A stretch of 64,000 nt of DNA. Origin: Escherichia phage SP27. The DNA lies in sequence record LC494302.1, one strand, 5' to 3'. Made by a program: the position numbers and the translations under genes. The notes under the pieces were generated by a model that had not been told where the DNA came from, did no database searches, and saw nothing but the letters and a program-made list of their open reading frames with translations. Shown here one piece after another: positions 1 through 64,000 of the stretch. Each line of letters starts with the position of its first letter. Positions within the stretch are counted from its first letter, which is position 1.

Positions 1-94
1 CAGGTACAATATTTCCGTACTTAACCATTCTTGTAAAAGGTAACATAAATCCCTCCTTATTCATTATATCATATTTACCCCATAAAGAAAACCC

Positions 95-123
95 TTGACA
101 TCCTTTCAGTACTGGTGTACTAT
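95..123 (+). promoter_or_regulatory. sigma70-like promoter upstream of family A array
   Basis: TTGACA 95-100, 17 bp spacer, TACTAT 118-123; AAGGAG RBS before ATG 149. Confidence 0.45.
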
Positions 124-148
124 AGAAGGAATATAAGGAGAACTACAC

Positions 149-376
149 ATGACAAATACTCTTAAGTACTACCTCAATACTCTAAATGAACTAGAGTACG
201 GGGAATTTCTCGCGGATAGTTCGTGGCTAATTGAGCTAAAAAATTATAATAGTCCAGGATGCACCCTTATGATGAACAATGCAATTGATACCCTCATTGT
301 GAGTATTTTACACAGCAACATCTGCGGGGATAGCAATAAACAATTATCAAAAATCTTAGTACTGCTATCTATATGA
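149..376 (+). CDS. hypothetical small protein, paralog family A (divergent first member)
   Basis: ORF with RBS; N-term KYYLNTL and NNAIDTL core resemble later copies. Confidence 0.55.
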   Translation: MTNTLKYYLNTLNELEYGEFLADSSWLIELKNYNSPGCTLMMNNAIDTLIVSILHSNICGDSNKQLSKILVLLSI

Positions 377-576
377 ATATCGAACAGTACTACATCGATG
401 CACTACCAACAAAAGGTCTACGTGAAAGCCTACTGCATACACAAACTAATTTCAAACACCTCAAACGTAGCCCTAAACTCCTGAACTCGTACAGGAATAA
501 TAACATAAGAAATGCTTTACAAGGGGTAGAATGTATGCAATACTATTACATCCTTACCCTATTAATTGAGTACTAA
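373..576 (+). CDS. hypothetical small protein, paralog family A
   Basis: ATGA overlap with upstream gene; C-term LTLLIEY tail. Confidence 0.6.
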   Translation: MNIEQYYIDALPTKGLRESLLHTQTNFKHLKRSPKLLNSYRNNNIRNALQGVECMQYYYILTLLIEY

Positions 577-577
577 T

Positions 578-787
578 ATGAATACTGAACATAAAGAATT
601 CTACACCAAATACCTTAGCAACGAAGAACAATTGTTTCTAAGGAGTGTATCACCTGTAAGTACCAATACTCAATTCGGTAGAGATTGCTTTAATAATTGT
701 ATACGTAGTACTCTAGAAGCAATCGAATGCAATAACAAAAATATTATGTACTCAGGTTTAATAGGACTAATATATTTCTATGAATAA
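578..787 (+). CDS. hypothetical small protein, paralog family A
   Basis: start moved to ATG 578 (MNTEHKEFY) by paralog alignment; FNNCIRSTLEA core. Confidence 0.6.
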   Translation: MNTEHKEFYTKYLSNEEQLFLRSVSPVSTNTQFGRDCFNNCIRSTLEAIECNNKNIMYSGLIGLIYFYE

Positions 788-974
788 TCATAAAGATTTC
801 TATTGTAGTAAACTACCCAAACAAGAACAGCTATCATTCTCTTTAGCACCACCTATGAGAAAGGATAATCTGTATTATAATTACGATTTCAGGATGGTGA
901 CACGTTATGCAATAGAACATCAGTTCCCTGAAACTAAGTACCGCTCTATCCTGAACCTCATCTTTAAGTTCTAA
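780..974 (+). CDS. hypothetical small protein, paralog family A
   Basis: MNNHKDFY N-terminus; overlaps neighbour. Confidence 0.6.
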   Translation: MNNHKDFYCSKLPKQEQLSFSLAPPMRKDNLYYNYDFRMVTRYAIEHQFPETKYRSILNLIFKF

Positions 975-1026
975 AAGGTACACCAGGGACCGAGTACTTT
1001 AATATAGTAAGGCTAATTACATTATA

Positions 1027-1212
1027 ATGAATCATATAAGCTACTACTACCAACAACTATCCGACAGAGACAAGTACAGTCACAACTCCCATGTGTGGTA
1101 CTACAAACGCGGCAGTATAAGAGACAAACAACATTACTTCTGTATTTCTATTAAAGAAGCACTGACAACTAAGTACACGTACCGAGCAGTACTTAAACTT
1201 ATTGAAATGTAA
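1027..1212 (+). CDS. hypothetical small protein, paralog family A (VLKLI subgroup)
   Basis: C-term YTYRAVLKLIEM shared with next 4 genes. Confidence 0.6.
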   Translation: MNHISYYYQQLSDRDKYSHNSHVWYYKRGSIRDKQHYFCISIKEALTTKYTYRAVLKLIEM

Positions 1213-1222
1213 AGAGAATACT

Positions 1223-1405
1223 ATGAACATTGAATTGTACTTAAGTAAATTACAGCCTGGCGATAGATTCATCTACAATAAGTTCGAATTCAACTACAAG
1301 AACGGGAGCAACAAATATCGTCGAGGATACCTATATACAAGCACAAGAGATGCACAAAACGAAAAGTACACATACAGAGAAGTACTTAAACTAATCTCTA
1401 TTTGA
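1223..1405 (+). CDS. hypothetical small protein, paralog family A (VLKLI subgroup)
   Basis: track ORF uses TTG at 1202; ATG 1223 (MNIELY) preferred; C-term YTYREVLKLISI. Confidence 0.55.
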   Translation: MNIELYLSKLQPGDRFIYNKFEFNYKNGSNKYRRGYLYTSTRDAQNEKYTYREVLKLISI

Positions 1406-1413
1406 GGTAATAT

Positions 1414-1599
1414 ATGAATACATTTGAGTACTATACCAATAAACTATCTATGCCTGAAAGATCTCATCTCTATGTGTGGAGAAATGCGTATAAAAGCGGC
1501 AATAAACTTATACAAAGAAATTCCCTTACAGTGTGTACAAATTTAATTAAAGCAGAGTACCGCACATATATTGAAGTACTCAAACTGATAGCAATATAA
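1414..1599 (+). CDS. hypothetical small protein, paralog family A (VLKLI subgroup)
   Basis: MNTFEYY N-term; C-term IEVLKLIAI. Confidence 0.6.
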   Translation: MNTFEYYTNKLSMPERSHLYVWRNAYKSGNKLIQRNSLTVCTNLIKAEYRTYIEVLKLIAI

Positions 1600-1607
1600 G
1601 GTACTCT

Positions 1608-1787
1608 ATGCAAGAATTCTATATCTATAACCTCCAGCACAAAGATAGATACAACTATAATAAATTCCAAAGGTACTACACAGTCGGGAACAAAAGAGAT
1701 AAAAAACGTTATCTACTCTCGTGTACAGTAGAAGCACAAAACGAAAAGTACACGTACAGAGAAGTACTTAAACTAATCTCAATCTAA
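1608..1787 (+). CDS. hypothetical small protein, paralog family A (59 aa, below ORF-track cutoff)
   Basis: read by hand: MQEFYIYNLQ...EKYTYREVLKLISI; fills gap between neighbours. Confidence 0.55.
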   Translation: MQEFYIYNLQHKDRYNYNKFQRYYTVGNKRDKKRYLLSCTVEAQNEKYTYREVLKLISI

Positions 1788-1794
1788 GGTAGAC

Positions 1795-1983
1795 ATGAAC
1801 ACTTTTGAGTACTACTTCAATAAACTAAACCACATAGAACAAAGTATGCACAACTCATTTATTCAGCACCATCAATCATCTGCACATGGAATTAAAAATA
1901 TATCGATTGAGATTATCACTACCCGTGTACAGTCATCTGAACGTTATATGTATATTGATGTACTGAAACTCATCTCTATGTAA
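1795..1983 (+). CDS. hypothetical small protein, paralog family A (VLKLI subgroup)
   Basis: MNTFEYYFNKL; C-term YMYIDVLKLISM. Confidence 0.6.
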   Translation: MNTFEYYFNKLNHIEQSMHNSFIQHHQSSAHGIKNISIEIITTRVQSSERYMYIDVLKLISM

Positions 1984-1991
1984 GGAATAAT

Positions 1992-2171
1992 ATGCAAGAA
2001 TACTATATAGAACACATAAGCATTAAAGACCGTTTCATGTACGACACCTTCGTGAAGTACTACAACCTGGCAACTAACAGTACTAAAAATATTAATCTCA
2101 ATAGCTGCATTCATCACGCACTAACAAAAGATAATCCCTTCAGGGAAATCCTCGCACTAGCATCTGTATAA
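1992..2171 (+). CDS. hypothetical small protein, paralog family A (59 aa, below ORF-track cutoff)
   Basis: read by hand: MQEYYIEHIS...NSCIHHALTK...; fills gap. Confidence 0.5.
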   Translation: MQEYYIEHISIKDRFMYDTFVKYYNLATNSTKNINLNSCIHHALTKDNPFREILALASV

Positions 2172-2181
2172 AGGAAACCAA

Positions 2182-2841
2182 ATGAAACTTAATGCACACA
2201 GCAAACAATACCTTAAGCACTTTAAGTACCTCAACAGTATTCAAGCAGAATCTATTACATCTGCATATACGTATCACCCAAATGTACTAAAGAAACGAAA
2301 TAAAAAGAAAAAATCCAGAAATGTTCTCGTATCTAAGAACCTCAAATCGTACTTGAAGAAAAATAATATAGCTCTTGCTTTTATTAATATCTATAATACT
2401 GATTTAAAAGTATTGAGTACTAATACCAGCACAAAAGCACTAAAGAATGCATCTATCTATATACACATGGATAATATCCCGTGCACTATAATTCTATCTT
2501 TCGGGAATGTATACTTCTTCGGGAATTGTAATAGCACCCATGATATCAGTACTGCACAATTCCAAATCGGCGATATGTACTGCATGGGTTCAGAAAAAAT
2601 ACACGATAACATGCACTTCTTCCAAAAGCAACGTACTAACGAAACTGATACAGTACTGCAATTCCTCAAAGAATTACAAGGCAAAGAATTATCAGAAGAA
2701 GATCTATTCATGTACAGTACTGTAATCGATAATCCAGAACTCTATAAAAACGCGTACAATCTAACAAAACATGTACAGGAACTTATCAGTACTGATAAGA
2801 AATTTCATCACCTCATTACGTATATTTCAAACTATGTATAA
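2182..2841 (+). CDS. hypothetical protein, family C-like member embedded in family A array
   Basis: 219 aa; contains EEDLFMYSTVID resembling the family C motif. Confidence 0.55.
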   Translation: MKLNAHSKQYLKHFKYLNSIQAESITSAYTYHPNVLKKRNKKKKSRNVLVSKNLKSYLKKNNIALAFINIYNTDLKVLSTNTSTKALKNASIYIHMDNIPCTIILSFGNVYFFGNCNSTHDISTAQFQIGDMYCMGSEKIHDNMHFFQKQRTNETDTVLQFLKELQGKELSEEDLFMYSTVIDNPELYKNAYNLTKHVQELISTDKKFHHLITYISNYV

Positions 2842-3016
2842 AGAATACTACAAAGATAAAATCCCAATGCATCTACAACACCATATACCAAACGTTGCAT
2901 TGGGTATCAAAGATCACGCAAAGATAATGTTCCAACAATGTACTAAGTACACGCTCATATACGATGATAATCCATATATGCTGTACTACGTAGTAATGCT
3001 AACATTCAGGTACTAA
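2834..3016 (+). CDS. hypothetical small protein, paralog family A
   Basis: start placed at ATG 2834 (MYKEYY); C-term VVMLTFRY. Confidence 0.55.
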   Translation: MYKEYYKDKIPMHLQHHIPNVALGIKDHAKIMFQQCTKYTLIYDDNPYMLYYVVMLTFRY

Positions 3017-3017
3017 T

Positions 3018-3197
3018 ATGAATACTTATAAAGAATTCTACCTCTCGTACCTTAATTCCGATATAGTAACATCCAATACATTCAGTACTAAAATTATCTA
3101 TAATGAATTAATGAAAGAATGTATTAAAGGTGCTATTAACCCTAAAGATACGTATGACTTGTACTATGCAGTACTAACCCTTGTTTTCACGAAATAA
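3018..3197 (+). CDS. hypothetical small protein, paralog family A (59 aa, below ORF-track cutoff)
   Basis: read by hand: MNTYKEFYLSYL...; fills gap. Confidence 0.5.
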   Translation: MNTYKEFYLSYLNSDIVTSNTFSTKIIYNELMKECIKGAINPKDTYDLYYAVLTLVFTK

Positions 3198-3205
3198 CAC
3201 ATAAT

Positions 3206-3397
3206 ATGAATAACCACAAAGAATACTACATAGAGAAACTCCCAATGTATCTCCAACACCTTGTACCAACAGAACCATTGGGTATAGAAAAAAACTACGA
3301 AAAAGACTACTTCATTCAGTGCACTAAATCCTCGATATATATTGAAGACTATAATCGAGTACTGTATCACATCCTTTTACTAATATATAGGTACTAA
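3206..3397 (+). CDS. hypothetical small protein, paralog family A
   Basis: MNNHKEYYIEKLP; C-term ILLLIYRY. Confidence 0.6.
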   Translation: MNNHKEYYIEKLPMYLQHLVPTEPLGIEKNYEKDYFIQCTKSSIYIEDYNRVLYHILLLIYRY

Positions 3398-3398
3398 T

Positions 3399-3581
3399 AT
3401 GCACAAAGAATACTACACACAATTTCTCCCCAGCATTTTTGAACACTACGCCAGATACAAAGTCCCTATGGATAACGATTTGGCAGTACTGGGATTCAAT
3501 AACTGCATAGAACGAAGTATAGAAAATAGTAGTAGTTATGACCAGCTATATAACACTATCCTACTTATATTCAGGTACTAA
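3399..3581 (+). CDS. hypothetical small protein, paralog family A
   Basis: MHKEYYTQFLP; FNNCIERSIEN; ILLIFRY. Confidence 0.6.
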   Translation: MHKEYYTQFLPSIFEHYARYKVPMDNDLAVLGFNNCIERSIENSSSYDQLYNTILLIFRY

Positions 3582-3582
3582 C

Positions 3583-3771
3583 ATGCATAAAGAATACTAC
3601 ACAAAATATTTCCCAATGTACCTCAGAACTAATCTATTAGATAAACCTCGCGGTATCAATGCACAAAATGATAAAGTGTATTTTACTATGTGCACTAAAG
3701 CATGTATACTAGATTTTGACAGCTACCATCGAGTACTGTATCATACCCTGTACCTAGCTTTCGTATTCTAA
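3583..3771 (+). CDS. hypothetical small protein, paralog family A
   Basis: start at ATG 3583 (MHKEYYTKYFP), 1 nt after upstream stop as at other junctions. Confidence 0.6.
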   Translation: MHKEYYTKYFPMYLRTNLLDKPRGINAQNDKVYFTMCTKACILDFDSYHRVLYHTLYLAFVF

Positions 3772-3780
3772 GAGAACAAT

Positions 3781-3966
3781 ATGCATAAAGAATTCTACTT
3801 AAGCCATCTGGATCTAAACTCCCAAATGCTTATACCACTAATCCCAATAGATATCAAGGATAAGAAAAATACCGAACAATTCATTTACCATACACAGTGT
3901 GCGATCACCCCAAATTACATTCCATATGAATTGTACTACATTATCGCCCTAATATATAGGTACTAA
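3781..3966 (+). CDS. hypothetical small protein, paralog family A
   Basis: MHKEFYLSHL; C-term IIALIYRY. Confidence 0.6.
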   Translation: MHKEFYLSHLDLNSQMLIPLIPIDIKDKKNTEQFIYHTQCAITPNYIPYELYYIIALIYRY

Positions 3967-3967
3967 T

Positions 3968-4153
3968 ATGCATAGAGAATACTACACACAATTTGTTAAA
4001 GGGAACTACAAACATGCCGTACCCAGAACCCCTTTAAATTCTCATGACCCAAGTACTATATTCTTGTTTAATGACGCAATACGTACAGTACTCAATACTA
4101 AAGATGAAGATGTGCAGTACGTATTCTTACTATTACTTATATACAGACACTAA
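3968..4153 (+). CDS. hypothetical small protein, paralog family A
   Basis: MHREYYTQF; FNDAIRTVLN; LLLLIYRH. Confidence 0.6.
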   Translation: MHREYYTQFVKGNYKHAVPRTPLNSHDPSTIFLFNDAIRTVLNTKDEDVQYVFLLLLIYRH

Positions 4154-4158
4154 CTAAT

Positions 4159-4341
4159 ATGAATAAAGAACATAAAGAATTCTATATACGAAAACTAACA
4201 TTCGTCCCCGTAAGAATATATAAAGAATGCGACCCAAGATTATACCTATGGCACTTCAATGAGTGCATAAAAGATTCTATATACCATAAGAACTATAAAG
4301 AACAATTGTGCTCAGTACTAACACTAGTACTATCATATTAA
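4159..4341 (+). CDS. hypothetical small protein, paralog family A
   Basis: MNKEHKEFYIRKL; FNECIKDSIYH. Confidence 0.6.
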   Translation: MNKEHKEFYIRKLTFVPVRIYKECDPRLYLWHFNECIKDSIYHKNYKEQLCSVLTLVLSY

Positions 4342-4356
4342 TTAATAGAGAATACT

Positions 4357-4548
4357 ATGTATAAAAACTTCTATATAAGTAAACTAAAAGAAAATGAACA
4401 AGTATGGATTAGATCTATAATTCCACTGGCATTTAATAGATATGCATTTAACAGATGTACCGAGATTGCTATAGACCCTTATAATATTAAAGAGAATGTA
4501 CAGTATAATCAGTACTACTATATCTTAATGCTTATATATAGAAAGTAA
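4357..4548 (+). CDS. hypothetical small protein, paralog family A
   Basis: MYKNFYISKL; FNRCTEIAID; ILMLIYRK. Confidence 0.6.
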   Translation: MYKNFYISKLKENEQVWIRSIIPLAFNRYAFNRCTEIAIDPYNIKENVQYNQYYYILMLIYRK

Positions 4549-5185
4549 TTAAACACATAGAGACAGGGGAAGCTCCTAGTGAACAACCTTTATGTACAGG
4601 CGAATTGTTAAAATTCAGCCTGGACAAATGCGATCACTAGGATTCTCCCCAGGCTAAACCCCGTAATCATAGGTAGTCATAAGTAATCATATATAAACAT
4701 TTATATGAGCACCGTAGAATCACAGAATGATTATATATGATTCAGTACTGATTAGTATAGACAAGAATGCTCAAGAATGCACGGGAAGGATTCAGAATGA
4801 TTCAGTACTGATATGCCACTAAGTAGGCAGAGGAAGTCTGCCGTACTTTGTAGTTTCCAAGCTCCTTTTCCATTTTGCAAATTACATCAAATGTAATCAA
4901 AAGTAATCACGCAATGATTAGTACTGAATTATTACTTTCACCTTAATTTCAATTACCCCTTTACCCTTCGGGGTAAAATTCAATTACCCCTTGAGGCTCC
5001 AGCAAAAAGTTGGTTAGTACTCCATCCTAAATCTGGATCGTAAAAAATTTGGAGTACCTATGAAATAAAAGTTGGATCTTCGAAAGTTGAAATTTACGTT
5101 GGGACATATAGGATTTGTGGGATATAATGAGTTTTGTAGCGATACAGATTATACGATTTCAGTACTGAATAATGAAAGAAAGCTA

Positions 5186-5213
5186 TTGACATTATGATTC
5201 AGTACTGTATAAT
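5186..5213 (+). promoter_or_regulatory. orphan sigma70-like promoter with no downstream ORF
   Basis: TTGACA 5186-5191, 16 bp spacer containing AGTACTG, TATAAT 5208-5213. Confidence 0.5.
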
Positions 5214-5549
5214 GTTCTACATAGGGTGATGAGTTGCTGCGAACAATTCATTTACTCTACCTCCTGTCGTGAGACAGTACAGAAAAGATAGTTCCTCCTG
5301 TGGTGGTACATCTTTTTGAACCTCATATGAAAATCGTAATAACAGTACTGATATTAACAGAATGGTGTCAGTACTGATTTTAATCTAAAGCATTATGCCA
5401 CCAGCACAAGTTGGTGGATTCCCTCTAACAGTATTCAGTACTACATGATAGTCTTCATCCTCCTAGGGTAACATAGTGAGGGCTATGATGGCAGTACTGA
5501 ATACTCCCTTTCAAAAGATAGATCTATGGTATAGTACTGACGGATTTTG

Positions 5550-5745
5550 GGTGTAGTTACCCTGGATGGATTTTGGACGTAGATATGTCTAGCCCTCCAG
5601 AAGTCTGGAAGTAAAGATGGCTATCCATCTAGACGGCTAAACGGATAGATTTCTGGATGGCTGGATGGCTAGACGTTTGGACGGCTAAACGGCTAGATGG
5701 TTACACGTCTGGAAGTATAGACGGCTAAATCAAAATTTTATTTTG
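5550..5745. repeat. cluster of short direct repeats (iteron-like)
   Basis: GACGGCTAAA x3, TCTGGAAGTA x2, several GGATGG/CCATCC and CTAGACG motifs within about 200 bp, locally GC-richer. Confidence 0.5.
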
Positions 5746-5950
5746 TTTTTTCCAATAGTTCCCCTACCGCGTGGGGATAGTTTCCCCGCAGTATCTGGAG
5801 TTAGATTTTTCTGAATCTGGAATCATTATCTTATAAACTGGGGGCAATGTCAACGGCCTGGACGGATATTTTTAAAAATTTTTTCAGTACTGAATTTTGG
5901 GCGTAACTATGCACCCGGTGGGCTTGAGTCTTTCTCGACTTGATGGAACT

Positions 5951-5978
5951 ATTATACAGTACTGAAAAAATAAAGCAA
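5951..5978 (-). promoter_or_regulatory. minus-strand sigma70-like promoter
   Basis: reverse complement reads TTGCTT-16-TATAAT; transcribes leftward through a GCACCCGGTGGG element. Confidence 0.4.
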
Positions 5979-6166
5979 TACCCTGGAAGCAAAAAAGTTT
6001 TAATTAATTTGCTTGCTATCCTGGGCCGGACTATGGTACTATATTTCAGTACTGAGAAAGTGCGTTTACCTGCTAGGGTGCGGGAGTGTATCCTTTTTTT
6101 ATATCTTGAATTTTGGGCGTAATTCCGCACCCTCTGGGGTTTCCGCTTTCTCGCGTCTATGTAGTA

Positions 6167-6194
6167 ATTATACGCTTTTTCAGGATCAAGTCAA
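6167..6194 (-). promoter_or_regulatory. minus-strand sigma70-like promoter
   Basis: reverse complement reads TTGACT-16-GCGTATAAT. Confidence 0.45.
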
Positions 6195-6349
6195 TACCTA
6201 AAAACAAAATAATTGAAAATAATTTAACGCGTTTAAACGGCCCGTAACGCCCTGGAATGATTAGAATGGTGCAAATGTATAGCTTAGGTGTATTAATGCG
6301 TTAGAATGCGTCTGAGGCCGTTTTATGGGGTGTAGTAGTGATTTGGTTG

Positions 6350-6440
6350 ATTCAGTACTGAATAATAGTACTCCTATATAGAAAGATAGTTCCCCTGGAT
6401 GGTTGCAGTACTGAATAATAGTACTCCTATATAGAAAGAA
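6350..6440. repeat. direct repeat of about 34 bp, two copies
   Basis: CAGTACTGAATAATAGTACTCCTATATAGAAAGA occurs twice about 55 bp apart. Confidence 0.7.
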
Positions 6441-6470
6441 AACTATTTTAAAAGTATTTGTAGAAAGTAC

Positions 6471-6530
6471 TTGCACCGTACTGATAAAAGCGTATAATGT
6501 TTTACATCGAGAGCGGGAACACTTCCCGCT
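6471..6530 (+). promoter_or_regulatory. class I early promoter plus 5' stem-loop cassette
   Basis: TTGCAC 6471-6476, TATAAT 6493-6498, GTTTTACATC; hairpin AGCGGGAAcacTTCCCGCT 6512-6530. Confidence 0.65.
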
Positions 6531-6553
6531 ACACATTAAGAGAGATTAAAACG

Positions 6554-6916
6554 ATGGCGACTCAAATCAATAAAATCATGCTTAACCTGGTAAACTTCCG
6601 CGATGAGATGAAAGGTCTTCCGGCTGAAACTGTAAAAATTCACATTGCAGCTTATCGGGAACTTATTGCAATGTTGCCGCTTAAGCGTGAACAATACGCC
6701 GCTACTTTGATGCTGGATTCAATGATCCATATAATGATCTCAAATGATTTAACGATGGTTTATCAGTACATGGGCGAAAATTTCGCGGTGTGTAGTAAGC
6801 CAGTACCAGGGATGGCAACAACTGAGGAATTGCACGGCTTAAACTTAAAACAAGATGCATGGGATAATATGCCTCGTTTCCTGGTATGGGCTGACAGTGG
6901 CAAAATTTACAAATAA
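6554..6916 (+). CDS. hypothetical protein
   Basis: start at ATG 6554 (MATQINK) downstream of cassette; 120 aa. Confidence 0.6.
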   Translation: MATQINKIMLNLVNFRDEMKGLPAETVKIHIAAYRELIAMLPLKREQYAATLMLDSMIHIMISNDLTMVYQYMGENFAVCSKPVPGMATTEELHGLNLKQDAWDNMPRFLVWADSGKIYK

Positions 6917-6930
6917 GTTTAATAAAGTAC

Positions 6931-6989
6931 TTGCAAACTATGTTTAATGGCGTATAATGTTTTACATCAGGTGGGGAATAGTTCCCCAC
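6931..6989 (+). promoter_or_regulatory. class I early promoter plus 5' stem-loop cassette
   Basis: AAAGTACTTGCAA -35, GCGTATAAT -10 at 6953-6958; hairpin GTGGGGAAtagTTCCCCAC 6971-6989. Confidence 0.7.
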
Positions 6990-7008
6990 TATATAAGAGG
7001 ATTAAAAA

Positions 7009-7248
7009 ATGGCTAAATCAAAAATGTTCTTAGGTCACAAAAACAAAACTCATTGGAATGTAAGCCTGTGGATTAATAACGATGAGGGATTGTATCGGTT
7101 GGCCCTGGACTTTATTGCCGCCAATACTAATCGCAATGATGCGGCCCGTCATATGATGTTATTTTTAGAACAGACTGGACAAGATAAAACACCGGACGGA
7201 TTCAAATATAGCACTACTGCGATCCGTGCGGCGATGGTTGGAATGTAA
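7009..7248 (+). CDS. hypothetical protein, paralog of 9050..9289
   Basis: shares HKNKTHWNVSLWINN and TPDGFKYSTTAIRAAMVGM with the 9050 gene. Confidence 0.65.
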   Translation: MAKSKMFLGHKNKTHWNVSLWINNDEGLYRLALDFIAANTNRNDAARHMMLFLEQTGQDKTPDGFKYSTTAIRAAMVGM

Positions 7249-7334
7249 TAGAATTTATTTAAAGTACTATCATTTTTTTGCGATAGTACTTTATAATAGT
7301 GTTTTATTCATACACCAACGATAAGGGCAACAGC

Positions 7335-7601
7335 ATGAATATTAAGTATTTTGCGACGCGTGAACAAGCTCGGATCGCCGCACGCCAGGACGGGGCAACG
7401 TTTAAAGATATGGGAGCGGGATCGGCAAGTGGTGAACGTTGGGCCATTGTAAAGCGTAGTACGGCCAGATCTTTACAGTACTGGTTAGCGGCCTTAAAAA
7501 GTCCCGATAGTGTATCGCGTCGAGTGGTAGAAATAAAGCTCGACCGAAAGGGCAACCGCGTGACCGTGTACCGTACTAAAAAGATTGCAGTACTTGAATA
7601 A
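7335..7601 (+). CDS. hypothetical protein, paralog of 20376..20771
   Basis: shares FATREQARIAAR..GETFKDMG and DRKGNRVTVY; start at ATG 7335. Confidence 0.6.
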   Translation: MNIKYFATREQARIAARQDGATFKDMGAGSASGERWAIVKRSTARSLQYWLAALKSPDSVSRRVVEIKLDRKGNRVTVYRTKKIAVLE

Positions 7602-7608
7602 AAAGTAC

Positions 7609-7667
7609 TTGCAAACTATGTTTAATGGCGTATAATGTTTTACATCGAGAGCGGGAACACTTCCCGC
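7609..7667 (+). promoter_or_regulatory. class I early promoter plus 5' stem-loop cassette
   Basis: TTGCAA 7609-7614, TATAAT 7631-7636; hairpin GCGGGAAcacTTCCCGC 7651-7667. Confidence 0.7.
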
Positions 7668-7688
7668 CTATAACCTGGAGTAATAAAA

Positions 7689-7919
7689 ATGACTAATATG
7701 TATATGACTGAAGTTAAAACCGTAAAAGATACTACCACGAATAAAACTACTTACTTACAGCGGATCTGTGGTGTATGGCAACGTATCAGCAAATCAAAGT
7801 ACTTTAAATTAACATCATATGCAAATCGTTCGGATTCATTCAGTACTGAAATAAAAGGTAATAAAGTACACCAATACGGCACTTATTATTATTATAGCCT
7901 GGACGCGATTGCAGTATAA
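7689..7919 (+). CDS. hypothetical protein
   Basis: GGAG RBS; 76 aa. Confidence 0.55.
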   Translation: MTNMYMTEVKTVKDTTTNKTTYLQRICGVWQRISKSKYFKLTSYANRSDSFSTEIKGNKVHQYGTYYYYSLDAIAV

Positions 7920-7957
7920 GCAGTTTACAAATCTTTACAATTGCCGGTATTGACTTA

Positions 7958-7988
7958 TTTTGTCAGTACTGGCATAATGTATTCATTG
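7958..7988 (+). promoter_or_regulatory. class II promoter (TTGACT ... AGTACTGGCATAAT)
   Basis: ATTGACTtattttgtcAGTACTGGCATAAT; no ORF downstream; faces a minus-strand promoter. Confidence 0.45.
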
Positions 7989-8093
7989 GCAGATAAGCCG
8001 TAGCCCATAGGGTGCGGGAGTGTATCTATAGAAAAAGTAGTTTAGTATAGTTACAATTGTGCACCCGGTGGGTTAGCTGTTGTCATGGGGTAT

Positions 8094-8122
8094 ATTATGC
8101 CAGTACTTGATAATGCTGTCAA
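8094..8122 (-). promoter_or_regulatory. minus-strand class II promoter, convergent with the 7958 promoter
   Basis: reverse complement reads ATTGACAgcattatcaAGTACTGGCATAAT. Confidence 0.45.
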
Positions 8123-8168
8123 TACTTTTTTTTTAATATTCAGTACTGAAAACTATTTTTAAAAAGTA

Positions 8169-8196
8169 CTTGCAAACTATGTTTAAAGGCGTATAA
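8169..8196 (+). promoter_or_regulatory. class I early promoter
   Basis: AAAAGTACTTGCAAactatgtttaaaGGCGTATAATGTTTTACATC. Confidence 0.65.
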
Positions 8197-8205
8197 TGTT
8201 TTACA

Positions 8206-8277
8206 TCAGGACGGGGAACGAAATAAGTAACTTCCCGTTAAGTAGCCCAGGAGTAAGGCACACGAAAAACTCCCCTG
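8206..8277 (+). other. conserved structured RNA-like element, copy 1
   Basis: CAGG-ACGGGGAA...TTCCCGT...CTCCCCTG nested complementarity; near-identical copy at 19183-19251. Confidence 0.4.
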
Positions 8278-8287
8278 ATAAAATAGT

Positions 8288-8315
8288 TTGACAATTGTTT
8301 TTAAAAGCGTATAAT
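8288..8315 (+). promoter_or_regulatory. sigma70-like promoter
   Basis: TTGACA 8288-8293, 16 bp spacer, TATAAT 8310-8315. Confidence 0.6.
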
Positions 8316-8347
8316 ACTTACATCAACTACTGAATGAGGGTTACAAA

Positions 8348-8959
8348 ATGAAAACTATCACTACTACTACTTATGTTATGGCTTTTTCTGAATTGAACGC
8401 AGAACAACAAACGTCAGCTATCGAACTGGTTCGGGAACGTGAAAAAAACTTAAACGATGATTATTTTTCTGAAAGTGAAATTGAATACTATAAAGAAACA
8501 GTACTACCGGAATATGGCATTAATGACGCTGAAATACAATTCAGTGGCTTTTGGTCCCAGGGTGACGGTGCATCAATCAGTACTGACCACGTTGACGCAG
8601 TGAAGTTTTTACGCAAGGTAAGAGCATTAACTAAGTATCGCTCAATCCGTCACTTGCTGAATGAAGATGATTTGGCGATGAGTGTAAAGCGTTCGCACTC
8701 CCACTACTCGCATGAGAATACTGTAAGCGGGTACATTGAATCGGCTTACACTGATTTAACCGCAAAACAAGAAACGTTAGTTAATGAGCTTGAGGAACTA
8801 CTCACTGAAACTATTCGTGAATTATCCCGCAAGTTGTACCGTGATTTAGAGAATGCATATGAGGATCAATTCACTACTGAAAACATTACGGCACTGATTG
8901 AGGGTAACGAATATCAATTCAATGTTATTGATGGAGTAGTAGAATCAATCGAATATTAA
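8348..8959 (+). CDS. hypothetical acidic protein
   Basis: 203 aa; GAGGG RBS; no family recognised. Confidence 0.6.
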   Translation: MKTITTTTYVMAFSELNAEQQTSAIELVREREKNLNDDYFSESEIEYYKETVLPEYGINDAEIQFSGFWSQGDGASISTDHVDAVKFLRKVRALTKYRSIRHLLNEDDLAMSVKRSHSHYSHENTVSGYIESAYTDLTAKQETLVNELEELLTETIRELSRKLYRDLENAYEDQFTTENITALIEGNEYQFNVIDGVVESIEY

Positions 8960-8971
8960 TTTAAAAAGTAC

Positions 8972-9031
8972 TTGCAAACTAAGTTTAAAAGCGTATAATA
9001 CTTTATATCGAGGCGGGGAGTGGTTCCCCGC
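8972..9031 (+). promoter_or_regulatory. class I early promoter plus 5' stem-loop cassette
   Basis: TTGCAA 8972-8977, TATAAT 8994-8999; hairpin GCGGGGAgtggTTCCCCGC 9013-9031. Confidence 0.65.
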
Positions 9032-9049
9032 TCAAACGAGGATTTAAAA

Positions 9050-9289
9050 ATGGCTAGTACTAAAACTTACAACGGACACAAAAACAAAACTCATTGGAAT
9101 GTAAGCCTTTGGATTAATAACGGTGAGTCATTGTATCGGCTTGCTCAAAGTTGCATCGCACAAAGTAGAACTAAAGATATTGCTGCGGAATGTATGTACC
9201 GCAGATTAAAAGCCAACGGTACTACTACAACGCCGGACGGCTTTAAGTATAGCACTACTGCGATCCGTGCTGCAATGGTTGGAATGTAA
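9050..9289 (+). CDS. hypothetical protein, paralog of 7009..7248
   Basis: start at ATG 9050 (MASTKTYNGHKNKTHWNVSLWINN); conserved C-term. Confidence 0.65.
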   Translation: MASTKTYNGHKNKTHWNVSLWINNGESLYRLAQSCIAQSRTKDIAAECMYRRLKANGTTTTPDGFKYSTTAIRAAMVGM

Positions 9290-9328
9290 TATTCAGTACT
9301 GAGATAATGGCGGGAACTATTACCCGCC
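9279..9328 (+). promoter_or_regulatory. promoter plus stem-loop
   Basis: TTGGAA 9279-9284, AGTACTGAGATAAT -10; hairpin GGCGGGaactattaCCCGCC 9309-9328. Confidence 0.4.
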
Positions 9329-9346
9329 TTTACTGAGGGTTATCTA

Positions 9347-9634
9347 ATGAGTAAAGTAATAAAGTACAATGTGTTAAGCAAATCATTGTCTATCAGTGAA
9401 TGCACCGATGGTTTTTGGATGTACGATGAAACGCGTGGCATGAATTTAGCTATGCGTGCAAAAACTGCTGAGGCGGCGTATATTCAAGCACTGGAATACT
9501 ACCAGGAACGTTTGAAGGAAGTAGAAGAAGATTATAAAAGCCTCAAAGCGAAAGTAGATCATTTCGTCGGTCAATTCGTGGAAGACAACGACGAGGACGG
9601 GCACTACTGCGACCGTTGCGGATCTTACAGTTAA
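9347..9634 (+). CDS. hypothetical protein
   Basis: 95 aa; C-terminal CDRCGSYS. Confidence 0.55.
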   Translation: MSKVIKYNVLSKSLSISECTDGFWMYDETRGMNLAMRAKTAEAAYIQALEYYQERLKEVEEDYKSLKAKVDHFVGQFVEDNDEDGHYCDRCGSYS

Positions 9635-9651
9635 GTACTAAGGATTATATA

Positions 9652-9864
9652 ATGAGTGATTTAATTGAACGTATCAAAGAGCTTGAAGAAAAAGAATTGC
9701 AGTTGATCGGGTTACGGAATAAAGTATTCCATGATTTAGGTGGCTTTATTAATGCCTGGGATAGTGGCGATCCTGATGCGTTACCTGCTAACCGCCAGGC
9801 GATGATCAATGATGTGCGTGGTGTCTTTGATTATGTTTTAAAAGTACTAGACACTAAGCAATAA
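9652..9864 (+). CDS. hypothetical protein
   Basis: start at ATG 9652 (MSDLIERIKELEEKE). Confidence 0.55.
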   Translation: MSDLIERIKELEEKELQLIGLRNKVFHDLGGFINAWDSGDPDALPANRQAMINDVRGVFDYVLKVLDTKQ

Positions 9865-9925
9865 AGGCGTATAATACTTTATATTGGTACTGACAAACAT
9901 TATAAGCGATGCAGGAGCTTTAATC

Positions 9926-10111
9926 ATGACAACATTATCTGAGGTTATCCGCGATCAAGCTGCAAAGGCTGGAATGACTGTTATCAATGTAGGGATCAAG
10001 ATTGAGATCTCCCCTAACGAGTTGCAAGGGATTCCCGATCCTACTAGCTGGGATCGTGCTGGGCGAATGATGAGTAATGCTTCATTACTGGACGGTACAA
10101 AATTTAATTAA
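9926..10111 (+). CDS. hypothetical protein
   Basis: start at ATG 9926 after AGGAG RBS (MTTLSEVIRDQ). Confidence 0.5.
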   Translation: MTTLSEVIRDQAAKAGMTVINVGIKIEISPNELQGIPDPTSWDRAGRMMSNASLLDGTKFN

Positions 10112-10118
10112 AAAGTAC

Positions 10119-10178
10119 TTGCAATTAGTTTTCAGTACTGTATAATGGTTTACATCAAAGGGAGAAATGGTTCTCCCT
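10119..10178 (+). promoter_or_regulatory. class I early promoter plus 5' stem-loop cassette
   Basis: TTGCAA 10119-10124, TATAAT 10141-10146; hairpin AGGGAGAAatggTTCTCCCT 10159-10178. Confidence 0.65.
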
Positions 10179-10196
10179 GGTAATGAGGAAAATACA

Positions 10197-10418
10197 ATGG
10201 CTAATATCACTACTCTTTCCCAACTGGAAGCACTGGTTAAATCTATGCGGGAACATGCCGACAAAATCGGCGTACAAGATCCAGCCGTTTGCTTCTGCGA
10301 CGAATTGAATGATGATACACTGGTAATAGCAGAAGTCCAGGACGTTTCTAACTATTCCTCGCGTTACACTGGCGGCGTAGCAAATAAAGGTGACTTCTGT
10401 TTATACCTTACAAAATAA
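10197..10418 (+). CDS. hypothetical protein
   Basis: start at ATG 10197 (MANITTLSQ) after GAGGA RBS. Confidence 0.55.
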   Translation: MANITTLSQLEALVKSMREHADKIGVQDPAVCFCDELNDDTLVIAEVQDVSNYSSRYTGGVANKGDFCLYLTK

Positions 10419-10453
10419 CAACGCGGGGAGATAATAACTCCCCGTTACTTTTT
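10419..10453 (+). terminator. intrinsic terminator
   Basis: AACGCGGGGAGataataaCTCCCCGTT stem followed by T-run. Confidence 0.5.
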
Positions 10454-10524
10454 CAGTACTGAATCATTTAATAGACGGATCTCGGCACCCGGTGGGTTAG
10501 TGACTGTTTCGTCTTGATGTAGTA

Positions 10525-10553
10525 ATTATGCCAGTACTGGATGCACTTGTCAA
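10525..10553 (-). promoter_or_regulatory. minus-strand class II promoter
   Basis: reverse complement reads TTGACAagtgcatccAGTACTGGCATAAT; transcribes leftward through GCACCCGGTGGG element. Confidence 0.45.
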
Positions 10554-10586
10554 CAACTATTTTTCAAATACTTTTTATTAAAATAC

Positions 10587-10640
10587 TTGCAATTAGTTTT
10601 TAAACGCGTATAATGTTTTGCATAGGGGGAGCGGTTCCCC
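10587..10640 (+). promoter_or_regulatory. class I early promoter plus 5' stem-loop cassette
   Basis: TTGCAA 10587-10592, TATAAT 10609-10614; hairpin GGGGGAgcggTTCCCC. Confidence 0.6.
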
Positions 10641-10661
10641 TGGTAACTAAGGAATAATAAA

Positions 10662-10898
10662 ATGCTTGAACAAATCAAATCAACGTCTGCGAATGTAACG
10701 GGAACGGTTGTACACTTTACTAGTGATGAATCGCGGGGCGTTCCCTATTGTGCTGTACATGTAAACACTGATGGCAACTACTGGTTTACGGTTTACGGAT
10801 CATATTCATTTGGACGGCCAGGGCATCAAAAAATTCTGGATAAAGTACAACCAACGGGTAAAAATATCACTGCCGAAATGTTTTATAAAAAATCATAA
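10662..10898 (+). CDS. hypothetical protein
   Basis: 78 aa downstream of cassette. Confidence 0.55.
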   Translation: MLEQIKSTSANVTGTVVHFTSDESRGVPYCAVHVNTDGNYWFTVYGSYSFGRPGHQKILDKVQPTGKNITAEMFYKKS

Positions 10899-10903
10899 AG
10901 TAC

Positions 10904-10962
10904 TTGCAATTAGTTTTTAGTACTGTATAATATTTTACATCGCAAGGGGAAACGGTTTCCCC
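10904..10962 (+). promoter_or_regulatory. class I early promoter plus 5' stem-loop cassette
   Basis: TTGCAA 10904-10909, TATAAT 10926-10931; hairpin GGGGAAacggTTTCCCC 10946-10962. Confidence 0.65.
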
Positions 10963-10982
10963 TGGTAACTAAGGATAATCAA

Positions 10983-11282
10983 ATGAAAATTGCAATCATC
11001 GCCCTGGCTTTATCTGTTTCCTCTTTCGCTGTTAATGCGTCGTTAGATGTAAGTAGTGAAAAATTCATTCAGTGCACTGTTGCAATGACCGATGAAAGAA
11101 CTGGCGAGATTGTATTAAAGGATTTAGAGATCCAGCCGGAAGCATTTAAAAACGGCCCGTTCCATGAAGAAGACGAAAACGGTAGCACGACAATTTATTA
11201 TGATGCCAGTTCCAAGCGTGGATCGGTCACTGTAATGGATACTGAGAAAGTAACACACACAGGCGTTATTAATTGCCGTTGA
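10983..11282 (+). CDS. small secreted or periplasmic protein (predicted signal peptide)
   Basis: N-terminus MKIAIIALALSVSSFAVNAS is signal-peptide-like (basic start, hydrophobic core, A-x-A-like site). Confidence 0.55.
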   Translation: MKIAIIALALSVSSFAVNASLDVSSEKFIQCTVAMTDERTGEIVLKDLEIQPEAFKNGPFHEEDENGSTTIYYDASSKRGSVTVMDTEKVTHTGVINCR

Positions 11283-11303
11283 TAGATACTACGGGGTAAC
11301 ATC

Positions 11304-11534
11304 ATGACTAAGCGAATTGTTTTACTTAACGAAAGCAGTACTACACAACTACTTAACGCCGTGCATTATGATATTGAAACGAGCGTTAATCTTATCAGTA
11401 CTGTAGTACTGTTGGACACTGGAAAGGTCGCCAATGATAAAGCGATTGCAGGTATATTAACGGATCTTGAGCCTGGTAGCAGTGCACCCATAACGTTAAA
11501 TGGTAAAGTGTTTAATATTTTACTCACTGATTAA
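11304..11534 (+). CDS. hypothetical protein
   Basis: 76 aa; followed by terminator. Confidence 0.55.
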   Translation: MTKRIVLLNESSTTQLLNAVHYDIETSVNLISTVVLLDTGKVANDKAIAGILTDLEPGSSAPITLNGKVFNILLTD

Positions 11535-11540
11535 GTACAT

Positions 11541-11568
11541 AGCCCACCAGGTGGGCTTTTTTGTTTTT
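11541..11568 (+). terminator. intrinsic terminator
   Basis: AGCCCACCaGGTGGGCT hairpin followed by TTTTTTGTTTTT. Confidence 0.75.
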
Positions 11569-11767
11569 ATAGTATCGTAGTACTGAGATACTTTGAAAAT
11601 AGTTTTAAGAAAGTAGTTGACATTACCACAGAAAAGCGTAGAATGTATTACATCAAGACGGGGAGCACTAAGTAGACCGCCAGTAAGTCGAACGAAAAAC
11701 TGGACACGTCGAGAAAACTTTGATACACTAATAAACGTAAACTAAACTTTAATTGAGGATTTATAAA

Positions 11768-12250
11768 ATGGCTAATGTAAAATCATTCATCAAAGCACTG
11801 GTAGCAAATGAAACTAACGTCGCGGCTGAGATCCTGGCTGAACTGGATAACGATACCATGAAAGCGGTACGCAATAATTTTAACATCGCGTACAGTACTG
11901 CGAAAGAACTACAAGCAAATAAAGCGGCAGAAATTGAAGCGGCAAAGGCGGCCCGTGAAGCAGAACTACAAGCAACAATCGAAAGTATCCAGGCGGCGGT
12001 GTCTGGATTGGATCTGGAAGTGGTTGTGGAAATGGCACATAAAGCCCTGGCGGTTAAGTATGGTGAAGATAAGCCAGAATCTAAACCTAAAAAATGGATT
12101 CAAGAACGTGTTACTGTAGTACTTGATAACGGGGAAGAACATATGATTCCTGTACGCGGTAACTGCATTGCGGTAGTACTGGACGCTATCAAAGAAAGCG
12201 GTATGACTCGCGAGGAATGGATCGAAGCTCATCGCAAAGTTGAAGCATAA
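11768..12250 (+). CDS. hypothetical protein
   Basis: start at ATG 11768 (MANVKSF) after GAGGA RBS; Ala/Glu-rich central helix. Confidence 0.55.
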   Translation: MANVKSFIKALVANETNVAAEILAELDNDTMKAVRNNFNIAYSTAKELQANKAAEIEAAKAAREAELQATIESIQAAVSGLDLEVVVEMAHKALAVKYGEDKPESKPKKWIQERVTVVLDNGEEHMIPVRGNCIAVVLDAIKESGMTREEWIEAHRKVEA

Positions 12251-12271
12251 CAATTAAAGTACTGAATCACT

Positions 12272-12300
12272 AGCCCACCTTAAACAGTGGGCTTTTTTGT
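12272..12300 (+). terminator. intrinsic terminator
   Basis: AGCCCACcttaaacaGTGGGCT followed by TTTTTTGT. Confidence 0.7.
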
Positions 12301-12453
12301 GTCTGTAGTATTCCAGTCCACCAGCACCGCCTAGAATCGATTCTAACGCATTAAACTGATTATCTGATGCATTGCCCTAGCTGGTGGCGTGAAGGTCGTT
12401 AGAATGCGATTGAGAGCGTTTAAAGTATTTTGCAAAAAGTAATAAAAAGTACT

Positions 12454-12512
12454 TGCACGATTAAGAGATTAGCGTATAATGTTTTACATCGAGAGGGGGA
12501 AACGGTTCTCCT
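12454..12512 (+). promoter_or_regulatory. class I early promoter plus 5' stem-loop cassette
   Basis: TTGCAC 12454-12459, GCGTATAAT 12475-12480; hairpin GGGGGAAacggTTCTCC. Confidence 0.6.
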
Positions 12513-12535
12513 TCCAAATCAAAGGAATCAAAACA

Positions 12536-12763
12536 ATGGCTATTATCATTACTCGCGTATCTGGTACTACTGGCAACGAACAAGTAGTTGCAGTCATTAC
12601 CAACAAGGAAGGTGCGGAATTGCAAAATGCAATGAATACCTGGGCCGTTAATGAGTTCGGTCAGTGGGCAAGTGTAGCATACATTGAAACCTATCAAGTG
12701 CCGTCGATTAGTTTAACTGATTTGGGCGTTGAGCGTATCCTTTGCCTGGATGAATTAAATTAA
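12536..12763 (+). CDS. hypothetical protein
   Basis: start at ATG 12536 (MAIIITRVSG). Confidence 0.55.
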   Translation: MAIIITRVSGTTGNEQVVAVITNKEGAELQNAMNTWAVNEFGQWASVAYIETYQVPSISLTDLGVERILCLDELN

Positions 12764-12772
12764 AAAAGTACT

Positions 12773-12832
12773 TGCAAAGTAAATCGAATAAAGTATAATA
12801 CATTACATCAAGGGGAGAAATGGTTCTCCCCA
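12773..12832 (+). promoter_or_regulatory. class I early promoter plus 5' stem-loop cassette
   Basis: TTGCAA 12773-12778, TATAAT 12794-12799; hairpin GGGGAGAAatggTTCTCCCC 12813-12832. Confidence 0.65.
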
Positions 12833-12848
12833 CTACAAGGAAACTAAA

Positions 12849-12992
12849 ATGAAAACTTGTCAATGTGGTCAGAAATCTATTACGGGTTTAAAGCGGGGCG
12901 TTGCTCTTTGCCAGTACCATTATAATTTACAAGTATGGGGTAAAGAATGGGCCGACCAGGTGGAAGCAGCAAAGAAAGCAAAAAGTAAGTAA
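12849..12992 (+). CDS. hypothetical small Cys-containing protein (47 aa, below ORF-track cutoff)
   Basis: read by hand: MKTCQCGQKSITGLKRGVALCQYHYN...; own cassette and RBS. Confidence 0.45.
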   Translation: MKTCQCGQKSITGLKRGVALCQYHYNLQVWGKEWADQVEAAKKAKSK

Positions 12993-13011
12993 AAATATTA
13001 TCACAGTACTA

Positions 13012-13040
13012 TTGACATAGTTTGATAGTACTGGCATAAT
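13012..13040 (+). promoter_or_regulatory. class II promoter
   Basis: CAGTACTATTGACAtagtttgatAGTACTGGCATAAT; no 5' hairpin. Confidence 0.6.
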
Positions 13041-13073
13041 AGATTTTATCAAGACAACTAAGAGGAAATTAAA

Positions 13074-13418
13074 ATGGCTAACATCAATACTATAGCAGCA
13101 CAAAATATCAACCTGTCTTCTGTTGAAGTTGTACACATTGCCGCCCGGCGTTGGTTCCAGGCGTCTTATGGTAATACTTATTTCTCTTTAACGGTAGATG
13201 TTGAAATCAATGGCGAATTTATTGAAGTAGTAAACGTGCCGTTCCAATATGGCTACGGGGATCATTTTGACACTGTAGCAATGGAAGAATTTAGCAAGGT
13301 TATTAATATGGAAGGTAAAGAGTTTTTACGCGGTTCTTATCTTTCCCGTTTTTGCCGTGATAATAATATCACTGTTTATAGTTCGGTAACTGATGTTAAA
13401 CGCAAAAAAGATCTTTAA
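13074..13418 (+). CDS. hypothetical protein, paralog of 19957..20280
   Basis: shares GNTY, YGYG and C-terminal DVKRKKD with the 19957 gene. Confidence 0.6.
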   Translation: MANINTIAAQNINLSSVEVVHIAARRWFQASYGNTYFSLTVDVEINGEFIEVVNVPFQYGYGDHFDTVAMEEFSKVINMEGKEFLRGSYLSRFCRDNNITVYSSVTDVKRKKDL

Positions 13419-13498
13419 TTAGCTTTACTTTATGCAGATACTTTGATATAGTGTCTGCATAGGGGAAAGAAATTAAATTAACTTAAGAGGATAGTATA

Positions 13499-13768
13499 AT
13501 GAAAAATATCAGTACTTTAATCGATGCAGGTACACATGTTCGGCGGTCTATGGTTGCAACCAGTACTACAAAACAAGTAGCGAGCGGTTATCTTGTATTT
13601 GTGCACGATGGAAAACTCCTGGAACGTTCAATCAATTTTGATGTTAAAAACAATTGCCGTTTTATTATCTTTAAGCGTGAGCAATATAAAATTGATTTAC
13701 CAGCAAAGCCCATTAGTGGGGCGTACAACGTGCAATCAATGTTTGAACGTCAACCATACACCTATTAA
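13499..13768 (+). CDS. hypothetical protein
   Basis: 89 aa. Confidence 0.5.
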   Translation: MKNISTLIDAGTHVRRSMVATSTTKQVASGYLVFVHDGKLLERSINFDVKNNCRFIIFKREQYKIDLPAKPISGAYNVQSMFERQPYTY

Positions 13769-13819
13769 TCAAAACATCGTTAGCGGTCGATTCAGGCCGC
13801 TTATATTGGGGATTATACC

Positions 13820-14092
13820 ATGAACGTTAATCAAGTACTGAATGAGATCGAAAGCATCATTAAACCGATGAAGCGTACTGATGCTATGTTAACACCGGAA
13901 GAATGCCGCCTTTATGAGCGTTACAGCGTCGAACAAGTCCAGGCAATGGCTATGGCTACCCCAGCCGTTAAACCGCCTGAGAATGCGTTACAGGACGTTA
14001 CAGGGGATTATATCATCAATCCAGTACTAGGGAAGATGGCTGCAATCACCGAAGATCAACAAGACTACTTAAGCCAGTACTTAAAAGGTTAA
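13820..14092 (+). CDS. hypothetical protein
   Basis: 90 aa. Confidence 0.5.
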   Translation: MNVNQVLNEIESIIKPMKRTDAMLTPEECRLYERYSVEQVQAMAMATPAVKPPENALQDVTGDYIINPVLGKMAAITEDQQDYLSQYLKG

Positions 14093-14097
14093 TTAAT

Positions 14098-14307
14098 ATG
14101 CTTACTGTACAGGATAAGATCGACATCTTAAAGGTTAATATGTATGTGATTGATGCAGTACCTGGTAAAGTATTTGCATACGATGATAGTACTGTAAGCG
14201 ATTTCTACTATAGCCAGGCCGTGGGGGATCTTTCTGTACAGTCGGTTATTGAAAACGTAGTTAATGCAGCGTATGAGCATTTACTTTCAAATAGTACTTG
14301 CAATTAG
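14098..14307 (+). CDS. hypothetical protein
   Basis: 69 aa immediately after previous gene. Confidence 0.5.
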   Translation: MLTVQDKIDILKVNMYVIDAVPGKVFAYDDSTVSDFYYSQAVGDLSVQSVIENVVNAAYEHLLSNSTCN

Positions 14308-14357
14308 TTTTTAAACGCGTATAATGTTTTACATGAAGGGGAGAAATGATTCTCCCC
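14298..14357 (+). promoter_or_regulatory. class I early promoter plus 5' stem-loop cassette
   Basis: TTGCAA 14298-14303, TATAAT 14320-14325; hairpin GGGGAGAAatgaTTCTCCCC 14338-14357. Confidence 0.65.
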
Positions 14358-14376
14358 ACTAATTAAGGAATATGAA

Positions 14377-14523
14377 ATGAAAGCATCAAAAAAGAGTACT
14401 AACAAGAAAGCACGTTCAACCTTAGATGGGGTATTCCCTTTACGTTTCGTTGATGAAGTGGTTTCCTACCCGCCTGGCCTTACTCCTGAGATGGTAGAAA
14501 GTTTGCGTAAATCTAAAAAATAG
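14377..14523 (+). CDS. hypothetical small basic protein (48 aa, below ORF-track cutoff)
   Basis: read by hand: MKASKKSTNKKARSTLDG...; AAGGA RBS. Confidence 0.4.
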   Translation: MKASKKSTNKKARSTLDGVFPLRFVDEVVSYPPGLTPEMVESLRKSKK

Positions 14524-14526
14524 TAC

Positions 14527-14586
14527 TTGCAATTAGTTTTTAGTACTGTATAATGTTTTACATAGAGGGGGGAAATGGTTCTCCCC
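14527..14586 (+). promoter_or_regulatory. class I early promoter plus 5' stem-loop cassette
   Basis: TTGCAA 14527-14532, TATAAT 14549-14554; hairpin GGGGGGAAatggTTCTCCCC. Confidence 0.65.
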
Positions 14587-14604
14587 AATAACAGGAGAAA
14601 CAAA

Positions 14605-14757
14605 ATGAAACAATACAACGCTCGGTTTGATGTTACTATCGGCAACGGTAAAGGTCAATTCTCTTTCAGTACTCGACGCAGTTATACAGAAAACTTCCTG
14701 CGTAATTGTGCACTGACCGCCGCACAAATTAAACATTACTTTCAGGCTAAAAAATGA
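14605..14757 (+). CDS. hypothetical small protein (50 aa)
   Basis: start at ATG 14605 (MKQYNARFDV) after AGGAGA RBS. Confidence 0.45.
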   Translation: MKQYNARFDVTIGNGKGQFSFSTRRSYTENFLRNCALTAAQIKHYFQAKK

Positions 14758-14843
14758 GATCATTAGCTTATTACAGTTCGGCCCTGGTCGGTGCATTGAT
14801 CGCGGCGTTGTTAGTAACCTATCTATTCTTTATGGTGATTTAA
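14754..14843 (+). CDS. possible small hydrophobic peptide (29 aa)
   Basis: read by hand: MRSLAYYSSALVGALIAALLVTYLFFMVI; ATGA overlap. Confidence 0.3.
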   Translation: MRSLAYYSSALVGALIAALLVTYLFFMVI

Positions 14844-14981
14844 ATGAATCCTAACGGTATAATTTACAGTACTCCTAAAACGAAAGCAGACAAGGTAAAC
14901 GCTAAAAAAGCGAAAGTAAAGGAGTACATCAAGCAAGGCATGACGCGAAAGGCGGCGATTCTAAAAGCTAAAAATAAATGA
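14844..14981 (+). CDS. possible small Lys-rich protein (45 aa)
   Basis: read by hand: MNPNGIIYSTPKTKADKVNAKKAKVKEY... Confidence 0.3.
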   Translation: MNPNGIIYSTPKTKADKVNAKKAKVKEYIKQGMTRKAAILKAKNK

Positions 14982-14987
14982 AAAAAG

Positions 14988-15009
14988 TGGTTGACTTCGG
15001 TCAGCCATT
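14988..15009 (+). terminator. intrinsic terminator (first part of repeated intergenic module)
   Basis: GGTTGAC-TTCG-GTCAGCC hairpin with tetraloop, then TTTTGC. Confidence 0.5.
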
Positions 15010-15112
15010 TTGCTATTATATATTCATTGAGAGATAGCTCACTAGCCCACAGGGTGCAGGAGTGTATCTATTGTATAATGTTTGAGTACTTAAAACTATT
15101 TTTAAAAAAGTA

Positions 15113-15172
15113 CTTGCAAACTATCTCAATAAGCGTATAATGTTTTACATCGCAAGGGGAAACGGTTTCCCC
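15113..15172 (+). promoter_or_regulatory. class I early promoter plus 5' stem-loop cassette
   Basis: TTGCAA 15113-15118, TATAAT 15135-15140; hairpin GGGGAAacggTTTCCCC 15156-15172. Confidence 0.65.
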
Positions 15173-15192
15173 TAGTAATAAGGAAACAAATC

Positions 15193-15534
15193 ATGACTAT
15201 CTCAATTGCTCAATCTAACTTTGAAAACGAAATCATCGCCCAGGCACTGCGTTTAAATGATGGTCGGGCCGAAATCAATTACGGTTTCAATTCAGGCGGT
15301 TGTGAAAAATATCAGTACTTTATAACTGCTGATGGCTGTGTCCTGGGCATCAATACAGTTATTGTAAACATCCAAAAAATTAATTTCAATGATCCAGACG
15401 ATAGCCAGTTTTACATCACTGGCGTAGACGTGAACTATGAGGATGACTCACTAACTGATGATCACACTGGCGAGCGGTTAGAAAGTGCATACGGTGAAGA
15501 TGATTATCAGTCCGGTCCAGAAGATTTCGAATAA
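15193..15534 (+). CDS. hypothetical acidic protein
   Basis: 113 aa. Confidence 0.55.
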   Translation: MTISIAQSNFENEIIAQALRLNDGRAEINYGFNSGGCEKYQYFITADGCVLGINTVIVNIQKINFNDPDDSQFYITGVDVNYEDDSLTDDHTGERLESAYGEDDYQSGPEDFE

Positions 15535-15547
15535 TATAAAAAAATAG

Positions 15548-15606
15548 TTTGACAATAGATTATAGTACTGTATAATGTTTTACATGAAGGGGAGAATAGT
15601 TCTCCC
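15548..15606 (+). promoter_or_regulatory. promoter plus 5' stem-loop cassette (TTGACA variant)
   Basis: TTGACA 15548-15553, TAGTACTGTATAAT -10; hairpin GGGGAGAAtagTTCTCCCC. Confidence 0.65.
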
Positions 15607-15627
15607 CACTAACAGAGAGAAAACAAA

Positions 15628-15840
15628 ATGGCTAATATCCGGTCGAAATTAAAAAATGCAAAACAAGTTTTATTTTCAGATCATGAATACTTTAATAAAG
15701 ATATTACAGGAGTTACAAGTATCAAGGAAGTAAAAGAAAAAACCGGCGTTTTGTGTGATGTGCGATTAGTTGGAACATTTGGGAATAACGTGCTATATCG
15801 CTGCGGTGATTACAATTTTACACTGACTATCATTAACTAA
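15628..15840 (+). CDS. hypothetical protein
   Basis: 70 aa. Confidence 0.55.
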   Translation: MANIRSKLKNAKQVLFSDHEYFNKDITGVTSIKEVKEKTGVLCDVRLVGTFGNNVLYRCGDYNFTLTIIN

Positions 15841-15868
15841 AAATATTATCACAGTACTATCAAAGCTA

Positions 15869-15897
15869 TTGACAATGATTGATAGTACTGGCATAAT
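15869..15897 (+). promoter_or_regulatory. class II promoter
   Basis: CAGTACTATcaaagctATTGACAatgattgatAGTACTGGCATAAT. Confidence 0.6.
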
Positions 15898-15932
15898 AAC
15901 TTTTATCAACTACACTACTAAGGAATTAAAAA

Positions 15933-16112
15933 ATGGCTATCATCGCAAAAACTGAAATCGTTGGTCTGGATTCTATCATCATGACGTTTGAAGATCAAAA
16001 AGGTATGTATGTAGTTTCCTATGGTGATTATGTTCGGGAGTATGAAACGGTAGACGAAGCCTTTGAAAGTTATATTCGCCAGGTGAATAAAGCATACGAC
16101 GACTACCGCTAA
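15933..16112 (+). CDS. hypothetical small protein (59 aa, below ORF-track cutoff)
   Basis: read by hand: MAIIAKTEIVGLDSIIMTFEDQKG...; AAGGA RBS. Confidence 0.45.
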   Translation: MAIIAKTEIVGLDSIIMTFEDQKGMYVVSYGDYVREYETVDEAFESYIRQVNKAYDDYR

Positions 16113-16139
16113 AATATATTACCAGTACTATTAAATCTA

Positions 16140-16168
16140 TTGACAATGTTTGATAGTACTGTATAATA
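16140..16168 (+). promoter_or_regulatory. class II promoter
   Basis: CAGTACTATtaaatctATTGACAatgtttgatAGTACTGTATAAT. Confidence 0.6.
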
Positions 16169-16211
16169 AGTTTTATAAACAGTAGTTAACTTAACCTAAG
16201 AGAGAAATAAA

Positions 16212-16355
16212 ATGATCGCACTGGATTCATTCATCGACGCAGTACTGGCAAAAACTGGCGAGGATCTGACCGCAGAACAATACGCGATGATCGAACAATG
16301 TCAACAGGACGGTAAATCGGTGAAAGATACTGTTAAGATTATCCGCAAGATGTAA
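16212..16355 (+). CDS. hypothetical small protein (47 aa, below ORF-track cutoff)
   Basis: read by hand: MIALDSFIDAVLAKTGEDLTAEQYAMIEQCQQDG...; followed by terminator. Confidence 0.45.
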   Translation: MIALDSFIDAVLAKTGEDLTAEQYAMIEQCQQDGKSVKDTVKIIRKM

Positions 16356-16361
16356 GATTAT

Positions 16362-16390
16362 AGCCCACTGGTTAACGCTGGTGGGCTTTA
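16362..16390 (+). terminator. intrinsic terminator
   Basis: AGCCCACtggttaacgctgGTGGGCT hairpin, weak T-run. Confidence 0.5.
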
Positions 16391-16460
16391 ATTCATCACC
16401 CTATACAATGCCAGTACTCAACCGTTTATCTCGTTAGAATGCGTTACAGGACGTTTAACA

Positions 16461-16658
16461 ATGATTAGCATGAAATCAGTACAAAAACAAATAGAAACAT
16501 TATCAAAAATTAAACGTAAACAGTACTCCTTAGAATATACAATCAATGGTAACTATCATCTAATGAAAGAGAATAATTTTATAGTCATTGATGAATCATT
16601 GCAAATCATTAGTATAGTACTGAAAGCATTAATCAATGACAGAAAAAAATTAAAATAA
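16461..16658 (+). CDS. hypothetical protein
   Basis: 65 aa. Confidence 0.45.
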   Translation: MISMKSVQKQIETLSKIKRKQYSLEYTINGNYHLMKENNFIVIDESLQIISIVLKALINDRKKLK

Positions 16659-16662
16659 TCTA

Positions 16663-16691
16663 TTGACAATATCATCCAGTACTGGCATAAT
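16663..16691 (+). promoter_or_regulatory. class II promoter
   Basis: ATTGACAatatcatccAGTACTGGCATAAT; followed by about 300 nt leader with TGATCA repeats. Confidence 0.55.
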
Positions 16692-16989
16692 ACTTACACC
16701 AAGACGAGAACGTCACTAACCCATAGGGTGCACAAATGTAACTGTATAATATTGATCAAAAAATGATCTGATCAATACTTGATCAATTTGCGTAAAGTAG
16801 TATAATTCTATGCAGTTGGTTAGACGAAAGGTTATGATTAGTAGTGCAAGTGTATAAAAATTTTCATGGTGTATCGTTCCGCACATATGGGGATGAATAT
16901 GTGGTATCATGTGGATTGGAAAAAGTAAGAACAAGTAATATTATTGTCGCATTACAGTACTATAGTATTTTTATAATGAGGTTAAAATA

Positions 16990-17247
16990 ATGGCTGTAGG
17001 ATTCGCGAAAGATGGGGCCGAACAAGACGAGATTAACGCAGTGATTCAGGCTGCCGTTAACCACGCTAGAAAGCAAATTAACGCACAAATAGAATCACTG
17101 ATACATTGCCTCGACTGCGGCGATATAATCCCTGAGAAACGACGCCAGGCCGTTAAGGGATGTAAGTACTGCATAACTTGCCAGGAGGATCATGATAGTA
17201 CTTTTAAACGTCCCCCGCGTAATTGTTGGCATAGATCTATGAGATAA
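16990..17247 (+). CDS. TraR/DksA-family C4 zinc-finger protein
   Basis: INAQ...CLDCGDIIPEKRRQAVKGCKYCITCQ matches the TraR core INAH...CEACGNPIPEARRKIFPGVTLCVECQ as I recall it. Confidence 0.75.
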   Translation: MAVGFAKDGAEQDEINAVIQAAVNHARKQINAQIESLIHCLDCGDIIPEKRRQAVKGCKYCITCQEDHDSTFKRPPRNCWHRSMR

Positions 17248-17253
17248 AAAGTA

Positions 17254-17281
17254 TTGACAGTACTGAAAGATAGTTTATAAT
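17254..17281 (+). promoter_or_regulatory. sigma70-like promoter
   Basis: TTGACAgtactgaaagatagttTATAAT. Confidence 0.55.
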
Positions 17282-17310
17282 ATTTTATATCTTAACTGAG
17301 GATTGAAATC

Positions 17311-17667
17311 ATGGGAATACAACATATCACGCGTACTACTGACAATGGCGAGATCACTGGCTATCAAGTACAGGGCAAAGTAGCACAATTGCAGTACTGG
17401 TTTGTTAAACGTGGAATCATTGCACCGGATCTTGATTATGACCGTGTAGCGTTTATTGATTCTCTTTATGTTGATCCTGATAGTCGGGGCAATGGTGAAG
17501 GTAACGAATTAATGAATGCCTTTATTGATGCCGCCGATGATTCAGATTGTATCATCTTAGAATGCGATACGGGAGAAGATAACGCCTTTAATCTTAAAGA
17601 ATGGTACGAAGGTTTCGGATTCGAGGTATTGATAGATAGTGAATATCCTATCATGATTTTATCATAG
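17311..17667 (+). CDS. GNAT-family acetyltransferase-like protein
   Basis: LYVDPDSRGNGEGNELMNAF resembles the acetyl-CoA-binding R/Q-x-x-G-x-G/A motif of GNAT enzymes; 118 aa. Confidence 0.45.
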   Translation: MGIQHITRTTDNGEITGYQVQGKVAQLQYWFVKRGIIAPDLDYDRVAFIDSLYVDPDSRGNGEGNELMNAFIDAADDSDCIILECDTGEDNAFNLKEWYEGFGFEVLIDSEYPIMILS

Positions 17668-17669
17668 TA

Positions 17670-17727
17670 CTTGCATTTAGTTTTCAGTACTGTTATAGTA
17701 CTTACATCAAGGGGAAACATCTTCCCC
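17670..17727 (+). promoter_or_regulatory. class I early promoter plus 5' stem-loop cassette
   Basis: TTGCAT 17670-17675, TATAGT -10; hairpin GGGGAAacatcTTCCCC 17711-17727. Confidence 0.55.
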
Positions 17728-17745
17728 TACTAAGAGGAAATGAAA

Positions 17746-17934
17746 ATGGAAAACTTATCAAGTATTTTAGTACAAGATGATTTCGGTAATCCTGGAAGTG
17801 CTATCATTGTTCGGGGCAATAAAGCAACGTTTGTTATTGCTGGTGGACCCGTACAGCGTAGCATTAAAAATAATGCTGTTACCATTAATAATGTACGCTA
17901 TCGCTTAGATAAAGAATTAATTCATAAACTGTAA
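17746..17934 (+). CDS. hypothetical protein
   Basis: start at second ATG (MENLSS), 7 nt after GAGGA. Confidence 0.5.
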   Translation: MENLSSILVQDDFGNPGSAIIVRGNKATFVIAGGPVQRSIKNNAVTINNVRYRLDKELIHKL

Positions 17935-17961
17935 TATTAATTTAATAGAGGATAACAATAA

Positions 17962-18285
17962 ATGTACATTCATACTACTATCACAAAGGAAGTCCGTTGC
18001 CAGTTCGAAAGTATTCCGGGCGTATGTTTCATCACTGGTACGTTTTCCCCTGGTGATCGTGATAATCCAGTACTGTTACAATTACGCCATCCATCATGGG
18101 ATAAAGCATTTGATCTACCGTTGAATGAATTCGCAACTACTGCTGAAAAGTACATTAAAAATATTCGCGAGAATGATCGACTATTCATTAATGCTTTTAG
18201 TGATTCCGCGTTAAGCGAGATCCACGGCGTATTGGTTGCAATCATGGAATCAATGCAGAAAACTAAATTCAAACAAGGTGAATAA
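17962..18285 (+). CDS. hypothetical protein
   Basis: 107 aa; GAGGATAA RBS region. Confidence 0.55.
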   Translation: MYIHTTITKEVRCQFESIPGVCFITGTFSPGDRDNPVLLQLRHPSWDKAFDLPLNEFATTAEKYIKNIRENDRLFINAFSDSALSEIHGVLVAIMESMQKTKFKQGE

Positions 18286-18291
18286 AAACTA

Positions 18292-18351
18292 TTGACAATA
18301 GATTATAGTACTGTATAATAAGTTACATGAAGGGGAGAAATGATTCTCCCC
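18292..18351 (+). promoter_or_regulatory. promoter plus 5' stem-loop cassette (TTGACA variant)
   Basis: TTGACA 18292-18297, TATAAT 18314-18319; hairpin GGGGAGAAatgaTTCTCCCC 18332-18351. Confidence 0.65.
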
Positions 18352-18368
18352 ACTGAGAGGAAAGAAAA

Positions 18369-18581
18369 ATGCAAGGTCAACTAATCGTTCGTAAATGGTC
18401 TGATACTAACGAAAAACCGTGGGATGTACAATACATCGGACCGGATGGGGTATCACGTTATCAGCCTGGCGTAACGCATAGTACTGAGCAATATGCCGCC
18501 GCTCACCGCGAACGCCTGTTAGAATCCATGAAACAGGGATTCTGTGAAAAATTCATTCAAGATCATTGGCTGAAAGATTAA
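18369..18581 (+). CDS. hypothetical protein
   Basis: 70 aa. Confidence 0.55.
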   Translation: MQGQLIVRKWSDTNEKPWDVQYIGPDGVSRYQPGVTHSTEQYAAAHRERLLESMKQGFCEKFIQDHWLKD

Positions 18582-18598
18582 TAGAAGGAGTACAGCTT

Positions 18599-18691
18599 AT
18601 GCAAATGAATCCGATGATTATTGTTTTAGCTGTACTTATGATCATTCATGCAATTGTAGAAGTATTAACGCAATCAGGAGTAATAAAATGA
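18599..18691 (+). CDS. possible small membrane peptide (30 aa)
   Basis: read by hand: MQMNPMIIVLAVLMIIHAIVEVLTQSGVIK; AAGGAG RBS 8 nt upstream. Confidence 0.4.
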   Translation: MQMNPMIIVLAVLMIIHAIVEVLTQSGVIK

Positions 18692-18861
18692 TTCAAGTAG
18701 AATTATCAGTACTGAAAGATCTGTTTTATCGGTTAGGTACTACTGGAGAGTATCCTAAAAGTGATACCGCAAAACTTTTTGTATCACTCGATTTATGGCA
18801 ACGCGAACAATTAGTAATGTCCTGGCGTAAAGGTAAAGCAGATAGCGAGGTGAAAGCATGA
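18688..18861 (+). CDS. hypothetical small protein (57 aa)
   Basis: ATGA overlap with previous; read by hand. Confidence 0.4.
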   Translation: MIQVELSVLKDLFYRLGTTGEYPKSDTAKLFVSLDLWQREQLVMSWRKGKADSEVKA

Positions 18862-19007
18862 AAGAATTCTTATTCGAAGTAGTGTTTCAAGGTGTCGGTA
18901 GTAATCAATTGATTCGCTCAAGTGGTTACAATGTTAACCAGGCATGGAATAACATTAAACAAATGTACCCGAACGCTATCACATATCGCAACCCAAAAGA
19001 AGTTTAA
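18858..19007 (+). CDS. hypothetical small protein (49 aa)
   Basis: ATGA overlap with previous; read by hand. Confidence 0.4.
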   Translation: MKEFLFEVVFQGVGSNQLIRSSGYNVNQAWNNIKQMYPNAITYRNPKEV

Positions 19008-19021
19008 AAATAATTGAAAAA

Positions 19022-19043
19022 GGGATTGACTCCGGTCAGTCCC
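19022..19043 (+). terminator. intrinsic terminator (first part of repeated intergenic module)
   Basis: GGGATTGAC-TCCG-GTCAGTCCC hairpin preceded by A-run, followed by TTTGC. Confidence 0.55.
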
Positions 19044-19145
19044 TTTGCTATTATATACGCATAGAAACAAATCAGCCCACCGGGTGCATAAATGTATCTA
19101 TTGTTTGCTGGTGGCTAGTACTGAAAACTATTTTTAAAAAAGTAC

Positions 19146-19173
19146 TTGCATTGTACTTAGAATCAAGTATAAT
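19146..19173 (+). promoter_or_regulatory. class I early promoter
   Basis: AAAAAGTACTTGCATtgtacttagaatcaaGTATAATGTTTTACATC. Confidence 0.65.
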
Positions 19174-19182
19174 GTTTTACAT

Positions 19183-19251
19183 CAGGACGGGGAACGAAAC
19201 AAGTAACCCCGTTAAGTAGTCCAGGAGTAAGACATACGAAAAACTCCCCTG
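19183..19251 (+). other. conserved structured RNA-like element, copy 2
   Basis: near-identical to 8206-8277 with a few substitutions; same flanking promoter arrangement. Confidence 0.4.
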
Positions 19252-19261
19252 ATAAAATAGT

Positions 19262-19289
19262 TTGACAATAGAAAGTAAACGAGTATAAT
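19262..19289 (+). promoter_or_regulatory. sigma70-like promoter
   Basis: TTGACA 19262-19267, 16 bp spacer, TATAAT 19284-19289. Confidence 0.6.
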
Positions 19290-19322
19290 ACTTACATCAA
19301 CCACTGATAAGGAAACATAAAA

Positions 19323-19598
19323 ATGCGGATTCTACTGACAGCTAACGAAATCGAACAAGTACTGACTACTAACCTGGAAGACTGGAAACGTGAAGCAGAT
19401 ATCCAGGCGGTTCAATGGTTAAATGATAAGTTAACGCCGGATGACTTAAGCAAGATTGTAGATCCTCAATTCTACGAAGATATCCACGACACCGCGTTAA
19501 GCGTCGAGGATGTACTAGATAAGCACTTTATTGATACTGATTTGCAGGTTTACGGTCGTAAAAACTTTATCACTATTCACGACATTTACAATAATTAA
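19323..19598 (+). CDS. hypothetical acidic protein
   Basis: 91 aa. Confidence 0.55.
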   Translation: MRILLTANEIEQVLTTNLEDWKREADIQAVQWLNDKLTPDDLSKIVDPQFYEDIHDTALSVEDVLDKHFIDTDLQVYGRKNFITIHDIYNN

Positions 19599-19601
19599 GT
19601 A

Positions 19602-19664
19602 TTGACAAAGTATCTTAGTACTGTATAATAGTTTACATCGAGTGAGGGGAAACGGTTCCCCTCC
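19602..19664 (+). promoter_or_regulatory. promoter plus 5' stem-loop cassette
   Basis: TTGACA 19602-19607, TATAAT 19624-19629; hairpin GAGGGGAAacggTTCCCCTC. Confidence 0.65.
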
Positions 19665-19686
19665 TAACAAAGAGAGAGAAATAAAA

Positions 19687-19869
19687 ATGGCTAAGTGCAC
19701 TATCTGCAAGAAAGAAATAGTATTAGTTCCAAGTGCCCGTGAACGTGCCGCTCGGTTCGGTGGCAAAGCGTCAGACTATACAAAAATGTTTACTGCCCAT
19801 ACAGCTTGCCAGGTAGCAAAACGTTCACAAGAAAGCGTAGAATTAATGCGTAAACTTTCCAAAAAATAA
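19687..19869 (+). CDS. hypothetical small protein with CxxC...HxxC
   Basis: start at ATG 19687 (MAKCTICKK); possible zinc-binding residues. Confidence 0.5.
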   Translation: MAKCTICKKEIVLVPSARERAARFGGKASDYTKMFTAHTACQVAKRSQESVELMRKLSKK

Positions 19870-19871
19870 GT

Positions 19872-19933
19872 ATTGACAAAGTATCTTAGTACTGTATAAT
19901 AGTTTACATCAAGTGAGGGGAATGGTTCCCCTC
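19872..19933 (+). promoter_or_regulatory. promoter plus 5' stem-loop cassette (near-duplicate of the 19602 cassette)
   Basis: identical GTATTGACAAAGTATCTTAGTACTGTATAATAGTTTACATC; hairpin GAGGGGAAtggTTCCCCTC. Confidence 0.65.
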
Positions 19934-19956
19934 CTAACTAAAAGAGAGAAATAAAA

Positions 19957-20280
19957 ATGGCTATGATCCTTGCCCAGAAAGTAGAATTGAAAATTGTAAC
20001 CTCCTTTGACATTAACGTTAATCGGTGGACTGATTCACACGGCAATACTTACCACTCTTGCTACGTGTCTGCGTTAATTGGCGACCGCTGGGAAGACCTG
20101 GGACACGAAACCTTTACATACGGTTACGGTACACAAGGCGAATACACGGGCTTGGAGATCATTAAAGAAACCGTTATAGGTTTCAACCCGAAAGAAAAAG
20201 TTATTCACCGCATCGAGGAAGAGATCAACAAAGAAATAACAGTTCGCTACCACGATGTAAAACGTAAGAAAGACATGTAA
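19957..20280 (+). CDS. hypothetical protein, paralog of 13074..13418
   Basis: shares GNTY, YGYG and DVKRKKD. Confidence 0.6.
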   Translation: MAMILAQKVELKIVTSFDINVNRWTDSHGNTYHSCYVSALIGDRWEDLGHETFTYGYGTQGEYTGLEIIKETVIGFNPKEKVIHRIEEEINKEITVRYHDVKRKKDM

Positions 20281-20302
20281 TAGAATCCATTTAAAGTACT
20301 AT

Positions 20303-20331
20303 TTGACATTGCCCAGATAGTACTTTATAAT
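20303..20331 (+). promoter_or_regulatory. sigma70-like promoter
   Basis: TTGACAttgcccagatagtacttTATAAT. Confidence 0.5.
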
Positions 20332-20375
20332 AGACTCTAACTTGTAGTACTAACTCAACTAATAGGATGTATACC

Positions 20376-20771
20376 ATGATTACTAAATTCTACGCTACCC
20401 GTGAAGCTGCCCGTATTGTTGCACGCGAGGAAGGCGAAACATTTAAAGACATGGGCAAAGATGCACCGAAAGGTCAACGCTGGGCCGTACAGTTCAAAGA
20501 GATCTCTGATATTGTGAATTCACCGGAGCCAGTACTAACAGCAGCAGAACTAAAACGAGCGGATTTACTGGCGTCAATACTTGATGCACAAGATGAGTTT
20601 ATCGCTGATTCTGATATCAAAGTACAGACAAACCACACCGCTTGGACTCACGCGGATCACCTGGCAAACCTTAAGCGTCCAAGTGAACTGATTCGCAACC
20701 AGAAAGAGATCCGACACGACCGTAAGGGTAATCGTGTAACAGTATACAGTAAACGCCGCCAGGTTATCTAA
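20376..20771 (+). CDS. hypothetical protein, paralog of 7335..7601
   Basis: start at ATG 20376 (MITKFYATREAARIVAR); C-term HDRKGNRVTVY. Confidence 0.6.
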   Translation: MITKFYATREAARIVAREEGETFKDMGKDAPKGQRWAVQFKEISDIVNSPEPVLTAAELKRADLLASILDAQDEFIADSDIKVQTNHTAWTHADHLANLKRPSELIRNQKEIRHDRKGNRVTVYSKRRQVI

Positions 20772-20803
20772 TAACTTGCAGTACTAACAACACGGCGGGA
20801 TCA

Positions 20804-20829
20804 GTTCCCGCCTTTTTTATAGGACAAAC
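20804..20829 (+). terminator. intrinsic terminator
   Basis: GGCGGGAtcagTTCCCGCC followed by TTTTTT. Confidence 0.7.
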
Positions 20830-20832
20830 AAA

Positions 20833-21087
20833 ATGATTAAGGTTCAACTATATAAAGATAACATCTTACGGGTACACTATAAAGCACCTCAGAGAATCAT
20901 CACAAAGGCCGTACAGCTTGCAAATGAGTTTATTAATGGTAACCTATTACCTAGGAAGTTAAGCAACGGGAAACTGCGTGTAATCGACGTGGACACTAAC
21001 AACAGGATAGTAATCGAGAACACAGGAAAGATAAACCTTTATGAGCATCAACAATACAATAAGAAAATAAAACTAATATCACGTTGA
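20833..21087 (+). CDS. hypothetical protein
   Basis: 84 aa. Confidence 0.5.
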   Translation: MIKVQLYKDNILRVHYKAPQRIITKAVQLANEFINGNLLPRKLSNGKLRVIDVDTNNRIVIENTGKINLYEHQQYNKKIKLISR

Positions 21088-21140
21088 CAGTACTCAAATG
21101 TTTTAGTACTATATGTACATACCAACACGGGGGAAACAAA

Positions 21141-21383
21141 ATGATTACTTTAGAAAAACGTATCAAAGAAACTACATCGCTGGTGGAACTGTTAACAGTA
21201 CTCAAATGTAAAACAACACCATTCAGCACGCCGGACTTTATTAATATGGTTGATGTTAATGGTCGCTATCGTATCACGGTCGAACAAGGAGCGGCGAAAG
21301 TATTCAGTACTAAAAACACGAAGGAAGTGATCCACGCCGTTAATGTTAAAAAAGTAGTTGCCATTGATAGTAAAGTACTGTAA
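21141..21383 (+). CDS. hypothetical protein
   Basis: start at ATG 21141 (MITLEKRIKE). Confidence 0.5.
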   Translation: MITLEKRIKETTSLVELLTVLKCKTTPFSTPDFINMVDVNGRYRITVEQGAAKVFSTKNTKEVIHAVNVKKVVAIDSKVL

Positions 21384-21414
21384 GATAGTTACATTAACTC
21401 AAGGAGAACATGCA

Positions 21415-21999
21415 ATGCGTAATTATACTAAATTCATCCGTACACTGTCAGAAATGGAAACCAACAAAGAGATCCTTTCAGCTTGTCGGTTAGCTGGCCT
21501 GGAGATCATCGGTGCTGGTTCTTCCCGTATAGTTTTCGCTTTAAATGATCGGTTAGTGATTAAGGTCGCGAATTGTGATGCGGGTGTAGAACAAAATGAA
21601 ACTGAATGTAAGGTATGGAATTTTTTAGACTATGACCGCCCTCAGTTGAAACAGTACTTTGCAAAGGTGCATATGCATTTATGCGATCCTGATAATATGT
21701 TTATCGTTATGGATCGGTTGAGTACTGCAAGTAAAGGCAGTGTGAAGCACGTAAACGCGTGCAATGAATTAAAGTACAATATTAAACGTAATGCAATCGA
21801 CCGCCAGCACCGCTTTGCTGATGCACTACAACACGTTGATGATACATTATCAACACTAACGATAAGAGATATCAGAAAACAGAATATCGGCCAGGATCGT
21901 AATGGACTTATTAAAGTACTTGATTACGGTTTAACCAGCAATATCTGGAATCAGTACTATAAAAAGCGTGATGTGGCAGCAAGTAAGGTAACACGATAA
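21415..21999 (+). CDS. protein-kinase-like protein (putative small Ser/Thr kinase)
   Basis: IGAGSSRIVF (Gly loop), VIKV (beta3 Lys), RDIRKQNIG (catalytic-loop-like) and KVLDYG (DFG-like) in canonical order; start at ATG 21415 after AAGGAG. Confidence 0.5.
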   Translation: MRNYTKFIRTLSEMETNKEILSACRLAGLEIIGAGSSRIVFALNDRLVIKVANCDAGVEQNETECKVWNFLDYDRPQLKQYFAKVHMHLCDPDNMFIVMDRLSTASKGSVKHVNACNELKYNIKRNAIDRQHRFADALQHVDDTLSTLTIRDIRKQNIGQDRNGLIKVLDYGLTSNIWNQYYKKRDVAASKVTR

Positions 22000-22013
22000 A
22001 AAAGATTAAAAAA

Positions 22014-22035
22014 GGGATTGACTCCGGTCAGTCCC
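22014..22035 (+). terminator. intrinsic terminator (first part of repeated intergenic module)
   Basis: GGGATTGAC-TCCG-GTCAGTCCC hairpin, identical to copies at 19022 and 24270. Confidence 0.55.
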
Positions 22036-22140
22036 TTTGCTATTATATATCCATTGAGAGATAACTCACTGACCCATAGGGTGCGGAAGTGTATCTATTA
22101 TATAAGTATTCAGTACTGAAAACTATTTTTAAAAAAGTAC

Positions 22141-22202
22141 TTGCATTGTACTTAGAATCAAGTATAATGTTTTATATCGAGAGGGGAAATGGTTCTCCCT
22201 GG
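22141..22202 (+). promoter_or_regulatory. class I early promoter plus 5' stem-loop cassette
   Basis: TTGCAT 22141-22146, TATAAT 22163-22168; hairpin AGGGGAAatggTTCTCCCT. Confidence 0.6.
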
Positions 22203-22219
22203 CAATAAGGAATAAAATC

Positions 22220-22441
22220 ATGACTACAATGACTTGCATTTACGCTTCCAATCTACTGAATGATGCGGCCTTTAATGTTGATTCAGAATATCAATGTTAT
22301 CGGGATGAAAATAAAAAAGTTTTTGTAGTTGATAATAATGGTTTCCATATTGAATTACAATCCGGCTTCACTGGTGTTGATGGTAAATCAGTATGGGGCG
22401 TACAGGATGATAAAGGCACATATCATTTTAAACGTAATTAA
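22220..22441 (+). CDS. hypothetical protein
   Basis: 73 aa. Confidence 0.55.
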   Translation: MTTMTCIYASNLLNDAAFNVDSEYQCYRDENKKVFVVDNNGFHIELQSGFTGVDGKSVWGVQDDKGTYHFKRN

Positions 22442-22444
22442 GTA

Positions 22445-22503
22445 TTGACAAAGTATACCAGTACTGTATAATAGTTTACATCAAGGGGAGAATAGTTCTC
22501 CCC
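22445..22503 (+). promoter_or_regulatory. promoter plus 5' stem-loop cassette
   Basis: TTGACA 22445-22450, TATAAT 22467-22472; hairpin GGGGAGAAtagTTCTCCCC 22485-22503. Confidence 0.65.
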
Positions 22504-22525
22504 GATACTAAAAGGAAACAAAATT

Positions 22526-22798
22526 ATGTCCAGCTACTCCGCTACTATGATCATTAAAGATATGAACGGTAATCCTACTTCTGCTGGTGGATCATTTGGA
22601 AACATTAATTTAGATGGTCGGTTATCCATGCAATCAGCAATCGATGCAGCGAAAGAAGTTTTTAAGAATGAATGTACTGTTAGTAAGCTGGATTATATGG
22701 GATTTGCTATCGAAAAAACTAATCGTTTTGTGGACTACAAAAAACCACTGATGATTGATACTAACCTGAAAGCAAACGAAGTGGAGTACTTATTATGA
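22526..22798 (+). CDS. hypothetical protein
   Basis: 90 aa. Confidence 0.55.
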   Translation: MSSYSATMIIKDMNGNPTSAGGSFGNINLDGRLSMQSAIDAAKEVFKNECTVSKLDYMGFAIEKTNRFVDYKKPLMIDTNLKANEVEYLL

Positions 22799-22986
22799 CA
22801 GTTGAAGAAGTTAAAAAAGTACTGGCAGTACTACGCTATCATAATCATTGTAAGGTGAAGAATGATCCTGATTATCTTGATTCATCCCTGGAAGAGGATA
22901 CACTACAAGCAATAAGCCATATGCAAACATTAGCAAAGCGTATGACCGAAAAGAATAGACCGGACTATATCGGAAATAAAATTTAA
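22795..22986 (+). CDS. hypothetical protein
   Basis: ATGA overlap with previous gene. Confidence 0.5.
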   Translation: MTVEEVKKVLAVLRYHNHCKVKNDPDYLDSSLEEDTLQAISHMQTLAKRMTEKNRPDYIGNKI

Positions 22987-22993
22987 AAAGTAC

Positions 22994-23054
22994 TTGCATT
23001 GTAGTTAGATTAACGTATAATGTTTTACATAGAGCGGGGGAATAGTTCTCCCGC
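22994..23054 (+). promoter_or_regulatory. class I early promoter plus 5' stem-loop cassette
   Basis: TTGCAT 22994-22999, TATAAT 23016-23021; hairpin GCGGGGGAAtagTTCTCCCGC. Confidence 0.65.
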
Positions 23055-23072
23055 CAGTCCAGGAGATACACC

Positions 23073-23336
23073 ATGAACACTATCGAAATCACTATCAATG
23101 CACACGTATACGACAACGTAATCATGCAAACTACTATGACCGCTAATGATACCAGTACTTTGCGGAATACTGTTATTAGTGCCGTATGTGCCGCTATCGG
23201 TGATGTCGCCCTGGAAAATGCAGAACATATCAACAACGGTTTCACTATGTGCAAGCGTGATAACGCAAAACATATCATCGTAGAAGGTTACGGCGGTGTA
23301 GAATTTAATGTTTATATGAAAAAAGTACTTGCATAA
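23073..23336 (+). CDS. hypothetical protein
   Basis: 87 aa. Confidence 0.55.
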   Translation: MNTIEITINAHVYDNVIMQTTMTANDTSTLRNTVISAVCAAIGDVALENAEHINNGFTMCKRDNAKHIIVEGYGGVEFNVYMKKVLA

Positions 23337-23385
23337 TAACTAAAACAAAGTATAATGTTTTGCATAGGGGGAGATATCCTCCCCC
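23329..23385 (+). promoter_or_regulatory. class I early promoter plus 5' stem-loop cassette
   Basis: TTGCAT 23329-23334, TATAAT 23351-23356; hairpin GGGGGAGatatcCTCCCCC. Confidence 0.6.
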
Positions 23386-23403
23386 ACTAAAAGGAGTAAT
23401 AAA

Positions 23404-23628
23404 ATGGCTAACTTTGATGAACTGATGCGGGAAGTAGCTAACCTGGCAGAAGAGAAGAAATCATTCGATTCTATCTATAACACCGCTCATCGTGATTCAG
23501 TACTGGCATGTACTCAGGATCAAAAAGATGAACTAATCGCCACCTATCATGAAGCATGGAAGTACTACCGACAATGGGAGAAAGAAGAAAGAGAGTCTAC
23601 CATTGACGGCCTCAACAATCTAATCTAA
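23404..23628 (+). CDS. hypothetical protein
   Basis: 74 aa. Confidence 0.55.
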   Translation: MANFDELMREVANLAEEKKSFDSIYNTAHRDSVLACTQDQKDELIATYHEAWKYYRQWEKEERESTIDGLNNLI

Positions 23629-23647
23629 AAGTTTTATTTCAGTACTA

Positions 23648-23676
23648 TTGACATAGCTTGATAGTACTGATGTAAT
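23648..23676 (+). promoter_or_regulatory. class II promoter
   Basis: CAGTACTATTGACAtagcttgatAGTACTGATGTAAT. Confidence 0.5.
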
Positions 23677-23704
23677 AACTTTACTAACTACAAGGGGAAA
23701 CATA

Positions 23705-23962
23705 ATGGAACAGTTCACACAATATCGGGTAAATCCTCAAGCTATGGCCTACGTAGAAGACCATAAAACATTACCAGTACTAACACCAATTAAAGGCCAT
23801 ATCTATCGTGCAATGTCATGGAATACCGCCCAGGATGGATATACTACCGCTGGCGTGGGTATGTATTGCGGGAATGGTGAATGGTTTGATCCAAATAATC
23901 CGGTAGCCATTGACAGTACTGAAAAAATGAAATGGGCCGACTACATCGAAGATATTTCATAA
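23705..23962 (+). CDS. hypothetical protein
   Basis: 85 aa. Confidence 0.55.
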   Translation: MEQFTQYRVNPQAMAYVEDHKTLPVLTPIKGHIYRAMSWNTAQDGYTTAGVGMYCGNGEWFDPNNPVAIDSTEKMKWADYIEDIS

Positions 23963-23968
23963 AACTAT

Positions 23969-24029
23969 TTGACAGTACTAACCAGTAATGTATAATGTTT
24001 TACATAGAGCGGGGGAATAGTTCTCCCGC
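23969..24029 (+). promoter_or_regulatory. promoter plus 5' stem-loop cassette
   Basis: TTGACA 23969-23974, TATAAT 23991-23996; hairpin GCGGGGGAAtagTTCTCCCGC, identical to the one at 23034. Confidence 0.65.
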
Positions 24030-24051
24030 CAATAGTTTGGAGTAAAACATT

Positions 24052-24252
24052 ATGTCTATCGCTATCGCCCTGGTTGAAGTACTGAAAGAAGCTAAAGCCA
24101 ACCAGATCGACGTAAAGATCCAGGAACTACAAAACGGCGTAATCGGCTGTACTTGTACCGCTGGTGGAGCGGCAGACTATCGAGAACACGAATCACTCGA
24201 ATCACTGGTTCGGTATCTTACCATGATCGTTGATGATTGGAGAATCATCTAA
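24052..24252 (+). CDS. hypothetical protein
   Basis: 66 aa. Confidence 0.55.
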   Translation: MSIAIALVEVLKEAKANQIDVKIQELQNGVIGCTCTAGGAADYREHESLESLVRYLTMIVDDWRII

Positions 24253-24269
24253 CAAAAAAGAATAAAAAA

Positions 24270-24291
24270 GGGATTGACTCCGGTCAGTCCC
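24270..24291 (+). terminator. intrinsic terminator (first part of repeated intergenic module)
   Basis: GGGATTGAC-TCCG-GTCAGTCCC hairpin. Confidence 0.55.
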
Positions 24292-24414
24292 TTTGCTATT
24301 ATATACGCATAGACAAAAACTAGCCCACAGGGTGCATAGGTGTATCTAAAATATATGGTTAATAACGGTGAGTAACTATCTGCTGGTGGAGTGAAAACTA
24401 TTAATAAAAAAGTA

Positions 24415-24443
24415 TTGACAAAGTATATCAGTACTGCGATAAT
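24415..24443 (+). promoter_or_regulatory. class II-like promoter
   Basis: TTGACAaagtatatcAGTACTGCGATAAT; downstream variant hairpin GGGCGGCaatggtgcgacGGCCC. Confidence 0.5.
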
Positions 24444-24496
24444 GTATCTCGTAGGGCGGCAATGGTGCGACGGCCCACAAAGTTAGGAGATTCAAA

Positions 24497-24829
24497 ATGA
24501 GTACTTCAATCGCTATCGTTAAAGCTTTCATCCGTACCAATGTTTCATCTGTATTCATCGACGGTATGGATCGGGAAGTAGAATACTCAATCATTATCGC
24601 ACAGACTGCAAACGGTGCTCGGTATATCCTCAATGATAGTGAAGCAAATCACTACTACTTCACTAAAGCTACTGGCTTTAAACGCATCGATGCCGATGTA
24701 GTATACGCTAAGATGAATAAGCTGGTAGACAAGATTAACGCTAAAGGCACTATTGATTTACAGTACTGGACCGAAACCGATCCAGAATATGGATCTCACC
24801 GCTACCTGAATCCAGGTATTAAAATGTAA
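24497..24829 (+). CDS. hypothetical protein
   Basis: 110 aa; AGGAGA RBS. Confidence 0.55.
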   Translation: MSTSIAIVKAFIRTNVSSVFIDGMDREVEYSIIIAQTANGARYILNDSEANHYYFTKATGFKRIDADVVYAKMNKLVDKINAKGTIDLQYWTETDPEYGSHRYLNPGIKM

Positions 24830-24836
24830 AAAGTAC

Positions 24837-24898
24837 TTGCATAGTACTTAGATTCATGTATAATGTTTTACATAGAGAGGGGGAAATGGTTCTCCCTC
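24837..24898 (+). promoter_or_regulatory. class I early promoter plus 5' stem-loop cassette
   Basis: TTGCAT 24837-24842, TATAAT 24859-24864; hairpin GAGGGGGAAatggTTCTCCCTC. Confidence 0.65.
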
Positions 24899-24918
24899 CT
24901 AAATTAAGGAGTTTTATC

Positions 24919-25320
24919 ATGACCTTCTCAATCACTTCCTTCGCTGACGTTTTAGTACTGGCTCGGACTTTTGGTAAAGATGCACTGGAGTACGCTGTAA
25001 GTAATGGCACTATCCAACCGGAACAGTGCCGCATCATTGGAAACTGCAAACGTTGGGCGGTATCCAATACTATTGCACTGGAAAACTTCCACGATGGCAA
25101 CAATGAATATTCTGTTGATGTAGTATTCGAAGCCGTTGATCTCGGCGGTATCTATAATACTAACCTGAATGATGTGCGTATCGTTCGCACGGGGTTCGGT
25201 GCTTATGATGTATCTATCCGTGAAGCTATGAACACCGGATACATTAGCAAGGACTTACTTGCTCACATCATGCAGCTGTGTACGGAACGTAACGAAGCAC
25301 GTACTATCTTAGGGCTGTAA
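24919..25320 (+). CDS. hypothetical protein
   Basis: start at ATG 24919 (MTFSITSF) after AAGGAG. Confidence 0.55.
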   Translation: MTFSITSFADVLVLARTFGKDALEYAVSNGTIQPEQCRIIGNCKRWAVSNTIALENFHDGNNEYSVDVVFEAVDLGGIYNTNLNDVRIVRTGFGAYDVSIREAMNTGYISKDLLAHIMQLCTERNEARTILGL

Positions 25321-25344
25321 GCAATACACATCACCAAACATCAT

Positions 25345-25365
25345 AGGCCGCTCTCTAGCGGCCTT
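25345..25365 (+). terminator. possible terminator hairpin
   Basis: AGGCCGCtctctaGCGGCCT; no clear T-run. Confidence 0.35.
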
Positions 25366-25388
25366 AACTATATCAGGAGTACATACAC

Positions 25389-25598
25389 ATGATCTATACA
25401 GTATACAGCGTCCTAGGCACTATTGCAGGCGTACATGATAACGTCGATAGTGCTATGCGTACAGTACTGCAACAGGTTCCACTAAAGCCTAAGACCATTA
25501 AGCAGATGACAGCACGACTAACCAGGGCGACCGATGGCGTGGAAGTATGGCAGGACTACGGGGATACACAGATAATCGTTAGCGTAACGAAGGATTAA
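25389..25598 (+). CDS. hypothetical protein
   Basis: 69 aa; AGGAG RBS. Confidence 0.55.
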   Translation: MIYTVYSVLGTIAGVHDNVDSAMRTVLQQVPLKPKTIKQMTARLTRATDGVEVWQDYGDTQIIVSVTKD

Positions 25599-25626
25599 TG
25601 CGTAAAGGGATCTAGTACTGATTCAG

Positions 25627-25692
25627 AAAAAAGTCAAGGCGTTTTTAAAATTATGCGTTAAAAAAATGCATAGGTAATCCCTTGACTTTTTT
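25627..25692. terminator. long imperfect hairpin, possible bidirectional terminator
   Basis: AAAAAAGTCAAGG ... CCTTGACTTTTTT arms enclosing about 40 nt, at the boundary before family B array. Confidence 0.45.
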
Positions 25693-25789
25693 GAAATAAA
25701 AGGGATTGGACTATGGCAAAATGCGTAGGGGGCTAAAGGGCGGGTAACCTTAGCGACTTCGATAAAGGGGTATTACGAATAAAATGTTA

Positions 25790-25818
25790 TTGATTTTTTA
25801 TACGAATCGTATATTATA
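25790..25818 (+). promoter_or_regulatory. putative promoter for family B array
   Basis: TTGATT then about 17 bp then TATATTAT; GGAG RBS before ATG 25848. Confidence 0.4.
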
Positions 25819-25847
25819 GGATTGATATTATTTTTAATGGAGTCCCT

Positions 25848-26045
25848 ATGCGTATTTTAACTAAAGAACAGCACCACGAAAGACTTATCAATAACATGGC
25901 TATGATAATGTATAAGTCCCATGACCGTGGTATTGCCTATAAGCGTGAATTAATTATGGCACTATTCATTGGAACTAACTTTCAGGAAAGGTATGTCAAC
26001 GATTGGATTTGGTATTTAATTGAAGATATAACGAGTAAACTATGA
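25848..26045 (+). CDS. hypothetical small protein, paralog family B
   Basis: motif FIGTNFQERYVNDWIWYLIEDI. Confidence 0.6.
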   Translation: MRILTKEQHHERLINNMAMIMYKSHDRGIAYKRELIMALFIGTNFQERYVNDWIWYLIEDITSKL

Positions 26046-26242
26046 AAATGCGTATTTTAAATAAAGAAGAATATCAATCACTGTTACGTAAAAACTTCAC
26101 AAAGATTTATAATACAGACACACACGTAGAACGAATGGAGTTATACCTTTTGATTACTTTGGGAACTAACTATCAGGAAAGATGGGTGATTCAATATATG
26201 GATACATTGAAAAATAAAATATTGTCCACGAGGAAACAATGA
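26042..26242 (+). CDS. hypothetical small protein, paralog family B
   Basis: motif LGTNYQERWV; ATGA overlap. Confidence 0.6.
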   Translation: MKMRILNKEEYQSLLRKNFTKIYNTDTHVERMELYLLITLGTNYQERWVIQYMDTLKNKILSTRKQ

Positions 26243-26448
26243 AAACTATAACACGAACCCAATCATACGGTCTTATCTTGAAATACATGGACTTAATGGT
26301 GGATATCAGCAAAGACCTTCCTAAAACTGAAATTGAAGTTGCAAGAGCAGAGATCCGCATGTTGGCTGTACTGAACACAAACCATCAGGAAGATTATGTT
26401 GAAGAATGGATTCGATTTTTAATTCAAGATATAAAGAGTAAATTATGA
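26239..26448 (+). CDS. hypothetical small protein, paralog family B
   Basis: motif LNTNHQEDYVEEWIRFLIQDI. Confidence 0.6.
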   Translation: MKTITRTQSYGLILKYMDLMVDISKDLPKTEIEVARAEIRMLAVLNTNHQEDYVEEWIRFLIQDIKSKL

Positions 26449-26657
26449 TTTTTTTAACACCAGAAGAATATAAGAAACGTTTCAATTCCGCACAGGGTGA
26501 AATCTTACTTATATACCTTTCAAATGCAGACCTTAACTTATCAAGGGTATTAGAAAAAGATTTACTTATGGGTGCATTCCTTGATACAGACTTTCAGGTG
26601 TATTATGTAGGGGAATACTTAATTGCACTCCAGAATTACATTAAGAGTAAACTATGA
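26445..26657 (+). CDS. hypothetical small protein, paralog family B
   Basis: motif LDTDFQVYYVGEYLIALQNYIKSKL. Confidence 0.6.
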   Translation: MIFLTPEEYKKRFNSAQGEILLIYLSNADLNLSRVLEKDLLMGAFLDTDFQVYYVGEYLIALQNYIKSKL

Positions 26658-26866
26658 ATAGCATTAACTCAAATCTATATACCGAACGCGTCGCGGCCAG
26701 ACAACTTGAAATTCTCATAGTATATGAAGAGACTGATGATTTAAACTTAGCATTAGTATTGGAAAATGATATACTATTGGGTGCATTCCTCGGCACAGAC
26801 TATCAGGAGCACTTCTTGAATGAGTATATAATTGCACTCCAGAAATACATTAAGAGCAAACTATGA
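26654..26866 (+). CDS. hypothetical small protein, paralog family B
   Basis: motif LGTDYQEHFLNEYIIALQKYIKSKL. Confidence 0.6.
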   Translation: MNSINSNLYTERVAARQLEILIVYEETDDLNLALVLENDILLGAFLGTDYQEHFLNEYIIALQKYIKSKL

Positions 26867-27081
26867 AACATTTAAGTAATTACGAGAAGAATAAAATTAT
26901 CGTTGCTGCAATAAACAAATATTTTACACTTCCTCACACAGAAGGTTTATGTGTAAGGGAACACAGGATAAACACCACCGATATACGCATGATGGCTGTA
27001 CTGGGGACGAACTTTCAGGAAGAGTATGTTGTTGCACACATAGTTGCCCTCACTGATCTAATAAGGGACAAATGTAAATGA
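26863..27081 (+). CDS. hypothetical small protein, paralog family B
   Basis: motif LGTNFQEEYV. Confidence 0.6.
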   Translation: MKHLSNYEKNKIIVAAINKYFTLPHTEGLCVREHRINTTDIRMMAVLGTNFQEEYVVAHIVALTDLIRDKCK

Positions 27082-27335
27082 AACACTTAACTGATGATGA
27101 ATTTGAAACTATAATTCGTAAACTAACCCCCATCACAAGGATAGTCTACGGTGACCCCAGCCTTACATGGAACCAAATGCGAGCTAAAGTTAATGAGCTA
27201 TGGTTGCTGTACTTTATGGGGACTCAATATCAAGATAAGTTTTGCACAGAATATATCGAACAATTAACGAATGTTATACAGGATAAACTAGATGATTATT
27301 TGCTCACAAAACATGAAGACTTTATCAGGAGTTGA
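27078..27335 (+). CDS. hypothetical small protein, paralog family B
   Basis: motif MGTQYQDKF. Confidence 0.6.
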   Translation: MKHLTDDEFETIIRKLTPITRIVYGDPSLTWNQMRAKVNELWLLYFMGTQYQDKFCTEYIEQLTNVIQDKLDDYLLTKHEDFIRS

Positions 27336-27564
27336 GTATCAAACTGCCCTATTCTCTTTAATCCATGCCCTTAGAAAAAACAATGCCTTATATGGTGCAC
27401 CTGAAGTGGATGTTATCAACGGTGAACTTTATCTTATGAAATTCATTGGAACAAACTATCAAGATCTGTTCATTCAACGATACTTATCAGCATTAAGAAA
27501 CCAAATCCAATATAAAACCATCAAGGCCAAAAAAGAATGGAATAAACAATGCGACACAGACTAA
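27313..27564 (+). CDS. hypothetical small protein, paralog family B
   Basis: motif IGTNYQDLF; start uncertain (track 27292, ATG 27313 also possible). Confidence 0.5.
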   Translation: MKTLSGVEYQTALFSLIHALRKNNALYGAPEVDVINGELYLMKFIGTNYQDLFIQRYLSALRNQIQYKTIKAKKEWNKQCDTD

Positions 27565-27797
27565 ATCACAAAATGTATTGTAAACTATTGCAGACATTGG
27601 CACAGAAACACTATGACACGGTATCTGGAATATTACCCTATGATATCATGCGTTTACTTCACTGTGAGGCCGAGATGCTTGTACTGATGACAGGCACTGA
27701 TAAAAACGCAATTGCCAAATCAATAGATATGTTCATCGAAGCACACTGCCAACACATGAGAACCGAAATCTGGAGGAAAGAGAATGATAATCCTTAA
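27549..27797 (+). CDS. hypothetical small protein, paralog family B (divergent)
   Basis: degenerate motif MTGTDKNAIAKSIDMFIEAH. Confidence 0.5.
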   Translation: MRHRLNHKMYCKLLQTLAQKHYDTVSGILPYDIMRLLHCEAEMLVLMTGTDKNAIAKSIDMFIEAHCQHMRTEIWRKENDNP

Positions 27798-27999
27798 TGA
27801 GTATCAGTATCATTGGAGGTTACAAACTATCAAATCAAAAGTGTATAGTATTGTGTTAAACAAATCTATTGCACAAGAGGACAAATGTGTTATAATAGCT
27901 GAAATGAAGTTGGGTGTATTCGTAGGGACAAACTATCAAAACATCTACACTGACGTATTGTTAAGTGCCTTACGTAACAAGGTGGTATCCAAAATATGA
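27784..27999 (+). CDS. hypothetical small protein, paralog family B
   Basis: motif VGTNYQNIY. Confidence 0.6.
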   Translation: MIILNEYQYHWRLQTIKSKVYSIVLNKSIAQEDKCVIIAEMKLGVFVGTNYQNIYTDVLLSALRNKVVSKI

Positions 28000-28214
28000 G
28001 AAATTTACAAGGCTTTGAATACATCAGACTCCTGAAAACATGTGGAAGCAGAAGGAGAATGATATCAAGCGATAAGAGCATCCAAGCTAACCTTAAGCAC
28101 GCACTAGTAACTGAACTCTATGTAGGTGCACTCTTAGGCACAAACTATCAACAAATGTATGTAGATCTATGGATTGACGCTCTACAGAAAGAGGTTAAAA
28201 GTAAATGCAAATGA
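27996..28214 (+). CDS. hypothetical small protein, paralog family B
   Basis: motif LGTNYQQMYV. Confidence 0.6.
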   Translation: MRNLQGFEYIRLLKTCGSRRRMISSDKSIQANLKHALVTELYVGALLGTNYQQMYVDLWIDALQKEVKSKCK

Positions 28215-28423
28215 TTAATTTAAGTAAAGACGAATTTTATGTTATACTGGCGAAAACTTATCCAGCACGTAAGGCCGTTTATGATAGTCACATTATTGAA
28301 CCCTCAAAGAAGTTGATTTTAGTAAATGAGATAAAGATGCTTTCAGTCTTAGGAACAAACTATCAAGAGAATGCTGTACTGATGTTAATTGATGCCCTCC
28401 AGAGAGAGGTTAAACGTAAATGA
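28205..28423 (+). CDS. hypothetical small protein, paralog family B
   Basis: motif LGTNYQENAV. Confidence 0.6.
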   Translation: MQMINLSKDEFYVILAKTYPARKAVYDSHIIEPSKKLILVNEIKMLSVLGTNYQENAVLMLIDALQREVKRK

Positions 28424-28650
28424 AAATGATTAATTTAACTTACCATGAATATCAAAAACGTTTAAATGCATCCAGAGATATAAGGATTCAAATATTCAAT
28501 AACAAAAAATTGAAACCTGATACCAGAAGAATCAAAATCATAGAAGCCGTGTTGTGTAACTTCCTAGGGACTAACTATCAGGAAGGTAAGGTAGAAAACT
28601 ATCTTATAGAACTCATGAATAGTATTGAAAATAAATGTAAGGGTAATTAA
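28420..28650 (+). CDS. hypothetical small protein, paralog family B
   Basis: motif LGTNYQEGKV; C-terminal ...SIENKCKGN. Confidence 0.6.
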   Translation: MKMINLTYHEYQKRLNASRDIRIQIFNNKKLKPDTRRIKIIEAVLCNFLGTNYQEGKVENYLIELMNSIENKCKGN

Positions 28651-28651
28651 C

Positions 28652-28891
28652 ATGAAAATGATTAAATTATCTCAAGCAAAATATAAAGAACGCCTGGTAA
28701 AAATTGCACCTGGACTTAATGAAATCCATCACGGAGAAGTCATTAAACACGGAAATAAGATGATTATGAAACTTGAGTTAAAGGTGGGTGCATTCATAGG
28801 AACAAACTATCAGGAGTATTATGTAGATGAATACATAATCGCACTTAAGAGATACATTGGAAGAAAACTATATCTACAAACTAAAGAATAG
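28652..28891 (+). CDS. hypothetical small protein, paralog family B
   Basis: start at ATG 28652 (MKMIKLSQ); motif IGTNYQEYYV. Confidence 0.6.
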   Translation: MKMIKLSQAKYKERLVKIAPGLNEIHHGEVIKHGNKMIMKLELKVGAFIGTNYQEYYVDEYIIALKRYIGRKLYLQTKE

Positions 28892-28920
28892 TATTGAAAA
28901 TAAATGTAAGGGTAATTAAC

Positions 28921-29184
28921 ATGCAAATGATCAATTTAAGTAAAGATGAATATACCGAGCGTATGACAAAAATTACGCACAAACGTAATACAATCTATCA
29001 CAACCCAGAAATTCAACACAGTAAGAAAATGATTATGATGCGTGAGTTAAAGATGGGTGTATTCTTAGGAACAAACTATCAAGATACAGAAGTAAATCGC
29101 TTAATCGCGGAGTTACTACTGGAAATCAGAGGTAAGCTGTACTTTCATCAAATGACCCAACCACTGAGGTGTACTGATCGATGA
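28921..29184 (+). CDS. hypothetical small protein, paralog family B (recent duplicate)
   Basis: start at ATG 28921 (MQMINLSKDEY); preceded by a 38-nt exact copy of the 28420 gene end. Confidence 0.6.
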   Translation: MQMINLSKDEYTERMTKITHKRNTIYHNPEIQHSKKMIMMRELKMGVFLGTNYQDTEVNRLIAELLLEIRGKLYFHQMTQPLRCTDR

Positions 29185-29432
29185 ATGCGATGAATATTGT
29201 GAATAACATCAGATTAGCAGAAAGATTTGATAGAATTGGGGAAGCACTGAGAAGATACGATAAAGAATATGGTCATTTGAGCTTTTCTATAGAAAAGAGA
29301 TATGAACTTGAAGCAGAGTTTAAAATGCAGAGTCTCTTAGGCACACAGTATCAAAACCAATATATTCAAACTTGGATTGATTGTTTAATCCAGACAATTT
29401 ACGTAAGAAACATTAAATGCAAAATGAAATGA
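29181..29432 (+). CDS. hypothetical small protein, paralog family B
   Basis: motif LGTQYQNQYI. Confidence 0.6.
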   Translation: MNAMNIVNNIRLAERFDRIGEALRRYDKEYGHLSFSIEKRYELEAEFKMQSLLGTQYQNQYIQTWIDCLIQTIYVRNIKCKMK

Positions 29433-29671
29433 TATACTTAACACATGATGAGTTAACAGAAAGACTAGATAAATCCAAAAGACTTACAAATAAACTTCCT
29501 CACAACACAAATCAAACCCCAGCAGAAAGGAGTGCAGAAGTTTTATTCCAAAGATTACCATACCTTCTTGGAACTGATAGGCAAGAGTATCACATTGAAC
29601 GTATAATTAAATATCTCAAAATTACTATTAAGGAAAAAGTAAATGCAAATGAAATACTTAACAGACGATGA
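29417..29671 (+). CDS. hypothetical small protein, paralog family B
   Basis: motif LGTDRQEYHIERIIKYLKITIKEK; close paralog of next gene. Confidence 0.6.
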   Translation: MQNEMIYLTHDELTERLDKSKRLTNKLPHNTNQTPAERSAEVLFQRLPYLLGTDRQEYHIERIIKYLKITIKEKVNANEILNRR

Positions 29672-29894
29672 GTTAAAAGAACGACTAATTAAATCCAGAA
29701 AACTTACAAATCAACTTCCAAACGACACAAACAAGTCACATGCCGAAAGGAGTGCAGAAGTTTTATACATTCAACTCATGTACTTTCTTGGCACTGACAG
29801 ACAAGAGTATTACATTGAAAGTATGCTTCGATATCTTAAATTCTCTATAAAGGAAAAGATACATGCTCAAGAATTTAAAAATCCTAACAGTTAA
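29643..29894 (+). CDS. hypothetical small protein, paralog family B
   Basis: motif LGTDRQEYYIESMLRYLKFSIKEK. Confidence 0.6.
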   Translation: MQMKYLTDDELKERLIKSRKLTNQLPNDTNKSHAERSAEVLYIQLMYFLGTDRQEYYIESMLRYLKFSIKEKIHAQEFKNPNS

Positions 29895-30105
29895 TGAATA
29901 TCATACGATTGTAATGAAAACTAATAGTGCAATTTCTAAAAAATCAAACCCCAAGTACATACTGGAACACACATTTGAAGAACGTCAATTAGCTTTAGTT
30001 GAAGCAAAACTTCTTGCACTCCTAGGGACTAACTATCAAGAAGAATACATCAGAAAACTAATATACCTTTTAACTAAACATATAAGAAAAAGAAAAAATG
30101 CATGA
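29863..30105 (+). CDS. hypothetical small protein, paralog family B
   Basis: motif LGTNYQEEYI. Confidence 0.6.
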   Translation: MLKNLKILTVNEYHTIVMKTNSAISKKSNPKYILEHTFEERQLALVEAKLLALLGTNYQEEYIRKLIYLLTKHIRKRKNA

Positions 30106-30332
30106 AACACTTGACAGATGATGAACATGGGCTTATAGTAATGGATGTAATCAACATCGAATACAAAAAGTTGATACGCTACCGTTGTTATGAAGATAAG
30201 CAACTCGTTCTAGCAGAACAGAAGTTGTTTCGACTCTTAAACACAAACTTCCAAGCACAATACGAAGAATCGTATATGTACCTTTTGGCGAGGAAAGCAA
30301 AAAGAGATTATGAAAATTTTAAGCAAAGGTGA
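30102..30332 (+). CDS. hypothetical small protein, paralog family B
   Basis: motif LNTNFQAQY. Confidence 0.55.
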   Translation: MKHLTDDEHGLIVMDVINIEYKKLIRYRCYEDKQLVLAEQKLFRLLNTNFQAQYEESYMYLLARKAKRDYENFKQR

Positions 30333-30525
30333 TTCAGTAATATTACTTATAGAGAGTTCAAGTAAATTCTTAAACATAACACTGTCTGATATAGATGAAG
30401 ATGACAAAGAAGTACTGAGAGCAGATTTAAGAGTACTGTTACATATCGGAACAAACCTACAAGAAGAATATGTAGAATGCTACATCAATGAACTTAAAGA
30501 ATCAGTACTGAGAAAATGCAAATGA
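30310..30525 (+). CDS. hypothetical small protein, paralog family B
   Basis: motif IGTNLQEEYV. Confidence 0.6.
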   Translation: MKILSKGDSVILLIESSSKFLNITLSDIDEDDKEVLRADLRVLLHIGTNLQEEYVECYINELKESVLRKCK

Positions 30526-30743
30526 AAATCATTACCGATGCAGAATACCTAACAATCATAAATGGACTGTTTTTGAAGCTCTTCGTCATTAACACATCAG
30601 ATATACCAGATATGGATAAAATTATTAAGAGAAATGAAGTCTATGTTCTAGCTACCCTTGGAACGAACTATCAAGAACACGACATTAAAGATTATATTAA
30701 TACACTTAAACGAGCGATTGAACTAAAATGCCAAAACCACTAG
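30516..30743 (+). CDS. hypothetical small protein, paralog family B
   Basis: motif LGTNYQEHDI. Confidence 0.6.
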   Translation: MQMKIITDAEYLTIINGLFLKLFVINTSDIPDMDKIIKRNEVYVLATLGTNYQEHDIKDYINTLKRAIELKCQNH

Positions 30744-30943
30744 GAACAGCAGAATACATTGAACTAATGGCATTACACTTCTCATCCTTTCAGAAACTTA
30801 GGCGAGAATCAAAGAATGATTTAGAATATACCATCAGAGGTTCCGATTTAAGAATGCTTCTCACCCTAGACACAGATTCCCAAGAGCGATTTGTCAATGA
30901 GCATATTAGAGCACTTTTAATGGAAATTCAAAGTAAACTATGA
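30728..30943 (+). CDS. hypothetical small protein, paralog family B
   Basis: motif LDTDSQERFV. Confidence 0.55.
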   Translation: MPKPLGTAEYIELMALHFSSFQKLRRESKNDLEYTIRGSDLRMLLTLDTDSQERFVNEHIRALLMEIQSKL

Positions 30944-31155
30944 AGATAATATCAAACCAAGAGTACTTGGCACTATTCAGGAAGAATAATCACAAATATA
31001 TGGCACTTGATTCAAGAACTGATATAAGTGAACTTGAAAAAAATCTTTTGCGTTCAGAGATGATAGTACTGACACTCTTAGGAACACAGCATCAAGAGAG
31101 AACTGTTAATTCACACATAGGTATTCTTATACAGATTGTACTGGAAAAGATATGA
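30940..31155 (+). CDS. hypothetical small protein, paralog family B
   Basis: motif LGTQHQERTV. Confidence 0.6.
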   Translation: MKIISNQEYLALFRKNNHKYMALDSRTDISELEKNLLRSEMIVLTLLGTQHQERTVNSHIGILIQIVLEKI

Positions 31156-31373
31156 GAATCATAACACAACAAGATATTCTTAAGTTCACAAGGGTTCATG
31201 CATCTGAATTTGATGCTATATTATCAAAAAGTTACAACAACCCTTATACAGAAGATGTACATTACAGTGAATTATGGATGTATATACTTTTAGGTACAAA
31301 TAAACAAGAGCAAGCAGTACAGAAGTATTTGACAGCTTTACGTGATGCTACTGCTAATGGAGTATGTGTTTAA
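31152..31373 (+). CDS. hypothetical small protein, paralog family B
   Basis: motif LGTNKQEQAV. Confidence 0.6.
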   Translation: MRIITQQDILKFTRVHASEFDAILSKSYNNPYTEDVHYSELWMYILLGTNKQEQAVQKYLTALRDATANGVCV

Positions 31374-31374
31374 T

Positions 31375-31617
31375 ATGAAAGTACTGACAGAACTAGAAAT
31401 GTATCATAGATTTAATAAGTACTATCATTTACTTAAGCCTATACAGAGGATTAAATGTCCATTTGAAGAGAAACAGGTTTTAATCTATGAGCACAAGTTC
31501 TTTGTATCATTAGGTACAGATCAACAAGAGTACTATTTGACGTTGTACTTGATTACATTAATAGATTTAATTCACTATAAAACAAAACAAGCTAATAAAG
31601 AGAAATATGAAAACTAA
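31375..31617 (+). CDS. hypothetical small protein, paralog family B
   Basis: start at ATG 31375 (MKVLTELEMY); motif LGTDQQEYYL. Confidence 0.55.
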   Translation: MKVLTELEMYHRFNKYYHLLKPIQRIKCPFEEKQVLIYEHKFFVSLGTDQQEYYLTLYLITLIDLIHYKTKQANKEKYEN

Positions 31618-31951
31618 TATACAACTCAAGGTATATAAATCATTTGAACATACATATATCAAAAGTAGTCTATGTAGAGATGTAATGGATTACAAGGGTA
31701 AGCCATTCACAATTACCTATGATTCTTATGTTAGTGATTTATATATATCATTTGTTAATTACGAAAATAAAATATACAAGCACGTTGATATTAAAGATTT
31801 AAGTACTTTATCTGAAGAGGAATACTTTCAGGAATCATTAGTATGGGATTTAGAGTTTCCTATGCCATTAGTACATAAGATGATAGTACTAATGAAAGAA
31901 TCTAAACAGGAGCCTAATGGTGATTATGAAGAACACACAGTTGAGTATTAA
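31607..31951 (+). CDS. hypothetical protein, paralog family C
   Basis: motif EEEYFQESLVWD. Confidence 0.6.
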   Translation: MKTNIQLKVYKSFEHTYIKSSLCRDVMDYKGKPFTITYDSYVSDLYISFVNYENKIYKHVDIKDLSTLSEEEYFQESLVWDLEFPMPLVHKMIVLMKESKQEPNGDYEEHTVEY

Positions 31952-32321
31952 AAGTACTGATAATATTAAGAGTTATACAAGCTCAAGTACTGTGACAATC
32001 GAAGTGAATTCTCTTAATGCTGGTAATACAGTAGATAAGTTCTTTATTGCTCAAGGGTACAGGAAAGATATTCATCAATATTGTTCAGTATATGGGGAGT
32101 ACAATAGTACTGAAGATATAATTTATTGGTCAACACATCAAGATTATCTAACTAAAATTGGCGTTCCAGATGTTAGTACTTTATCTGAAGAAGAATACTT
32201 TCAGTACAGCTTAGTACATGATTTACATATACCTTTAGGGTTAATCAAGGGTATGCAGGAAGAGGTTCATAAGCTTAAATCCATGAGTAAAGGTACTTTC
32301 ATTAGAACAGTGCAATACTAG
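31917..32321 (+). CDS. hypothetical protein, paralog family C
   Basis: motif EEEYFQYSLVHD; start uncertain (overlaps previous gene). Confidence 0.5.
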   Translation: MVIMKNTQLSIKSTDNIKSYTSSSTVTIEVNSLNAGNTVDKFFIAQGYRKDIHQYCSVYGEYNSTEDIIYWSTHQDYLTKIGVPDVSTLSEEEYFQYSLVHDLHIPLGLIKGMQEEVHKLKSMSKGTFIRTVQY

Positions 32322-32322
32322 C

Positions 32323-32351
32323 TTGACAGTACTTTTCTTTAGTGCTATAGT
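32323..32351 (+). promoter_or_regulatory. internal sigma70-like promoter
   Basis: TTGACAgtacttttctttagtgcTATAGT. Confidence 0.55.
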
Positions 32352-32380
32352 ACCTGTACGTTAATCATAGGGTAGAAATT

Positions 32381-32626
32381 ATGTTAAATTTTTTAAATTT
32401 TCTTATCGTCTTGTGTATTGTTCTTGGGATTGCACCATTTGTATTGTATTTCATGGATTCAGATGAAATGCAGAAGATGAATTGCACAAGGACAGGACAG
32501 AGTAGAGTAGAGACGATTCTTATGCCTGTTACGGTTATTGTTAACAACATGCCCATTACGAACATGGTCCCTACCCTAACGACAACGTACCAGTACTCTT
32601 GTACAGACGGAGAGAGGTGGAGATGA
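32381..32626 (+). CDS. small membrane protein (predicted N-terminal transmembrane helix)
   Basis: N-term MLNFLNFLIVLCIVLGIAPFVLYFM is hydrophobic; downstream of internal promoter. Confidence 0.45.
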   Translation: MLNFLNFLIVLCIVLGIAPFVLYFMDSDEMQKMNCTRTGQSRVETILMPVTVIVNNMPITNMVPTLTTTYQYSCTDGERWR

Positions 32627-32943
32627 AATTTAATATAGCAAAAACATCGAGTATATGTATTTTTGGTTATGCAGAAGAGTTAGGTGATATTGACATTCTT
32701 TTGTACAAAAAGGATGGTGTTATGCATTTCAAGTACCAGGATGAAGAGGCAGACAATTATCTTTTACCTAATTTAGTACAAATGCAGGAAGAGGAATTAT
32801 TCCAGTACAGCTTAATATACGACATTGTTATTTGCACGATGCCAGTACTAATTAGTATTCAAAAAGTGATGCTCGATATGTATGATAAGCTAATACAAGG
32901 TACATCAGGGAGAATCATTGAAATCGATATACAAGACAATTAA
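32623..32943 (+). CDS. hypothetical protein, paralog family C
   Basis: start at ATG 32623 (MKFNIAK) after GGTGGAG; motif EEELFQYSLIYD. Confidence 0.55.
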   Translation: MKFNIAKTSSICIFGYAEELGDIDILLYKKDGVMHFKYQDEEADNYLLPNLVQMQEEELFQYSLIYDIVICTMPVLISIQKVMLDMYDKLIQGTSGRIIEIDIQDN

Positions 32944-33136
32944 TCAAGAATGGAAGACCCAAAAGTACAGGGAATTCAACAGGAATTTTACAAAAGATGC
33001 ATTGAATTTAAAAACAACAGAGTTTGATATGTTTATTTTTCTTGGAACACGTTCACAAGAACAATTTGTTCATTATTATATAAATTCGTTGCGAACGGAG
33101 ATAGTATGCAAAACACAGGGTATTATAAAAAGGTAA
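32918..33136 (+). CDS. hypothetical small protein, paralog family B
   Basis: motif LGTRSQEQFVHYYINSLRTEI. Confidence 0.55.
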   Translation: MKSIYKTINQEWKTQKYREFNRNFTKDALNLKTTEFDMFIFLGTRSQEQFVHYYINSLRTEIVCKTQGIIKR

Positions 33137-33372
33137 ACCAATATTTGTACGCTACAAAGTACAGGGATTTTTGTTTAAAGGGTGGTGATGAAGATTTTTC
33201 TTTGCGATTATCAGAATTTAATCTGTTATTTTATCTTGGTACAAAAGAACAAGAAGAAATGGCACAGAAATTTATCAAGCACCTTTTACAAAAAATTAAT
33301 ATGCAAATTTTGATGCTTAAGTTACAGAATGAGATAAATGAATATGAATCCAGAAATAGTTCAGGATCTTAA
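33106..33372 (+). CDS. hypothetical small protein, paralog family B
   Basis: motif LGTKEQEEMAQKFIKHLLQKI. Confidence 0.55.
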   Translation: MQNTGYYKKVNQYLYATKYRDFCLKGGDEDFSLRLSEFNLLFYLGTKEQEEMAQKFIKHLLQKINMQILMLKLQNEINEYESRNSSGS

Positions 33373-33730
33373 AAAAGTAATATTTCTTTTGAATACCAGA
33401 AGTGAATTGTATACAGAGTTAAAAGAGATTAATGCATTTTATCAGAATTTTGTAATCCAAGAGATCAGTGATTTAATTACAGATGCATTATTTGAATTCT
33501 CGGAGAAATACAAAGGTTCAGAGTTCAGTGTTAAGAATGTTATTCGTCCAAGTGCAAGGAAAATTATATTATCACATTTTACATTTGACAATAAAGATTT
33601 ATTCAGTCATAATCCAAGTACAGCTTTATATTTTATTCCTGATTCAGACAAAAATCATCCTATTCATTACGGATGGATTTTGTCATATATAGTACAAGGA
33701 AAGGAGTATCCTATTAAATGGAAAGATTAG
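33338..33730 (+). CDS. hypothetical protein
   Basis: 130 aa; no family motif recognised. Confidence 0.5.
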   Translation: MNMNPEIVQDLKKVIFLLNTRSELYTELKEINAFYQNFVIQEISDLITDALFEFSEKYKGSEFSVKNVIRPSARKIILSHFTFDNKDLFSHNPSTALYFIPDSDKNHPIHYGWILSYIVQGKEYPIKWKD

Positions 33731-33878
33731 GGCGATTAGATTATTACACAATTAATACAAATTATTTGTTGCGTAATATAAAATCCGATTACAAAATATG
33801 GATAAAGAACAGAGATAGCATGTGTTATGAATTTTATTTAGATTATGCTATCAAACGATTTTTAAGAGAAGAACATTA

Positions 33879-34082
33879 ATGCAAAAGATTAATACGATAA
33901 CATTAAATGCATTACAGGATTCATTATTAGATAGTATTAAGATGTATTACAATATACATTTGAAGGGTGGTATTGATAATTACGATTATTATTTGAGTTT
34001 AATTACATTTGAGCACCTTTCAGTACAGGACAGGATTTTACATCCTACAAATCCTAGGTATCCATCGATAGGTAAATTATGA
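33879..34082 (+). CDS. hypothetical protein
   Basis: 67 aa; no family motif recognised. Confidence 0.4.
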   Translation: MQKINTITLNALQDSLLDSIKMYYNIHLKGGIDNYDYYLSLITFEHLSVQDRILHPTNPRYPSIGKL

Positions 34083-34627
34083 ATGAGATAAAGTTATTAG
34101 CACACAAGATAAGTACAATAATGCTTATCCTCAATAACAACCATCCTATATCGCATATAGATGGAATCCTGAGTCAGAGGACAGGTGGTAGTTTATATTT
34201 GTCCATAAACGCGGATATCGCAAGGAAATACATTGATATTGATGTTGAAATCGAATATGATACAACGGGGATTGTTGATGTAGGTGCATTAATCAGTTCA
34301 AATCCAGTATCAGCATCCCCATTGACCAAAGATGTTAGTACAGGATTCGAAGGATATTTGTGGTACAATACCAATGATGATTATTTTATATATCAGCATT
34401 CCAATACAAATTATGATGAAGACAAATTTCAGTTCATAGACCCTTATGATGAAGCTGAAGTATTTCAAAAATCATTAATCACAAAACCGCATGAGATGAT
34501 GTATCTAATGTTATTCAGTACAATGCATTTGAATCCATTAATTAAAGGTTTAAAATTTTATATTCAATTAAATTTAGTCCATGTAGTTTATGATTTATTA
34601 ATGCAAGGATATAGTTATGAAGTATAA
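34079..34627 (+). CDS. hypothetical protein, paralog family C
   Basis: motif EAEVFQKSLITK. Confidence 0.55.
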   Translation: MNEIKLLAHKISTIMLILNNNHPISHIDGILSQRTGGSLYLSINADIARKYIDIDVEIEYDTTGIVDVGALISSNPVSASPLTKDVSTGFEGYLWYNTNDDYFIYQHSNTNYDEDKFQFIDPYDEAEVFQKSLITKPHEMMYLMLFSTMHLNPLIKGLKFYIQLNLVHVVYDLLMQGYSYEV

Positions 34628-34928
34628 AATGATGTATACCCCAGATATGATTTATGTTGAATTAGAAGATGATGACGATGGGTGGAATTTGATTTATTCA
34701 AGAAGTTCAGGTTGGTACATGGCACATTTAAATGATTCGATAGTTACAGATTATTTTGTAGATTTCAATACATTATCCGATGAAGAATTGTTCCAACAGC
34801 AATTAGTGATTGACACGGGTGGTTATGATGTCTTATTATTAAAAAAGATACAGAAAGCTGTTATTGATTTTAAGCCCATGATATGGCAAAGGAAATATTA
34901 TGACCTCGAAGTACCATACCAGCAATGA
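34617..34928 (+). CDS. hypothetical protein, paralog family C
   Basis: motif DEELFQQQLVID. Confidence 0.55.
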   Translation: MKYKMMYTPDMIYVELEDDDDGWNLIYSRSSGWYMAHLNDSIVTDYFVDFNTLSDEELFQQQLVIDTGGYDVLLLKKIQKAVIDFKPMIWQRKYYDLEVPYQQ

Positions 34929-35466
34929 AATTCAGTACACCTACGCTAATGCAATCCTTATGGGACAAAAGTTAGCTTGTATTGTTGCAGCCTTATATAA
35001 TGCCCAGAAATATCACAAGCGTCATTTCCACAAATGTATTGGTATTATTCCATCGAAGTACAATACATATATTGCGTGCACGAGTCATTTTGATAAACGA
35101 TTCAATACACCAGATATACCAAATGCCCGTAGTGTTATTGGTCTTTTGGATTTCGCACCTGGTGCTGTTATTGGAAAGAATGATTTAGAGTACGCATGGT
35201 ATAATAAAAATGCCCCGTTAGTAATGGTAACATATGATAAAGAAACGAACAACGCAATAGAGTACAATACATATAAATCAGAGGAAGAATTTTTTCAAGG
35301 TTCAATGCTTGTACCAGTGCGTTTGTTATTTTATAATGTCATAATGAGTACAGTACACAATAGTCCATTACACAAGAATCACAAAATTAATTTCAATTTT
35401 TGTGCTTATGCGATTGATGGTGTGTATGAGTGTTTAATGGAGGTATTGAGTTATGAAGCTGAATAA
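34900..35466 (+). CDS. hypothetical protein, paralog family C
   Basis: motif EEEFFQGSMLVP. Confidence 0.55.
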   Translation: MTSKYHTSNEIQYTYANAILMGQKLACIVAALYNAQKYHKRHFHKCIGIIPSKYNTYIACTSHFDKRFNTPDIPNARSVIGLLDFAPGAVIGKNDLEYAWYNKNAPLVMVTYDKETNNAIEYNTYKSEEEFFQGSMLVPVRLLFYNVIMSTVHNSPLHKNHKINFNFCAYAIDGVYECLMEVLSYEAE

Positions 35467-35794
35467 TACATTTGATATTAATAAGTTAAGAGAATGGTTT
35501 TATAGTATTGAAATTGAAGCCATCCCGTATCATAGATATGAACAATATAATTTAACCAGTATTGATATCAGTGAGTTGTACGCGTATTATCAAAGTGCAT
35601 TAGAGATGCATAAGTTATTTTTGAGTACAGATTTTGTTCTAAATTACAATTTTGAGGAATTTAAAAATTATAATTTAGTACAGAAATATGTAGTAGCAAA
35701 GTACATGTACCTTCAAGGAATTACAAGTATAGTGGAATTCAATACAGTCCTTGCTTTAGTTGAGGTAATTTTATGCAGTACATGTATGATTTAG
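35453..35794 (+). CDS. hypothetical protein, possibly degenerate family C
   Basis: degenerate motif SELYAYYQSALEMH. Confidence 0.45.
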   Translation: MKLNNTFDINKLREWFYSIEIEAIPYHRYEQYNLTSIDISELYAYYQSALEMHKLFLSTDFVLNYNFEEFKNYNLVQKYVVAKYMYLQGITSIVEFNTVLALVEVILCSTCMI

Positions 35795-36279
35795 AGTTCA
35801 GCTTAGATGCTGCATTTAAATATGTTCACAAGATAGAAACAATATACAGTACATTATGTGCAATAAAATCAGTAACAGAAGAGCTTGATGTTGGTGAAAA
35901 ATATCAGGTATGGAATAATACATTTTTAAATAAAGAACGTTGCTCTACGGGGTTTAATATTTTAACATTTAATCCCAGCAATTGTTACCCAGAGAAGCAT
36001 GAACGTTATCCGAATGACGACATGTGGTTTGAGTACAAAGAAGATTGTGATATGTCGTTCATTGAAGTTCCTGATGATTTTAATGCACAAGATTTAACAG
36101 ACGAGTGGTGGTTCCAGCAGAATTTAGTCCACGATGATATTGATTTATTTTTTTATGTAGTATTTAAAATGCTTTATCACAACAATATAGTACAAGATAG
36201 TGTATTTTTTTCATGTCTATATATTGATGATTTGTACAATGAAATTCAAATCAACATGCCCAGAACGCCTGTATCGTAA
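35773..36279 (+). CDS. hypothetical protein, paralog family C
   Basis: motif DEWWFQQNLVHD. Confidence 0.55.
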   Translation: MQYMYDLEFSLDAAFKYVHKIETIYSTLCAIKSVTEELDVGEKYQVWNNTFLNKERCSTGFNILTFNPSNCYPEKHERYPNDDMWFEYKEDCDMSFIEVPDDFNAQDLTDEWWFQQNLVHDDIDLFFYVVFKMLYHNNIVQDSVFFSCLYIDDLYNEIQINMPRTPVS

Positions 36280-36304
36280 GATATGGGCTTTTTTCGTTTT
36301 GGTA

Positions 36305-36333
36305 TTGACATAGAAGACCAAAGCTGTTATCAT
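36305..36333 (+). promoter_or_regulatory. internal sigma70-like promoter
   Basis: TTGACAtagaagaccaaagctgtTATCAT. Confidence 0.45.
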
Positions 36334-36874
36334 GTGTATTCATTTTAAAGGAGAATATATAGTGAGTTTCATAATCCCAAGTACATACGAAGATGCATCA
36401 AGTGCAGTTCATAAGATTCATTATATTTTTAATTTAATTATTAGATCTGCAAAAATTAAAATGTATGCACCTCTTGTGACAAATAATCGAAATGAAGAAA
36501 TTTTTATTAGCACAGACAAAATTATTTTTCCATATTTCAATGAAGATAGATTGTGGTTCATACATTTAGCTGCATTACAAAAATATAAGATGTCAATTCG
36601 TAATAATTTGGTTATACCGTTATATCATCCCGATATTGGAGAGGATGAGTATTTTCAGTACAGCACAGTACACCGCCATGAAGATATCTTTGCTGCTATG
36701 CTTATTGCTAAATTGAACACCGTTGATTTGGAGCAGTACAAATACAATAATAAATCATGTAAGATCATAATCCCTGCATTCATAGCTCTTTATGATTATG
36801 TGGTGCATAACAAAAAAGATGATACATATGCTTTCAATGAAGAGTATTTGGATTTTTTTAAGGATAACATATGA
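36332..36874 (+). CDS. hypothetical protein, paralog family C
   Basis: motif EDEYFQYSTVHR. Confidence 0.55.
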   Translation: MCIHFKGEYIVSFIIPSTYEDASSAVHKIHYIFNLIIRSAKIKMYAPLVTNNRNEEIFISTDKIIFPYFNEDRLWFIHLAALQKYKMSIRNNLVIPLYHPDIGEDEYFQYSTVHRHEDIFAAMLIAKLNTVDLEQYKYNNKSCKIIIPAFIALYDYVVHNKKDDTYAFNEEYLDFFKDNI

Positions 36875-37410
36875 GCAGTACAACAGTATCAAAAGTACAG
36901 AAAGCAATGTCATTCAATGAAATTGGTACATTTAAAGATAAGATCATTGATTGCCTTGAATACATGATTTGTAGTAATATCGAAAGTATCGAGATATTTA
37001 ACAAGACAAATCGCTCTTACCATATGATGTACATTGCAAACAATAATGGTATCATTCCATTTATTTCGGATAGTACAATATGGTACGCATGTGATACGAA
37101 AAAAACCACAATAGGTTTACATTTATTTGAGACACATTATGATCTAATTATTCCTGAGCATTGTATGCAAGAAGAAGAATATTTTCAAATGCAATGTATA
37201 CATTCACCATTAGTGTTGTTTAGTTTATATATTATACCTTATATCACCAAATGTGTTCATGAGAATAAAGCTCCGTGGAATCATGAATTTGTATCGTTGA
37301 AGTTATTGTATAATGTATTAGTAGAATATTATGATTACAGGCACAATGGTACAATCAGTGATGTATGGGATTTTGAATCGCTAAGGGTGAAAACATACAC
37401 AGGTGAATGA
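36871..37410 (+). CDS. hypothetical protein, paralog family C
   Basis: motif EEEYFQMQCIHS. Confidence 0.55.
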   Translation: MSSTTVSKVQKAMSFNEIGTFKDKIIDCLEYMICSNIESIEIFNKTNRSYHMMYIANNNGIIPFISDSTIWYACDTKKTTIGLHLFETHYDLIIPEHCMQEEEYFQMQCIHSPLVLFSLYIIPYITKCVHENKAPWNHEFVSLKLLYNVLVEYYDYRHNGTISDVWDFESLRVKTYTGE

Positions 37411-38026
37411 TATGACCAGAATTAAAATGTATGATTTGATGCAGTACAGTAAAATTGCCATTCCAGTGCTTAATAAAGTGCTGGATGCATTCATTGCCAA
37501 ATACCCTGAGAATTCAGTGTTATGTATTCCATTTAGTGTTCCAGATAAAGATGATATATTCCAAGTGAATGTCAGTACACGTGGTATTACATTACAGCAG
37601 AAATACATGGATACGGAATATTATGGAATAAAGTTGGATTCAGTACAGGGTTCAAAATCAGCCTATGATTTTTTTGTTCCTAATAATATAGAGTCATGGG
37701 AAACAAACATTTCAAAGAAAGATGAAAATGATGTTCCTATTAGTGGTGTGTTCAACAATAAAGTTTTTTATTATTACGAAACCGACAAATTCCCTGAAGA
37801 GTTATATTACAATTCAGAAATGAATGAAGATGTAGATGCATTCATGTTTCAATTATCTTTAGTACATGATATCATTGATGTTAAAGAGTTAAGAGCAGAA
37901 ATCAATTTAGCTAAAGAGTTATCGGACATGCTGCCACCGTTTAGTATGCTTTTTTGTGAAGGTGGTTATTTTTCAAAAGAAGTGTTTGAACATTTCGTAG
38001 ATGTTGTAAAAGGGTTGGATATATAG
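37403..38026 (+). CDS. hypothetical protein, paralog family C
   Basis: motif DAFMFQLSLVHD. Confidence 0.55.
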   Translation: MNDMTRIKMYDLMQYSKIAIPVLNKVLDAFIAKYPENSVLCIPFSVPDKDDIFQVNVSTRGITLQQKYMDTEYYGIKLDSVQGSKSAYDFFVPNNIESWETNISKKDENDVPISGVFNNKVFYYYETDKFPEELYYNSEMNEDVDAFMFQLSLVHDIIDVKELRAEINLAKELSDMLPPFSMLFCEGGYFSKEVFEHFVDVVKGLDI

Positions 38027-38027
38027 T

Positions 38028-38222
38028 ATGCTTACAGTTGATGTTAAACAAAAATACCGTAAGTTTGATTGGTTCACCGACAGTTTCCAGCTTGAATTAT
38101 TACATTTGAATATCTGTGAAACATTATGTGCAGAAACACAAGATGAATTTGATGATAGAGTGATGAACATAGTAATGCTTTCTTGCTTTAAACATTTTGG
38201 TTATTTTTTCGGACAGAATTGA
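38028..38222 (+). CDS. hypothetical small protein
   Basis: 64 aa; weak motif DSFQLELLHL. Confidence 0.4.
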   Translation: MLTVDVKQKYRKFDWFTDSFQLELLHLNICETLCAETQDEFDDRVMNIVMLSCFKHFGYFFGQN

Positions 38223-38230
38223 GGTAAAAA

Positions 38231-38749
38231 ATGCATCAACACAAGCATCATTCATATGATTTTGCAATTAACATTATGAAGTTCATTCGAGCGTTGGAGG
38301 ATGGGAAGCTTAGTCATAAGTACAGAAAAGAGGGTAACAATTGGTTCAGAAATGATGATGATGAGTTCAGAAGTCATAAGATTGTTTACAGCAATAATTA
38401 CAGTGCCAATTACCTACAAGATGTAGTGATGTGTTTTGAATACGTGTTGCAGTTCAGGGGTTCAATCCAGGATGAGTTGATGGAGCACATGTACATCAGA
38501 TACCTTCCAATGCTCAAAGATGAAAATGTATTATTAAATTCAATATACCAACGAGTTCGTGAAATTGAGTGCAGGGATATATTAGATACAGAAGAATCGT
38601 ATTTCCAGCAATCCCTGATTTATGCACCTGATTTATTACAGGTACATAATTTGTTTAATACATTACGTCAAAACATCAGTACAGACATATTTTTGTCATT
38701 ATCGGATTATGATACATTTGTCAAAGATTTAGAGGAAATAGGTTTATGA
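38231..38749 (+). CDS. hypothetical protein, paralog family C
   Basis: motif EESYFQQSLIYA. Confidence 0.55.
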   Translation: MHQHKHHSYDFAINIMKFIRALEDGKLSHKYRKEGNNWFRNDDDEFRSHKIVYSNNYSANYLQDVVMCFEYVLQFRGSIQDELMEHMYIRYLPMLKDENVLLNSIYQRVREIECRDILDTEESYFQQSLIYAPDLLQVHNLFNTLRQNISTDIFLSLSDYDTFVKDLEEIGL

Positions 38750-39090
38750 GTATATTTTCGGTTTATATAGTAAACGTCAGTAAAGATGGTAGTTTAATTG
38801 AATTTGATGTAGTTGATAACAATGATAATTCATATGGTATTAAGGTACAGGACAATGATGTACAGTTCAGTACAAGGACAAATTTTGAGAATCCAGTCCA
38901 AGTTCCGAATTTCATAGAAGATGAAGCTGCACGATTCCAATACGAAACGGCATATGACAATGTACATATGCATATTATTATGCAAACGAGTTTAGTTCAA
39001 TTAGTTCCTTTGTTCAGACAAAATATATATGTACATGAAGTGTCGATTAATGGCATTCAAAGTTCCGTTTTGTTCGGTACAAATATGTAA
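38746..39090 (+). CDS. hypothetical protein, paralog family C
   Basis: motif EAARFQYETAYD. Confidence 0.5.
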   Translation: MSIFSVYIVNVSKDGSLIEFDVVDNNDNSYGIKVQDNDVQFSTRTNFENPVQVPNFIEDEAARFQYETAYDNVHMHIIMQTSLVQLVPLFRQNIYVHEVSINGIQSSVLFGTNM

Positions 39091-39100
39091 GGAAAGTACA

Positions 39101-39652
39101 ATGAGTTCAATGAGTTTATTAGATACATTAGAAAAAGACAGAAGTGCAATTAAGCGTTTAAAAGAGCAAGTACAAAAGATTGTATACAACGTTGATAAGT
39201 TTGAAGTCCCAGGAAGATTTGGTGATATTTCCCATACGGAGATCAAATCCCTTAAGTCAGATTTGTTGATTAAAAATAAAAATGGGTTGATTTTAGTTTT
39301 GAGTTCAGATATGATGGGGGCAACACATAGTTATAATGCAGTATCGGTGCGTTCAGAGTGTGAAGGTATATATCTATCACAGGGTTTCAATAGCGAGACA
39401 CAGGTTTGTTTTTGTGATGCAGTACATGACCCTATGAAGTTCACGAGAAGTGAAGCCCAAGCGTTATTAGAGCTATCAGACGAGAGTTTGTTTCAGTACA
39501 GTACAATGTATGACAATGATAAGCTTCGTTGTATGTACGCTGTAAAGCATTATACACATGAGTTCTCTGGATTTGCATACCTTTTAGTTAGAACCAATAC
39601 CAGATATATTGATATGTTAGAAGATTACATCGATAAAGTTGTTAATGTATGA
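39101..39652 (+). CDS. hypothetical protein, paralog family C
   Basis: start at ATG 39101 (MSSMSLLD) after AAGGAAAG; motif DESLFQYSTMYD. Confidence 0.55.
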   Translation: MSSMSLLDTLEKDRSAIKRLKEQVQKIVYNVDKFEVPGRFGDISHTEIKSLKSDLLIKNKNGLILVLSSDMMGATHSYNAVSVRSECEGIYLSQGFNSETQVCFCDAVHDPMKFTRSEAQALLELSDESLFQYSTMYDNDKLRCMYAVKHYTHEFSGFAYLLVRTNTRYIDMLEDYIDKVVNV

Positions 39653-39834
39653 TGTATGATTATGTGATGGGATAATGCTGATGAAAGAGTTATTTGAAGA
39701 TCAGTTCAATGCATATGTGGATAATATTCTTTATTCCAGTCGTGCCAGTCAACGAGGAAATCGTGCTTACAACATAGATTACCTATTAACGGTGCTGAGT
39801 TCACAGTACACCTACGCTGTACAGAGGACATATT

Positions 39835-40038
39835 ATGAATAATTTTAGAGATGTTGCTAAGGAGAAGTTCAAGTGCAGTTTAGATTACGGTTTAAATGAT
39901 TTTCTTACATGCACAATGTACAGGAATGATGATTATGAGCAATCCGTAATTTCGTTGCACAGATATTTCGAAATAATTTACGCAAGATATCTTAGAAGGT
40001 TAGATGGGATAGGGGATTGGAATTATGATTACGTTTGA
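39835..40038 (+). CDS. hypothetical small protein
   Basis: AGAGGA RBS; 67 aa. Confidence 0.45.
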   Translation: MNNFRDVAKEKFKCSLDYGLNDFLTCTMYRNDDYEQSVISLHRYFEIIYARYLRRLDGIGDWNYDYV

Positions 40039-40234
40039 AGAGCCGGAAGTGTTAAGTTCGCATAGTATTAAGGGTTTTGAATACATGATGGATTTGATTT
40101 TGAAGGATACATATTTGGTTCAGAGTGTAGATAATACGGTACACCGAGTATTGAATTTATACGAGATGACGAGTCGAAGGCTTTGTGCTATGAAAAGGAT
40201 TGAAGAAATCAAGCTTTCTAGGCTGAATAAATAG
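40025..40234 (+). CDS. hypothetical small protein
   Basis: 69 aa; overlaps previous. Confidence 0.4.
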   Translation: MITFEEPEVLSSHSIKGFEYMMDLILKDTYLVQSVDNTVHRVLNLYEMTSRRLCAMKRIEEIKLSRLNK

Positions 40235-40433
40235 AGACGTTTCATTTTTACAGGCCGCTGGGGGGGGTCAAAAAAATTTCCGCTGAAAAACATGCTAAGG
40301 TATATGTTTAATATAAAGTTTTATATTGTGTTTTTCAGAGTACAGTTCATGTTTCCTGAAACAAAAAATACCCCGCCCCCGCAACGTGCTCCTTATATTG
40401 GAGTTTACCTTATTAATTATAGTAGAGATTAAG

Positions 40434-40811
40434 ATGGAAATAAAATATAATGAATTTTGTGCAAGGACATGGATGTACACTGGTGAGTTAGTTACGCACT
40501 CTAACTTATACAAGGGTGATTTAAACTACGCTAGGGACAAGATTTTAAAGTACTGGAATGCTGACTTTTATTTGATGGATTTTAGTACTGGGTTTCATGG
40601 GATATCTATCGAGATGCCGGACTATACAGTACTTGATGATGCTGCACTGTTCCAGGAGGCATTAGTATTTGATAAGAAGTACATCTGTACATTAGAAGAG
40701 ATGATTGAATTACAGCGTAGAATTAAATGTATTCACAGGGAATGTATAGATATCTGGTGCAGTACTGGTGAGGCCGATTTCTGGAAATTTTTTAATCTAG
40801 GAGAAGAGTGA
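40434..40811 (+). CDS. hypothetical protein, paralog family C
   Basis: start at ATG 40434 (MEIKYNEF); motif DAALFQEALVFDKKY. Confidence 0.55.
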   Translation: MEIKYNEFCARTWMYTGELVTHSNLYKGDLNYARDKILKYWNADFYLMDFSTGFHGISIEMPDYTVLDDAALFQEALVFDKKYICTLEEMIELQRRIKCIHRECIDIWCSTGEADFWKFFNLGEE

Positions 40812-41167
40812 TGGAATTTGATTTTTTAATATCAGTACATACTTTCAAGCACAGTTATCAGTACTTTTGTAATTTAAACAAAGGTGATTTAATGCACAGT
40901 GCGAATGAGTATATTCATTACACTCAGGGTAAATTTACATTCATTGATTACAGTTCATTACAGTATCCACACCAAGATATGCCGGACTATACATTAATGG
41001 ATACCGCAGAACTATTCCAAGAATCATTAGTATTTGATAAGAAGTACTTGTGTACATTTGAAGAAGTTATTGCAATACAAAATGAAATGAAAGAGTATGC
41101 TGCTTTGCATAAACCCAATTCAAGTATTAATCAAGAATACAAATTCAATTTAGGAATTCAAGAATGA
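40808..41167 (+). CDS. hypothetical protein, paralog family C
   Basis: motif TAELFQESLVFDKKY. Confidence 0.6.
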   Translation: MMEFDFLISVHTFKHSYQYFCNLNKGDLMHSANEYIHYTQGKFTFIDYSSLQYPHQDMPDYTLMDTAELFQESLVFDKKYLCTFEEVIAIQNEMKEYAALHKPNSSINQEYKFNLGIQE

Positions 41168-41523
41168 CATATGATTATTCTATGTACTATTATAAGTTAC
41201 CTAAAGGATGGGACTTGTGCTGTAATCTTATTAAGGGCGACTCGGAACATGAGTTGAGTTTATATATGCATTACAAAGATTCTTGTTTTAAATTTATTCA
41301 TGTATCACATGACGACTATGACTATGAATCTGAGAGTCTTATAGATTATACAGTACTGGACGATGGCGAACTATTTCAGGCTGCATTAGTGTTTGATAAG
41401 AATAAGTACTCCTGTACATTTGAAGAAATGGTTTCTTTGCAAAATGAAATGAAGAGATTTGAAAAAGAAAACGTATTTAATCCATCCCCATCAAGAACGA
41501 ATAATTATTATTTCAATATATGA
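41164..41523 (+). CDS. hypothetical protein, paralog family C
   Basis: motif DGELFQAALVFDKNKY. Confidence 0.6.
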   Translation: MTYDYSMYYYKLPKGWDLCCNLIKGDSEHELSLYMHYKDSCFKFIHVSHDDYDYESESLIDYTVLDDGELFQAALVFDKNKYSCTFEEMVSLQNEMKRFEKENVFNPSPSRTNNYYFNI

Positions 41524-41532
41524 GATTATAAA

Positions 41533-42024
41533 ATGACATTACAGAGTTCATTGGAAAAAGCAAAGAAGATTCATGAGTACATGAATATGGCAAAAGAAGG
41601 TTCAGTTTACGGTGTTTTCAAAGACACAAGTACTCAATATTATGTACCGGATAACCTCCTTTATAATGACTGCTCAGATACAGAAACGTGCGTACTGGAT
41701 ACAGAAACGTGTGTACTGGATACCGACCCTAATGATTATGAATGCTACATTAATATGCATAATGAGTACATGGTCTATATTAATGATACAGATACCATCA
41801 ACAGTACTGACAGCGATTCCAATGACATTATAATTCCGAGTGAAGTACTGGAAGGTCCGTGGGATAGTGAAGAGTATTACTTCCAACAAAGTACTGTATA
41901 TGATAATGAAGTACTTGATGTTATTATAATTATGTGGTACTTTAAAAGTATTGGTTCTGGGAACTTCTATTTCGATTACAAATACGTAAAGAAAACTGTA
42001 GATAACGGTATTAACAGGGGTTGA
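41533..42024 (+). CDS. hypothetical protein, paralog family C (EEYYFQ subgroup)
   Basis: VLEGPWDSEEYYFQQSTVYDNEVLDVIIIMWYFKSIGSGNFYFDYKYV. Confidence 0.65.
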   Translation: MTLQSSLEKAKKIHEYMNMAKEGSVYGVFKDTSTQYYVPDNLLYNDCSDTETCVLDTETCVLDTDPNDYECYINMHNEYMVYINDTDTINSTDSDSNDIIIPSEVLEGPWDSEEYYFQQSTVYDNEVLDVIIIMWYFKSIGSGNFYFDYKYVKKTVDNGINRG

Positions 42025-42025
42025 A

Positions 42026-42496
42026 ATGAGTTTAGAAAGAGCATTAGAGATTGCGAAGTTAATTGATTTATGCAGCAAAGAAATTGTAGCAAATTGTCTT
42101 AATGGATATCTATTCAAGGAAGGTAAATCTTATTGTCGAATGAGATACGATGACAGTAGTGAGTACATTCACATGTATGAAGAAAACTTAGATTCTTCTG
42201 AAACAACACTCAATGGGTGTGATGTTAATTTGGAAGATAATTACATGTACTTCTGTCGTGATGCTGATATTTTAATACAAGATTCTGACATTATATCTGG
42301 TGCAGCAGAGAAACATCTTCCGTATTCAGTACTGGATAATGACTGGGGAAGTGAAGAGTTCTACTTCCAGCAGAATACTATCTACGAGGAATATGTGCTT
42401 GACAAGCTTGTCATTCTGTGGTACTTTAATAATACCGATTGTCCTAGCTTCTATCTGGACTTGGATCTACTACGAGTTATTAAAGAGGATATATGA
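42026..42496 (+). CDS. hypothetical protein, paralog family C (EEYYFQ subgroup)
   Basis: VLDNDWGSEEFYFQQNTIYEEYVLDKLVILWYF. Confidence 0.65.
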   Translation: MSLERALEIAKLIDLCSKEIVANCLNGYLFKEGKSYCRMRYDDSSEYIHMYEENLDSSETTLNGCDVNLEDNYMYFCRDADILIQDSDIISGAAEKHLPYSVLDNDWGSEEFYFQQNTIYEEYVLDKLVILWYFNNTDCPSFYLDLDLLRVIKEDI

Positions 42497-42936
42497 GTTT
42501 AGCAAGTGCACTTAAACTGGCACACAAAATACATCACTTCCACGATAACATAAAAAGTGGTTTCTATGGTGATAAAGTAAGTGCATTTGGTAATGAGTAT
42601 TATCTATCAGGTATAAAGACATACTCTGATGATATTTTACTTATGGGCCATGATAAAGACAATACTATACAGTACTCTTCATGTAGTCAATATACTAGTT
42701 TTTTTGTATATATTCCAGGTACTAAGATTACGTTTGACACATCAAATACACCTGTTGACTTCGGGGTACTTGATGGCCCGTGGGGTACTGAAGAGTATTA
42801 CTTCCAACAGAGTCTTATTTTTAACCAAGAAATGCTTGATTCCTTGGTTGTTTTGTGGTACTTTAAGGAATTGAAGTTTGAACCATTTTTTCTTGACTGG
42901 GGAGCATGTGAATATTTAAGTACAGGGGATTTGTAA
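42493..42936 (+). CDS. hypothetical protein, paralog family C (EEYYFQ subgroup)
   Basis: VLDGPWGTEEYYFQQSLIFNQEMLDSLVVLWYF. Confidence 0.65.
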   Translation: MSLASALKLAHKIHHFHDNIKSGFYGDKVSAFGNEYYLSGIKTYSDDILLMGHDKDNTIQYSSCSQYTSFFVYIPGTKITFDTSNTPVDFGVLDGPWGTEEYYFQQSLIFNQEMLDSLVVLWYFKELKFEPFFLDWGACEYLSTGDL

Positions 42937-43427
42937 TGTCGTTACAAAGTGCATTGAAAGAAGCAAAGAAGATTCATGAGTACATGATTATGGTACAGGA
43001 AGGTTCAGTACCTGGGGTGTATAAAACATCTGATACTGAATTTTTTGTAAAAGACCGTGACGATTATGACGAGTCCGAGATATGTGCAGAAACATTAGTA
43101 CTGCACACTGATACTGGTGACAGTGATAACTGTGAATATCATATGTACAATCAGTACATTAGTTATTGCCGTAATGAAGATATTACCATCTACAACACAG
43201 ATAGTGATGCTGATGACACTATCATTCCTTATTCAGTACTGGAAGGACCGTGGGATAGTGAAGAATATTACTTCCAGAATAGTACGTTGTACAATGAAGA
43301 AGAACTGGATGTTATTGTGATTATGTGGTACTTTAAAAGTATTGGTTCTGATAGTTTCTATTTCGATTATGAATACGTAGAGAATACTGTAGGGGAAGAT
43401 AATGTCATTACAAAGTGCACTGGATAA
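42936..43427 (+). CDS. hypothetical protein, paralog family C (EEYYFQ subgroup)
   Basis: VLEGPWDSEEYYFQNSTLYNEEELDVIVIMWYFKSIGSDSFYFDYEYV. Confidence 0.65.
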   Translation: MSLQSALKEAKKIHEYMIMVQEGSVPGVYKTSDTEFFVKDRDDYDESEICAETLVLHTDTGDSDNCEYHMYNQYISYCRNEDITIYNTDSDADDTIIPYSVLEGPWDSEEYYFQNSTLYNEEELDVIVIMWYFKSIGSDSFYFDYEYVENTVGEDNVITKCTG

Positions 43428-43845
43428 AGCAAAAGAACTACAGGTATATATTGAAGATATCAAGGCTGGGAAGTTCGAAGAAGTATACAAAGCCGAGAAT
43501 GGTAACTACTACAAGGATAGTGATTTTACCACAACTACAGTTATTCTTGGGCTGAATTCCAAAAGTCCCGCAGATTTTTCACAATACAATCCAGATGCAG
43601 AATTTATCAGTTATGCTTATGGTGGTGAAATCCGTTTTTATAATCGCAGCAGACCTTTAAAATTGAACTTTGAAGTACTGAAAGGTCCGTGGGATAGTGA
43701 AGAGTATTACTTTCAGAATAGTACTTTGTATGATGATGAAGTACTAGATACTTTAGTTATTATGTGGTACTTTAAAAGTATTGATAGTACAAGATTTTAT
43801 TTGGATTATGAATATGTACGTGAAGCATATAAGGGCAAACGATGA
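43402..43845 (+). CDS. hypothetical protein, paralog family C (EEYYFQ subgroup)
   Basis: VLKGPWDSEEYYFQNSTLYDDEVLDTLVIMWYFKSIDSTRFYLDYEYV. Confidence 0.65.
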   Translation: MSLQSALDKAKELQVYIEDIKAGKFEEVYKAENGNYYKDSDFTTTTVILGLNSKSPADFSQYNPDAEFISYAYGGEIRFYNRSRPLKLNFEVLKGPWDSEEYYFQNSTLYDDEVLDTLVIMWYFKSIDSTRFYLDYEYVREAYKGKR

Positions 43846-44156
43846 AATTCTTATACAGTATTCAGTACATTCCTGGTACAATTAGTTTAATGTATTTCTT
43901 CGATCATGATAATTTCCAGCACCTTGCCGTTAGAAGATGTAATGAATCTTTAATGATTGAATATCTTCACGATTGTGATTATATTCCTGACTTCCTTGAA
44001 TGTGATTACAGAGATGATCATGAAACATTTCTTTTTCAGGAATCACTTGTATGGGATAAGAGAATTAATTTTTATGCTTTACTTGAGATACAAAAACAAG
44101 TGAAGTACTACTGGGATTACTTAATTACCCAAGAATATATAGAGATTGAAATATAA
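43842..44156 (+). CDS. hypothetical protein, paralog family C
   Basis: motif HETFLFQESLVWD. Confidence 0.55.
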   Translation: MKFLYSIQYIPGTISLMYFFDHDNFQHLAVRRCNESLMIEYLHDCDYIPDFLECDYRDDHETFLFQESLVWDKRINFYALLEIQKQVKYYWDYLITQEYIEIEI

Positions 44157-44629
44157 TGTACGAAAGTGATCTTAAGCACGCTGAGGAATTAGTTAATATA
44201 GTAAAGTTCTTTCAAAATAATGTAAAGTACTTAGACGACAAAGGGGCATATATTAGTACTATAAGTGTTGGTACAGATATTCTAGGATTAGGTAATGAAT
44301 ATAAGTACGAGTCCCATGATTATGATTTGGAATTCAAGTACTTCGAATGGAATCCTGGAACTTTCTATTCAATCGATGAAAGTGGGAAATATTTTGAATT
44401 CACCGAAGAAGACGTACTATTCTTAAATTCAGAAGATGCTTACTTCCAGTACAGTACTATATACCCAAATAGTGCATTAAGAGCTTTAGTAGTTTTTAAT
44501 GCATTTCTGAAAGAGAACTTTAATAATTCTATATTCATTGATTTAAATTATGTATATGAACTAAATCAGGTGATATATATGGAGTCCAGAAAAAATGAGT
44601 TACGAAAGTGCAATCAAGAAAGCAAATGA
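44156..44629 (+). CDS. hypothetical protein, paralog family C
   Basis: motif EDAYFQYSTIYP. Confidence 0.55.
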   Translation: MYESDLKHAEELVNIVKFFQNNVKYLDDKGAYISTISVGTDILGLGNEYKYESHDYDLEFKYFEWNPGTFYSIDESGKYFEFTEEDVLFLNSEDAYFQYSTIYPNSALRALVVFNAFLKENFNNSIFIDLNYVYELNQVIYMESRKNELRKCNQESK

Positions 44630-45041
44630 TATTCTAAAAGTTGTTAAGTTCTTCAAAGAAAATCCTGAATACGTAGATGATGAACGAAGAGAAGTTTCTA
44701 ATGGCACGAAGATTACAATTGATTCTTTATTTGACACTAGCAACAACAACTGTAGTACTATTGAATTAGCATACGATTATATTTCATTGAACAGAAAATA
44801 TGATGAAGTTACGATAGAGCGTCATGAGAATGAAGAATCTTTTAAAATTTCTGATATTTTATCTCTGAGTACAGAAGAAGGGTACTTCCAGGGAAGTACT
44901 GTTTATAATGAAGGAACACTAGACAATCTATGTACATTTAGTGTACTATATCAGAAGTCAGTACTGGATATATTTTATCTAGACACTGAAAAACTTGATA
45001 GGTTAGTTGATTTCGTTACTATAGAAGAGGCATCCGTTTGA
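44595..45041 (+). CDS. hypothetical protein, paralog family C
   Basis: motif EEGYFQGSTVYN. Confidence 0.55.
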   Translation: MSYESAIKKANDILKVVKFFKENPEYVDDERREVSNGTKITIDSLFDTSNNNCSTIELAYDYISLNRKYDEVTIERHENEESFKISDILSLSTEEGYFQGSTVYNEGTLDNLCTFSVLYQKSVLDIFYLDTEKLDRLVDFVTIEEASV

Positions 45042-45574
45042 GAAAAATTAACATTAATGATTATGATGCATTACAAGATTTATCAAAAAAGATTCGCACT
45101 ATCGTACCAGTACTGAAGAAATGCAGTACTGGATTAATCGATCCTAGTACTGTTGTTAATGAGAAGTACAATTTTCATTATGTATTACAGGGTACTGGGG
45201 CATTCCAGAAGTGTGAGGTGCGTGAGAAACACGTAATTGATACATCATTGTTTTCTATTGGTGCACCTATGTCGAATAATACTATTTTCCTGGATGACGC
45301 AGGAAATATTCAACAATTAACATTTAAGAAAAGGAAAAAGAACAATAACATTGGTGTGTACGCGATGAAGTGGGGTCAACCTGATTTGAAGCGTGAAATT
45401 CACATCCCTAAGTACAATTACAATTCATTTGAAGAACAGTGCTTTCAACTATCGTGTACTGACCCTGACTATGCTATCATTCAGTTCTATATGGAATTGC
45501 AGATAGCATTTAACAGTAATTTGTATATTAACTTATTGGCGATTAACATTGATGAAGTATTCAAAAACATTTAA
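45038..45574 (+). CDS. hypothetical protein, paralog family C
   Basis: motif EEQCFQLSCTDP. Confidence 0.5.
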   Translation: MRKININDYDALQDLSKKIRTIVPVLKKCSTGLIDPSTVVNEKYNFHYVLQGTGAFQKCEVREKHVIDTSLFSIGAPMSNNTIFLDDAGNIQQLTFKKRKKNNNIGVYAMKWGQPDLKREIHIPKYNYNSFEEQCFQLSCTDPDYAIIQFYMELQIAFNSNLYINLLAINIDEVFKNI

Positions 45575-45770
45575 TCGAATTGAATACATGAGAACTGTGA
45601 GTGCAGTGTGGGACATATGGTTCACTACTAAACCAAAAATGGATTACCATGACTTTAAGCTCTTGTTCTTCGTTGGCTCTAACAAACAGGATGTTGCAAT
45701 GAAGGGTTATATTCAGCACTTACAGGAACTAATCCAGAAGAGAATATATGAAAATAATAGACCAAAATGA
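45549..45770 (+). CDS. hypothetical small protein, family B-like, embedded in family C array
   Basis: FFVGSNKQDVAMKGYIQHLQELIQKRI resembles family B core. Confidence 0.5.
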   Translation: MMKYSKTFNRIEYMRTVSAVWDIWFTTKPKMDYHDFKLLFFVGSNKQDVAMKGYIQHLQELIQKRIYENNRPK

Positions 45771-45939
45771 CATTGCTAAACTATTCAATATATATTCTAC
45801 TAGAATGATGCAAACAGACTCATATAGTACTGAATTCAAAGAGTTGAAAGTACTGATGTACTTAGGAACCCAATACCAAGAACAAGTTATTTTAGAATAT
45901 ATTAATTCGTTGAAGAAGGATATCCGTTATGTACGATGA
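45748..45939 (+). CDS. hypothetical small protein, family B-like, embedded in family C array
   Basis: motif LGTQYQEQVILEYINSLKKDI. Confidence 0.55.
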   Translation: MKIIDQNDIAKLFNIYSTRMMQTDSYSTEFKELKVLMYLGTQYQEQVILEYINSLKKDIRYVR

Positions 45940-46489
45940 TTTAGATCTTGCGTTTGAACGTATGGTAATTTTAATGCAATGCAATGAAATGCATGAAACA
46001 ATCCGTCGCACCAAAGGGATTGAATATACAAGTAAACTATTCTCATACGAAAGTCGTCGAGGGATGGATCATTTTTACTGCACTGATTGTTCAAAGTTTT
46101 CAGTACTGAAATATTATCATCCTACTGTTTCCAATAATAGTTTAATATCCACATATGACGGTGATCTGTTTAGTGTAATGTATGACACATTACATCCATC
46201 AATTTCAATCTATAAAGATTGCGATAGTAGTTTATCGTATATAATTGAAGATTACTTATCTCCTAATACTGAAGAGAATATTTTTCAGAACAGTGTGTTG
46301 CATGATGAATTAAGTATAAAATGCATCTATATGTTCAATAAGTTAAAAGAGTACGCCGATAATAATTACTTCATTGATGATTTAGCGGTATTGTCTGTTT
46401 CCGTTTTTAATACAAATGATATTGATATGAAATACTATAATGAGATTTGTAAAGTACATAATATGTATAAGGAACTATTATGCCAATAA
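45929..46489 (+). CDS. hypothetical protein, paralog family C
   Basis: motif EENIFQNSVLHD. Confidence 0.55.
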   Translation: MYDDLDLAFERMVILMQCNEMHETIRRTKGIEYTSKLFSYESRRGMDHFYCTDCSKFSVLKYYHPTVSNNSLISTYDGDLFSVMYDTLHPSISIYKDCDSSLSYIIEDYLSPNTEENIFQNSVLHDELSIKCIYMFNKLKEYADNNYFIDDLAVLSVSVFNTNDIDMKYYNEICKVHNMYKELLCQ

Positions 46490-47082
46490 ATGCAAATAAA
46501 TGTTGTAGTGCAGATGTGCATTTGTTTTTTAAGAAATTAGTAAATGATATTATCTATATGCAAGAAATCATTTATCACAAAAGAATGGACTTAGAAAAAG
46601 CATTAGTTCAGTTCTCTTTTATGCTGGATGGGATTATTACTCTAGATGGTGATGGATTGCGTATAGCATTTGACGGTAATTCAAATAGGGTTTTCTATTG
46701 GATGAATAATAAATTATGTTCCTCAATTTGCCGCACTTTTTATAACCCTATTTCGGACTTATATCAATTGGTGTATTCTAAAGGTGCAGTAGAAGCATCA
46801 TATGGTGATAGTTATGCCCTAGGAAAGAGTATTCCATATATGCAATCATTTGATATTGAATTAGTCAGTACTGATGAAGATGCAATGTTCACAAATGATT
46901 TAACGATGGAACGTGAATCTGCAATGAGATATATTACAAATTCTATGCATACATTCTTTCAACGAGTAGAATTTGATAATGTATATATAGCAAATGTAAA
47001 TATTTTTACTGACCTGTGTCAGTACTTGAGAAGTGTTTGTGATTTTGATGAAAGCTATTGTAAGCTTTATACTGAGGTATAA
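46480..47082 (+). CDS. hypothetical protein, possibly degenerate family C
   Basis: degenerate motif DEDAMFTNDLTME; 200 aa. Confidence 0.45.
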   Translation: MPINANKCCSADVHLFFKKLVNDIIYMQEIIYHKRMDLEKALVQFSFMLDGIITLDGDGLRIAFDGNSNRVFYWMNNKLCSSICRTFYNPISDLYQLVYSKGAVEASYGDSYALGKSIPYMQSFDIELVSTDEDAMFTNDLTMERESAMRYITNSMHTFFQRVEFDNVYIANVNIFTDLCQYLRSVCDFDESYCKLYTEV

Positions 47083-47087
47083 AACAA

Positions 47088-47450
47088 ATGAACACATTAA
47101 GTATTACATACTATACAACTAAAAAATTAGTTACTTGTTTAATATCATTGAAGACAAACCATGATGATATGTTTGATATGGCTGCATATGAATTAGAATT
47201 ATCAGAAGATGGCTTCAAGAGCTATGAAGTATATAGCTATGTTCGTGAAGATGTAATTGACACTACACTAATGCAAGAGGATGAGTTATTCCAAGAAAGT
47301 TTAGTATGGGATAATAAGTACGATTGTAACTTTGATTTCTTATGTTTAATCCAGAAAGAAATGAAAAGAATCTTTGATAATTATCCAGTGAAGAGATTGA
47401 GTACTGGACCGGAGCAGTACAGGAGAATTTTATTCCGTTATGAAGACTGA
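47088..47450 (+). CDS. hypothetical protein, paralog family C
   Basis: motif EDELFQESLVWDNKY. Confidence 0.6.
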   Translation: MNTLSITYYTTKKLVTCLISLKTNHDDMFDMAAYELELSEDGFKSYEVYSYVREDVIDTTLMQEDELFQESLVWDNKYDCNFDFLCLIQKEMKRIFDNYPVKRLSTGPEQYRRILFRYED

Positions 47451-47775
47451 ATTAGTGAAAGTAATGTACGCTACTCATATTAAACTACTACTTGTGAAAT
47501 TTGATTATAATAAAAAACATAATGATTTCTATACTTTAATTCGTGATGAAAATACATTCTCCTTGCGATGCAACAATATACCGTTGAAGATAAATGATTT
47601 TACTTCACTTGACGAGGGTGAATTATTTCAAGAATCATTAGTTTTTAATAGTAATATAAAAATTGATATAGAAGTTATTAAAAAATACCAGATTTTATTG
47701 AACAAAATTATGAATTGTTATCCATGTGAAATAGGTGGTCATATGCAGTTCAAATCAAAAATGTATGAATTATGA
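47440..47775 (+). CDS. hypothetical protein, paralog family C
   Basis: motif EGELFQESLVFN. Confidence 0.6.
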   Translation: MKTELVKVMYATHIKLLLVKFDYNKKHNDFYTLIRDENTFSLRCNNIPLKINDFTSLDEGELFQESLVFNSNIKIDIEVIKKYQILLNKIMNCYPCEIGGHMQFKSKMYEL

Positions 47776-47782
47776 GGTTTAT

Positions 47783-48319
47783 ATGTTAGATGAAAAAATG
47801 AACAATGGAACACAATATAATCATCTTAAGTTAGATACATTCGAATCAGCTATCAGTACTGCACAAGATATAATTGATATTATCAAGTTCATTAAAGAAA
47901 ATAAGTTCAAATGTTTGAAAATACTAAATCGTTCAATGTACCGTGATAACAATATTCATGTATCAGTACGTAGACCGAAAGATAAAGAAAGTGGGAGAGA
48001 TTTCTATAACAACAGTGAGCAGTTCGAATGTGAATATGATCCAGAATTCAGAGGCGGTTTCATGTGTTACAGTATAAAGGATACCTCACACATTGAGATA
48101 CGTTCATCGAAAGGTGGCATACGTACATTAGAGTTCATTGATATAGTTTTAAATCAGGAATACTACTTTCAACTATCATTATTGTTTCCTGCATACGATT
48201 TAGGAGTTCTATTCATGTATAAGTACTTTTATGAGCACTGGAATGAAGACTTCTATCTGGACTTAGAAGATTACCAATTAGTTTGGAAAGAAATGGTAGA
48301 ACTTCGCAATCCCTCTTGA
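47783..48319 (+). CDS. hypothetical protein, paralog family C
   Basis: start at ATG 47783 (MLDEKMNNG); motif QEYYFQLSLLFP. Confidence 0.5.
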   Translation: MLDEKMNNGTQYNHLKLDTFESAISTAQDIIDIIKFIKENKFKCLKILNRSMYRDNNIHVSVRRPKDKESGRDFYNNSEQFECEYDPEFRGGFMCYSIKDTSHIEIRSSKGGIRTLEFIDIVLNQEYYFQLSLLFPAYDLGVLFMYKYFYEHWNEDFYLDLEDYQLVWKEMVELRNPS

Positions 48320-48368
48320 CACCCACCGATTCTTTGTGATATAATCCCTTTATATTAATTGTAAAGGG
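48316..48368 (+). promoter_or_regulatory. internal promoter plus stem-loop
   Basis: TTGACA 48316-48321, 18 bp spacer, TATAAT 48340-48345; hairpin CCCTTTAtattaattgTAAAGGG. Confidence 0.55.
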
Positions 48369-48378
48369 TTATAACACA

Positions 48379-48855
48379 ATGTCCAAAGACCTATCATTTA
48401 GCAATGCACAAAAAATAGCAAAAGACATTATCAGGGTTTATAAATTCCTTGCGAATGTTACTGAAGATTTTTCCGTGGGGGAACATAAAGTTATTAAACG
48501 AAATGGATACCTTTCATTTATGGATGGGTTACTCTATAGTTCAGATGAATCAACTTGTAGCATTAGAGTACTTGATGAAGTACCAAGTGGTGATTTTATT
48601 TCATACCATTTTCCAAGTTCAGATAATTTCAAATACTACAATCATCTTCTTATAAATGAAGCATTTAATACGATTGTAATTAACACTGAAGAAGAGTTCT
48701 TCCAGTACAGTACTGTGTATCCAGAGAGGATTGTTTTCAGTTCAGTGATTTTAACAGCCCTTAAAAATGAACTAAATTCCGATAGTGATCATTTCTACTT
48801 GGACCTGAACAATGTCGATTGTATTATTGAGTACCTGGAGAAAAATGGTTTATGA
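48379..48855 (+). CDS. hypothetical protein, paralog family C
   Basis: motif EEEFFQYSTVYP. Confidence 0.6.
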   Translation: MSKDLSFSNAQKIAKDIIRVYKFLANVTEDFSVGEHKVIKRNGYLSFMDGLLYSSDESTCSIRVLDEVPSGDFISYHFPSSDNFKYYNHLLINEAFNTIVINTEEEFFQYSTVYPERIVFSSVILTALKNELNSDSDHFYLDLNNVDCIIEYLEKNGL

Positions 48856-49337
48856 TTACTACAGAATATGATTACTATGGTGTTTTAGAATTTACAGAAA
48901 ATATCTATCGCATTGCAAAGGAGTTCAGAAGTCCTAAGCCTTTTGGTGGAATGCCTTTTGGTGGTATGTTTCAATACGATGAGTTCAGTTCATCTAAAGG
49001 AAGACTAGCATTTACTAATGGTAGAGGTAATCAAATCTACGCGGAGTACTTTGATGATAATGACTTTCATTACAAAGCCGAATACATTTCATATTGCCCT
49101 GGGTCTGATTTGAAGATTAATATTGATACATTTAGAGAAGCAGTATTTGTTCCGTATAATGATTTAGTCTTCATGTCAGAGGAAATGTACTTTCAGGGTT
49201 CTTGTATTCATGATGTAAAAGTACTTAATGCTATGTTATTTTATGGTGCACTACTTAATCATTACAAATACAATCAACGATTCTTTTTAGATTTAGCAGT
49301 CTACTATAAATGCGTGGATTATTTGAATGCAAAATAA
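48852..49337 (+). CDS. hypothetical protein, paralog family C
   Basis: motif EEMYFQGSCIHD. Confidence 0.6.
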   Translation: MITTEYDYYGVLEFTENIYRIAKEFRSPKPFGGMPFGGMFQYDEFSSSKGRLAFTNGRGNQIYAEYFDDNDFHYKAEYISYCPGSDLKINIDTFREAVFVPYNDLVFMSEEMYFQGSCIHDVKVLNAMLFYGALLNHYKYNQRFFLDLAVYYKCVDYLNAK

Positions 49338-49689
49338 GAAAACAATTCAGTACATGACGGATGGCAATGAATGCTTTGCTTCAAGATATGAATTCAACAA
49401 GAACCATTTCGTAACCTATATCCCTGAATATAATCAGTTTTATCTACAGATTTACCAAAATGATTCATATATGAATGAGATATATTCTGAAATAAAAATC
49501 CCGGATTATAGTACTTTATCAGAAGAGGAATTGTTTCAGCAGAGCACTATCAGTACTGAAGATGTGTATGAAATAATGGAATACCAGAAGGTACTTAAAT
49601 ATTTCCATGAAGTTCAGGATATACAAATGGATAGTGTTAAAGCGTGGAATTATAACACATACGAGGTAAATTATGTTCGAAATGATTAA
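49327..49689 (+). CDS. hypothetical protein, paralog family C
   Basis: motif EEELFQQSTIST. Confidence 0.55.
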   Translation: MQNKKTIQYMTDGNECFASRYEFNKNHFVTYIPEYNQFYLQIYQNDSYMNEIYSEIKIPDYSTLSEEELFQQSTISTEDVYEIMEYQKVLKYFHEVQDIQMDSVKAWNYNTYEVNYVRND

Positions 49690-50086
49690 AATTATGCAAC
49701 GATGTATTGTAGACCAACACGGGATATATGGATATCGTTTAAGTGCTCCTATTGACAAAAATAAAACAACCTATGTAAGCTATAATGCTGTACAAGGATT
49801 TGATATATTCATTGATGCCAACAATAAAATCAAACAAGCTAAGGATGTGTCTATAATGACCCCTGATGAGTTATTTCAGTACAGCTTAGTCTTTCCTACA
49901 TGTATCGATTTACAACGTCTAGGAGCGATACAGAAGGTTTTACGCGAACATAAAGTACAACCCAATAAAGTCACACACATTCCAGAAACAATCTTCAAAA
50001 CCATAGAAGTAGAAACTCCTGATTATATGTTAAGTGATGATGAGTACTACGAGAAACACTTCCCTGGTAAAGTTTGGAGAGACTAA
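49673..50086 (+). CDS. hypothetical protein, paralog family C
   Basis: motif PDELFQYSLVFP. Confidence 0.55.
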   Translation: MFEMIKIMQRCIVDQHGIYGYRLSAPIDKNKTTYVSYNAVQGFDIFIDANNKIKQAKDVSIMTPDELFQYSLVFPTCIDLQRLGAIQKVLREHKVQPNKVTHIPETIFKTIEVETPDYMLSDDEYYEKHFPGKVWRD

Positions 50087-50568
50087 TGAACCGAAAGTAC
50101 AGAGAAACTATGAAGTTCGCTAAGGAGTGTTTAGAGACATTTGATTTCATTTTCGATAACAAAGACTCACTGGGTCATCACTTCGTAATTACAAAGAAAG
50201 AAGATAAGAGATACAAGTGTGAAAGATTAGGATACAGTATTGAGTTCTCCTTAATGATTGATGGAATGATAAACTCCTTATATGAATGTGGTAAGACTGA
50301 TTACCTTTCATTTAGATCATGGAGTGAAGGTATCATGTTCTTGAGAACAAATGGAGTTTTATATCCGTTTCTTGATGATTTATCAGAAGAAAGTTACTTT
50401 CAAAATAGTTTAATTTACACAGAAAAAGAACTCAAGATGCTATTCATTATGTCGTACTTTAAAAAGTACTGCAATTTTAAATCATTATCTTTTGAGATCT
50501 CTGCAATGAAAGTATTCATTAAAAATGTAAAAGAATTAAAGAGGATTTACGATGTACATAGAAAATGA
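50074..50568 (+). CDS. hypothetical protein, paralog family C
   Basis: motif EESYFQNSLIYT. Confidence 0.55.
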   Translation: MERLMNRKYRETMKFAKECLETFDFIFDNKDSLGHHFVITKKEDKRYKCERLGYSIEFSLMIDGMINSLYECGKTDYLSFRSWSEGIMFLRTNGVLYPFLDDLSEESYFQNSLIYTEKELKMLFIMSYFKKYCNFKSLSFEISAMKVFIKNVKELKRIYDVHRK

Positions 50569-51094
50569 TAATGTAAAATGCATTGCCGACATTTGTATAA
50601 AATTAATGAAAATTTTCATTAACCCAAAATACAAGACTCGTTCTTTACGTCATAATATTGATGAGCATTGTACCATTAATATACTAGGTAGTATTCTTGA
50701 TGTAAAATATGATGGTAAAATGTTATTCGGTATAAGAGAAGAGAAGATAGATGATGCATTCTTTTCTTCTAAAGATAAATTTGAACCTTCTGATTATAAA
50801 GTGATTATTCGTGATGATAGCATCTATATTAGTAGTGATTATTCAAATTACTTCGATAAAATATACACTGAAAACGTTGACTACCATTATGAAATGATTG
50901 ATTTACCAGTAACAGACATTGATATGGAGAGAATCAAATTTTCATTATCAGATAATGAGTACTTAGGTATACAAACATATTATTCACTACAAGGAAAGAT
51001 TCCACCTGCTATGTATATAAGGATTGAGATTGGTAATGTATTCAATGATAAGGTTATATCAATTGCTGATAAAATATTGAGGGTTGAATTATGA
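50552..51094 (+). CDS. hypothetical protein, possibly degenerate family C
   Basis: weak motif ERIKFSLSDN; 180 aa. Confidence 0.45.
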   Translation: MYIENDNVKCIADICIKLMKIFINPKYKTRSLRHNIDEHCTINILGSILDVKYDGKMLFGIREEKIDDAFFSSKDKFEPSDYKVIIRDDSIYISSDYSNYFDKIYTENVDYHYEMIDLPVTDIDMERIKFSLSDNEYLGIQTYYSLQGKIPPAMYIRIEIGNVFNDKVISIADKILRVEL

Positions 51095-51654
51095 ATATCA
51101 ATGATTACCAATTTCATAGGCTTGAATTTCGTCATTGTGTTGCATTTGCAAAAACATTGATGTGCATCATTGACACTCTTTCATCCAAACAATTTCGTAA
51201 GGATAATGATTTATTTCTGAAAAAAGGTCGTGTAACATCATCCGATATCAGTGTTGAACTATTTGTTGATATCAGTGTTGATACCGGAGACAGTACAAGG
51301 GTTGGTTGTATAGGTCATATTGGTACACATTGCTTCACATGGAATCCAAATACAAGTCAAGTACGAATTGATTATAGAAATTCACGTTGGGTTGATCTTA
51401 GTACTGAATCCGATTTAGAATCAGCTATGTTCCAGCTAAGTTTAATTCACAATCCTAATGAACTTCTTTACATTATTACTTTCAGTTATCTGTTACAAAA
51501 CTACGATAATCCATCAGGGTTTTTCATAGAATCGGATATAGAAGAAATTATGGAAGAGTTTCCTAGTTTAAAGGATATTCTGGTAGAAAAAGATTTCTAT
51601 GAAGACTTCAGAGATTTATACGACATGCACTTGGAGTTATTTAAGAATGGATAA
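51091..51654 (+). CDS. hypothetical protein, paralog family C
   Basis: motif ESAMFQLSLIHN. Confidence 0.55.
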   Translation: MNINDYQFHRLEFRHCVAFAKTLMCIIDTLSSKQFRKDNDLFLKKGRVTSSDISVELFVDISVDTGDSTRVGCIGHIGTHCFTWNPNTSQVRIDYRNSRWVDLSTESDLESAMFQLSLIHNPNELLYIITFSYLLQNYDNPSGFFIESDIEEIMEEFPSLKDILVEKDFYEDFRDLYDMHLELFKNG

Positions 51655-52165
51655 AGATGATATTCTAATTAGACTAATTAAGAGTTTAATAAAGTTCTCA
51701 AATAATGATGTCGATACATACAAAGTAGGGGATATTGAATTCAAATCATTTGGTATGTACGGTGAGGACAAAACATATTATGCGTCAATGAAATTTCAAG
51801 ATTTTCACGAGATGTTAATATCGTTATCATATGAAGATGTTGATCCAAGATGGAGTTCCAGTATTTCACTATCGAGAATGGTAATTCGTAGTAAGCATCG
51901 TTACATTTCGTCAAAGAATACTCCTAACTTGATTAATATTGTGTTGAATGAAAATACCAATCCTATATCTAAACTTGATATCGTACCGTTAACCGATGAA
52001 GTACTTTTTCAATTGAGTACCATTTGTGATGAAGATGTGATATCATGTATGAAAATTTATGAGACGGTTGGGAGTGATATTCACATGAACTATTACCTAA
52101 CGATAGATGGAACATACCTCAGAGATGAAGCTCTAGCGTACATTGACAGTGTTTTACCAAAATAA
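51647..52165 (+). CDS. hypothetical protein, paralog family C
   Basis: start at ATG 51647 (MDKDDILIRL), uncertain; motif DEVLFQLSTICD. Confidence 0.5.
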   Translation: MDKDDILIRLIKSLIKFSNNDVDTYKVGDIEFKSFGMYGEDKTYYASMKFQDFHEMLISLSYEDVDPRWSSSISLSRMVIRSKHRYISSKNTPNLINIVLNENTNPISKLDIVPLTDEVLFQLSTICDEDVISCMKIYETVGSDIHMNYYLTIDGTYLRDEALAYIDSVLPK

Positions 52166-52190
52166 AGACCCTTATGGGTCTTTTTGTGTT
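52164..52190 (+). terminator. intrinsic terminator
   Basis: AAGACCCttatGGGTCTT followed by TTTTGTGTTT. Confidence 0.7.
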
Positions 52191-52196
52191 TATGTC

Positions 52197-52225
52197 TTTA
52201 CAGTAGCATTCAGATGTGTTATAAT
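52197..52225 (+). promoter_or_regulatory. possible promoter
   Basis: weak -35 TTTACA/TTACAG, -10 TATAAT 52220-52225. Confidence 0.3.
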
Positions 52226-52252
52226 CACTTTTAATAGAGGATAGGAGAAGAT

Positions 52253-52819
52253 ATGAGTACTGAATTAATTAAAGAAGTTACCTTACTTCTGAAGCATTGT
52301 TTTAAGTTCATTCCTGATACTGGTTCACGCCAGTACATTAAAGTTAATGAGAAATATAACATCAATATCCTTGTATCTGAAACTGCGAGCAGTTATGCTA
52401 ACATTGAGTTGGATTCTGAAGAAAAATATACAGTATTACAAATCATAGCAGATGTACAACGTAAACAAGATTACCGTTCTTCATTTTACAACGATTATCT
52501 GTGTGTTTGCTCAAACTTCAGTGAGAATAAAATTGTGTATAAGAATTTATACACACATGAAGTGATTGATACATATAATTATAAAATTTCATCTGATGAA
52601 TACAATGTGCTAATGTTCAACGCAAACCTTTTGTATGATGCCAGTACTGTACGCTGTTTAGAGTTAGCATATAAAATTCCAAAGATCATGGAAAGAAAAG
52701 ATTTGATTCACTTTAAAACTATTTTAAAATACAGTACAAAAGAATTAGAGGATTTAGTACAGGCTCTTAAGAATTTCATTAATGAACATGTACCTGTTAA
52801 ATTCGAGGATGCACAATGA
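52253..52819 (+). CDS. hypothetical protein, possibly degenerate family C
   Basis: weak motif DEYNVLMFNANLLYD; 188 aa. Confidence 0.45.
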   Translation: MSTELIKEVTLLLKHCFKFIPDTGSRQYIKVNEKYNINILVSETASSYANIELDSEEKYTVLQIIADVQRKQDYRSSFYNDYLCVCSNFSENKIVYKNLYTHEVIDTYNYKISSDEYNVLMFNANLLYDASTVRCLELAYKIPKIMERKDLIHFKTILKYSTKELEDLVQALKNFINEHVPVKFEDAQ

Positions 52820-53400
52820 ACCATATCAGAACTAAAATTTTGAGACTCATGCATGACATTGCAGAACTTTCAGAGATTCATGACATTACAGAAATTGTTG
52901 AATTTGATGATTATCGACTGAAAATTGAAAACAAATCCAAACATCGTTTTGGATCAGTTCAGTTGGATGTATATAAAACTTATGAATTTTCTAAAAAAAT
53001 TAAAAGTTCATGGGATACGATTACTATGTACATTCGCACATCCAGAAATCGTGAACGTATTGGTTCTATTTCTTCTAATATGGTATTTGCGAATGCATTA
53101 CATGAAAAAATGAATAAAATTGTAGAATCTGATTTCAGTGAAGATGATGGTTTTATTGGGTTGGATGTTCCACCAGAATTAGACCAAAGTGAAGATATTC
53201 GAGATGCATTCATTTTCCAGAAATCATTGTTGGACAATTACAAAGAATTCGAGTACTTAATGCTTTGTTACGATACTGCAAAAGTTCTTGATTGTGGTGA
53301 ACTAGTTATGTACAATGATTTTATCAATTACAAGACTGATGTTCTGAATACACTACTTCAAAATATAGAATCGGTTAAGGAAAAATATGAACGCTTATAG
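52816..53400 (+). CDS. hypothetical protein, paralog family C
   Basis: motif DAFIFQKSLLDN. Confidence 0.55.
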   Translation: MNHIRTKILRLMHDIAELSEIHDITEIVEFDDYRLKIENKSKHRFGSVQLDVYKTYEFSKKIKSSWDTITMYIRTSRNRERIGSISSNMVFANALHEKMNKIVESDFSEDDGFIGLDVPPELDQSEDIRDAFIFQKSLLDNYKEFEYLMLCYDTAKVLDCGELVMYNDFINYKTDVLNTLLQNIESVKEKYERL

Positions 53401-53965
53401 TTATATGACAGAACGCCATCAGTTATTATATGATATCAGTACAAAAATGTTATCAATTGTTAGTAGTGCAAAAGAAATTGAAAAACAATACCTCATCCGT
53501 GATGTAGCAATTTCATCTAAATGTTGGTCCAATGAATATTACGATCACGGTATTCTTACTATTTCTGGGGCTAGAAATATTTGTATTGTAAAAAATAAAA
53601 ATAAAAGTAATGAAGAGTGTGAGATTATAACCGATATACAAATTAAGGATGATGGAAGTTTTTCACACCACCCATTCCATATTAGTACTATTGGTGTTTT
53701 ATATAATATTAAAGTACTATTCGGTGATGAAGAGTATGTGTTAAAATCTATCAATCCAGAATCAAGTACAGTTGAAGAAGAACTGTTCCAGATGAGCACT
53801 GTTATACCTGAAGAGGTTCTTAGTACTGTTATTTTTTGTAGTTTAATTTATCATGAATACAAAAAGTACCAGTTCGATTTCCACATGTTAGGAACATACA
53901 TCTTCAATAATTTGAATGTAGATCGTTTAACAGCATTAAATGCAGCAATGGATAAGGTGCTATAA
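53387..53965 (+). CDS. hypothetical protein, paralog family C
   Basis: motif EEELFQMSTVIP. Confidence 0.55.
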   Translation: MNAYSYMTERHQLLYDISTKMLSIVSSAKEIEKQYLIRDVAISSKCWSNEYYDHGILTISGARNICIVKNKNKSNEECEIITDIQIKDDGSFSHHPFHISTIGVLYNIKVLFGDEEYVLKSINPESSTVEEELFQMSTVIPEEVLSTVIFCSLIYHEYKKYQFDFHMLGTYIFNNLNVDRLTALNAAMDKVL

Positions 53966-54393
53966 TGACAAGAGATGATTGTTTGTACATATGGGATATA
54001 ATTGAAACTACACTTTCAAATCCAGAAAATTATAAAACAAAAAAAAGACAACGACACAAAATATGGATAGATTTGTTCGTTGAGGGCATACACGCAGTGA
54101 CTATTTGGGATTCACCGAGGGCATCATCATCTACTCTGTTGGACAATGAATGCATTGATTGCATTAATTCCACTTTTCATCTCTACGGTACTACAATTTT
54201 TGGTACATTTCTGGATATTGAAAGTAAAGATGATATTGATTCACTTGCGTTACAATACCAAGTACTATATAATACTAAATTAATTTACGATTTAGTACTA
54301 GCTTCTTATGTGTATAAATTAATGATGAAATATAATCATATTTCTGTTTCAGTTTATACTAAGGATATTCTTTCATTAAGAGACAAAACATGA
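53965..54393 (+). CDS. hypothetical protein, possibly degenerate family C
   Basis: weak motif DSLALQYQVLYN. Confidence 0.45.
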   Translation: MTRDDCLYIWDIIETTLSNPENYKTKKRQRHKIWIDLFVEGIHAVTIWDSPRASSSTLLDNECIDCINSTFHLYGTTIFGTFLDIESKDDIDSLALQYQVLYNTKLIYDLVLASYVYKLMMKYNHISVSVYTKDILSLRDKT

Positions 54394-54899
54394 GTTTATT
54401 AAATGCACGCGAATTGGTTGAGATGTATGAGATTTTGTCTTCATATAAAAATTCTCCAAAAGATGTAATTCTAAACAAAAAGTTCCATGTCAGTGTTGAA
54501 CATATAACAAATATAGATATGATTTCTTTGGTGGAAAGTAATAAGTCAGGTCTGGAGCGTGATATCATGCGTTTGATTTATATTCCTAAACCATCATATA
54601 CTAATGATAGTACTATTAGCAATGAGACATTCATGTATAGTCCTGGTACGGATTCTACTATAGTATCGCTGTCCAATAAATCAATGGATACTTTCCAATT
54701 CATCTATACCAGTACTGATAACATTGAAGAAATTGAATTTCAAAACAATACATTAAGTCCATGTAGTAGTGTTATAACCTTTATGTCATATCTATGGTCA
54801 ACTAAAACAAGTGCTGTTGTATATAGTTCAAATTATACACAAGATAGTATTGTTGAATCATATAAAGTTCTAAAGGAATACTATGAAAATAACAAATGA
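54390..54899 (+). CDS. hypothetical protein, possibly degenerate family C
   Basis: weak motif MDTFQFIYTSTD. Confidence 0.45.
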   Translation: MSLLNARELVEMYEILSSYKNSPKDVILNKKFHVSVEHITNIDMISLVESNKSGLERDIMRLIYIPKPSYTNDSTISNETFMYSPGTDSTIVSLSNKSMDTFQFIYTSTDNIEEIEFQNNTLSPCSSVITFMSYLWSTKTSAVVYSSNYTQDSIVESYKVLKEYYENNK

Positions 54900-55464
54900 T
54901 TTTATTAAAAGTGTAGTACACCCTATGCTTAGTATTATGAAAAAAATACAGAATCTACCGGAAGATAACGATTACAAGTTTAATCGTTTTGATTCAGATG
55001 TGTTTTGTATTGAAATTGAAATTAATAACAATCGTAATTTACATTTAAAATTCAAAGAATCTTCGAGTCCGTACTACAACTTTGATATGAATTTTAAAAT
55101 AGATACTGACATTGAAGAAAACGTAATATCAAATCATACTAGCAAAAATGGTTTTATGCATAGAACTACTATGTACAATAATAAAAATAGTATTATATCT
55201 AAATGGAATCAACAATTCACTAAAATTTGTGAAATTGAATATAATGATTTTGGTAAAGAACATTACTTTCAGTTAAGTACAATTCATGAACTTCCACCAT
55301 ATGATTATGTTAAAACATGGTTTGATATTCATAATATAATTGATGATGCAATCAAACTTCCATTTGGTGTGTCAATATCATATACTGCTCCTAAAACATT
55401 TGTTTTTACTGAAGATATGATTATGAAAAAGATATGGGCAATCATCCCACTTATGATGGATTAA
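54883..55464 (+). CDS. hypothetical protein, paralog family C
   Basis: motif KEHYFQLSTIHE. Confidence 0.55.
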   Translation: MKITNDFIKSVVHPMLSIMKKIQNLPEDNDYKFNRFDSDVFCIEIEINNNRNLHLKFKESSSPYYNFDMNFKIDTDIEENVISNHTSKNGFMHRTTMYNNKNSIISKWNQQFTKICEIEYNDFGKEHYFQLSTIHELPPYDYVKTWFDIHNIIDDAIKLPFGVSISYTAPKTFVFTEDMIMKKIWAIIPLMMD

Positions 55465-55470
55465 ATTTGT

Positions 55471-55496
55471 ACCAGGGGTTGACTCTGGTTTTTTTG
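55471..55496 (+). terminator. possible intrinsic terminator
   Basis: ACCAGgggttgactCTGGT short stem followed by TTTTTTTGT. Confidence 0.4.
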
Positions 55497-55525
55497 TATG
55501 ATACATTGTTCTCAAGGAGAATTTT

Positions 55526-56077
55526 ATGAACTACAATCATGATCTTTTTACATTATGTGCATCCAAATGTGTTGAAGGATGGGCAGATAAAATCAATATC
55601 ATAATTCATCGATATCTCGTCTTTAGTTCCCGTGCACGAAGTGAGGGGGCTATGGATTTCAAATATACACTATCTATTGATGGTGTAACTATCCATGCAG
55701 ACGAAGAACGTCTGAACATTAATTTGTATGATTCCTGTGTATTTGCTATTCACCAAAAGATGGGGAAAGGATGGGGTTGTAATAACATTAACTCCAAAGC
55801 TATCTTTTGGGTTGGTCACCATCAGACAGTACTTGATCCTTCAATCAAATCTAATCTTTTATCCGATAATATGGTTTATGATTTATTGTACTCCGAAGAA
55901 CAACATTTTCAGTTAAGTACATTGCATGTTCTGGCACAGTACGAGGATTGTTACAAAACATTAGAACTATGCCATTCCCTTGAACTTAAAGATAAATTAA
56001 TACAAGTTTACCCTTCATTCTTTCATGAAGAAGTCCAAAGTACACTAGATCATATTTTATATGGATACGATAAATGA
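55526..56077 (+). CDS. hypothetical protein, paralog family C
   Basis: motif EEQHFQLSTLHV; AAGGAGA RBS. Confidence 0.55.
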   Translation: MNYNHDLFTLCASKCVEGWADKINIIIHRYLVFSSRARSEGAMDFKYTLSIDGVTIHADEERLNINLYDSCVFAIHQKMGKGWGCNNINSKAIFWVGHHQTVLDPSIKSNLLSDNMVYDLLYSEEQHFQLSTLHVLAQYEDCYKTLELCHSLELKDKLIQVYPSFFHEEVQSTLDHILYGYDK

Positions 56078-56676
56078 GAAAAAGTTATCAAGAAGCTATT
56101 GACTTAATTCGTGAAGTTATCAAGGTGGCTCCTGCTGCTATTGAGTTCAAGAAGTCCATATACAAGAAGTATGGGTCAATGTCGAGTATGTGCTTTCAAA
56201 AGAAACGTAGAGCATTCACTACCCAGTACTGGAATGATTCTATCATCCTGAGCAATGAGACTCAGCGTATTTTAACACTAGAATCTGAACCTAATGAGTA
56301 CGGGGAAGGAAACATTTGTGTACCTGATTATGATGAAATTAACTTCAACTGCGGTGATTTTGAAACAACATTATTACTTCATGAGGGTTATCCAGAAGGT
56401 GATGTATTAGCTGAATACAATCCAAAAACTAAAATTCTCAAAAGAGGAATTCAGTTCACTATTAATAACAAAGATGATGTTGAAGCAGCACTGATGCAAC
56501 TGAGTACAAGTGAACCTATCACTATTAGTGTAGAAGAGTTATGGGGAATTATTTCAGTACTCAATGAGTGCTATAAAGTAAAATCATTGCGTAATCACAC
56601 CCTTATATTGCATACTAATATGGCAAATATAAAATGTAAGCACATTCAAGAAATGGTGGTTCCAGATGGACTTTAA
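56074..56676 (+). CDS. hypothetical protein, paralog family C
   Basis: motif EAALMQLSTSEP. Confidence 0.5.
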   Translation: MRKSYQEAIDLIREVIKVAPAAIEFKKSIYKKYGSMSSMCFQKKRRAFTTQYWNDSIILSNETQRILTLESEPNEYGEGNICVPDYDEINFNCGDFETTLLLHEGYPEGDVLAEYNPKTKILKRGIQFTINNKDDVEAALMQLSTSEPITISVEELWGIISVLNECYKVKSLRNHTLILHTNMANIKCKHIQEMVVPDGL

Positions 56677-57250
56677 AGAAATTGAAAGTAAATTAAAGTA
56701 CTTCAAAGATATCAAACTTCTTTGGGAAAAGTATAAAATTGATTACAATTTCAGTGATGATGAGACAATAAAATACATTGAGATTAATATCAAAATCAAG
56801 TTCAAGAATAATAATTATGGTGAAGTAAGCTTAAATCATGCTGGTATATCACTCAAGGACTATGATGGTTCAACACTCGCATATTTCGACTTCACACCAG
56901 AACCAGGTGAAACACTACTTAGTGAGATAAATTCCTATGACATGGAAGTGTTCGGCGGGAATCCGTTACTGTTCCGACTTTCTGAAGAGTGGAGTGAAGA
57001 ATACTACACTTACAAAGATGGTGTAGTACTTGACATTCATGGAGAAGTTGTGAATGACTTGGAAGAACGTTTGTTCCAAGAATTGTGTGTTTCAAATACT
57101 TCATATGCATACAATCATATCCTTGACATGTTTGATTTATATAGTAAAATAGATGCTGAAATGAATGCACATGGTATTCATTACCTTACAATTAACGACT
57201 ATGCTCAACTCGAAACCGCTGTGAAAGCATTGACTAAAGTACTGAAATAG
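56666..57250 (+). CDS. hypothetical protein, paralog family C
   Basis: motif EERLFQELCVSN. Confidence 0.5.
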   Translation: MDFKEIESKLKYFKDIKLLWEKYKIDYNFSDDETIKYIEINIKIKFKNNNYGEVSLNHAGISLKDYDGSTLAYFDFTPEPGETLLSEINSYDMEVFGGNPLLFRLSEEWSEEYYTYKDGVVLDIHGEVVNDLEERLFQELCVSNTSYAYNHILDMFDLYSKIDAEMNAHGIHYLTINDYAQLETAVKALTKVLK

Positions 57251-57259
57251 GAATGAAAT

Positions 57260-57673
57260 ATGAAACTGTATCATGCGAGTACTGTAAAAATTGATAACTT
57301 TTATATCCCGTATGGTGGCCTTCATATGGGAGGTAAACACAGTGCTTTAGAAGCTGCCTTACGCAAGCTGAGAAGCCCACTAAACGTTGTTGACGCATGT
57401 ACAGTATACTTGCATACCTTAGAAGTTGATGTTGATAACGTGCTTCTGTGTGAAGATTTAGGCAGTGATGATGAGTGGCGTTCACTTATTGAGAATTGCA
57501 CGGCTCAAGGTTATGATGCTGTTCAGTACAAAAATGATTACGAGCCAGACAATGTTCCTAGCTTTATGATTTGGGATACATCTAAAATTCGTATTATTGA
57601 AGTTGATGCGATGCATATGGATGAAGCTGAAATGATCATCGAAGATTTCCTTGATGAATATGAAGGTGTATAA
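57260..57673 (+). CDS. hypothetical acidic protein
   Basis: 137 aa; no family motif recognised. Confidence 0.5.
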   Translation: MKLYHASTVKIDNFYIPYGGLHMGGKHSALEAALRKLRSPLNVVDACTVYLHTLEVDVDNVLLCEDLGSDDEWRSLIENCTAQGYDAVQYKNDYEPDNVPSFMIWDTSKIRIIEVDAMHMDEAEMIIEDFLDEYEGV

Positions 57674-58191
57674 TGATTGAACCTATGACAGTACTAGCAC
57701 GTACTAAATTATTATTGAAGATTGCTGAAATATTCACTGTTCTTATGTACAATAATCAAGACATAACTGACTTAGGTATTAAGCAACCGTGGCAAATTAC
57801 AAAGTTCACGGCGTTCCACCGATTGTCATATAATGGTGAAACTGTTCTTGATTTTAATCCAAAAGCCACGTTCGTGAATTACGCTGCATTATATGGATGT
57901 AATGGTGGATTAACAAATGACTTCACTGAAATAAAAGTACAATCAGAATCATTAGAATTTAATGACTTAATATATCCAGAATTTAAGTTAACAGAAGAAA
58001 CACTATTTCAGTACTCACTAATTATAAAAGATGTATATGATCTTGAGTACTACAAAGAGTTAGTAGATATTTTTAAGAATACTCGACTTTCAAAAGATAT
58101 TGTGATATTCTGGTATGTTGAGTATGTTACAGAGGAATTGCTAGAAGAATTTCTTCTAAATATGACAGCTATAAAGGAGAAGTTATGTTAG
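57673..58191 (+). CDS. hypothetical protein, paralog family C
   Basis: motif EETLFQYSLIIK. Confidence 0.55.
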   Translation: MIEPMTVLARTKLLLKIAEIFTVLMYNNQDITDLGIKQPWQITKFTAFHRLSYNGETVLDFNPKATFVNYAALYGCNGGLTNDFTEIKVQSESLEFNDLIYPEFKLTEETLFQYSLIIKDVYDLEYYKELVDIFKNTRLSKDIVIFWYVEYVTEELLEEFLLNMTAIKEKLC

Positions 58192-58658
58192 ATATTTTAG
58201 GAAACATCGACACTGCAAATTATTTTATTCAAGATGCATTGTTTAATACAGTACAACAAGGTTTAGAAGTTCACCACAATGTTTATCAGGGTGATGGATA
58301 TTTTGTTGATATTATCGAGACACGTAAAAATACATTTAATGTTAACATTACGACGCTTGGAAGACAGAACATTGCACGAATTTTAGTAAGTAAAGATGAA
58401 ATAGTACTGAGATACAGTGCTAAGTTTATGTTGACTTATAAGAAAAAAACTGATATGTTCAGTACTAATTTATTTGATGAGCCATTTGACCTTGAAGATA
58501 TTGAAGCTACTTTCTTTACTCAAAGTACTATGGTAAAATACACTGATGTTCAATTTTCTGCTGATGTAATGTCAGAAACATTACAAATGATCAAGGTATT
58601 ATTTTATGCATTTGAGCAATTTAGAGAAGAAAGAAACAAGGTTAACAACCACAGATGA
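58185..58658 (+). CDS. hypothetical protein, paralog family C
   Basis: motif EATFFTQSTMVK. Confidence 0.5.
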   Translation: MLDILGNIDTANYFIQDALFNTVQQGLEVHHNVYQGDGYFVDIIETRKNTFNVNITTLGRQNIARILVSKDEIVLRYSAKFMLTYKKKTDMFSTNLFDEPFDLEDIEATFFTQSTMVKYTDVQFSADVMSETLQMIKVLFYAFEQFREERNKVNNHR

Positions 58659-59019
58659 ACTAATAGAGGCGATCACTAAGGAGTCAAAATACCATAAAGG
58701 GATTCGTCTATACTTTATAGATACTGGTTCGATGGAAGGTACATACATTTATGGTTCACAATCGTTGTCTTATGATGCAATGCCAAATAAACATGTTAAA
58801 ATCTTTTTAGGTTCAAGTAATAAAACTTTCTTGACAATTAATGATAAAAACGTTATTATGAATTCGTTGGGTCATGATAAGGTGGAAATTGATCTAAACA
58901 CGCTGGAGGATATTGATTTTTTTCAATACGAGTGTTTAGGTGTTGACTTACATGGCATTAGTAGCGATATGATAAAATCATTAATCAAATATTTCGAAGG
59001 TGTTCATAAATGTATCTAA
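58606..59019 (+). CDS. hypothetical protein, paralog family C
   Basis: motif DIDFFQYECLGV; start uncertain. Confidence 0.5.
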   Translation: MHLSNLEKKETRLTTTDELIEAITKESKYHKGIRLYFIDTGSMEGTYIYGSQSLSYDAMPNKHVKIFLGSSNKTFLTINDKNVIMNSLGHDKVEIDLNTLEDIDFFQYECLGVDLHGISSDMIKSLIKYFEGVHKCI

Positions 59020-59507
59020 CTAAATCAATGAAAAATTCATTTGATAAAATTAAGAGTTGTCTTGATGGAGAAAATATTACAAGTGTTACACAAACTGCTG
59101 ACCAAATTCAAAGCAGTTCAAGTGATTGCACTGTTATTTTTGGTTTACATAGTCTGCGTTTATCAATAGTAAATAATATTGACAACACTGCTATTGTAAT
59201 CACACCATGCAATATTCAAAATGAGAATGGTGTATATCTTCATCACATGGGAACAGTATTTCACATTTTCAATTCAAACGAAAACATTGTTAAGGAATAC
59301 AATACTCTTAATATTGATTCAGGTGAATTATTTCAAATGAGTACTTTGTACTCATGTAATTTTACAGATACTTCATGTATTTTGCCATTTTTCTTGGAAA
59401 TTATTAAGAAAATGGAAAATTTAAAACGTGAATACAATAAAGAAATGGTTCCTGAAGCTATATTAAATATTACTAATGCTATAGAGAAGTATAATGCAGT
59501 GACTTAA
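59010..59507 (+). CDS. hypothetical protein, paralog family C
   Basis: motif SGELFQMSTLYS. Confidence 0.55.
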   Translation: MYLTKSMKNSFDKIKSCLDGENITSVTQTADQIQSSSSDCTVIFGLHSLRLSIVNNIDNTAIVITPCNIQNENGVYLHHMGTVFHIFNSNENIVKEYNTLNIDSGELFQMSTLYSCNFTDTSCILPFFLEIIKKMENLKREYNKEMVPEAILNITNAIEKYNAVT

Positions 59508-59549
59508 TAAAAACGCACATGGAGTGCATTAGAAGATCAAGGATAGATC

Positions 59550-60023
59550 ATGGAGATTAAAACTGTTGAAAATGGGAAAATTGATGACATTTTAGAGTTG
59601 GACGCATTCAAAGTTCATGATATAATGTTTAATGTGAAGGACATTATTCAATGTCTATTTTTGTGTAGCAAGACAATGCATGATTTTTTTCACAACCCAA
59701 ATACTAACGTTTTTATACTAACAATCAGTACTGAAAACTCGTTTATCATGGGTATGCCTATGAGTACAAATGAACAATATATTGATTGTGTTATTCGTAA
59801 TAACGATAGTATTACGCCACAATCTGAAGTACGTAAAAAGAAAAACACCTACACAATCAAAGATGATAAAATTATGATGTGCTGTAGTAAAGGGTTTATA
59901 TTAGATAATTTTATCGTAAAAGACAGTTATCACGACTTTAAAGTATCTGAAAATCAATCCAATGTAGTTCTTTATGCGAGTGACATAGAAAGTCTAACAG
60001 TTAAAGATCCTAGTTTGGAGTAA
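59550..60023 (+). CDS. hypothetical protein
   Basis: 157 aa; no family motif recognised. Confidence 0.5.
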   Translation: MEIKTVENGKIDDILELDAFKVHDIMFNVKDIIQCLFLCSKTMHDFFHNPNTNVFILTISTENSFIMGMPMSTNEQYIDCVIRNNDSITPQSEVRKKKNTYTIKDDKIMMCCSKGFILDNFIVKDSYHDFKVSENQSNVVLYASDIESLTVKDPSLE

Positions 60024-60025
60024 TT

Positions 60026-60157
60026 ATGTCGAAGAAAGTTAACAATTTCGTACAGAAACATATGAATGAGTTTAATAAACCTCAGACACATGTGGATCGT
60101 AAAAAAGAAATGAAAAATGGTAAAGTAAAACACAAGTCGAGATTTATTCTCGACTAA
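60026..60157 (+). CDS. possible small Lys-rich protein (43 aa, below ORF-track cutoff)
   Basis: read by hand: MSKKVNNFVQKHMNEFNKPQTHVDRKKEMKNGKVKHKSRFILD; GGAG RBS. Confidence 0.35.
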   Translation: MSKKVNNFVQKHMNEFNKPQTHVDRKKEMKNGKVKHKSRFILD

Positions 60158-60166
60158 TTTTTTGTC
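60135..60166 (+). terminator. possible intrinsic terminator
   Basis: GTCGAGatttattCTCGAC followed by TAATTTTTTG. Confidence 0.45.
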
Positions 60167-60180
60167 TAAATTTATGAGGA

Positions 60181-61035
60181 TTGTATATGTTAGACATTTC
60201 AGATTTTCTTAATTTTAAAAAGTATTCAGTACTTGAACATATCAACGAATTTCTGAATTCTACTACACCATTTGGTATCAGTACATCAGATGCATACGAT
60301 GGATATACAATCTTCCCATACAATGACTTTCAAATTTCCGTCAAAAAAGGTTTTACAAAAGAAGTTGCAATTCGTGATGTAGTAATGTATAGCGATTCTT
60401 CTATTTCTTACTGTCATGATGTGAACAAGTTTGAATCTCTTGCAACACCTAATTGTTCATACTACAAATCACATGACACGATGATGTATAAAGAACAACA
60501 TATCAATGGTGTTTCGTTCTATAAAACTAGCAGTGATAAATCATATACATCTAGAGATGATTTTGGAAAATACACATGTACTATGCACACGGATAATGAA
60601 AAAACAAATTACACTCATTCATTCGAGTCCAAATTCCAAGAGAGTGAAGTTTCAAATATCACTATACAAGAACAGGTTTCAGAAGGCATTGTATATCGTA
60701 GCACTGCATTCTTTCGCATGAAAGATATTGCCACAGGCAGACCAATGATGTACAATATTGACATATACATGAAAGGTGATATATCCGAAGTAGTGATTAG
60801 TACTGGTTATCGTGAAAAATATACAGTTACAATGGAATCACCAGATGCATCATTAGTTCATCTCTTTAACAATTTATATACATTCCAATTCGAACTTAGT
60901 TTCGATCCAAATGAATATCAAATATTTGATATATTAAAAAGTAATATTATTAATAAGTTAGAATATTACTACAAGTTAGGTGGTAAGATGTGCATAGTTA
61001 ATACTATGTTACATAACATAAAAGAAACATTATAA
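60181..61035 (+). CDS. hypothetical protein
   Basis: 284 aa; GAGGA RBS; no family recognised. Confidence 0.6.
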   Translation: MYMLDISDFLNFKKYSVLEHINEFLNSTTPFGISTSDAYDGYTIFPYNDFQISVKKGFTKEVAIRDVVMYSDSSISYCHDVNKFESLATPNCSYYKSHDTMMYKEQHINGVSFYKTSSDKSYTSRDDFGKYTCTMHTDNEKTNYTHSFESKFQESEVSNITIQEQVSEGIVYRSTAFFRMKDIATGRPMMYNIDIYMKGDISEVVISTGYREKYTVTMESPDASLVHLFNNLYTFQFELSFDPNEYQIFDILKSNIINKLEYYYKLGGKMCIVNTMLHNIKETL

Positions 61036-61051
61036 ATCTGGAGGATTTGGT

Positions 61052-61345
61052 ATGGATACTAAATTCAAAATTATTTTTAAAACTAAGCCGTATATTCCAC
61101 ATACAGCAGAACGTTTTATACCACATGGTGCTGAGGAAATTATTCACCAAGATGGTACTAAGTTATACCTTGTTCCTTGTTCTTATGAACGTGCAGTAGA
61201 AATGTTACTAATGAATGCTAGACTATGCAAAAACAAGTACATTAGTTACCTATACAATGAACATATTTTAGATTTCAATGATGAAAATATGTTCATTCTA
61301 GCAATTGAGGATTTTGATAACTGGTACAATATTATTAAAATCTAA
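61052..61345 (+). CDS. hypothetical protein
   Basis: 97 aa; GGAGGA RBS. Confidence 0.6.
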   Translation: MDTKFKIIFKTKPYIPHTAERFIPHGAEEIIHQDGTKLYLVPCSYERAVEMLLMNARLCKNKYISYLYNEHILDFNDENMFILAIEDFDNWYNIIKI

Positions 61346-61353
61346 TGAAAATA

Positions 61354-61400
61354 ATGTGAACATATTAGATTCTTGTGATATAATGTTCACATCTTTTTTT
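61354..61400 (+). terminator. intrinsic terminator whose loop contains an extended -10 promoter element
   Basis: ATGTGAACAT ... ATGTTCACAT 10-bp stem followed by T9; loop holds TGATATAAT. Confidence 0.65.
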
Positions 61401-61417
61401 TGATAACGGAGATATAG

Positions 61418-61804
61418 ATGAATACAAGTTCAATCCTAAAAGCAATTGGTGGTGTTTTACTCATTGAAGTAAAAGGTGAACCAAAGCTATGCTGTTTAGA
61501 AGATATGAAGAATACAAAACACTTCAGTACTGGTCAGATTTTCAATGCCATTCGTATTCTAAATGACAAATCCATTGCTGATTATGGAAAAGTTTGGCCT
61601 GTATATCAAAATGCTGATGGTGATATCAGTACTGATTGGAAAACAATTGAGGCGGTACGACAAAGTTGTGAGAGTGATTGGGACTTCATTGTTGAAGTTT
61701 GTGATCAACTACAAGAAGATGTTCCAGAAATTGTCGAACGAAAAGAAGTCCTAGCACGACTTGAAAAATTCCGTCACGGAACACTACAGTATGACACAAT
61801 CTAA
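61418..61804 (+). CDS. hypothetical protein
   Basis: 128 aa; ACGGAGA RBS. Confidence 0.6.
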   Translation: MNTSSILKAIGGVLLIEVKGEPKLCCLEDMKNTKHFSTGQIFNAIRILNDKSIADYGKVWPVYQNADGDISTDWKTIEAVRQSCESDWDFIVEVCDQLQEDVPEIVERKEVLARLEKFRHGTLQYDTI

Positions 61805-61853
61805 TCTGCTTATTAAAAATATCTAATTAACATTATATAAAAGGAATTTAAAA

Positions 61854-62159
61854 ATGGAAGACAATGGAATGAAATTTGATATGTTTGAAGGTGTACCAGA
61901 GTTCGATTTCAATAAACTTGAAAATGGTGAAGAATCAGAACTAGTAAGTGTTACACTAAAATCAGATACCAAAAAGAAATATTCCCCATCAGTTCGTTCA
62001 CGTTCTCAAGAAGAATATGAAACCTTCATTGAGAGTATTCATTACGAAACGTTCCATCATGCAGATGGTACTCCGTATGAAGTTCGTGTTACAGTACTGA
62101 AGCCTGAAGTAAACCCAATGGAAAATCTACGTCCTGTTTACTGCTGGGCAAGCCACTAA
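61854..62159 (+). CDS. hypothetical protein
   Basis: 101 aa; AAGGAA RBS. Confidence 0.6.
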   Translation: MEDNGMKFDMFEGVPEFDFNKLENGEESELVSVTLKSDTKKKYSPSVRSRSQEEYETFIESIHYETFHHADGTPYEVRVTVLKPEVNPMENLRPVYCWASH

Positions 62160-62169
62160 TAAACCAAAG

Positions 62170-62198
62170 GACGGGATATAATATCTCGTCTTTTTTTT
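62170..62198 (+). terminator. intrinsic terminator
   Basis: GACGGGAtataataTCTCGTC followed by T8. Confidence 0.65.
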
Positions 62199-62210
62199 GT
62201 CTGGAGATAT

Positions 62211-63059
62211 ATGAAACTTTATCTAATCGTTGACTACAGTAAGGGTTATTATGACTACGCAGAAGAATCTGAAGGGTATTGCTCGTCTACTAATGTCAAT
62301 GTACGCACCAGTAGTACACATGAGCATGAATCTATTACAAACCTAAAAGATTTCATCGCATATCGAGCATTTGAAAAGAATTTCTGTCGTAGTAGATATT
62401 CGAAGTTTGAGTACCCGTTAATTGATGTTCCTGATGAATTGATGTTCCAGTTAATGCTCACTGGAGTACAAGATTATGATTACATCGCGTACAATCACAT
62501 TACTAAGAAAATTTATATCGGTACGTCAACACATGACATTTCTATGTATGCATCATGCCCCGATGATCGAATGAATGATAGAAAATCATACTATAGTGGT
62601 TCAGTTGGTTCAAATGATTCATTAAATGAAAATTTATTCTTTGAGTACGAGTTTGATAATCATCGAGGGAAAAAAGACCGAGAAGATTATTGTACTGAAA
62701 TTGATAGTACCAATGGATATGAAGAAGTGAAAGAAGCGATAATGCCATATATCCTTGACAAGTACTACAAAGATTTTCAGTACTGTAGTAATTTTCTAAT
62801 CCGAAATTCTATCATAATCGGTCGTCAAAGTACTGCATTCTCTAAGTACTACAATGATTCCCCTGTTGCTGAAAATGAAAACTGTAATATTCTCTCAATC
62901 CCACGTGAAGATATGGTATTCATGTTCACATCTTTCATTGAAGATGATGAGTTGTATGTAAAAAACAAGCACAGGTTCATGCCAAGTAAGATTGAGGTTA
63001 TGAGAAGCTTAAGTGCAGATATCTTAACTAATTTCACTGAAAAAACAGAATACAACTGA
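62211..63059 (+). CDS. hypothetical protein with family C-like motif
   Basis: 282 aa; contains DELMFQLMLTGV. Confidence 0.55.
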   Translation: MKLYLIVDYSKGYYDYAEESEGYCSSTNVNVRTSSTHEHESITNLKDFIAYRAFEKNFCRSRYSKFEYPLIDVPDELMFQLMLTGVQDYDYIAYNHITKKIYIGTSTHDISMYASCPDDRMNDRKSYYSGSVGSNDSLNENLFFEYEFDNHRGKKDREDYCTEIDSTNGYEEVKEAIMPYILDKYYKDFQYCSNFLIRNSIIIGRQSTAFSKYYNDSPVAENENCNILSIPREDMVFMFTSFIEDDELYVKNKHRFMPSKIEVMRSLSADILTNFTEKTEYN

Positions 63060-63088
63060 GACATACCATAAGTTTATGATATAATGTA

Positions 63089-63122
63089 AGGTGACAGCAG
63101 AATATGTTGTCGCCTTTTTTTT
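63089..63122 (+). terminator. intrinsic terminator
   Basis: GGTGACAGcagaatatgTTGTCGCC followed by T8. Confidence 0.6.
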
Positions 63123-63737
63123 AATCCTGAAAGGTTCCATATGGAAATGATTAAAGCCTAATCCACTCGAAAAGTAGAGGGTAGATGAGTAGTCCTTTCA
63201 GTACGAACAGCAAATGAAACCCGTTAGATGATGGCATAGTTTGAACCACTCACGGCAATGCGGCTGTATAAAGAACTCCAATAGGATAAAGAGAGTTCCT
63301 CGATAGACATATAAGGATCGCACCTTACCAATTATCTAAGGGAGATTTCATGAGAAATTTGCGGTCGGAATTATACAATATAGTTGCGTCCAAATTTTGT
63401 GAAATCAAATACAAGTACTGGTCATATGGTATTTGTATTATGTGTCGGGATGTTTAAGACCGACGACCGTTGCTACAAGAACCGCGATAGAGAGAAACAG
63501 AGCAACCCGCTTTCGTCTCGTAAGAGAATTCGTGATATGAACTATGTGAAGGCCACCAGCGTCAAACTTTTTTGTTCTTTCCCCTGCGGGGGGATGAAAT
63601 ATGCTCAAGCAAACCCCGTCAATATTAATTAAAAGAAAATAGTACTTGTAGAATTAGACATGCGTAGCATGGTAATTCTACTGATGTTGATGAAATCAAC
63701 GTCACGTATATTCATTGATGTTTCCATAGGAATAATG

Positions 63738-64000
63738 ATGGCATTTATTAGAAAAGAAAAAACTGTTACTTATAAAACTTTGAATTTTGATGATTGCATT
63801 AATCAATCACAAGACGAAGATATCTTTACTGGATATGTGGTTATTAAAGAAAAAGGATGCATTTCTTATATAAAGGAATTGCAAAATGGAATTGAAGTGA
63901 CTTCAGTTAAATTACTTCCTACTCAAAAACCAACAATATCAAAAGCCCAGTATGGTAATTATTTTGAAGAAAGATATAGTAATAATTCAATAAGTGTTAA
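63738..64000 (+). CDS. hypothetical protein, 3' end beyond window
   Basis: ATG 63738 (MAFIRKEKTV...) open to the window end. Confidence 0.45.
   Translation, partial: MAFIRKEKTVTYKTLNFDDCINQSQDEDIFTGYVVIKEKGCISYIKELQNGIEVTSVKLLPTQKPTISKAQYGNYFEERYSNNSISV

Follow-up and report, generated by a model that had tools for sequence, protein, structure and literature searches.

Escherichia phage SP27, an Asteriusvirus-type jumbo coliphage related to PBECO4, 121Q and G17, possesses a set of near-identical cassettes, each of which joins a promoter to a stem-loop and precedes a small gene. In the 64,000-nucleotide stretch of its DNA that we analyzed (LC494302.1; the window), 26 such cassettes were counted, where about 25 had originally been predicted; 23 are canonical and three are variants with long leaders. 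All of them lie on the plus strand of a single region (6471-24898), their stems covary, and the junctions of insertions and deletions in related phages cluster at them. We regard these elements as probable sigma-70 early-gene expression cassettes of the PeSL type, in which the hairpin is part of the mRNA leader and which also serve as recombination linkers. In the literature, we found no earlier description of such cassettes for this phage group.

Census and anatomy of the cassettes

All cassettes are located inside a putative direct terminal repeat (DTR) that we positioned by aligning the window with relatives whose genome ends have been mapped (Table 1). Position 4822 of the window aligns with position 1 of vB_Ec-M-J (annotated DTR 1-21525) and also with position 1 of fEgEco12, whose DTR of 20,993 bp is confirmed by restriction digests (PMC13070987); position 25750 aligns with the end of the G17 record. 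The segment 4822-6470 is devoid of ORFs and rich in repeats, and beyond 25750 the gene layout is different, with overlapping ORFs of ~70 aa that lack promoters. The DTR encodes small ORFans along with a DksA/TraR-type zinc finger protein, a GNAT acetyltransferase and a protein with a weak kinase-like match. For the related phage CBB, RpoD-type promoters with UP-like elements have been predicted in early regions, the terminal repeat included (PMC5259590).

A canonical cassette consists, in this order, of an A+T tract, the -35 hexamer, a 16 bp spacer, TATAAT, the string (G)TTTTACAT(C), a GC hairpin, a Shine-Dalgarno (SD) site and the ATG. With up to one mismatch, GTTTTACATC occurs 29 times (8.6 expected), and its plus-strand matches cluster at 6499-24874. 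The promoter pattern TTG[AC][AC][ACT]-N16-18-TATAAT was found 30 times on the plus strand of 4822-25750, compared to 0.21 expected when the region was simulated as a first-order Markov chain, once on the minus strand of the same segment, and twice elsewhere in the window. Eleven promoters on the plus strand of these 20 kb match the consensus at 12 of 12 positions and about 20 more at 10-11. The promoter anatomy that had been proposed from inspection is borne out by the counts over the 26 cassettes: the -35 hexamers are TTGCAA (11), TTGACA (7), TTGCAT (6) and TTGCAC (2), the spacer measures 16 bp in 25 cassettes, the -10 hexamer is TATAAT in 24, and an extended -10 (TGn) is often present. Likewise, the 20 nt upstream of the promoter are A/T-rich as described (83% A+T, compared to 61% regionally). 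The notion that a cassette stands before most early genes did not hold, since roughly one in two of the ~50 genes is preceded by a hairpin cassette. About 10 further genes have a promoter with no downstream hairpin, and a second promoter class devoid of a leader hairpin (example in Table 1) has other copies at 15869, 16140, 20303, 23648 and about 7262.

The simple GC hairpin that follows 23 of the promoters begins 8-14 nt (mode 12) past the -10 hexamer and has a stem of 6-9 bp, a loop of 3-5 nt and a folding energy of -8 to -16 kcal/mol; longer structured leaders follow the promoters at 8170, 11617 and 19146. Between the 3' end of the hairpin and the ATG lie 14-23 nt (about 19 nt), with the SD site in between. 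When 12 leaders were folded, the minimum-energy structure of all 12 was a single 5'-proximal hairpin that left the ribosome site open (z -1.3 to -3.8). A covariance-model scan of the whole window with filters off returned 23 matches with E <= 2e-6, all on the plus strand at 6493-24915; neither the remaining ~45 kb nor the minus strand contained anything comparable, the best match there having E = 0.62.

Table 1. Cassettes and associated features of the window (promoters as -35, spacer length in bp, and -10; hairpins as 5' arm, loop, 3' arm).
Feature	Position	Strand	Promoter	Leader	ATG
Putative DTR, ~21 kb	4822-25750	+			
Cassette 1	6471-6553	+	TTGCAC-16-TATAAT	6512-6530, AGCGGGAA cac TTCCCGCT	6554
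Cassette 2	6931-7008	+	TTGCAA-16-TATAAT	6970-6990, GGTGGGGAA tag TTCCCCACT	7009
Cassette 3	7609-7688	+		7651-7667, GCGGGAA cac TTCCCGC	7689
Variant cassette (paralogue of 19146 cassette)	8170-8287	+	second promoter without hairpin at 8288-8315	long, structured, GGACGGGGAAC...CTTCCCGTT; model match E = 6e-4	8348
Cassette	8972-9049	+		9012-9032, GGCGGGGAG tgg TTCCCCGCT	9050
Cassette	10119-10196	+		10159-10178, AGGGAGAA atgg TTCTCCCT	10197
Cassette	10587-10661	+		10623-10642, TAGGGGGA gcgg TTCCCCTG	10662
Cassette	10904-10982	+		10945-10963, AGGGGAAA cgg TTTCCCCT	10983
Variant cassette	11617-11767	+	TTGACA-16-TAGAAT	123 nt, structured; model match E = 0.012	11768
Cassette	12453-12535	+		12493-12514, GAGGGGGAA acgg TTCTCCTTC, two G.U pairs	12536
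Cassette	12772-12848	+		12812-12831, GGGGAGAA atgg TTCTCCCC	12849
Second promoter class (example)	13012-13040	+	inverted repeat CAGTACTAT...ATAGTACTG around -35	no hairpin	
Cassette	14298-14371	+		14338-14357, GGGGAGAA atga TTCTCCCC	14372 or 14377
Cassette	14527-14604	+		14567-14586, GGGGGGAA atgg TTCTCCCC, one G.U pair	14605
Cassette	15114-15192	+		15155-15173, AGGGGAAA cgg TTTCCCCT	15193
Cassette	15549-15627	+	TTGACA-16-TATAAT	15589-15607, GGGGAGAA tag TTCTCCCC	15628
Cassette	17671-17745	+	TTGCAT-17-TATAGT	17710-17728, AGGGGAA acatc TTCCCCT	17746
Cassette	18292-18368	+		18332-18351, GGGGAGAA atga TTCTCCCC	18369
Variant cassette	19146-19261	+	second promoter at 19262-19289	long, structured	19323
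Cassette	19602-19686	+		19644-19663, GAGGGGAA acgg TTCCCCTC	19687
Cassette	19873-19956	+		19915-19933, GAGGGGAA tgg TTCCCCTC	19957
Cassette	22141-22219	+		22183-22198, GGGGAA atgg TTCTCC (weaker)	22220
Cassette	22445-22525	+		22485-22503, GGGGAGAA tag TTCTCCCC	22526
Cassette	22994-23072	+		23034-23054, GCGGGGGAA tag TTCTCCCGC	23073
Cassette	23329-23403	+		23367-23385, GGGGGAG atatc CTCCCCC	23404
Cassette	23969-24051	+		24009-24029, GCGGGGGAA tag TTCTCCCGC	24052
Cassette	24837-24918	+		24877-24898, GAGGGGGAA atgg TTCTCCCTC	24919

Stem pairing and its conservation

Compensatory versions of the stem comprise GCGGGAA/TTCCCGC, GTGGGGAA/TTCCCCAC, GAGGGGAA/TTCCCCTC, GGGGAGAA/TTCTCCCC, AGGGAGAA/TTCTCCCT and GGGGGAG/CTCCCCC, while loop sequence and loop length are both freely variable (CAC, TAG, CGG, ATGG, ATGA, AAAC, ACATC, ATATC). 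In a loop-anchored alignment built on each copy's best-pairing stem, a choice that favors pairing, and with many copies sharing ancestry so that their stem changes are not independent events, two-sided changes were present at seven of the nine stem pairs, the covariation score was 0.428 compared to 0.212 in shuffles (reached by none of 500) and to 0.09-0.20 in slid-partner controls, 90.2% of the cells were paired (79.0% in shuffles), and 36 cells had changed on both sides (14.2 in shuffles). A model-based alignment gave a result in the same direction. In the stem core, alignment columns 6/18 form a G-C pair that is invariant in all 33 sequences, and its neighboring pairs are kept in 28-30 of them; it is the outer stem pairs that covary. 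Among 42 distinct hairpins, 15 G.U (G.T) pairs were counted compared to four A.C pairs, and the latter sit in outer stem extensions.

Comparison with the orthologous cassettes of four relatives revealed identities of 0.994 for the -10 hexamer, 0.977 for the -35 hexamer and 0.96-0.97 for the stems, compared to 0.94 for coding sequence, 0.932 for spacers and 0.917, the lowest value, for loops; the stems are better conserved than the pooled spacer, loop and post-stem leader (Fisher P = 9e-6). Since the stems covary, G.U pairs exceed A.C pairs, and stems are better conserved than loops and spacers, we conclude that stem pairing is under selection in the plus-strand transcript. The original prediction that what is maintained is the structure and not the sequence, for which it had suggested a covariation analysis as a check, is thus upheld both by the compensatory changes and by the orthologue comparison. 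The cassette architecture is also conserved in another lineage at the genus level: in Klebsiella phage fENko-Kae01, which was left out of model building, the DTR contains 11 model matches, all on the plus strand. Other promoters of this Klebsiella phage carry stems that overlap the -10 hexamer and hence fall outside their own predicted transcript.

Gene gain and loss at the cassettes

Insertions, deletions and replacements were scored against five related phages. Cassettes contain 21 of the 44 junction endpoints (16% expected; P = 9e-7), and 15 of the 22 junctions touch a cassette. When only non-coding endpoints are considered, 21 of 33 are in cassettes compared to 44% expected (P = 0.018), an enrichment over intergenic DNA in general that is only modest. 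Duplicated cassettes flank insertions in relatives at window positions 6926-7005, 15105-15199 and 22440-22538. Cassette 2 is doubled around an extra gene in vB_Ec-M-J and the 15114 cassette around an insertion in CMSTMSU; in each of the five relatives, the 22445 cassette is doubled around an additional gene of ~400 bp. Four relatives have an extra gene of ~240 bp inside the 12453 cassette, several relatives show a gene replacement bounded on the left by the 8972 cassette, the 10119 cassette is the right boundary of indels, and a deletion in G17 has its right end at the 17671 cassette. Two deletions in 121Q (19693/19861 and 23032/23320) run between the adjacent cassettes 19602 and 19873, and 22994 and 23329, respectively; the gene between them is absent in each case. 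The comparison with related genomes, likewise proposed at the outset, hence finds cassettes at boundaries of gene gain and loss and lends direct comparative support to a role as recombination hot spots, one of the three functions suggested there.

Readings of the leader hairpin

As judged from its match to consensus, each cassette would be a strong promoter for the host sigma-70 RNA polymerase with an UP-like A/T-rich tract, and this promoter type suggests early expression. The predicted transcription start lies within the conserved ACAT, 6-8 nt past the -10 hexamer. Each short mRNA would thus carry the GC hairpin 1-6 nt from its 5' end, with the A-rich SD region and the start codon left single-stranded. 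Read-through transcripts from upstream genes would bear the same hairpin. Acting in cis at the RNA level, as a stabilizer or insulator, the hairpin may protect or define the ends of small messages and may keep the ribosome site clear of upstream sequence. Classical 5'-terminal stabilizers require that no more than about 4 nt be unpaired at the 5' end. Internal simple stem-loops afford negligible protection against RNase E scanning (PMC11194081); with 1-6 nt unpaired at the assumed 5' end, a stabilizer role would therefore be marginal for about half of the copies. The roughly 10 hairpin-less promoters and the -10-overlapping stems of the Klebsiella phage point to a function independent of the mRNA 5' end.

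The cassettes share with the PeSL elements of T4-type phages a consensus sigma-70 promoter, an AT-rich upstream tract and a GGGG...CCCC stem-loop (PMC2839356, PMC4122927), as well as the 3' SD site and ATG, a unit of ~90-100 bp that begins at the upstream stop codon, an ORFan-rich variable region, and indel boundaries at the cassettes. The likeness to PeSL noted at the outset stands in these respects and fails in others: SP27 is a jumbo phage of the Asteriusvirus type rather than a T4-type phage, its cassette region is a long direct terminal repeat, and its stem-loop holds one fixed place ~12 nt past the -10 hexamer, inside the predicted transcript, whereas PeSL stem-loops lie within or around the promoter. 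Moreover, PeSL stem-loops have been reported to act as terminators, one of them reducing lacZ expression to roughly the same degree as the rrnB T1 terminator did (PMC2839356), whereas the hairpins studied here lack terminator features.

That reporter result would favor a terminator or attenuator of transcription from upstream cassettes, limiting read-through along the co-oriented strong promoters. Indeed, most cassettes directly follow the upstream stop codon and no other terminator intervenes; other promoter classes, in the Klebsiella phage and in the window, bear stems overlapping the -35 or -10 hexamer, and in one of these classes the -35 lies within a true terminator made up of a hairpin and a T-run. 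However, no T-run follows any cassette hairpin (0-3 T in the next 8 nt), none passes a terminator scan, and the nine canonical plus-strand terminators of the region are separate from the cassettes. If placed between a promoter and the gene it serves, a terminator would shut that gene off. We do not think that the cassette hairpin is a terminator, and this reading is unlikely.

Quite unlikely, too, is a DNA-level inverted repeat, either a recombinogenic cruciform or single-strand hairpin or the operator of a dimeric protein, or a functionless passenger of a repeat homogenized by gene conversion. The clustered junctions with their duplicated flanking cassettes would fit such an element, as would the DTR, itself a recombination substrate, and the speculation of the PeSL authors that GGGG...CCCC is a target of a recombination protein. 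Yet the excess of G.T over A.C mismatches is unexpected for a symmetric double-stranded site or cruciform, the two arms change in concert, which speaks against a single protein that recognizes the half-sites independently, the stems are better conserved than adjacent spacer, loop and leader, and homology over the whole 90 bp suffices for recombination without a hairpin. Least probable in our judgment is a common RNA tag by which a phage or host protein shuts off or protects ~26 leaders in a global early-to-middle switch: the same element occupies the same place at the edge of the ribosome binding site in all of them, with an invariant core and in two genus-level lineages, but variable loops and covarying outer pairs would limit sequence-specific recognition to the short G-C core, and no candidate binding protein was identified.

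Under the preferred reading as PeSL-type expression cassettes, the near-identity of ~90 bp units flanking almost every small ORFan provides homology for recombination. As has been proposed for the PeSL of T4-type phages, recombination at the cassettes may insert, delete or swap individual genes along with the signals that drive their expression, and the cassettes mark the points of gene gain and loss.

Cassette Architecture and Genomic Setting

A structured leader follows 26 promoters on the + strand of the Escherichia phage SP27 window (LC494302.1); 23 of these cassettes are compact and almost superimposable, and three (8170, 19146, and 11617) are longer. The string GTTTTACATC, allowing for up to one mismatch, occurs 29 times compared to 8.6 expected occurrences, and its + strand matches bunch at 6499-24874. 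When we searched for the promoter pattern TTG[AC][AC][ACT]-N16-18-TATAAT, 30 sites were found on the + strand of the region 4822-25750, compared to 0.21 in a Markov simulation of this region; the minus strand of the same region contained a single site and the remaining 43 kb contained two. The -35 hexamers of the cassettes read TTGCAA (11), TTGACA (7), TTGCAT (6), or TTGCAC (2), the spacer measures 16 bp in 25/26 cases and often carries TG at its end, and the -10 box, which is TATAAT in 24/26, is followed by (G)TTTTACAT(C). Upstream of the -35 box, the adjoining 20 nt possess an A+T content of 83%, compared to 61% in the region, with the consensus aAAAaAgtac in a tract that ends in aaaGTAC. 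The hairpin (stem, 6-9 bp; loop, 3-5 nt; -8 to -16 kcal/mol) sets in 8-14 nt after the -10 box (mode 12) and hence past the usual start of transcription at 6-9 nt, a start site that is consensus-based. Between the hairpin and the ATG lie 14-23 nt with ACTAA..AGGA. Most cassettes begin 3-16 nt downstream of a TAA stop codon and close with an ATG preceded by a Shine-Dalgarno sequence, and the intergenic gaps holding them measure 83-93 nt.

A covariance model, run with filters off on both strands of the whole window, returned 23 matches with E <= 2e-6, all on the + strand at 6493-24915; the three variant cassettes scored lower, and the best match elsewhere on either strand had E = 0.62. Each of 12 predicted leaders folded into a single 5'-proximal hairpin with an open ribosome site (z -1.3 to -3.8). 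The 64 kb window gave no match at the gathering score of any Rfam family, and a tRNA scan found no genes. With 26 structured-leader promoters in this interval, the original prediction of about 25 promoter plus 5' stem-loop cassettes proved accurate in its coordinates, count, and description. Its statement that they stand before most early genes has to be narrowed, since hairpin cassettes precede about half of approximately 50 genes; promoters are found in front of about 10 more, there without a leader hairpin. That the cassettes contain promoters is, in our judgment, very likely.

Alignment of the window with Asteriusvirus-type jumbo coliphages (CMSTMSU, BAU.Micro_ELP-22, G17, PBECO4, 121Q, and fEgEco12) revealed patchy identities of 87-97%, and the relatives covered just 40-86% of the segment 6400-14400, again in patches. 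Position 4822 aligns to position 1 of vB_Ec-M-J, the direct terminal repeat of which is annotated at 1-21525, and to position 1 of fEgEco12, whose repeat of 20,993 bp has been verified by restriction digestion (PMC13070987); the end of the G17 record falls at 25750. Judged from these ends of the relatives, the whole cassette field would therefore lie inside a terminal repeat of about 21 kb. This repeat has a higher G+C content than its surroundings. Apart from a DksA/TraR-type zinc finger, a GNAT acetyltransferase, and a protein with a weak kinase-like match, its genes encode almost exclusively small hypothetical proteins or ORFans. Past 25750, overlapping ORFs of about 70 aa follow and promoters are absent. 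From 25848-28214 onward, over ten ORFs of about 65-90 aa in one orientation, with overlapping stop and start codons and no intergenic promoters contrast sharply with the arrangement of one promoter per gene inside the repeat. The first 1.6 kb or so of the repeat (4822-6470) has no plausible ORF, possesses two minus-strand promoters (6194 and 5978), and is dense in short repeats, namely CAGTACTG, gatgg/ctagacgg runs at about 5590-5720, and ttcagtactgaataatagtactcctatatagaaaga, which is duplicated at 6350-6440; it may be a packaging or end-recognition region.

Klebsiella phage fENko-Kae01, which we had left out of model building and which has a listed whole-genome identity of about 29% to fEgEco12 (PMC13070987), possesses the cassette as well: its terminal repeat of 19.7 kb contains 11 copies, all on the + strand. 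When IMG/VR viral contigs were searched with the strict pattern TATAAT-N10-14-GGGGAGAA-N3-5-TTCTCCCC, multiple copies were detected in 121Q only; the other six matched contigs yielded single, terminator-like or chance matches.

Gene Gain and Loss at the Cassettes

Chained alignments of the window with five relatives gave 22 distinct junctions within 6400-25000. In keeping with the original suggestion that the cassettes could be recombination hot spots, boundaries of gene gain and loss touch a cassette in 15 of these 22 junctions, and in six of them at both ends. Cassettes hold 21 of the 44 junction endpoints, compared to an expectation of 16% (P = 9e-7); just 11 endpoints fall into coding sequence, although this makes up 68% of the region. 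Among the 33 non-coding endpoints, the same 21 compare to an expectation of 44%, a test that gave P = 0.58 with the uncorrected gene list and P = 0.018 once gene starts had been corrected. Cassettes thus probably act as recombination linkers. Two of the junctions unrelated to cassettes involve repeats of their own: that at 8331-8397 duplicates about 63-66 bp in tandem where the 203 aa gene begins in vB_Ec-M-J, and that at 21060-21144 is an 85 bp direct repeat flanking a segment of about 190 bp, which is present in 5/5 relatives and absent from the window.

Junctions, repeats, and promoters of the SP27 terminal repeat (window positions)
Feature	Position	Strand	Remark
Relatives' extra genes between two copies of one window cassette	6926-7005, 15105-15199, 22440-22538, within 12493-12522
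121Q deletions fusing neighbouring cassettes	19693/19861, 23032/23320
Junctions unrelated to cassettes	8331-8397, 11275/11551, 16659/16979, 21060-21144		four junctions
Second repeat family	8004, 15046, 16720, 19076, 22073, 24324	+
Second repeat family	5911, 8061, 10485	-
Second repeat family, degenerate copy	near 6073	+
Second repeat family, degenerate copy	near 6121	-
Promoters without leader hairpin	13012, 15869, 16140, 20303, 23648, ~7262	+	inverted repeat brackets -35

Stem Pairing and Proposed Roles of the Leader Hairpin

The hairpin stems vary from copy to copy, and their complementarity is kept. MAFFT alignments of the leaders, or of the hairpins with their native loops, placed the 5' arms out of register, and RNAalifold predicted no pairs from them; we therefore replaced them by a loop-anchored alignment of 33 distinct hairpins from the window and four relatives, in which the loops were trimmed to their first 3 nt for arm register. 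In this alignment, 90.2% of the cells were paired compared to 79.0% after shuffling, both sides had changed in 7/9 pairs, and double-change cells numbered 36 compared to 14.2. The covariation score of 0.428 was reached by 0/500 shuffles (0.212), and slid-partner controls scored 0.09-0.20. The compensatory changes expected if structure rather than sequence is maintained, as originally proposed, are hence present; this covariation is support and not proof, because anchoring favours pairing and the copies share ancestry. An independent, model-based alignment of 126 copies pointed in the same direction and served as a cross-check only, given that the register of its G-runs is ambiguous and a control with partners shifted by -1 was paired to the same degree as the structure. 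Across 42 distinct hairpins, we counted 15 G.T pairs compared to four A.C pairs, an asymmetry expected if the folded species is + strand RNA or a + single strand. Identity to the orthologues in four relatives amounted to 0.994 in the -10 box, 0.977 in the -35 box, and 0.96-0.97 in the stems; loops (0.917), spacers (0.932), the rest of the leader (0.931), and coding sequence (0.94) were less conserved, and the stems differed from pooled spacer, loop, and post-stem leader positions with P = 9e-6. The CMSTMSU record, which is fragmented and marked UNVERIFIED (10 cassettes detected), was excluded from the hairpin and conservation counts. On this evidence, we consider selection on stem pairing in the transcript to be quite likely.

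We favour, with some reservation, a reading of these elements as immediate-early expression cassettes that would be read by unmodified host RNA polymerase. More tentatively, the hairpin may act in cis as a structure of the leader, protecting or defining the ends of the message and insulating the ribosome site from upstream sequence. The leaders of ompA and papA and that of phage T7 gene 10 possess 5'-terminal stem-loops that stabilize the mRNA; the pertinent references are collected in PMC3997798. As in the cassettes, a stable hairpin near the 5' end is followed there by an open ribosome binding site. About 0-4 nt are unpaired at the 5' end of these known stabilizers, compared to a predicted 1-6 nt in the 12 folded cassette leaders if transcription is assumed to start at the 8th nt after the -10 box (a conserved CA). 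These 1-6 unpaired nt would render the role of a classical 5'-terminal stabilizer marginal, and this geometry is the main weakness of the role that we prefer. Simple internal stem-loops barely impede scanning by RNase E (PMC11194081). A further GC-rich hairpin of unrelated sequence (AGGCCGCT ctct AGCGGCCT) at 25345-25364 has neither a promoter nor a T-run and is located 24 nt upstream of the ATG at 25389. Since its spacing resembles that found in the cassettes, it hints that the distance between a hairpin and the ribosome site may count in its own right, wherever transcription starts.

Like intrinsic terminators, the cassette hairpins are GC-rich, have 7-9 bp, and are intergenic. A stem-loop of the promoter-early stem-loop (PeSL) cassettes of T4-type phages behaved as a strong terminator in a reporter assay (PMC2839356), and attenuation of read-through from upstream is an alternative function. 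However, unlike intrinsic terminators, the cassette hairpins carry no T/U tract, with 0-3 T in the 8 nt after the stem and a T-run in no cassette, and they stand between each promoter and its own gene, where a terminator would make no sense. None of them passed a terminator scan that found nine canonical + strand terminators in the same region, and we regard an attenuator as unlikely. A repeat acting at the DNA level or without function, a view against which the stem conservation and the excess of G.T over A.C pairs speak, appears slightly less probable still. Least probable among these alternatives is a common protein-binding tag on the hairpin for the coordinated control of early messages. 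We rejected a boxB/nut-like antitermination site, as the loops are not conserved, and also an RNase III site, which needs longer stems than the 6-9 bp present here.

The terminal repeat of phage T5 is a long direct repeat that contains the pre-early region with many small host-takeover genes. T5 and SP27 are alike in that strong host-type promoters drive many small genes, known or putative agents of host takeover, within such a repeat, which presumably enters the cell ahead of the remaining DNA; their repeats have no sequence relationship, and two-step DNA transfer is known from T5. T5 promoters are not known to possess such a leader hairpin. A far-reaching reading, which we offer as speculation with little expectation that it holds in full, would make the hairpin the dedicated cis RNA signal of all Rak2/Asteriusvirus-type immediate-early messages, which a phage or host factor would read to protect or shut off this entire class together. 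Separately, about 35 co-oriented strong host promoters in the first-entering repeat would help to pull in or commit a genome of 350+ kb, much as transcription does in T7, and units of cassette plus ORFan would be exchanged as mobile currency between co-infecting jumbo phages.

Relation to PeSL Cassettes and Other Promoter Classes

PeSLs combine a strong sigma-70-like promoter, preceded by AT-rich sequence, with a 3' Shine-Dalgarno sequence plus ATG and with a GGGG...CCCC stem-loop, which takes one of five positions around the promoter and may lie upstream of the -35 box, over or between the boxes, or past the -10 box but ahead of the transcription start. They crowd ORFan-rich hyperplastic regions, where genes are inserted, deleted, and replaced through them, and recombination between PeSLs yields excised mini-circles, as assayed by inverse PCR (Arbiol et al., 2010, PMC2839356; Comeau et al., 2014, PMC4122927). 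The SP27 cassettes likewise possess a consensus sigma-70 promoter, an AT-rich upstream tract, a GGGG...CCCC stem-loop, and a Shine-Dalgarno sequence with ATG at their 3' end, are conserved over about 90-100 bp, form dense arrays in an ORFan-rich variable region, and bound gene insertions, deletions, and replacements, with duplicated cassettes flanking extra genes. The likeness to PeSLs noted from the sequence at the outset hence extends to promoter, AT tract, stem-loop, ORFan-rich setting, and indel boundaries. There are also differences: SP27 is an Asteriusvirus-type jumbo phage and not a T4-type phage (Straboviridae), and its array fills a direct terminal repeat of about 21 kb. Whereas PeSL stem-loops mostly lie between or over the promoter boxes, that of SP27 keeps to a single place some 12 nt past the -10 box and so falls inside the predicted transcript, and the SP27 hairpins have no terminator features.

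Stems over the -35 or the -10 box occur in further promoter classes of this repeat and of the fENko-Kae01 repeat, and in one class a true terminator encloses the -35 box; the wider family therefore looks very PeSL-like. In the promoters without a leader hairpin (see table), the -35 hexamer lies between the arms of an 8-11 bp inverted repeat, (C)AGTACTAT...ATAGTACT(G); these promoters are a second class of promoter and stem-loop composite. In fENko-Kae01, a GC stem overlaps or encloses the -10 box at 6279, 8589, 11699, 16827, 17886, and 7223 (e.g., GGGAGTATTatatAATACTCCC), and a stem over the -10 box is the commonest PeSL layout of T4-type phages.

A second repeat family in the terminal repeat, for which we found neither an ORF nor an Rfam match, consists of a sigma-70-like promoter (TTGACT/TTGACA-N17-TATTAT/GCATAAT) and, at a fixed distance of 26-28 nt downstream, CCCAYNGGGTGC and next approximately GTGTATCTAT; nine occurrences of its motif compare to 0.01 expected. 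The -35 box of the copies at 14991, 19026, 22018, and 24274 is located inside a terminator hairpin (AAAGGGATTGACtccgGTCAGTCCCTTT; AAAGTGGTTGACttcgGTCAGCCATTTT at 14991). The fENko-Kae01 terminal repeat contains this element as well, which may be a unit for a short non-coding RNA or a primer RNA. The palindrome AGTACT occurs 270 times in the window 1-64000 compared to about 21 occurrences expected from base composition, and CAGTACTG occurs 65 times compared to 0.6; these are the most over-represented 6-mers of the window and of the fENko-Kae01 repeat (17-fold there). AGTACT reaches 6.5/kb in 1-25750 and 2.7/kb beyond, in coding and non-coding sequence alike, and in the promoters it provides the GTAC just upstream of the -35 box and the TG of the extended -10 box. 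A literature search on this motif found nothing.

In the literature on Asteriusvirus/Rak2-like phages, we found no earlier description of such cassettes; the paper on phage CBB predicts promoters of the RpoD type that possess UP-like elements and in part lie in the terminal repeat, and does not mention stem-loops. The SP27 cassettes are real, highly non-random, and conserved, and are best filed as a variant of the PeSL kind in a different phage lineage and genomic setting. They are useful for annotation and as an experimental handle, and do not represent a new principle. Annotators gain a simple model for about 25 transcription units per genome that are at present unannotated, and experimenters a compact, strong, and naturally insulated E. 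coli promoter plus leader module, the approximately 26 natural variants of which, with their compensatory stems, are a clear test case for the effect of a short 5'-proximal hairpin on the fate of phage mRNA. The long terminal repeat of these phages emerges as a hyperplastic immediate-early region, and the PeSL idea, in which linkers of promoter and stem-loop express and shuffle small accessory genes, is thereby extended to a clade of jumbo phages of 350-380 kb.

Follow-up and report, generated by a model that had tools for sequence, protein, structure and literature searches.

Three pairs of early genes in an Asteriusvirus jumbo coliphage and their counterparts in unrelated phages

Described modular systems and the Asteriusvirus early region

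The closest described systems are the promoter-early stem-loop cassettes (PeSLs) associated with modular shuffling in T4-type phages (Arbiol et al. 2010, PMC2839356; Comeau et al. 2014, PMC4122927). The early region analysed here is part of a 64-kb stretch of DNA (64,000 nucleotides of Escherichia phage SP27, record LC494302.1; the window) from a RaK2-like jumbo coliphage of the genus Asteriusvirus (PBECO4/121Q-like). Its cassettes share with PeSLs a conserved intergenic unit of ~90-100 nt that comprises an AT-rich tract, consensus sigma70 -35 and -10 elements, a GGGG...CCCC stem-loop, an SD sequence and the ATG. As with PeSLs, the cassettes lie densely among small non-essential ORFans, and where close relatives differ by the gain, loss or replacement of a single ORF, the unit marks the limits of the change and contains the chimeric junctions. 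The carriers differ: PeSLs are described from phages of the Tequatrovirus type, the present cassettes from rV5/phi92-like phages and a RaK2-like jumbo phage. Published PeSL stem-loops occupy five positions and are terminators, whereas the Asteriusvirus hairpin, known from sequence, is fixed at a single place, in the 5' leader 12-14 nt beyond the -10, is not followed by a U-tract and is not picked up by a terminator scan. Also unlike PeSLs, the Asteriusvirus cassettes are located in a putative direct terminal repeat (DTR), and some exchanges occurred at conserved ends of coding sequences and not at the cassette. Judged by its sequence, the cassette is PeSL-like in its apparent working and is outside the described T4-type set. 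Modular shuffling of phage genomes is itself known already, and the changes reported below appear to match the PeSL shuffling of T4-like phages.

The mosaic (modular) evolution of phages and the genes known as morons provide a second comparison (Botstein 1980; Hendrix et al. 2000, as discussed in PMC2839356). As with morons, individual genes, each with its own expression signals, have been gained, lost and exchanged between otherwise unrelated phages of the same host. The accretion of morons is regarded as an illegitimate process that does not depend on conserved flanks, whereas the Asteriusvirus flanks are conserved repeats, and junction overlaps in the Asteriusvirus indels indicate homologous exchange.

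In T5-like phages, the first DNA to enter the cell is a long direct terminal repeat, which carries the pre-early genes. The Asteriusvirus region would resemble this arrangement in having small, host-polymerase-transcribed genes of unknown or host-takeover function in a long terminal repeat, but the two are not known to be related in sequence, and no two-step DNA transfer is known in Asteriusvirus.

The extent of the DTR (Table 1) is predicted from homology to vB_Ec-M-J, whose annotated DTR (1-21525) aligns at 94-97% to window positions 4822 to ~25750, as well as from long records in which places are doubled (those that keep both DTR copies have 4 places per family). The DTR of fEgEco12 is 20,993 bp, with restriction digests as verification (PMC13070987). 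The region comprises about 60 small genes, most of which form an autonomous promoter-hairpin-SD unit. Its coverage is patchy. Homologs of 12 of the early genes occur, in differing order, in Stephanstirmvirinae loci, and several of the region's genes are shared with the Vequintavirinae phage A7_1. An IMG/VR scan anchored on a DksA-like gene returned few Asteriusvirus loci and mainly revealed that T4-like phages share this gene. The palindrome AGTACT is over-represented 12-fold.

Our preferred explanation, which we consider likely as a whole, is that this is an early region transcribed by host RNA polymerase and that the gene pairs in it are the current occupants of slots, mostly alleles exchanged with unrelated phages and not fresh duplicates. 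A literature search found no paper describing such cassettes or gene sharing in Asteriusvirus, and none on DUF7249.

Table 1. Positions in the window of the paired genes and associated elements.
Feature	Position	Strand	Remarks
Predicted direct terminal repeat (DTR), early-gene region	4822..25750	+	~21 kb; contains the whole finding
Cassette of 7009 gene	6922..7011	+	R1 model 87 bits; hairpin -14.2 kcal/mol
Family 1 (DUF7249 / phrog_871), slot 1, alpha allele	7009..7248	+	79 aa; BLASTP, Pfam, PHROG
Family 1 variable core, alpha version	7105..7185	+	Codons 33-59; beta counterpart 9146-9226
Upstream region of 7335 gene	7249..7334	+	Homologous to 20281-20375; reciprocal-best identity 0.66
Family 2 (phrog_8127), slot 1, short form	7335..7601	+	88 aa; without ~45 internal residues
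Cassette of 9050 gene	8963..9052	+	R1 model 83 bits; hairpin -15.6 kcal/mol
Family 1, slot 2, beta allele	9050..9289	+	79 aa; BLASTP, Pfam, PHROG
Hairpin-less promoter (TTGACA-17-CATAAT), family 3 slot 1	13012..13040	+	Also present in WPEC3
Family 3 (phrog_6246), slot 1, Stephanstirmvirinae-type xenolog	13074..13418	+	114 aa
Replaced segment, 13074 gene body	13089..13341	+	DNA comparison with relatives
Cassette of 19957 gene	19864..19954	+	89-92% identical to neighbour cassette 19593-19684
Family 3, slot 2, resident Asteriusvirus allele	19957..20280	+	107 aa
Promoter upstream of long family 2 copy	20303-20331		
Family 2, slot 2, long form	20376..20771	+	131 aa from ATG at 20376; ORF opens at 20367

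Three gene families with two slots each

The first-pass annotation described three dispersed gene pairs sharing clear blocks, and named similarity below significance as the result that would count against them. Pairwise BLASTP gave significant similarity in all three: 7009 and 9050 (pair 1; 65% identity over 79 aa, E 2e-36), 7335 and 20367/20376 (pair 2; 35%, E 2e-19, with a stretch of ~45 aa present in the long copy only) and 13074 and 19957 (pair 3; 32%, E 2e-11). Every motif quoted for them is present, the coordinates are right and the partner order is indeed shuffled (F1a, F2a, F1b, F3a, F3b, F2b). The further statement that the surrounding genes are unique stands at the protein level for 4.8-25.9 kb, where all-vs-all BLASTP and phmmer searches and profile HMMs for each family identified only these three pairs (the extra matches are, every one, translations of repeated non-coding cassettes), but not for the whole window, in which tandem paralogs form very large arrays (1.0-4.5, 25.8-33.4 and 40.3-50.6 kb). 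No further copies of any of the three families were identified by the profile HMMs, whether in the loci or elsewhere in the 64-kb window.

Each pair corresponds to one PHROG (phrog_871, phrog_8127 and phrog_6246 for pairs 1, 2 and 3), and the six proteins have high-scoring, full-length matches to DUF7249/PHROG 871, PHROG 8127 and PHROG 6246. The DUF7249 (PF23907) scores are 44.5 bits for 7009 and 50.7 bits for 9050, above the Pfam gathering cut-off of 27 bits. Searches for protein function returned only a DUF from Pfam, PHROGs all annotated as 'unknown' and nothing from PDB profiles. The synteny comparison with relatives that had been suggested as a check revealed that every family has two slots conserved across the genus, and that the allele in a slot varies between genomes. 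The two-slot layout and the allele exchange add to the existing family descriptions, and three conserved, uncharacterised early-protein families are thereby pinpointed. The proteins are probably dispensable early factors for host takeover or anti-defence, with a variable core that would set specificity.

Both family 1 alleles have close counterparts in Phapecoctavirus. The alpha allele (7009) is 95% identical in amino acids and 88% in nucleotides to nepoznato gp128 (codon differences: 19 synonymous, 4 nonsynonymous), and the beta allele (9050) is 93% identical in nucleotides to its counterpart in 3A1_SA_NWU, with an 81-nt core (9146-9226) that is 100% identical. The idea that beta is confined to jumbo phages was dropped on account of this copy. 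Alpha and beta form a mosaic, with nucleotide identity of 38% in the core versus 81% at the 5' end and 89% at the 3' end. The core corresponds to the end of helix 2 plus helix 3 in an AF2 model, and the conserved columns of the family fall outside it. With this swap-prone core, DUF7249 is a candidate for host-takeover or anti-defence work. In Phapecoctavirus, alpha and beta are alternative alleles at one locus, behind the same cassette. The two copies in the window are not each other's closest relatives, as in-genome paralogs would be, because each is 93-95% identical to a Phapecoctavirus gene and they are 65% identical to one another. By sequence comparison, pair 1 consists of two circulating allele classes whose cores appear to have been swapped between conserved gene ends.

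The transfer could instead have run the other way, with an old jumbo-phage duplication later donated to Stephanstirmvirinae and Vequintavirinae, where its products compete for one locus. Most Asteriusvirus genomes hold both classes in fixed slots and Phapecoctavirus genomes hold one of several classes at a single locus, in line with this. We nevertheless consider it unlikely, since allele diversity is larger at the Stephanstirmvirinae locus (classes with about 95, 82, 71, 67 and 62% identity to alpha), family 1 also occurs widely beyond these two groups (in phages of Ralstonia, Vibrio and Aeromonas and in cyanophages), and Asteriusvirus genomes vary too (TH47 and EJP2 have a gamma allele, slot 2 of EJP2 has an alpha-like core, and slot 2 of 121Q has been replaced). 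The Vequintavirinae phage A7_1 has two family 1 copies and neighbouring genes in common with the window. The trees are neighbour-joining trees of short proteins, and that of family 1 (79 columns, many nodes with <50% bootstrap) is poorly resolved, so the direction of alpha/beta transfer, and whether a duplication came first, would be read from it only tentatively.

Replacement in family 3 and duplication in family 2

The protein encoded at 13074 shares 98% identity with its slot-1 counterpart in TH47 and 84% with nepoznato gp127. It falls within the Stephanstirmvirinae clade (bootstrap 85-100), and only a few Asteriusvirus genomes carry it. The 19957 allele was identified only in 36 Asteriusvirus-type records, and its sister is the resident slot-1 allele (bootstrap 83). 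Thus, the tree does not place the two window members of pair 3 together as in-genome paralogs; paralogy is consistent with the resident family 3 alleles and with pair 2. The genus appears to hold two old sister paralogs of family 3, and in the lineage of the window and TH47 a Stephanstirmvirinae-type allele has replaced the slot-1 gene body only. The replaced segment has no DNA match in WPEC3, 121Q, PBECO4 or ECO103, which carry another allele in that slot. The 5' junction is at the SD/ATG and the 3' junction at the conserved GATGTTAAACGCAAAAAAGAT (encoding DVKRKKD), so the crossovers are placed by the alignments at the SD/ATG and at a C-terminal motif conserved at the nucleotide level. The promoters of pair 3 are unrelated (rank 9 and 20 of 38), and TH47 has a different promoter before the same 13074-type allele.

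Pair 2 has another history. The start of the long copy is the ATG with proper SD spacing and not the longer ORF start. Upstream homology between the copies extends over ~90 nt and reaches the stop codon of the preceding gene, where the common string ATGTAATAGAATYYATTTAAAGTACTAT...GATAGTACTTTATAATAG begins; the -10 is kept in both, and the -35 is decayed in the 7335 copy. Both slot clades contain jumbo phages only, and the slot-1 copy of EJP2 is a 128-aa mosaic that retains the middle part. These comparisons point to an old duplication, confined to jumbo phages, in which the gene was copied together with its promoter and the 7335 copy later lost an internal stretch.

The first-pass annotation took all three pairs to be consistent with cassette duplication and transposition, and suggested alignment of the flanking DNA. 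The alignment fits this for pair 2, whose upstream region was co-duplicated, and mobility of the cassettes is well supported, but the proposal does not fit pair 3, in which 13074 replaced the true sister of 19957, or pair 1. No pair shares its downstream flank (identity 0.46-0.49 in 3/3 pairs). In its strict form, with each promoter-plus-gene cassette copied within the lineage, inserted elsewhere and inherited vertically, this history would account for the genus-wide two-slot layout, the sister clades of resident family 3 alleles, the common upstream region of pair 2 and the reciprocal-best similarity (0.80) of the pair 1 cassettes. As an explanation of all three pairs we judge it quite improbable: the clade membership and sparse distribution of 13074 refute it for pair 3 as it stands in the window, the promoters there are unrelated, the pair 1 cassette similarity is tied by that of a neighbouring gene's cassette, and alpha and beta each have Phapecoctavirus copies, including the identical 81-nt core. 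Thus, co-resident alleles from a pool common to different phage families can pass for paralogs in phage accessory regions, and a count of them as duplications gives a false history.

Chance, composition or an assembly artefact of a collapsed terminal repeat, to which short proteins in an AT-rich, repeat-filled terminal repeat might be prone, has a negligible probability given the E-values (2e-11 to 2e-36), the one curated family per pair, and pair members that are only 32-65% identical, all in one DTR copy and 94-100% conserved in dozens of independent genomes.

Promoter-hairpin-SD cassettes and exchange breakpoints

We identified 29 cassettes in the window (5177-24918) and 246 across loci, all on the gene strand, each of those in the window ending at the SD-ATG. 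The AT-rich tract and the sigma70 promoter (TTGCAA or TTGACA, 16 nt, TATAAT, preceded by AAAAAGTAC) are followed by a conserved TTTACATC start region, the leader hairpin, SD and ATG. There are nine perfect (12/12) promoters in 6-22 kb, and 82 promoter-like sites versus 52 expected. The stem-loop (GGGGAGAA-loop-TTCTCCCC and variants) has predicted energies of -14 to -16 kcal/mol (z -2.2 to -2.9); 90% of alignment cells are paired, and compensatory (both-side) changes occur in 5/5 pairs. Rfam gave no match on the whole window. Stabilisation of the mRNA at its 5' end, or attenuation, is a more likely role for the hairpin than classical termination.

The same cassette type heads early genes in unrelated Stephanstirmvirinae coliphages (Phapecoctavirus, phi92), and lies directly upstream of family 1 homologs in nepoznato and phi92. 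The R1 model identified no cassette copy in the T4-like loci L006 and L009. The promoter flavour differs between phage families, so inter-family crossovers are more likely at gene ends and hairpin/SD patches than over the whole cassette.

Between relatives, 36 of 71 breakpoints fall on cassettes, which cover 16% of the region (p 1.5e-11), although selection for viable recombinants alone would also enrich breakpoints at intergenic cassettes. About 20 single-gene indels, with repeated cassettes on their flanks, have junction overlaps of 55-108 nt, and only these overlaps directly support homology-driven events. We suggest that exchange may occur by homologous recombination during co-infection, with the ~90-nt cassettes and conserved gene termini as homology arms, as proposed for PeSL-mediated modular shuffling. 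This would extend PeSL-like, homology-guided shuffling beyond T4-type phages, to a jumbo-phage terminal repeat and the rV5/phi92 group. Asteriusvirus and Phapecoctavirus are candidates for phage therapy, and the recent gene flow documented here is between possible cocktail partners.

A more speculative and, in its full form, improbable reading is that the conserved gene ends and cassettes are a selected device for allele exchange. Co-infecting phages of three unrelated families would swap hypervariable cores (e.g., helix 3 of DUF7249), two slots per family would let jumbo phages carry two specificities at once, and the AGTACT palindrome would be a putative site for a factor that regulates or promotes exchange.

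An ancestral F3-F1-F2 module was considered and is unsupported, as the three families are never all adjacent at one locus, and the RaK2-like locus of Klebsiella contains only F2. The adjacencies behind the idea are F3-F1 in Stephanstirmvirinae, and F1-F2 and F3-F2 in the window.

Gene pairs and tandem arrays in and around a probable terminal repeat

The window comes from an Asteriusvirus, a jumbo phage of Escherichia (PBECO4/121Q/phAPEC6 group). The best matching records are 94-97% identical but cover just 30-74% of the 6.5-21.5 kb region, indicating that this region is mosaic within the genus. The direct terminal repeat (DTR) annotated in vB_Ec-M-J (1-21525) aligns to positions 4822 to ~25750, and records that retain both repeat copies have four places for each of the three gene families considered here. 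Thus, we infer that all three pairs lie inside the terminal repeat. A DTR of ~21 kb has been confirmed by experiment in fEgEco12 (PMC13070987).

The first-pass annotation described three dispersed gene pairs with shared sequence blocks among otherwise unique early genes. The pairs themselves are real. BLASTP aligns 7009 with 9050 (pair 1; 65% identity across the full 79 aa, E 2e-36), 7335 with the ORF that opens at 20367 (pair 2, long copy 20376; 35%, E 2e-19) and 13074 with 19957 (pair 3; 32%, E 2e-11). Each pair falls in one PHROG (871, 8127 and 6246, respectively, all of unknown function), and the pair 1 proteins also match Pfam DUF7249. The long copy of family 2 has ~45 residues of its own between N- and C-terminal blocks that are conserved in both copies. 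No protein-level paralogs beyond these pairs were identified within 4.8-25.9 kb using BLASTP, phmmer and family HMMs, and additional similarity matches there come from repeated non-coding DNA translated by read-through. Elsewhere in the window there are large tandem paralog arrays, so the genes are "otherwise unique" only locally.

Tandem gene arrays and repeated non-coding segments in the window
Feature	Position	Strand	Remarks
Tandem paralog array	1027-4548	+	~15 genes, ~60 aa each; immediately precedes DTR; pairwise identity 25-60% (all arrays)
Tandem paralog array	25848-33372	+	30 or more genes, ~70 aa each; immediately follows DTR; pairwise identity 25-60% (all arrays)
Tandem paralog array	40326-50568	+	15 or more genes, 110-165 aa each; beyond DTR; pairwise identity 25-60% (all arrays)
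~180-nt non-coding segment	8156-8333, 19132-19307		two copies, 83-89% identity
~190-nt intergenic repeat	14969-15161, 19005-19196, 21997-22189, 24254-24355		partial copies near 6067, 8001, 16717

These arrays are far larger than the three dispersed pairs. Genes resembling RCC1/BNR repeats (~1.1 kb each) form a tandem array of 10-12 on the opposite strand in the relatives WPEC3 (locus 1-13000) and EJP2 (locus 1-12240), just outside the repeat and upstream of the equivalent of the window start.

Origins of the three pairs

Searching ten loci with the six proteins by local tblastn revealed two positionally conserved slots per family throughout Asteriusvirus, with occupants that vary. Cassette-level duplication and transposition, as originally proposed for all pairs, is partly supported: it agrees with the homologous upstream region of pair 2 but not with pairs 1 and 3. 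The members of these two "paralog pairs" are not duplicates made in this genome; they are alleles residing side by side, drawn from a gene pool that different phage families share.

Slot 2 of family 3 always holds the 19957 type, which is limited to 36 Asteriusvirus-type records. Slot 1 in WPEC3, 121Q, PBECO4 and ECO103 carries a third allele (32% identical to 13074 and 39% to 19957); the 13074 type occupies it only in the window, TH47 (98%) and one 346-kb contig. This type is 84% identical to gp127 of the Phapecoctavirus nepoznato and is near-universal in Stephanstirmvirinae. The family 3 tree groups the resident alleles of the two slots as sisters (bootstrap 83) and nests 13074 within sequences of ~150-kb phages (bootstrap 85-100). 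At the nucleotide level, replacement is limited to the gene body (13089-13341); the slot-1 promoter upstream and all sequence from the conserved GATGTTAAACGCAAAAAAGAT onward are of WPEC3 type. The tree placement and the gene-body-only replacement indicate that pair 3 comprises a resident paralog (19957) and a xenolog (13074). In TH47, the 13074-type allele sits behind a different cassette from the promoter in the window.

The pair 1 gene at 7009 (alpha) is 95% identical to nepoznato gp128 in amino acids and 88% in nucleotides, with 19 synonymous and 4 nonsynonymous codon differences, and is equally close to gp128 and to the 121Q ortholog (90%). The gene at 9050 (beta) is 93% identical in nucleotides to its counterpart in the Phapecoctavirus 3A1_SA_NWU, with 100% identity over the central 81 nt. 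Alpha and beta are alternative alleles in Phapecoctavirus: they occupy one locus, adjoining the family 3 gene and behind the same cassette. In A7_1 (Vequintavirinae), the two classes lie 1.8 kb from each other, and homologs of five more window genes are present in a different order. Nucleotide identity between 7009 and 9050 is 81% and 89% at the ends and 38% in the core (codons 33-59), and slot 2 of EJP2 contains an alpha-like core between beta-like ends. Slot 1 of TH47 and EJP2 is occupied by a third class, and slot 2 of 121Q by unrelated DNA. The family 1 sequence is too short for the tree to root the alpha/beta split.

Family 2 occurs in RaK2-like jumbo phages only, and of the three pairs its pair alone is consistent with a cassette of promoter plus gene having been duplicated. 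Upstream of 7335 and 20376, homology extends over ~90 nt, beginning at the preceding gene's stop codon and running through the -10, with a decayed -35 ahead of 7335. The duplication is old, because both slots are present throughout the genus; the slot-1 clade has 100% support. The slot-1 copy of EJP2 is 128 aa long with a middle like that of the long form; hence, the 88-aa form arose by internal deletion.

Promoter-hairpin cassettes and gene exchange

Nearly all small genes of the region are headed by a ~90-nt cassette consisting of an AT-rich tract, AGTACTTGCAA or TTGACA, a 16-nt spacer, TATAAT, the near-invariant TTTACATC, a GC hairpin (e.g., GGGGAGAA-ATGG-TTCTCCCC), an SD and the ATG. A covariance model trained on 18 copies identified 29 cassettes in the window, all within 5177-24918, and 246 across the fetched loci, in every case on the gene strand. 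The hairpins are stable, at about -14 kcal/mol, and do not occlude the SD, and none is followed by a U-tract. Changes on both sides occur in 5/5 stem pairs, in an alignment that was itself fitted to the model. The architecture is also found in a Klebsiella RaK2-like phage and, at lower scores, in nepoznato and phi92, where it also immediately precedes homologs of the 7009 gene; no cassette was identified in the T4-like loci searched with the model. Several called ORFs (starts 6497 and 12479, and family 1 database proteins of 97-98 aa) have a spurious "MFYI..." leader owing to an ATG within the cassette -10 region (TATAATGTTTTACATC). The true starts are the SD-preceded ATGs at ~6554 and ~12536.

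Comparison of the window with six Asteriusvirus loci places 36 of 71 unique block ends on detected cassettes (binomial p 1.5e-11, for a cassette share of 16% of the region) and many of the others on hairpin-less promoters. About 20 single-gene indels have junction overlaps of 55-108 nt, where a single window cassette aligns to both cassettes flanking the extra gene in the other genome. Twelve early genes of the window have homologs (45-95% aa identity) in two Stephanstirmvirinae loci. In the PeSL model, ORFans are inserted, deleted and replaced through conserved promoter/stem-loop cassettes, which provide patches of homology (PMC2839356, PMC4122927). The breakpoints, junction overlaps and shared early genes match this published shuffling. 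Unlike in that model, the host genomes here are of non-T4 type, the hairpin occupies a fixed 5' leader position without a U-tract, the region is a probable terminal repeat, and conserved gene ends serve in place of a cassette in several exchanges. Breakpoints between genes would also result from selection for viable products. The exchanges probably took place by recombination between co-infecting phages. The finding is a case of already known phage genome plasticity; we found no earlier description of such shuffling in these phage groups in the literature.

A DksA/TraR-like zinc-finger gene (16990-17247) has counterparts with 64-73% identity in ~170-kb T4-like phages (IMG/VR) and is a further early gene common to different phage families.

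Protein models, palindromes and non-coding repeats

AF2 models are confident for family 3 (pLDDT 82.6; three-stranded sheet plus helices) and family 1 (pLDDT 87.2; four helices). Given their position and promoters, the proteins are probably early, dispensable and host-directed. In DUF7249, the variable core (helix 3 and the end of helix 2) could plausibly form a specificity surface.

By far the most enriched 6-bp palindrome is AGTACT (270 in the window vs ~21 expected, 12.6-fold), with the highest density at 4700-6420 and across 4822-25750. Its preferred positions adjoin the -35 and -10 of early promoters, and most copies lie outside cassettes. CAGTACTG occurs 65 times (0.65 expected), and the GC-rich palindromes CCCGGG, CCATGG, AGGCCT, AGCGCT and ACCGGT have zero occurrences in the window. 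A stretch of ~1.9 kb (4550-6450) that spans the inferred left DTR end (~4822) has no convincing gene, contains many CAGTACTG palindromes and includes a GC skew sign change.

The ~180-nt segment comprises a structured spacer of ~75 nt (-19 to -21 kcal/mol; z -1.5 and -2.9) together with two promoters, that of a cassette and a second perfect one (TTGACA-16-TATAAT) that precedes genes 8348 and 19323. It has no Rfam match and could be a small RNA or leader. The ~190-nt repeat comprises a 12-bp hairpin (AAAGGGATTGACTCCGGTCAGTCCCTTT), a conserved TAGCCCAYAGGGTGC box and then a cassette, and appears as false protein similarity in stop-to-stop translations.
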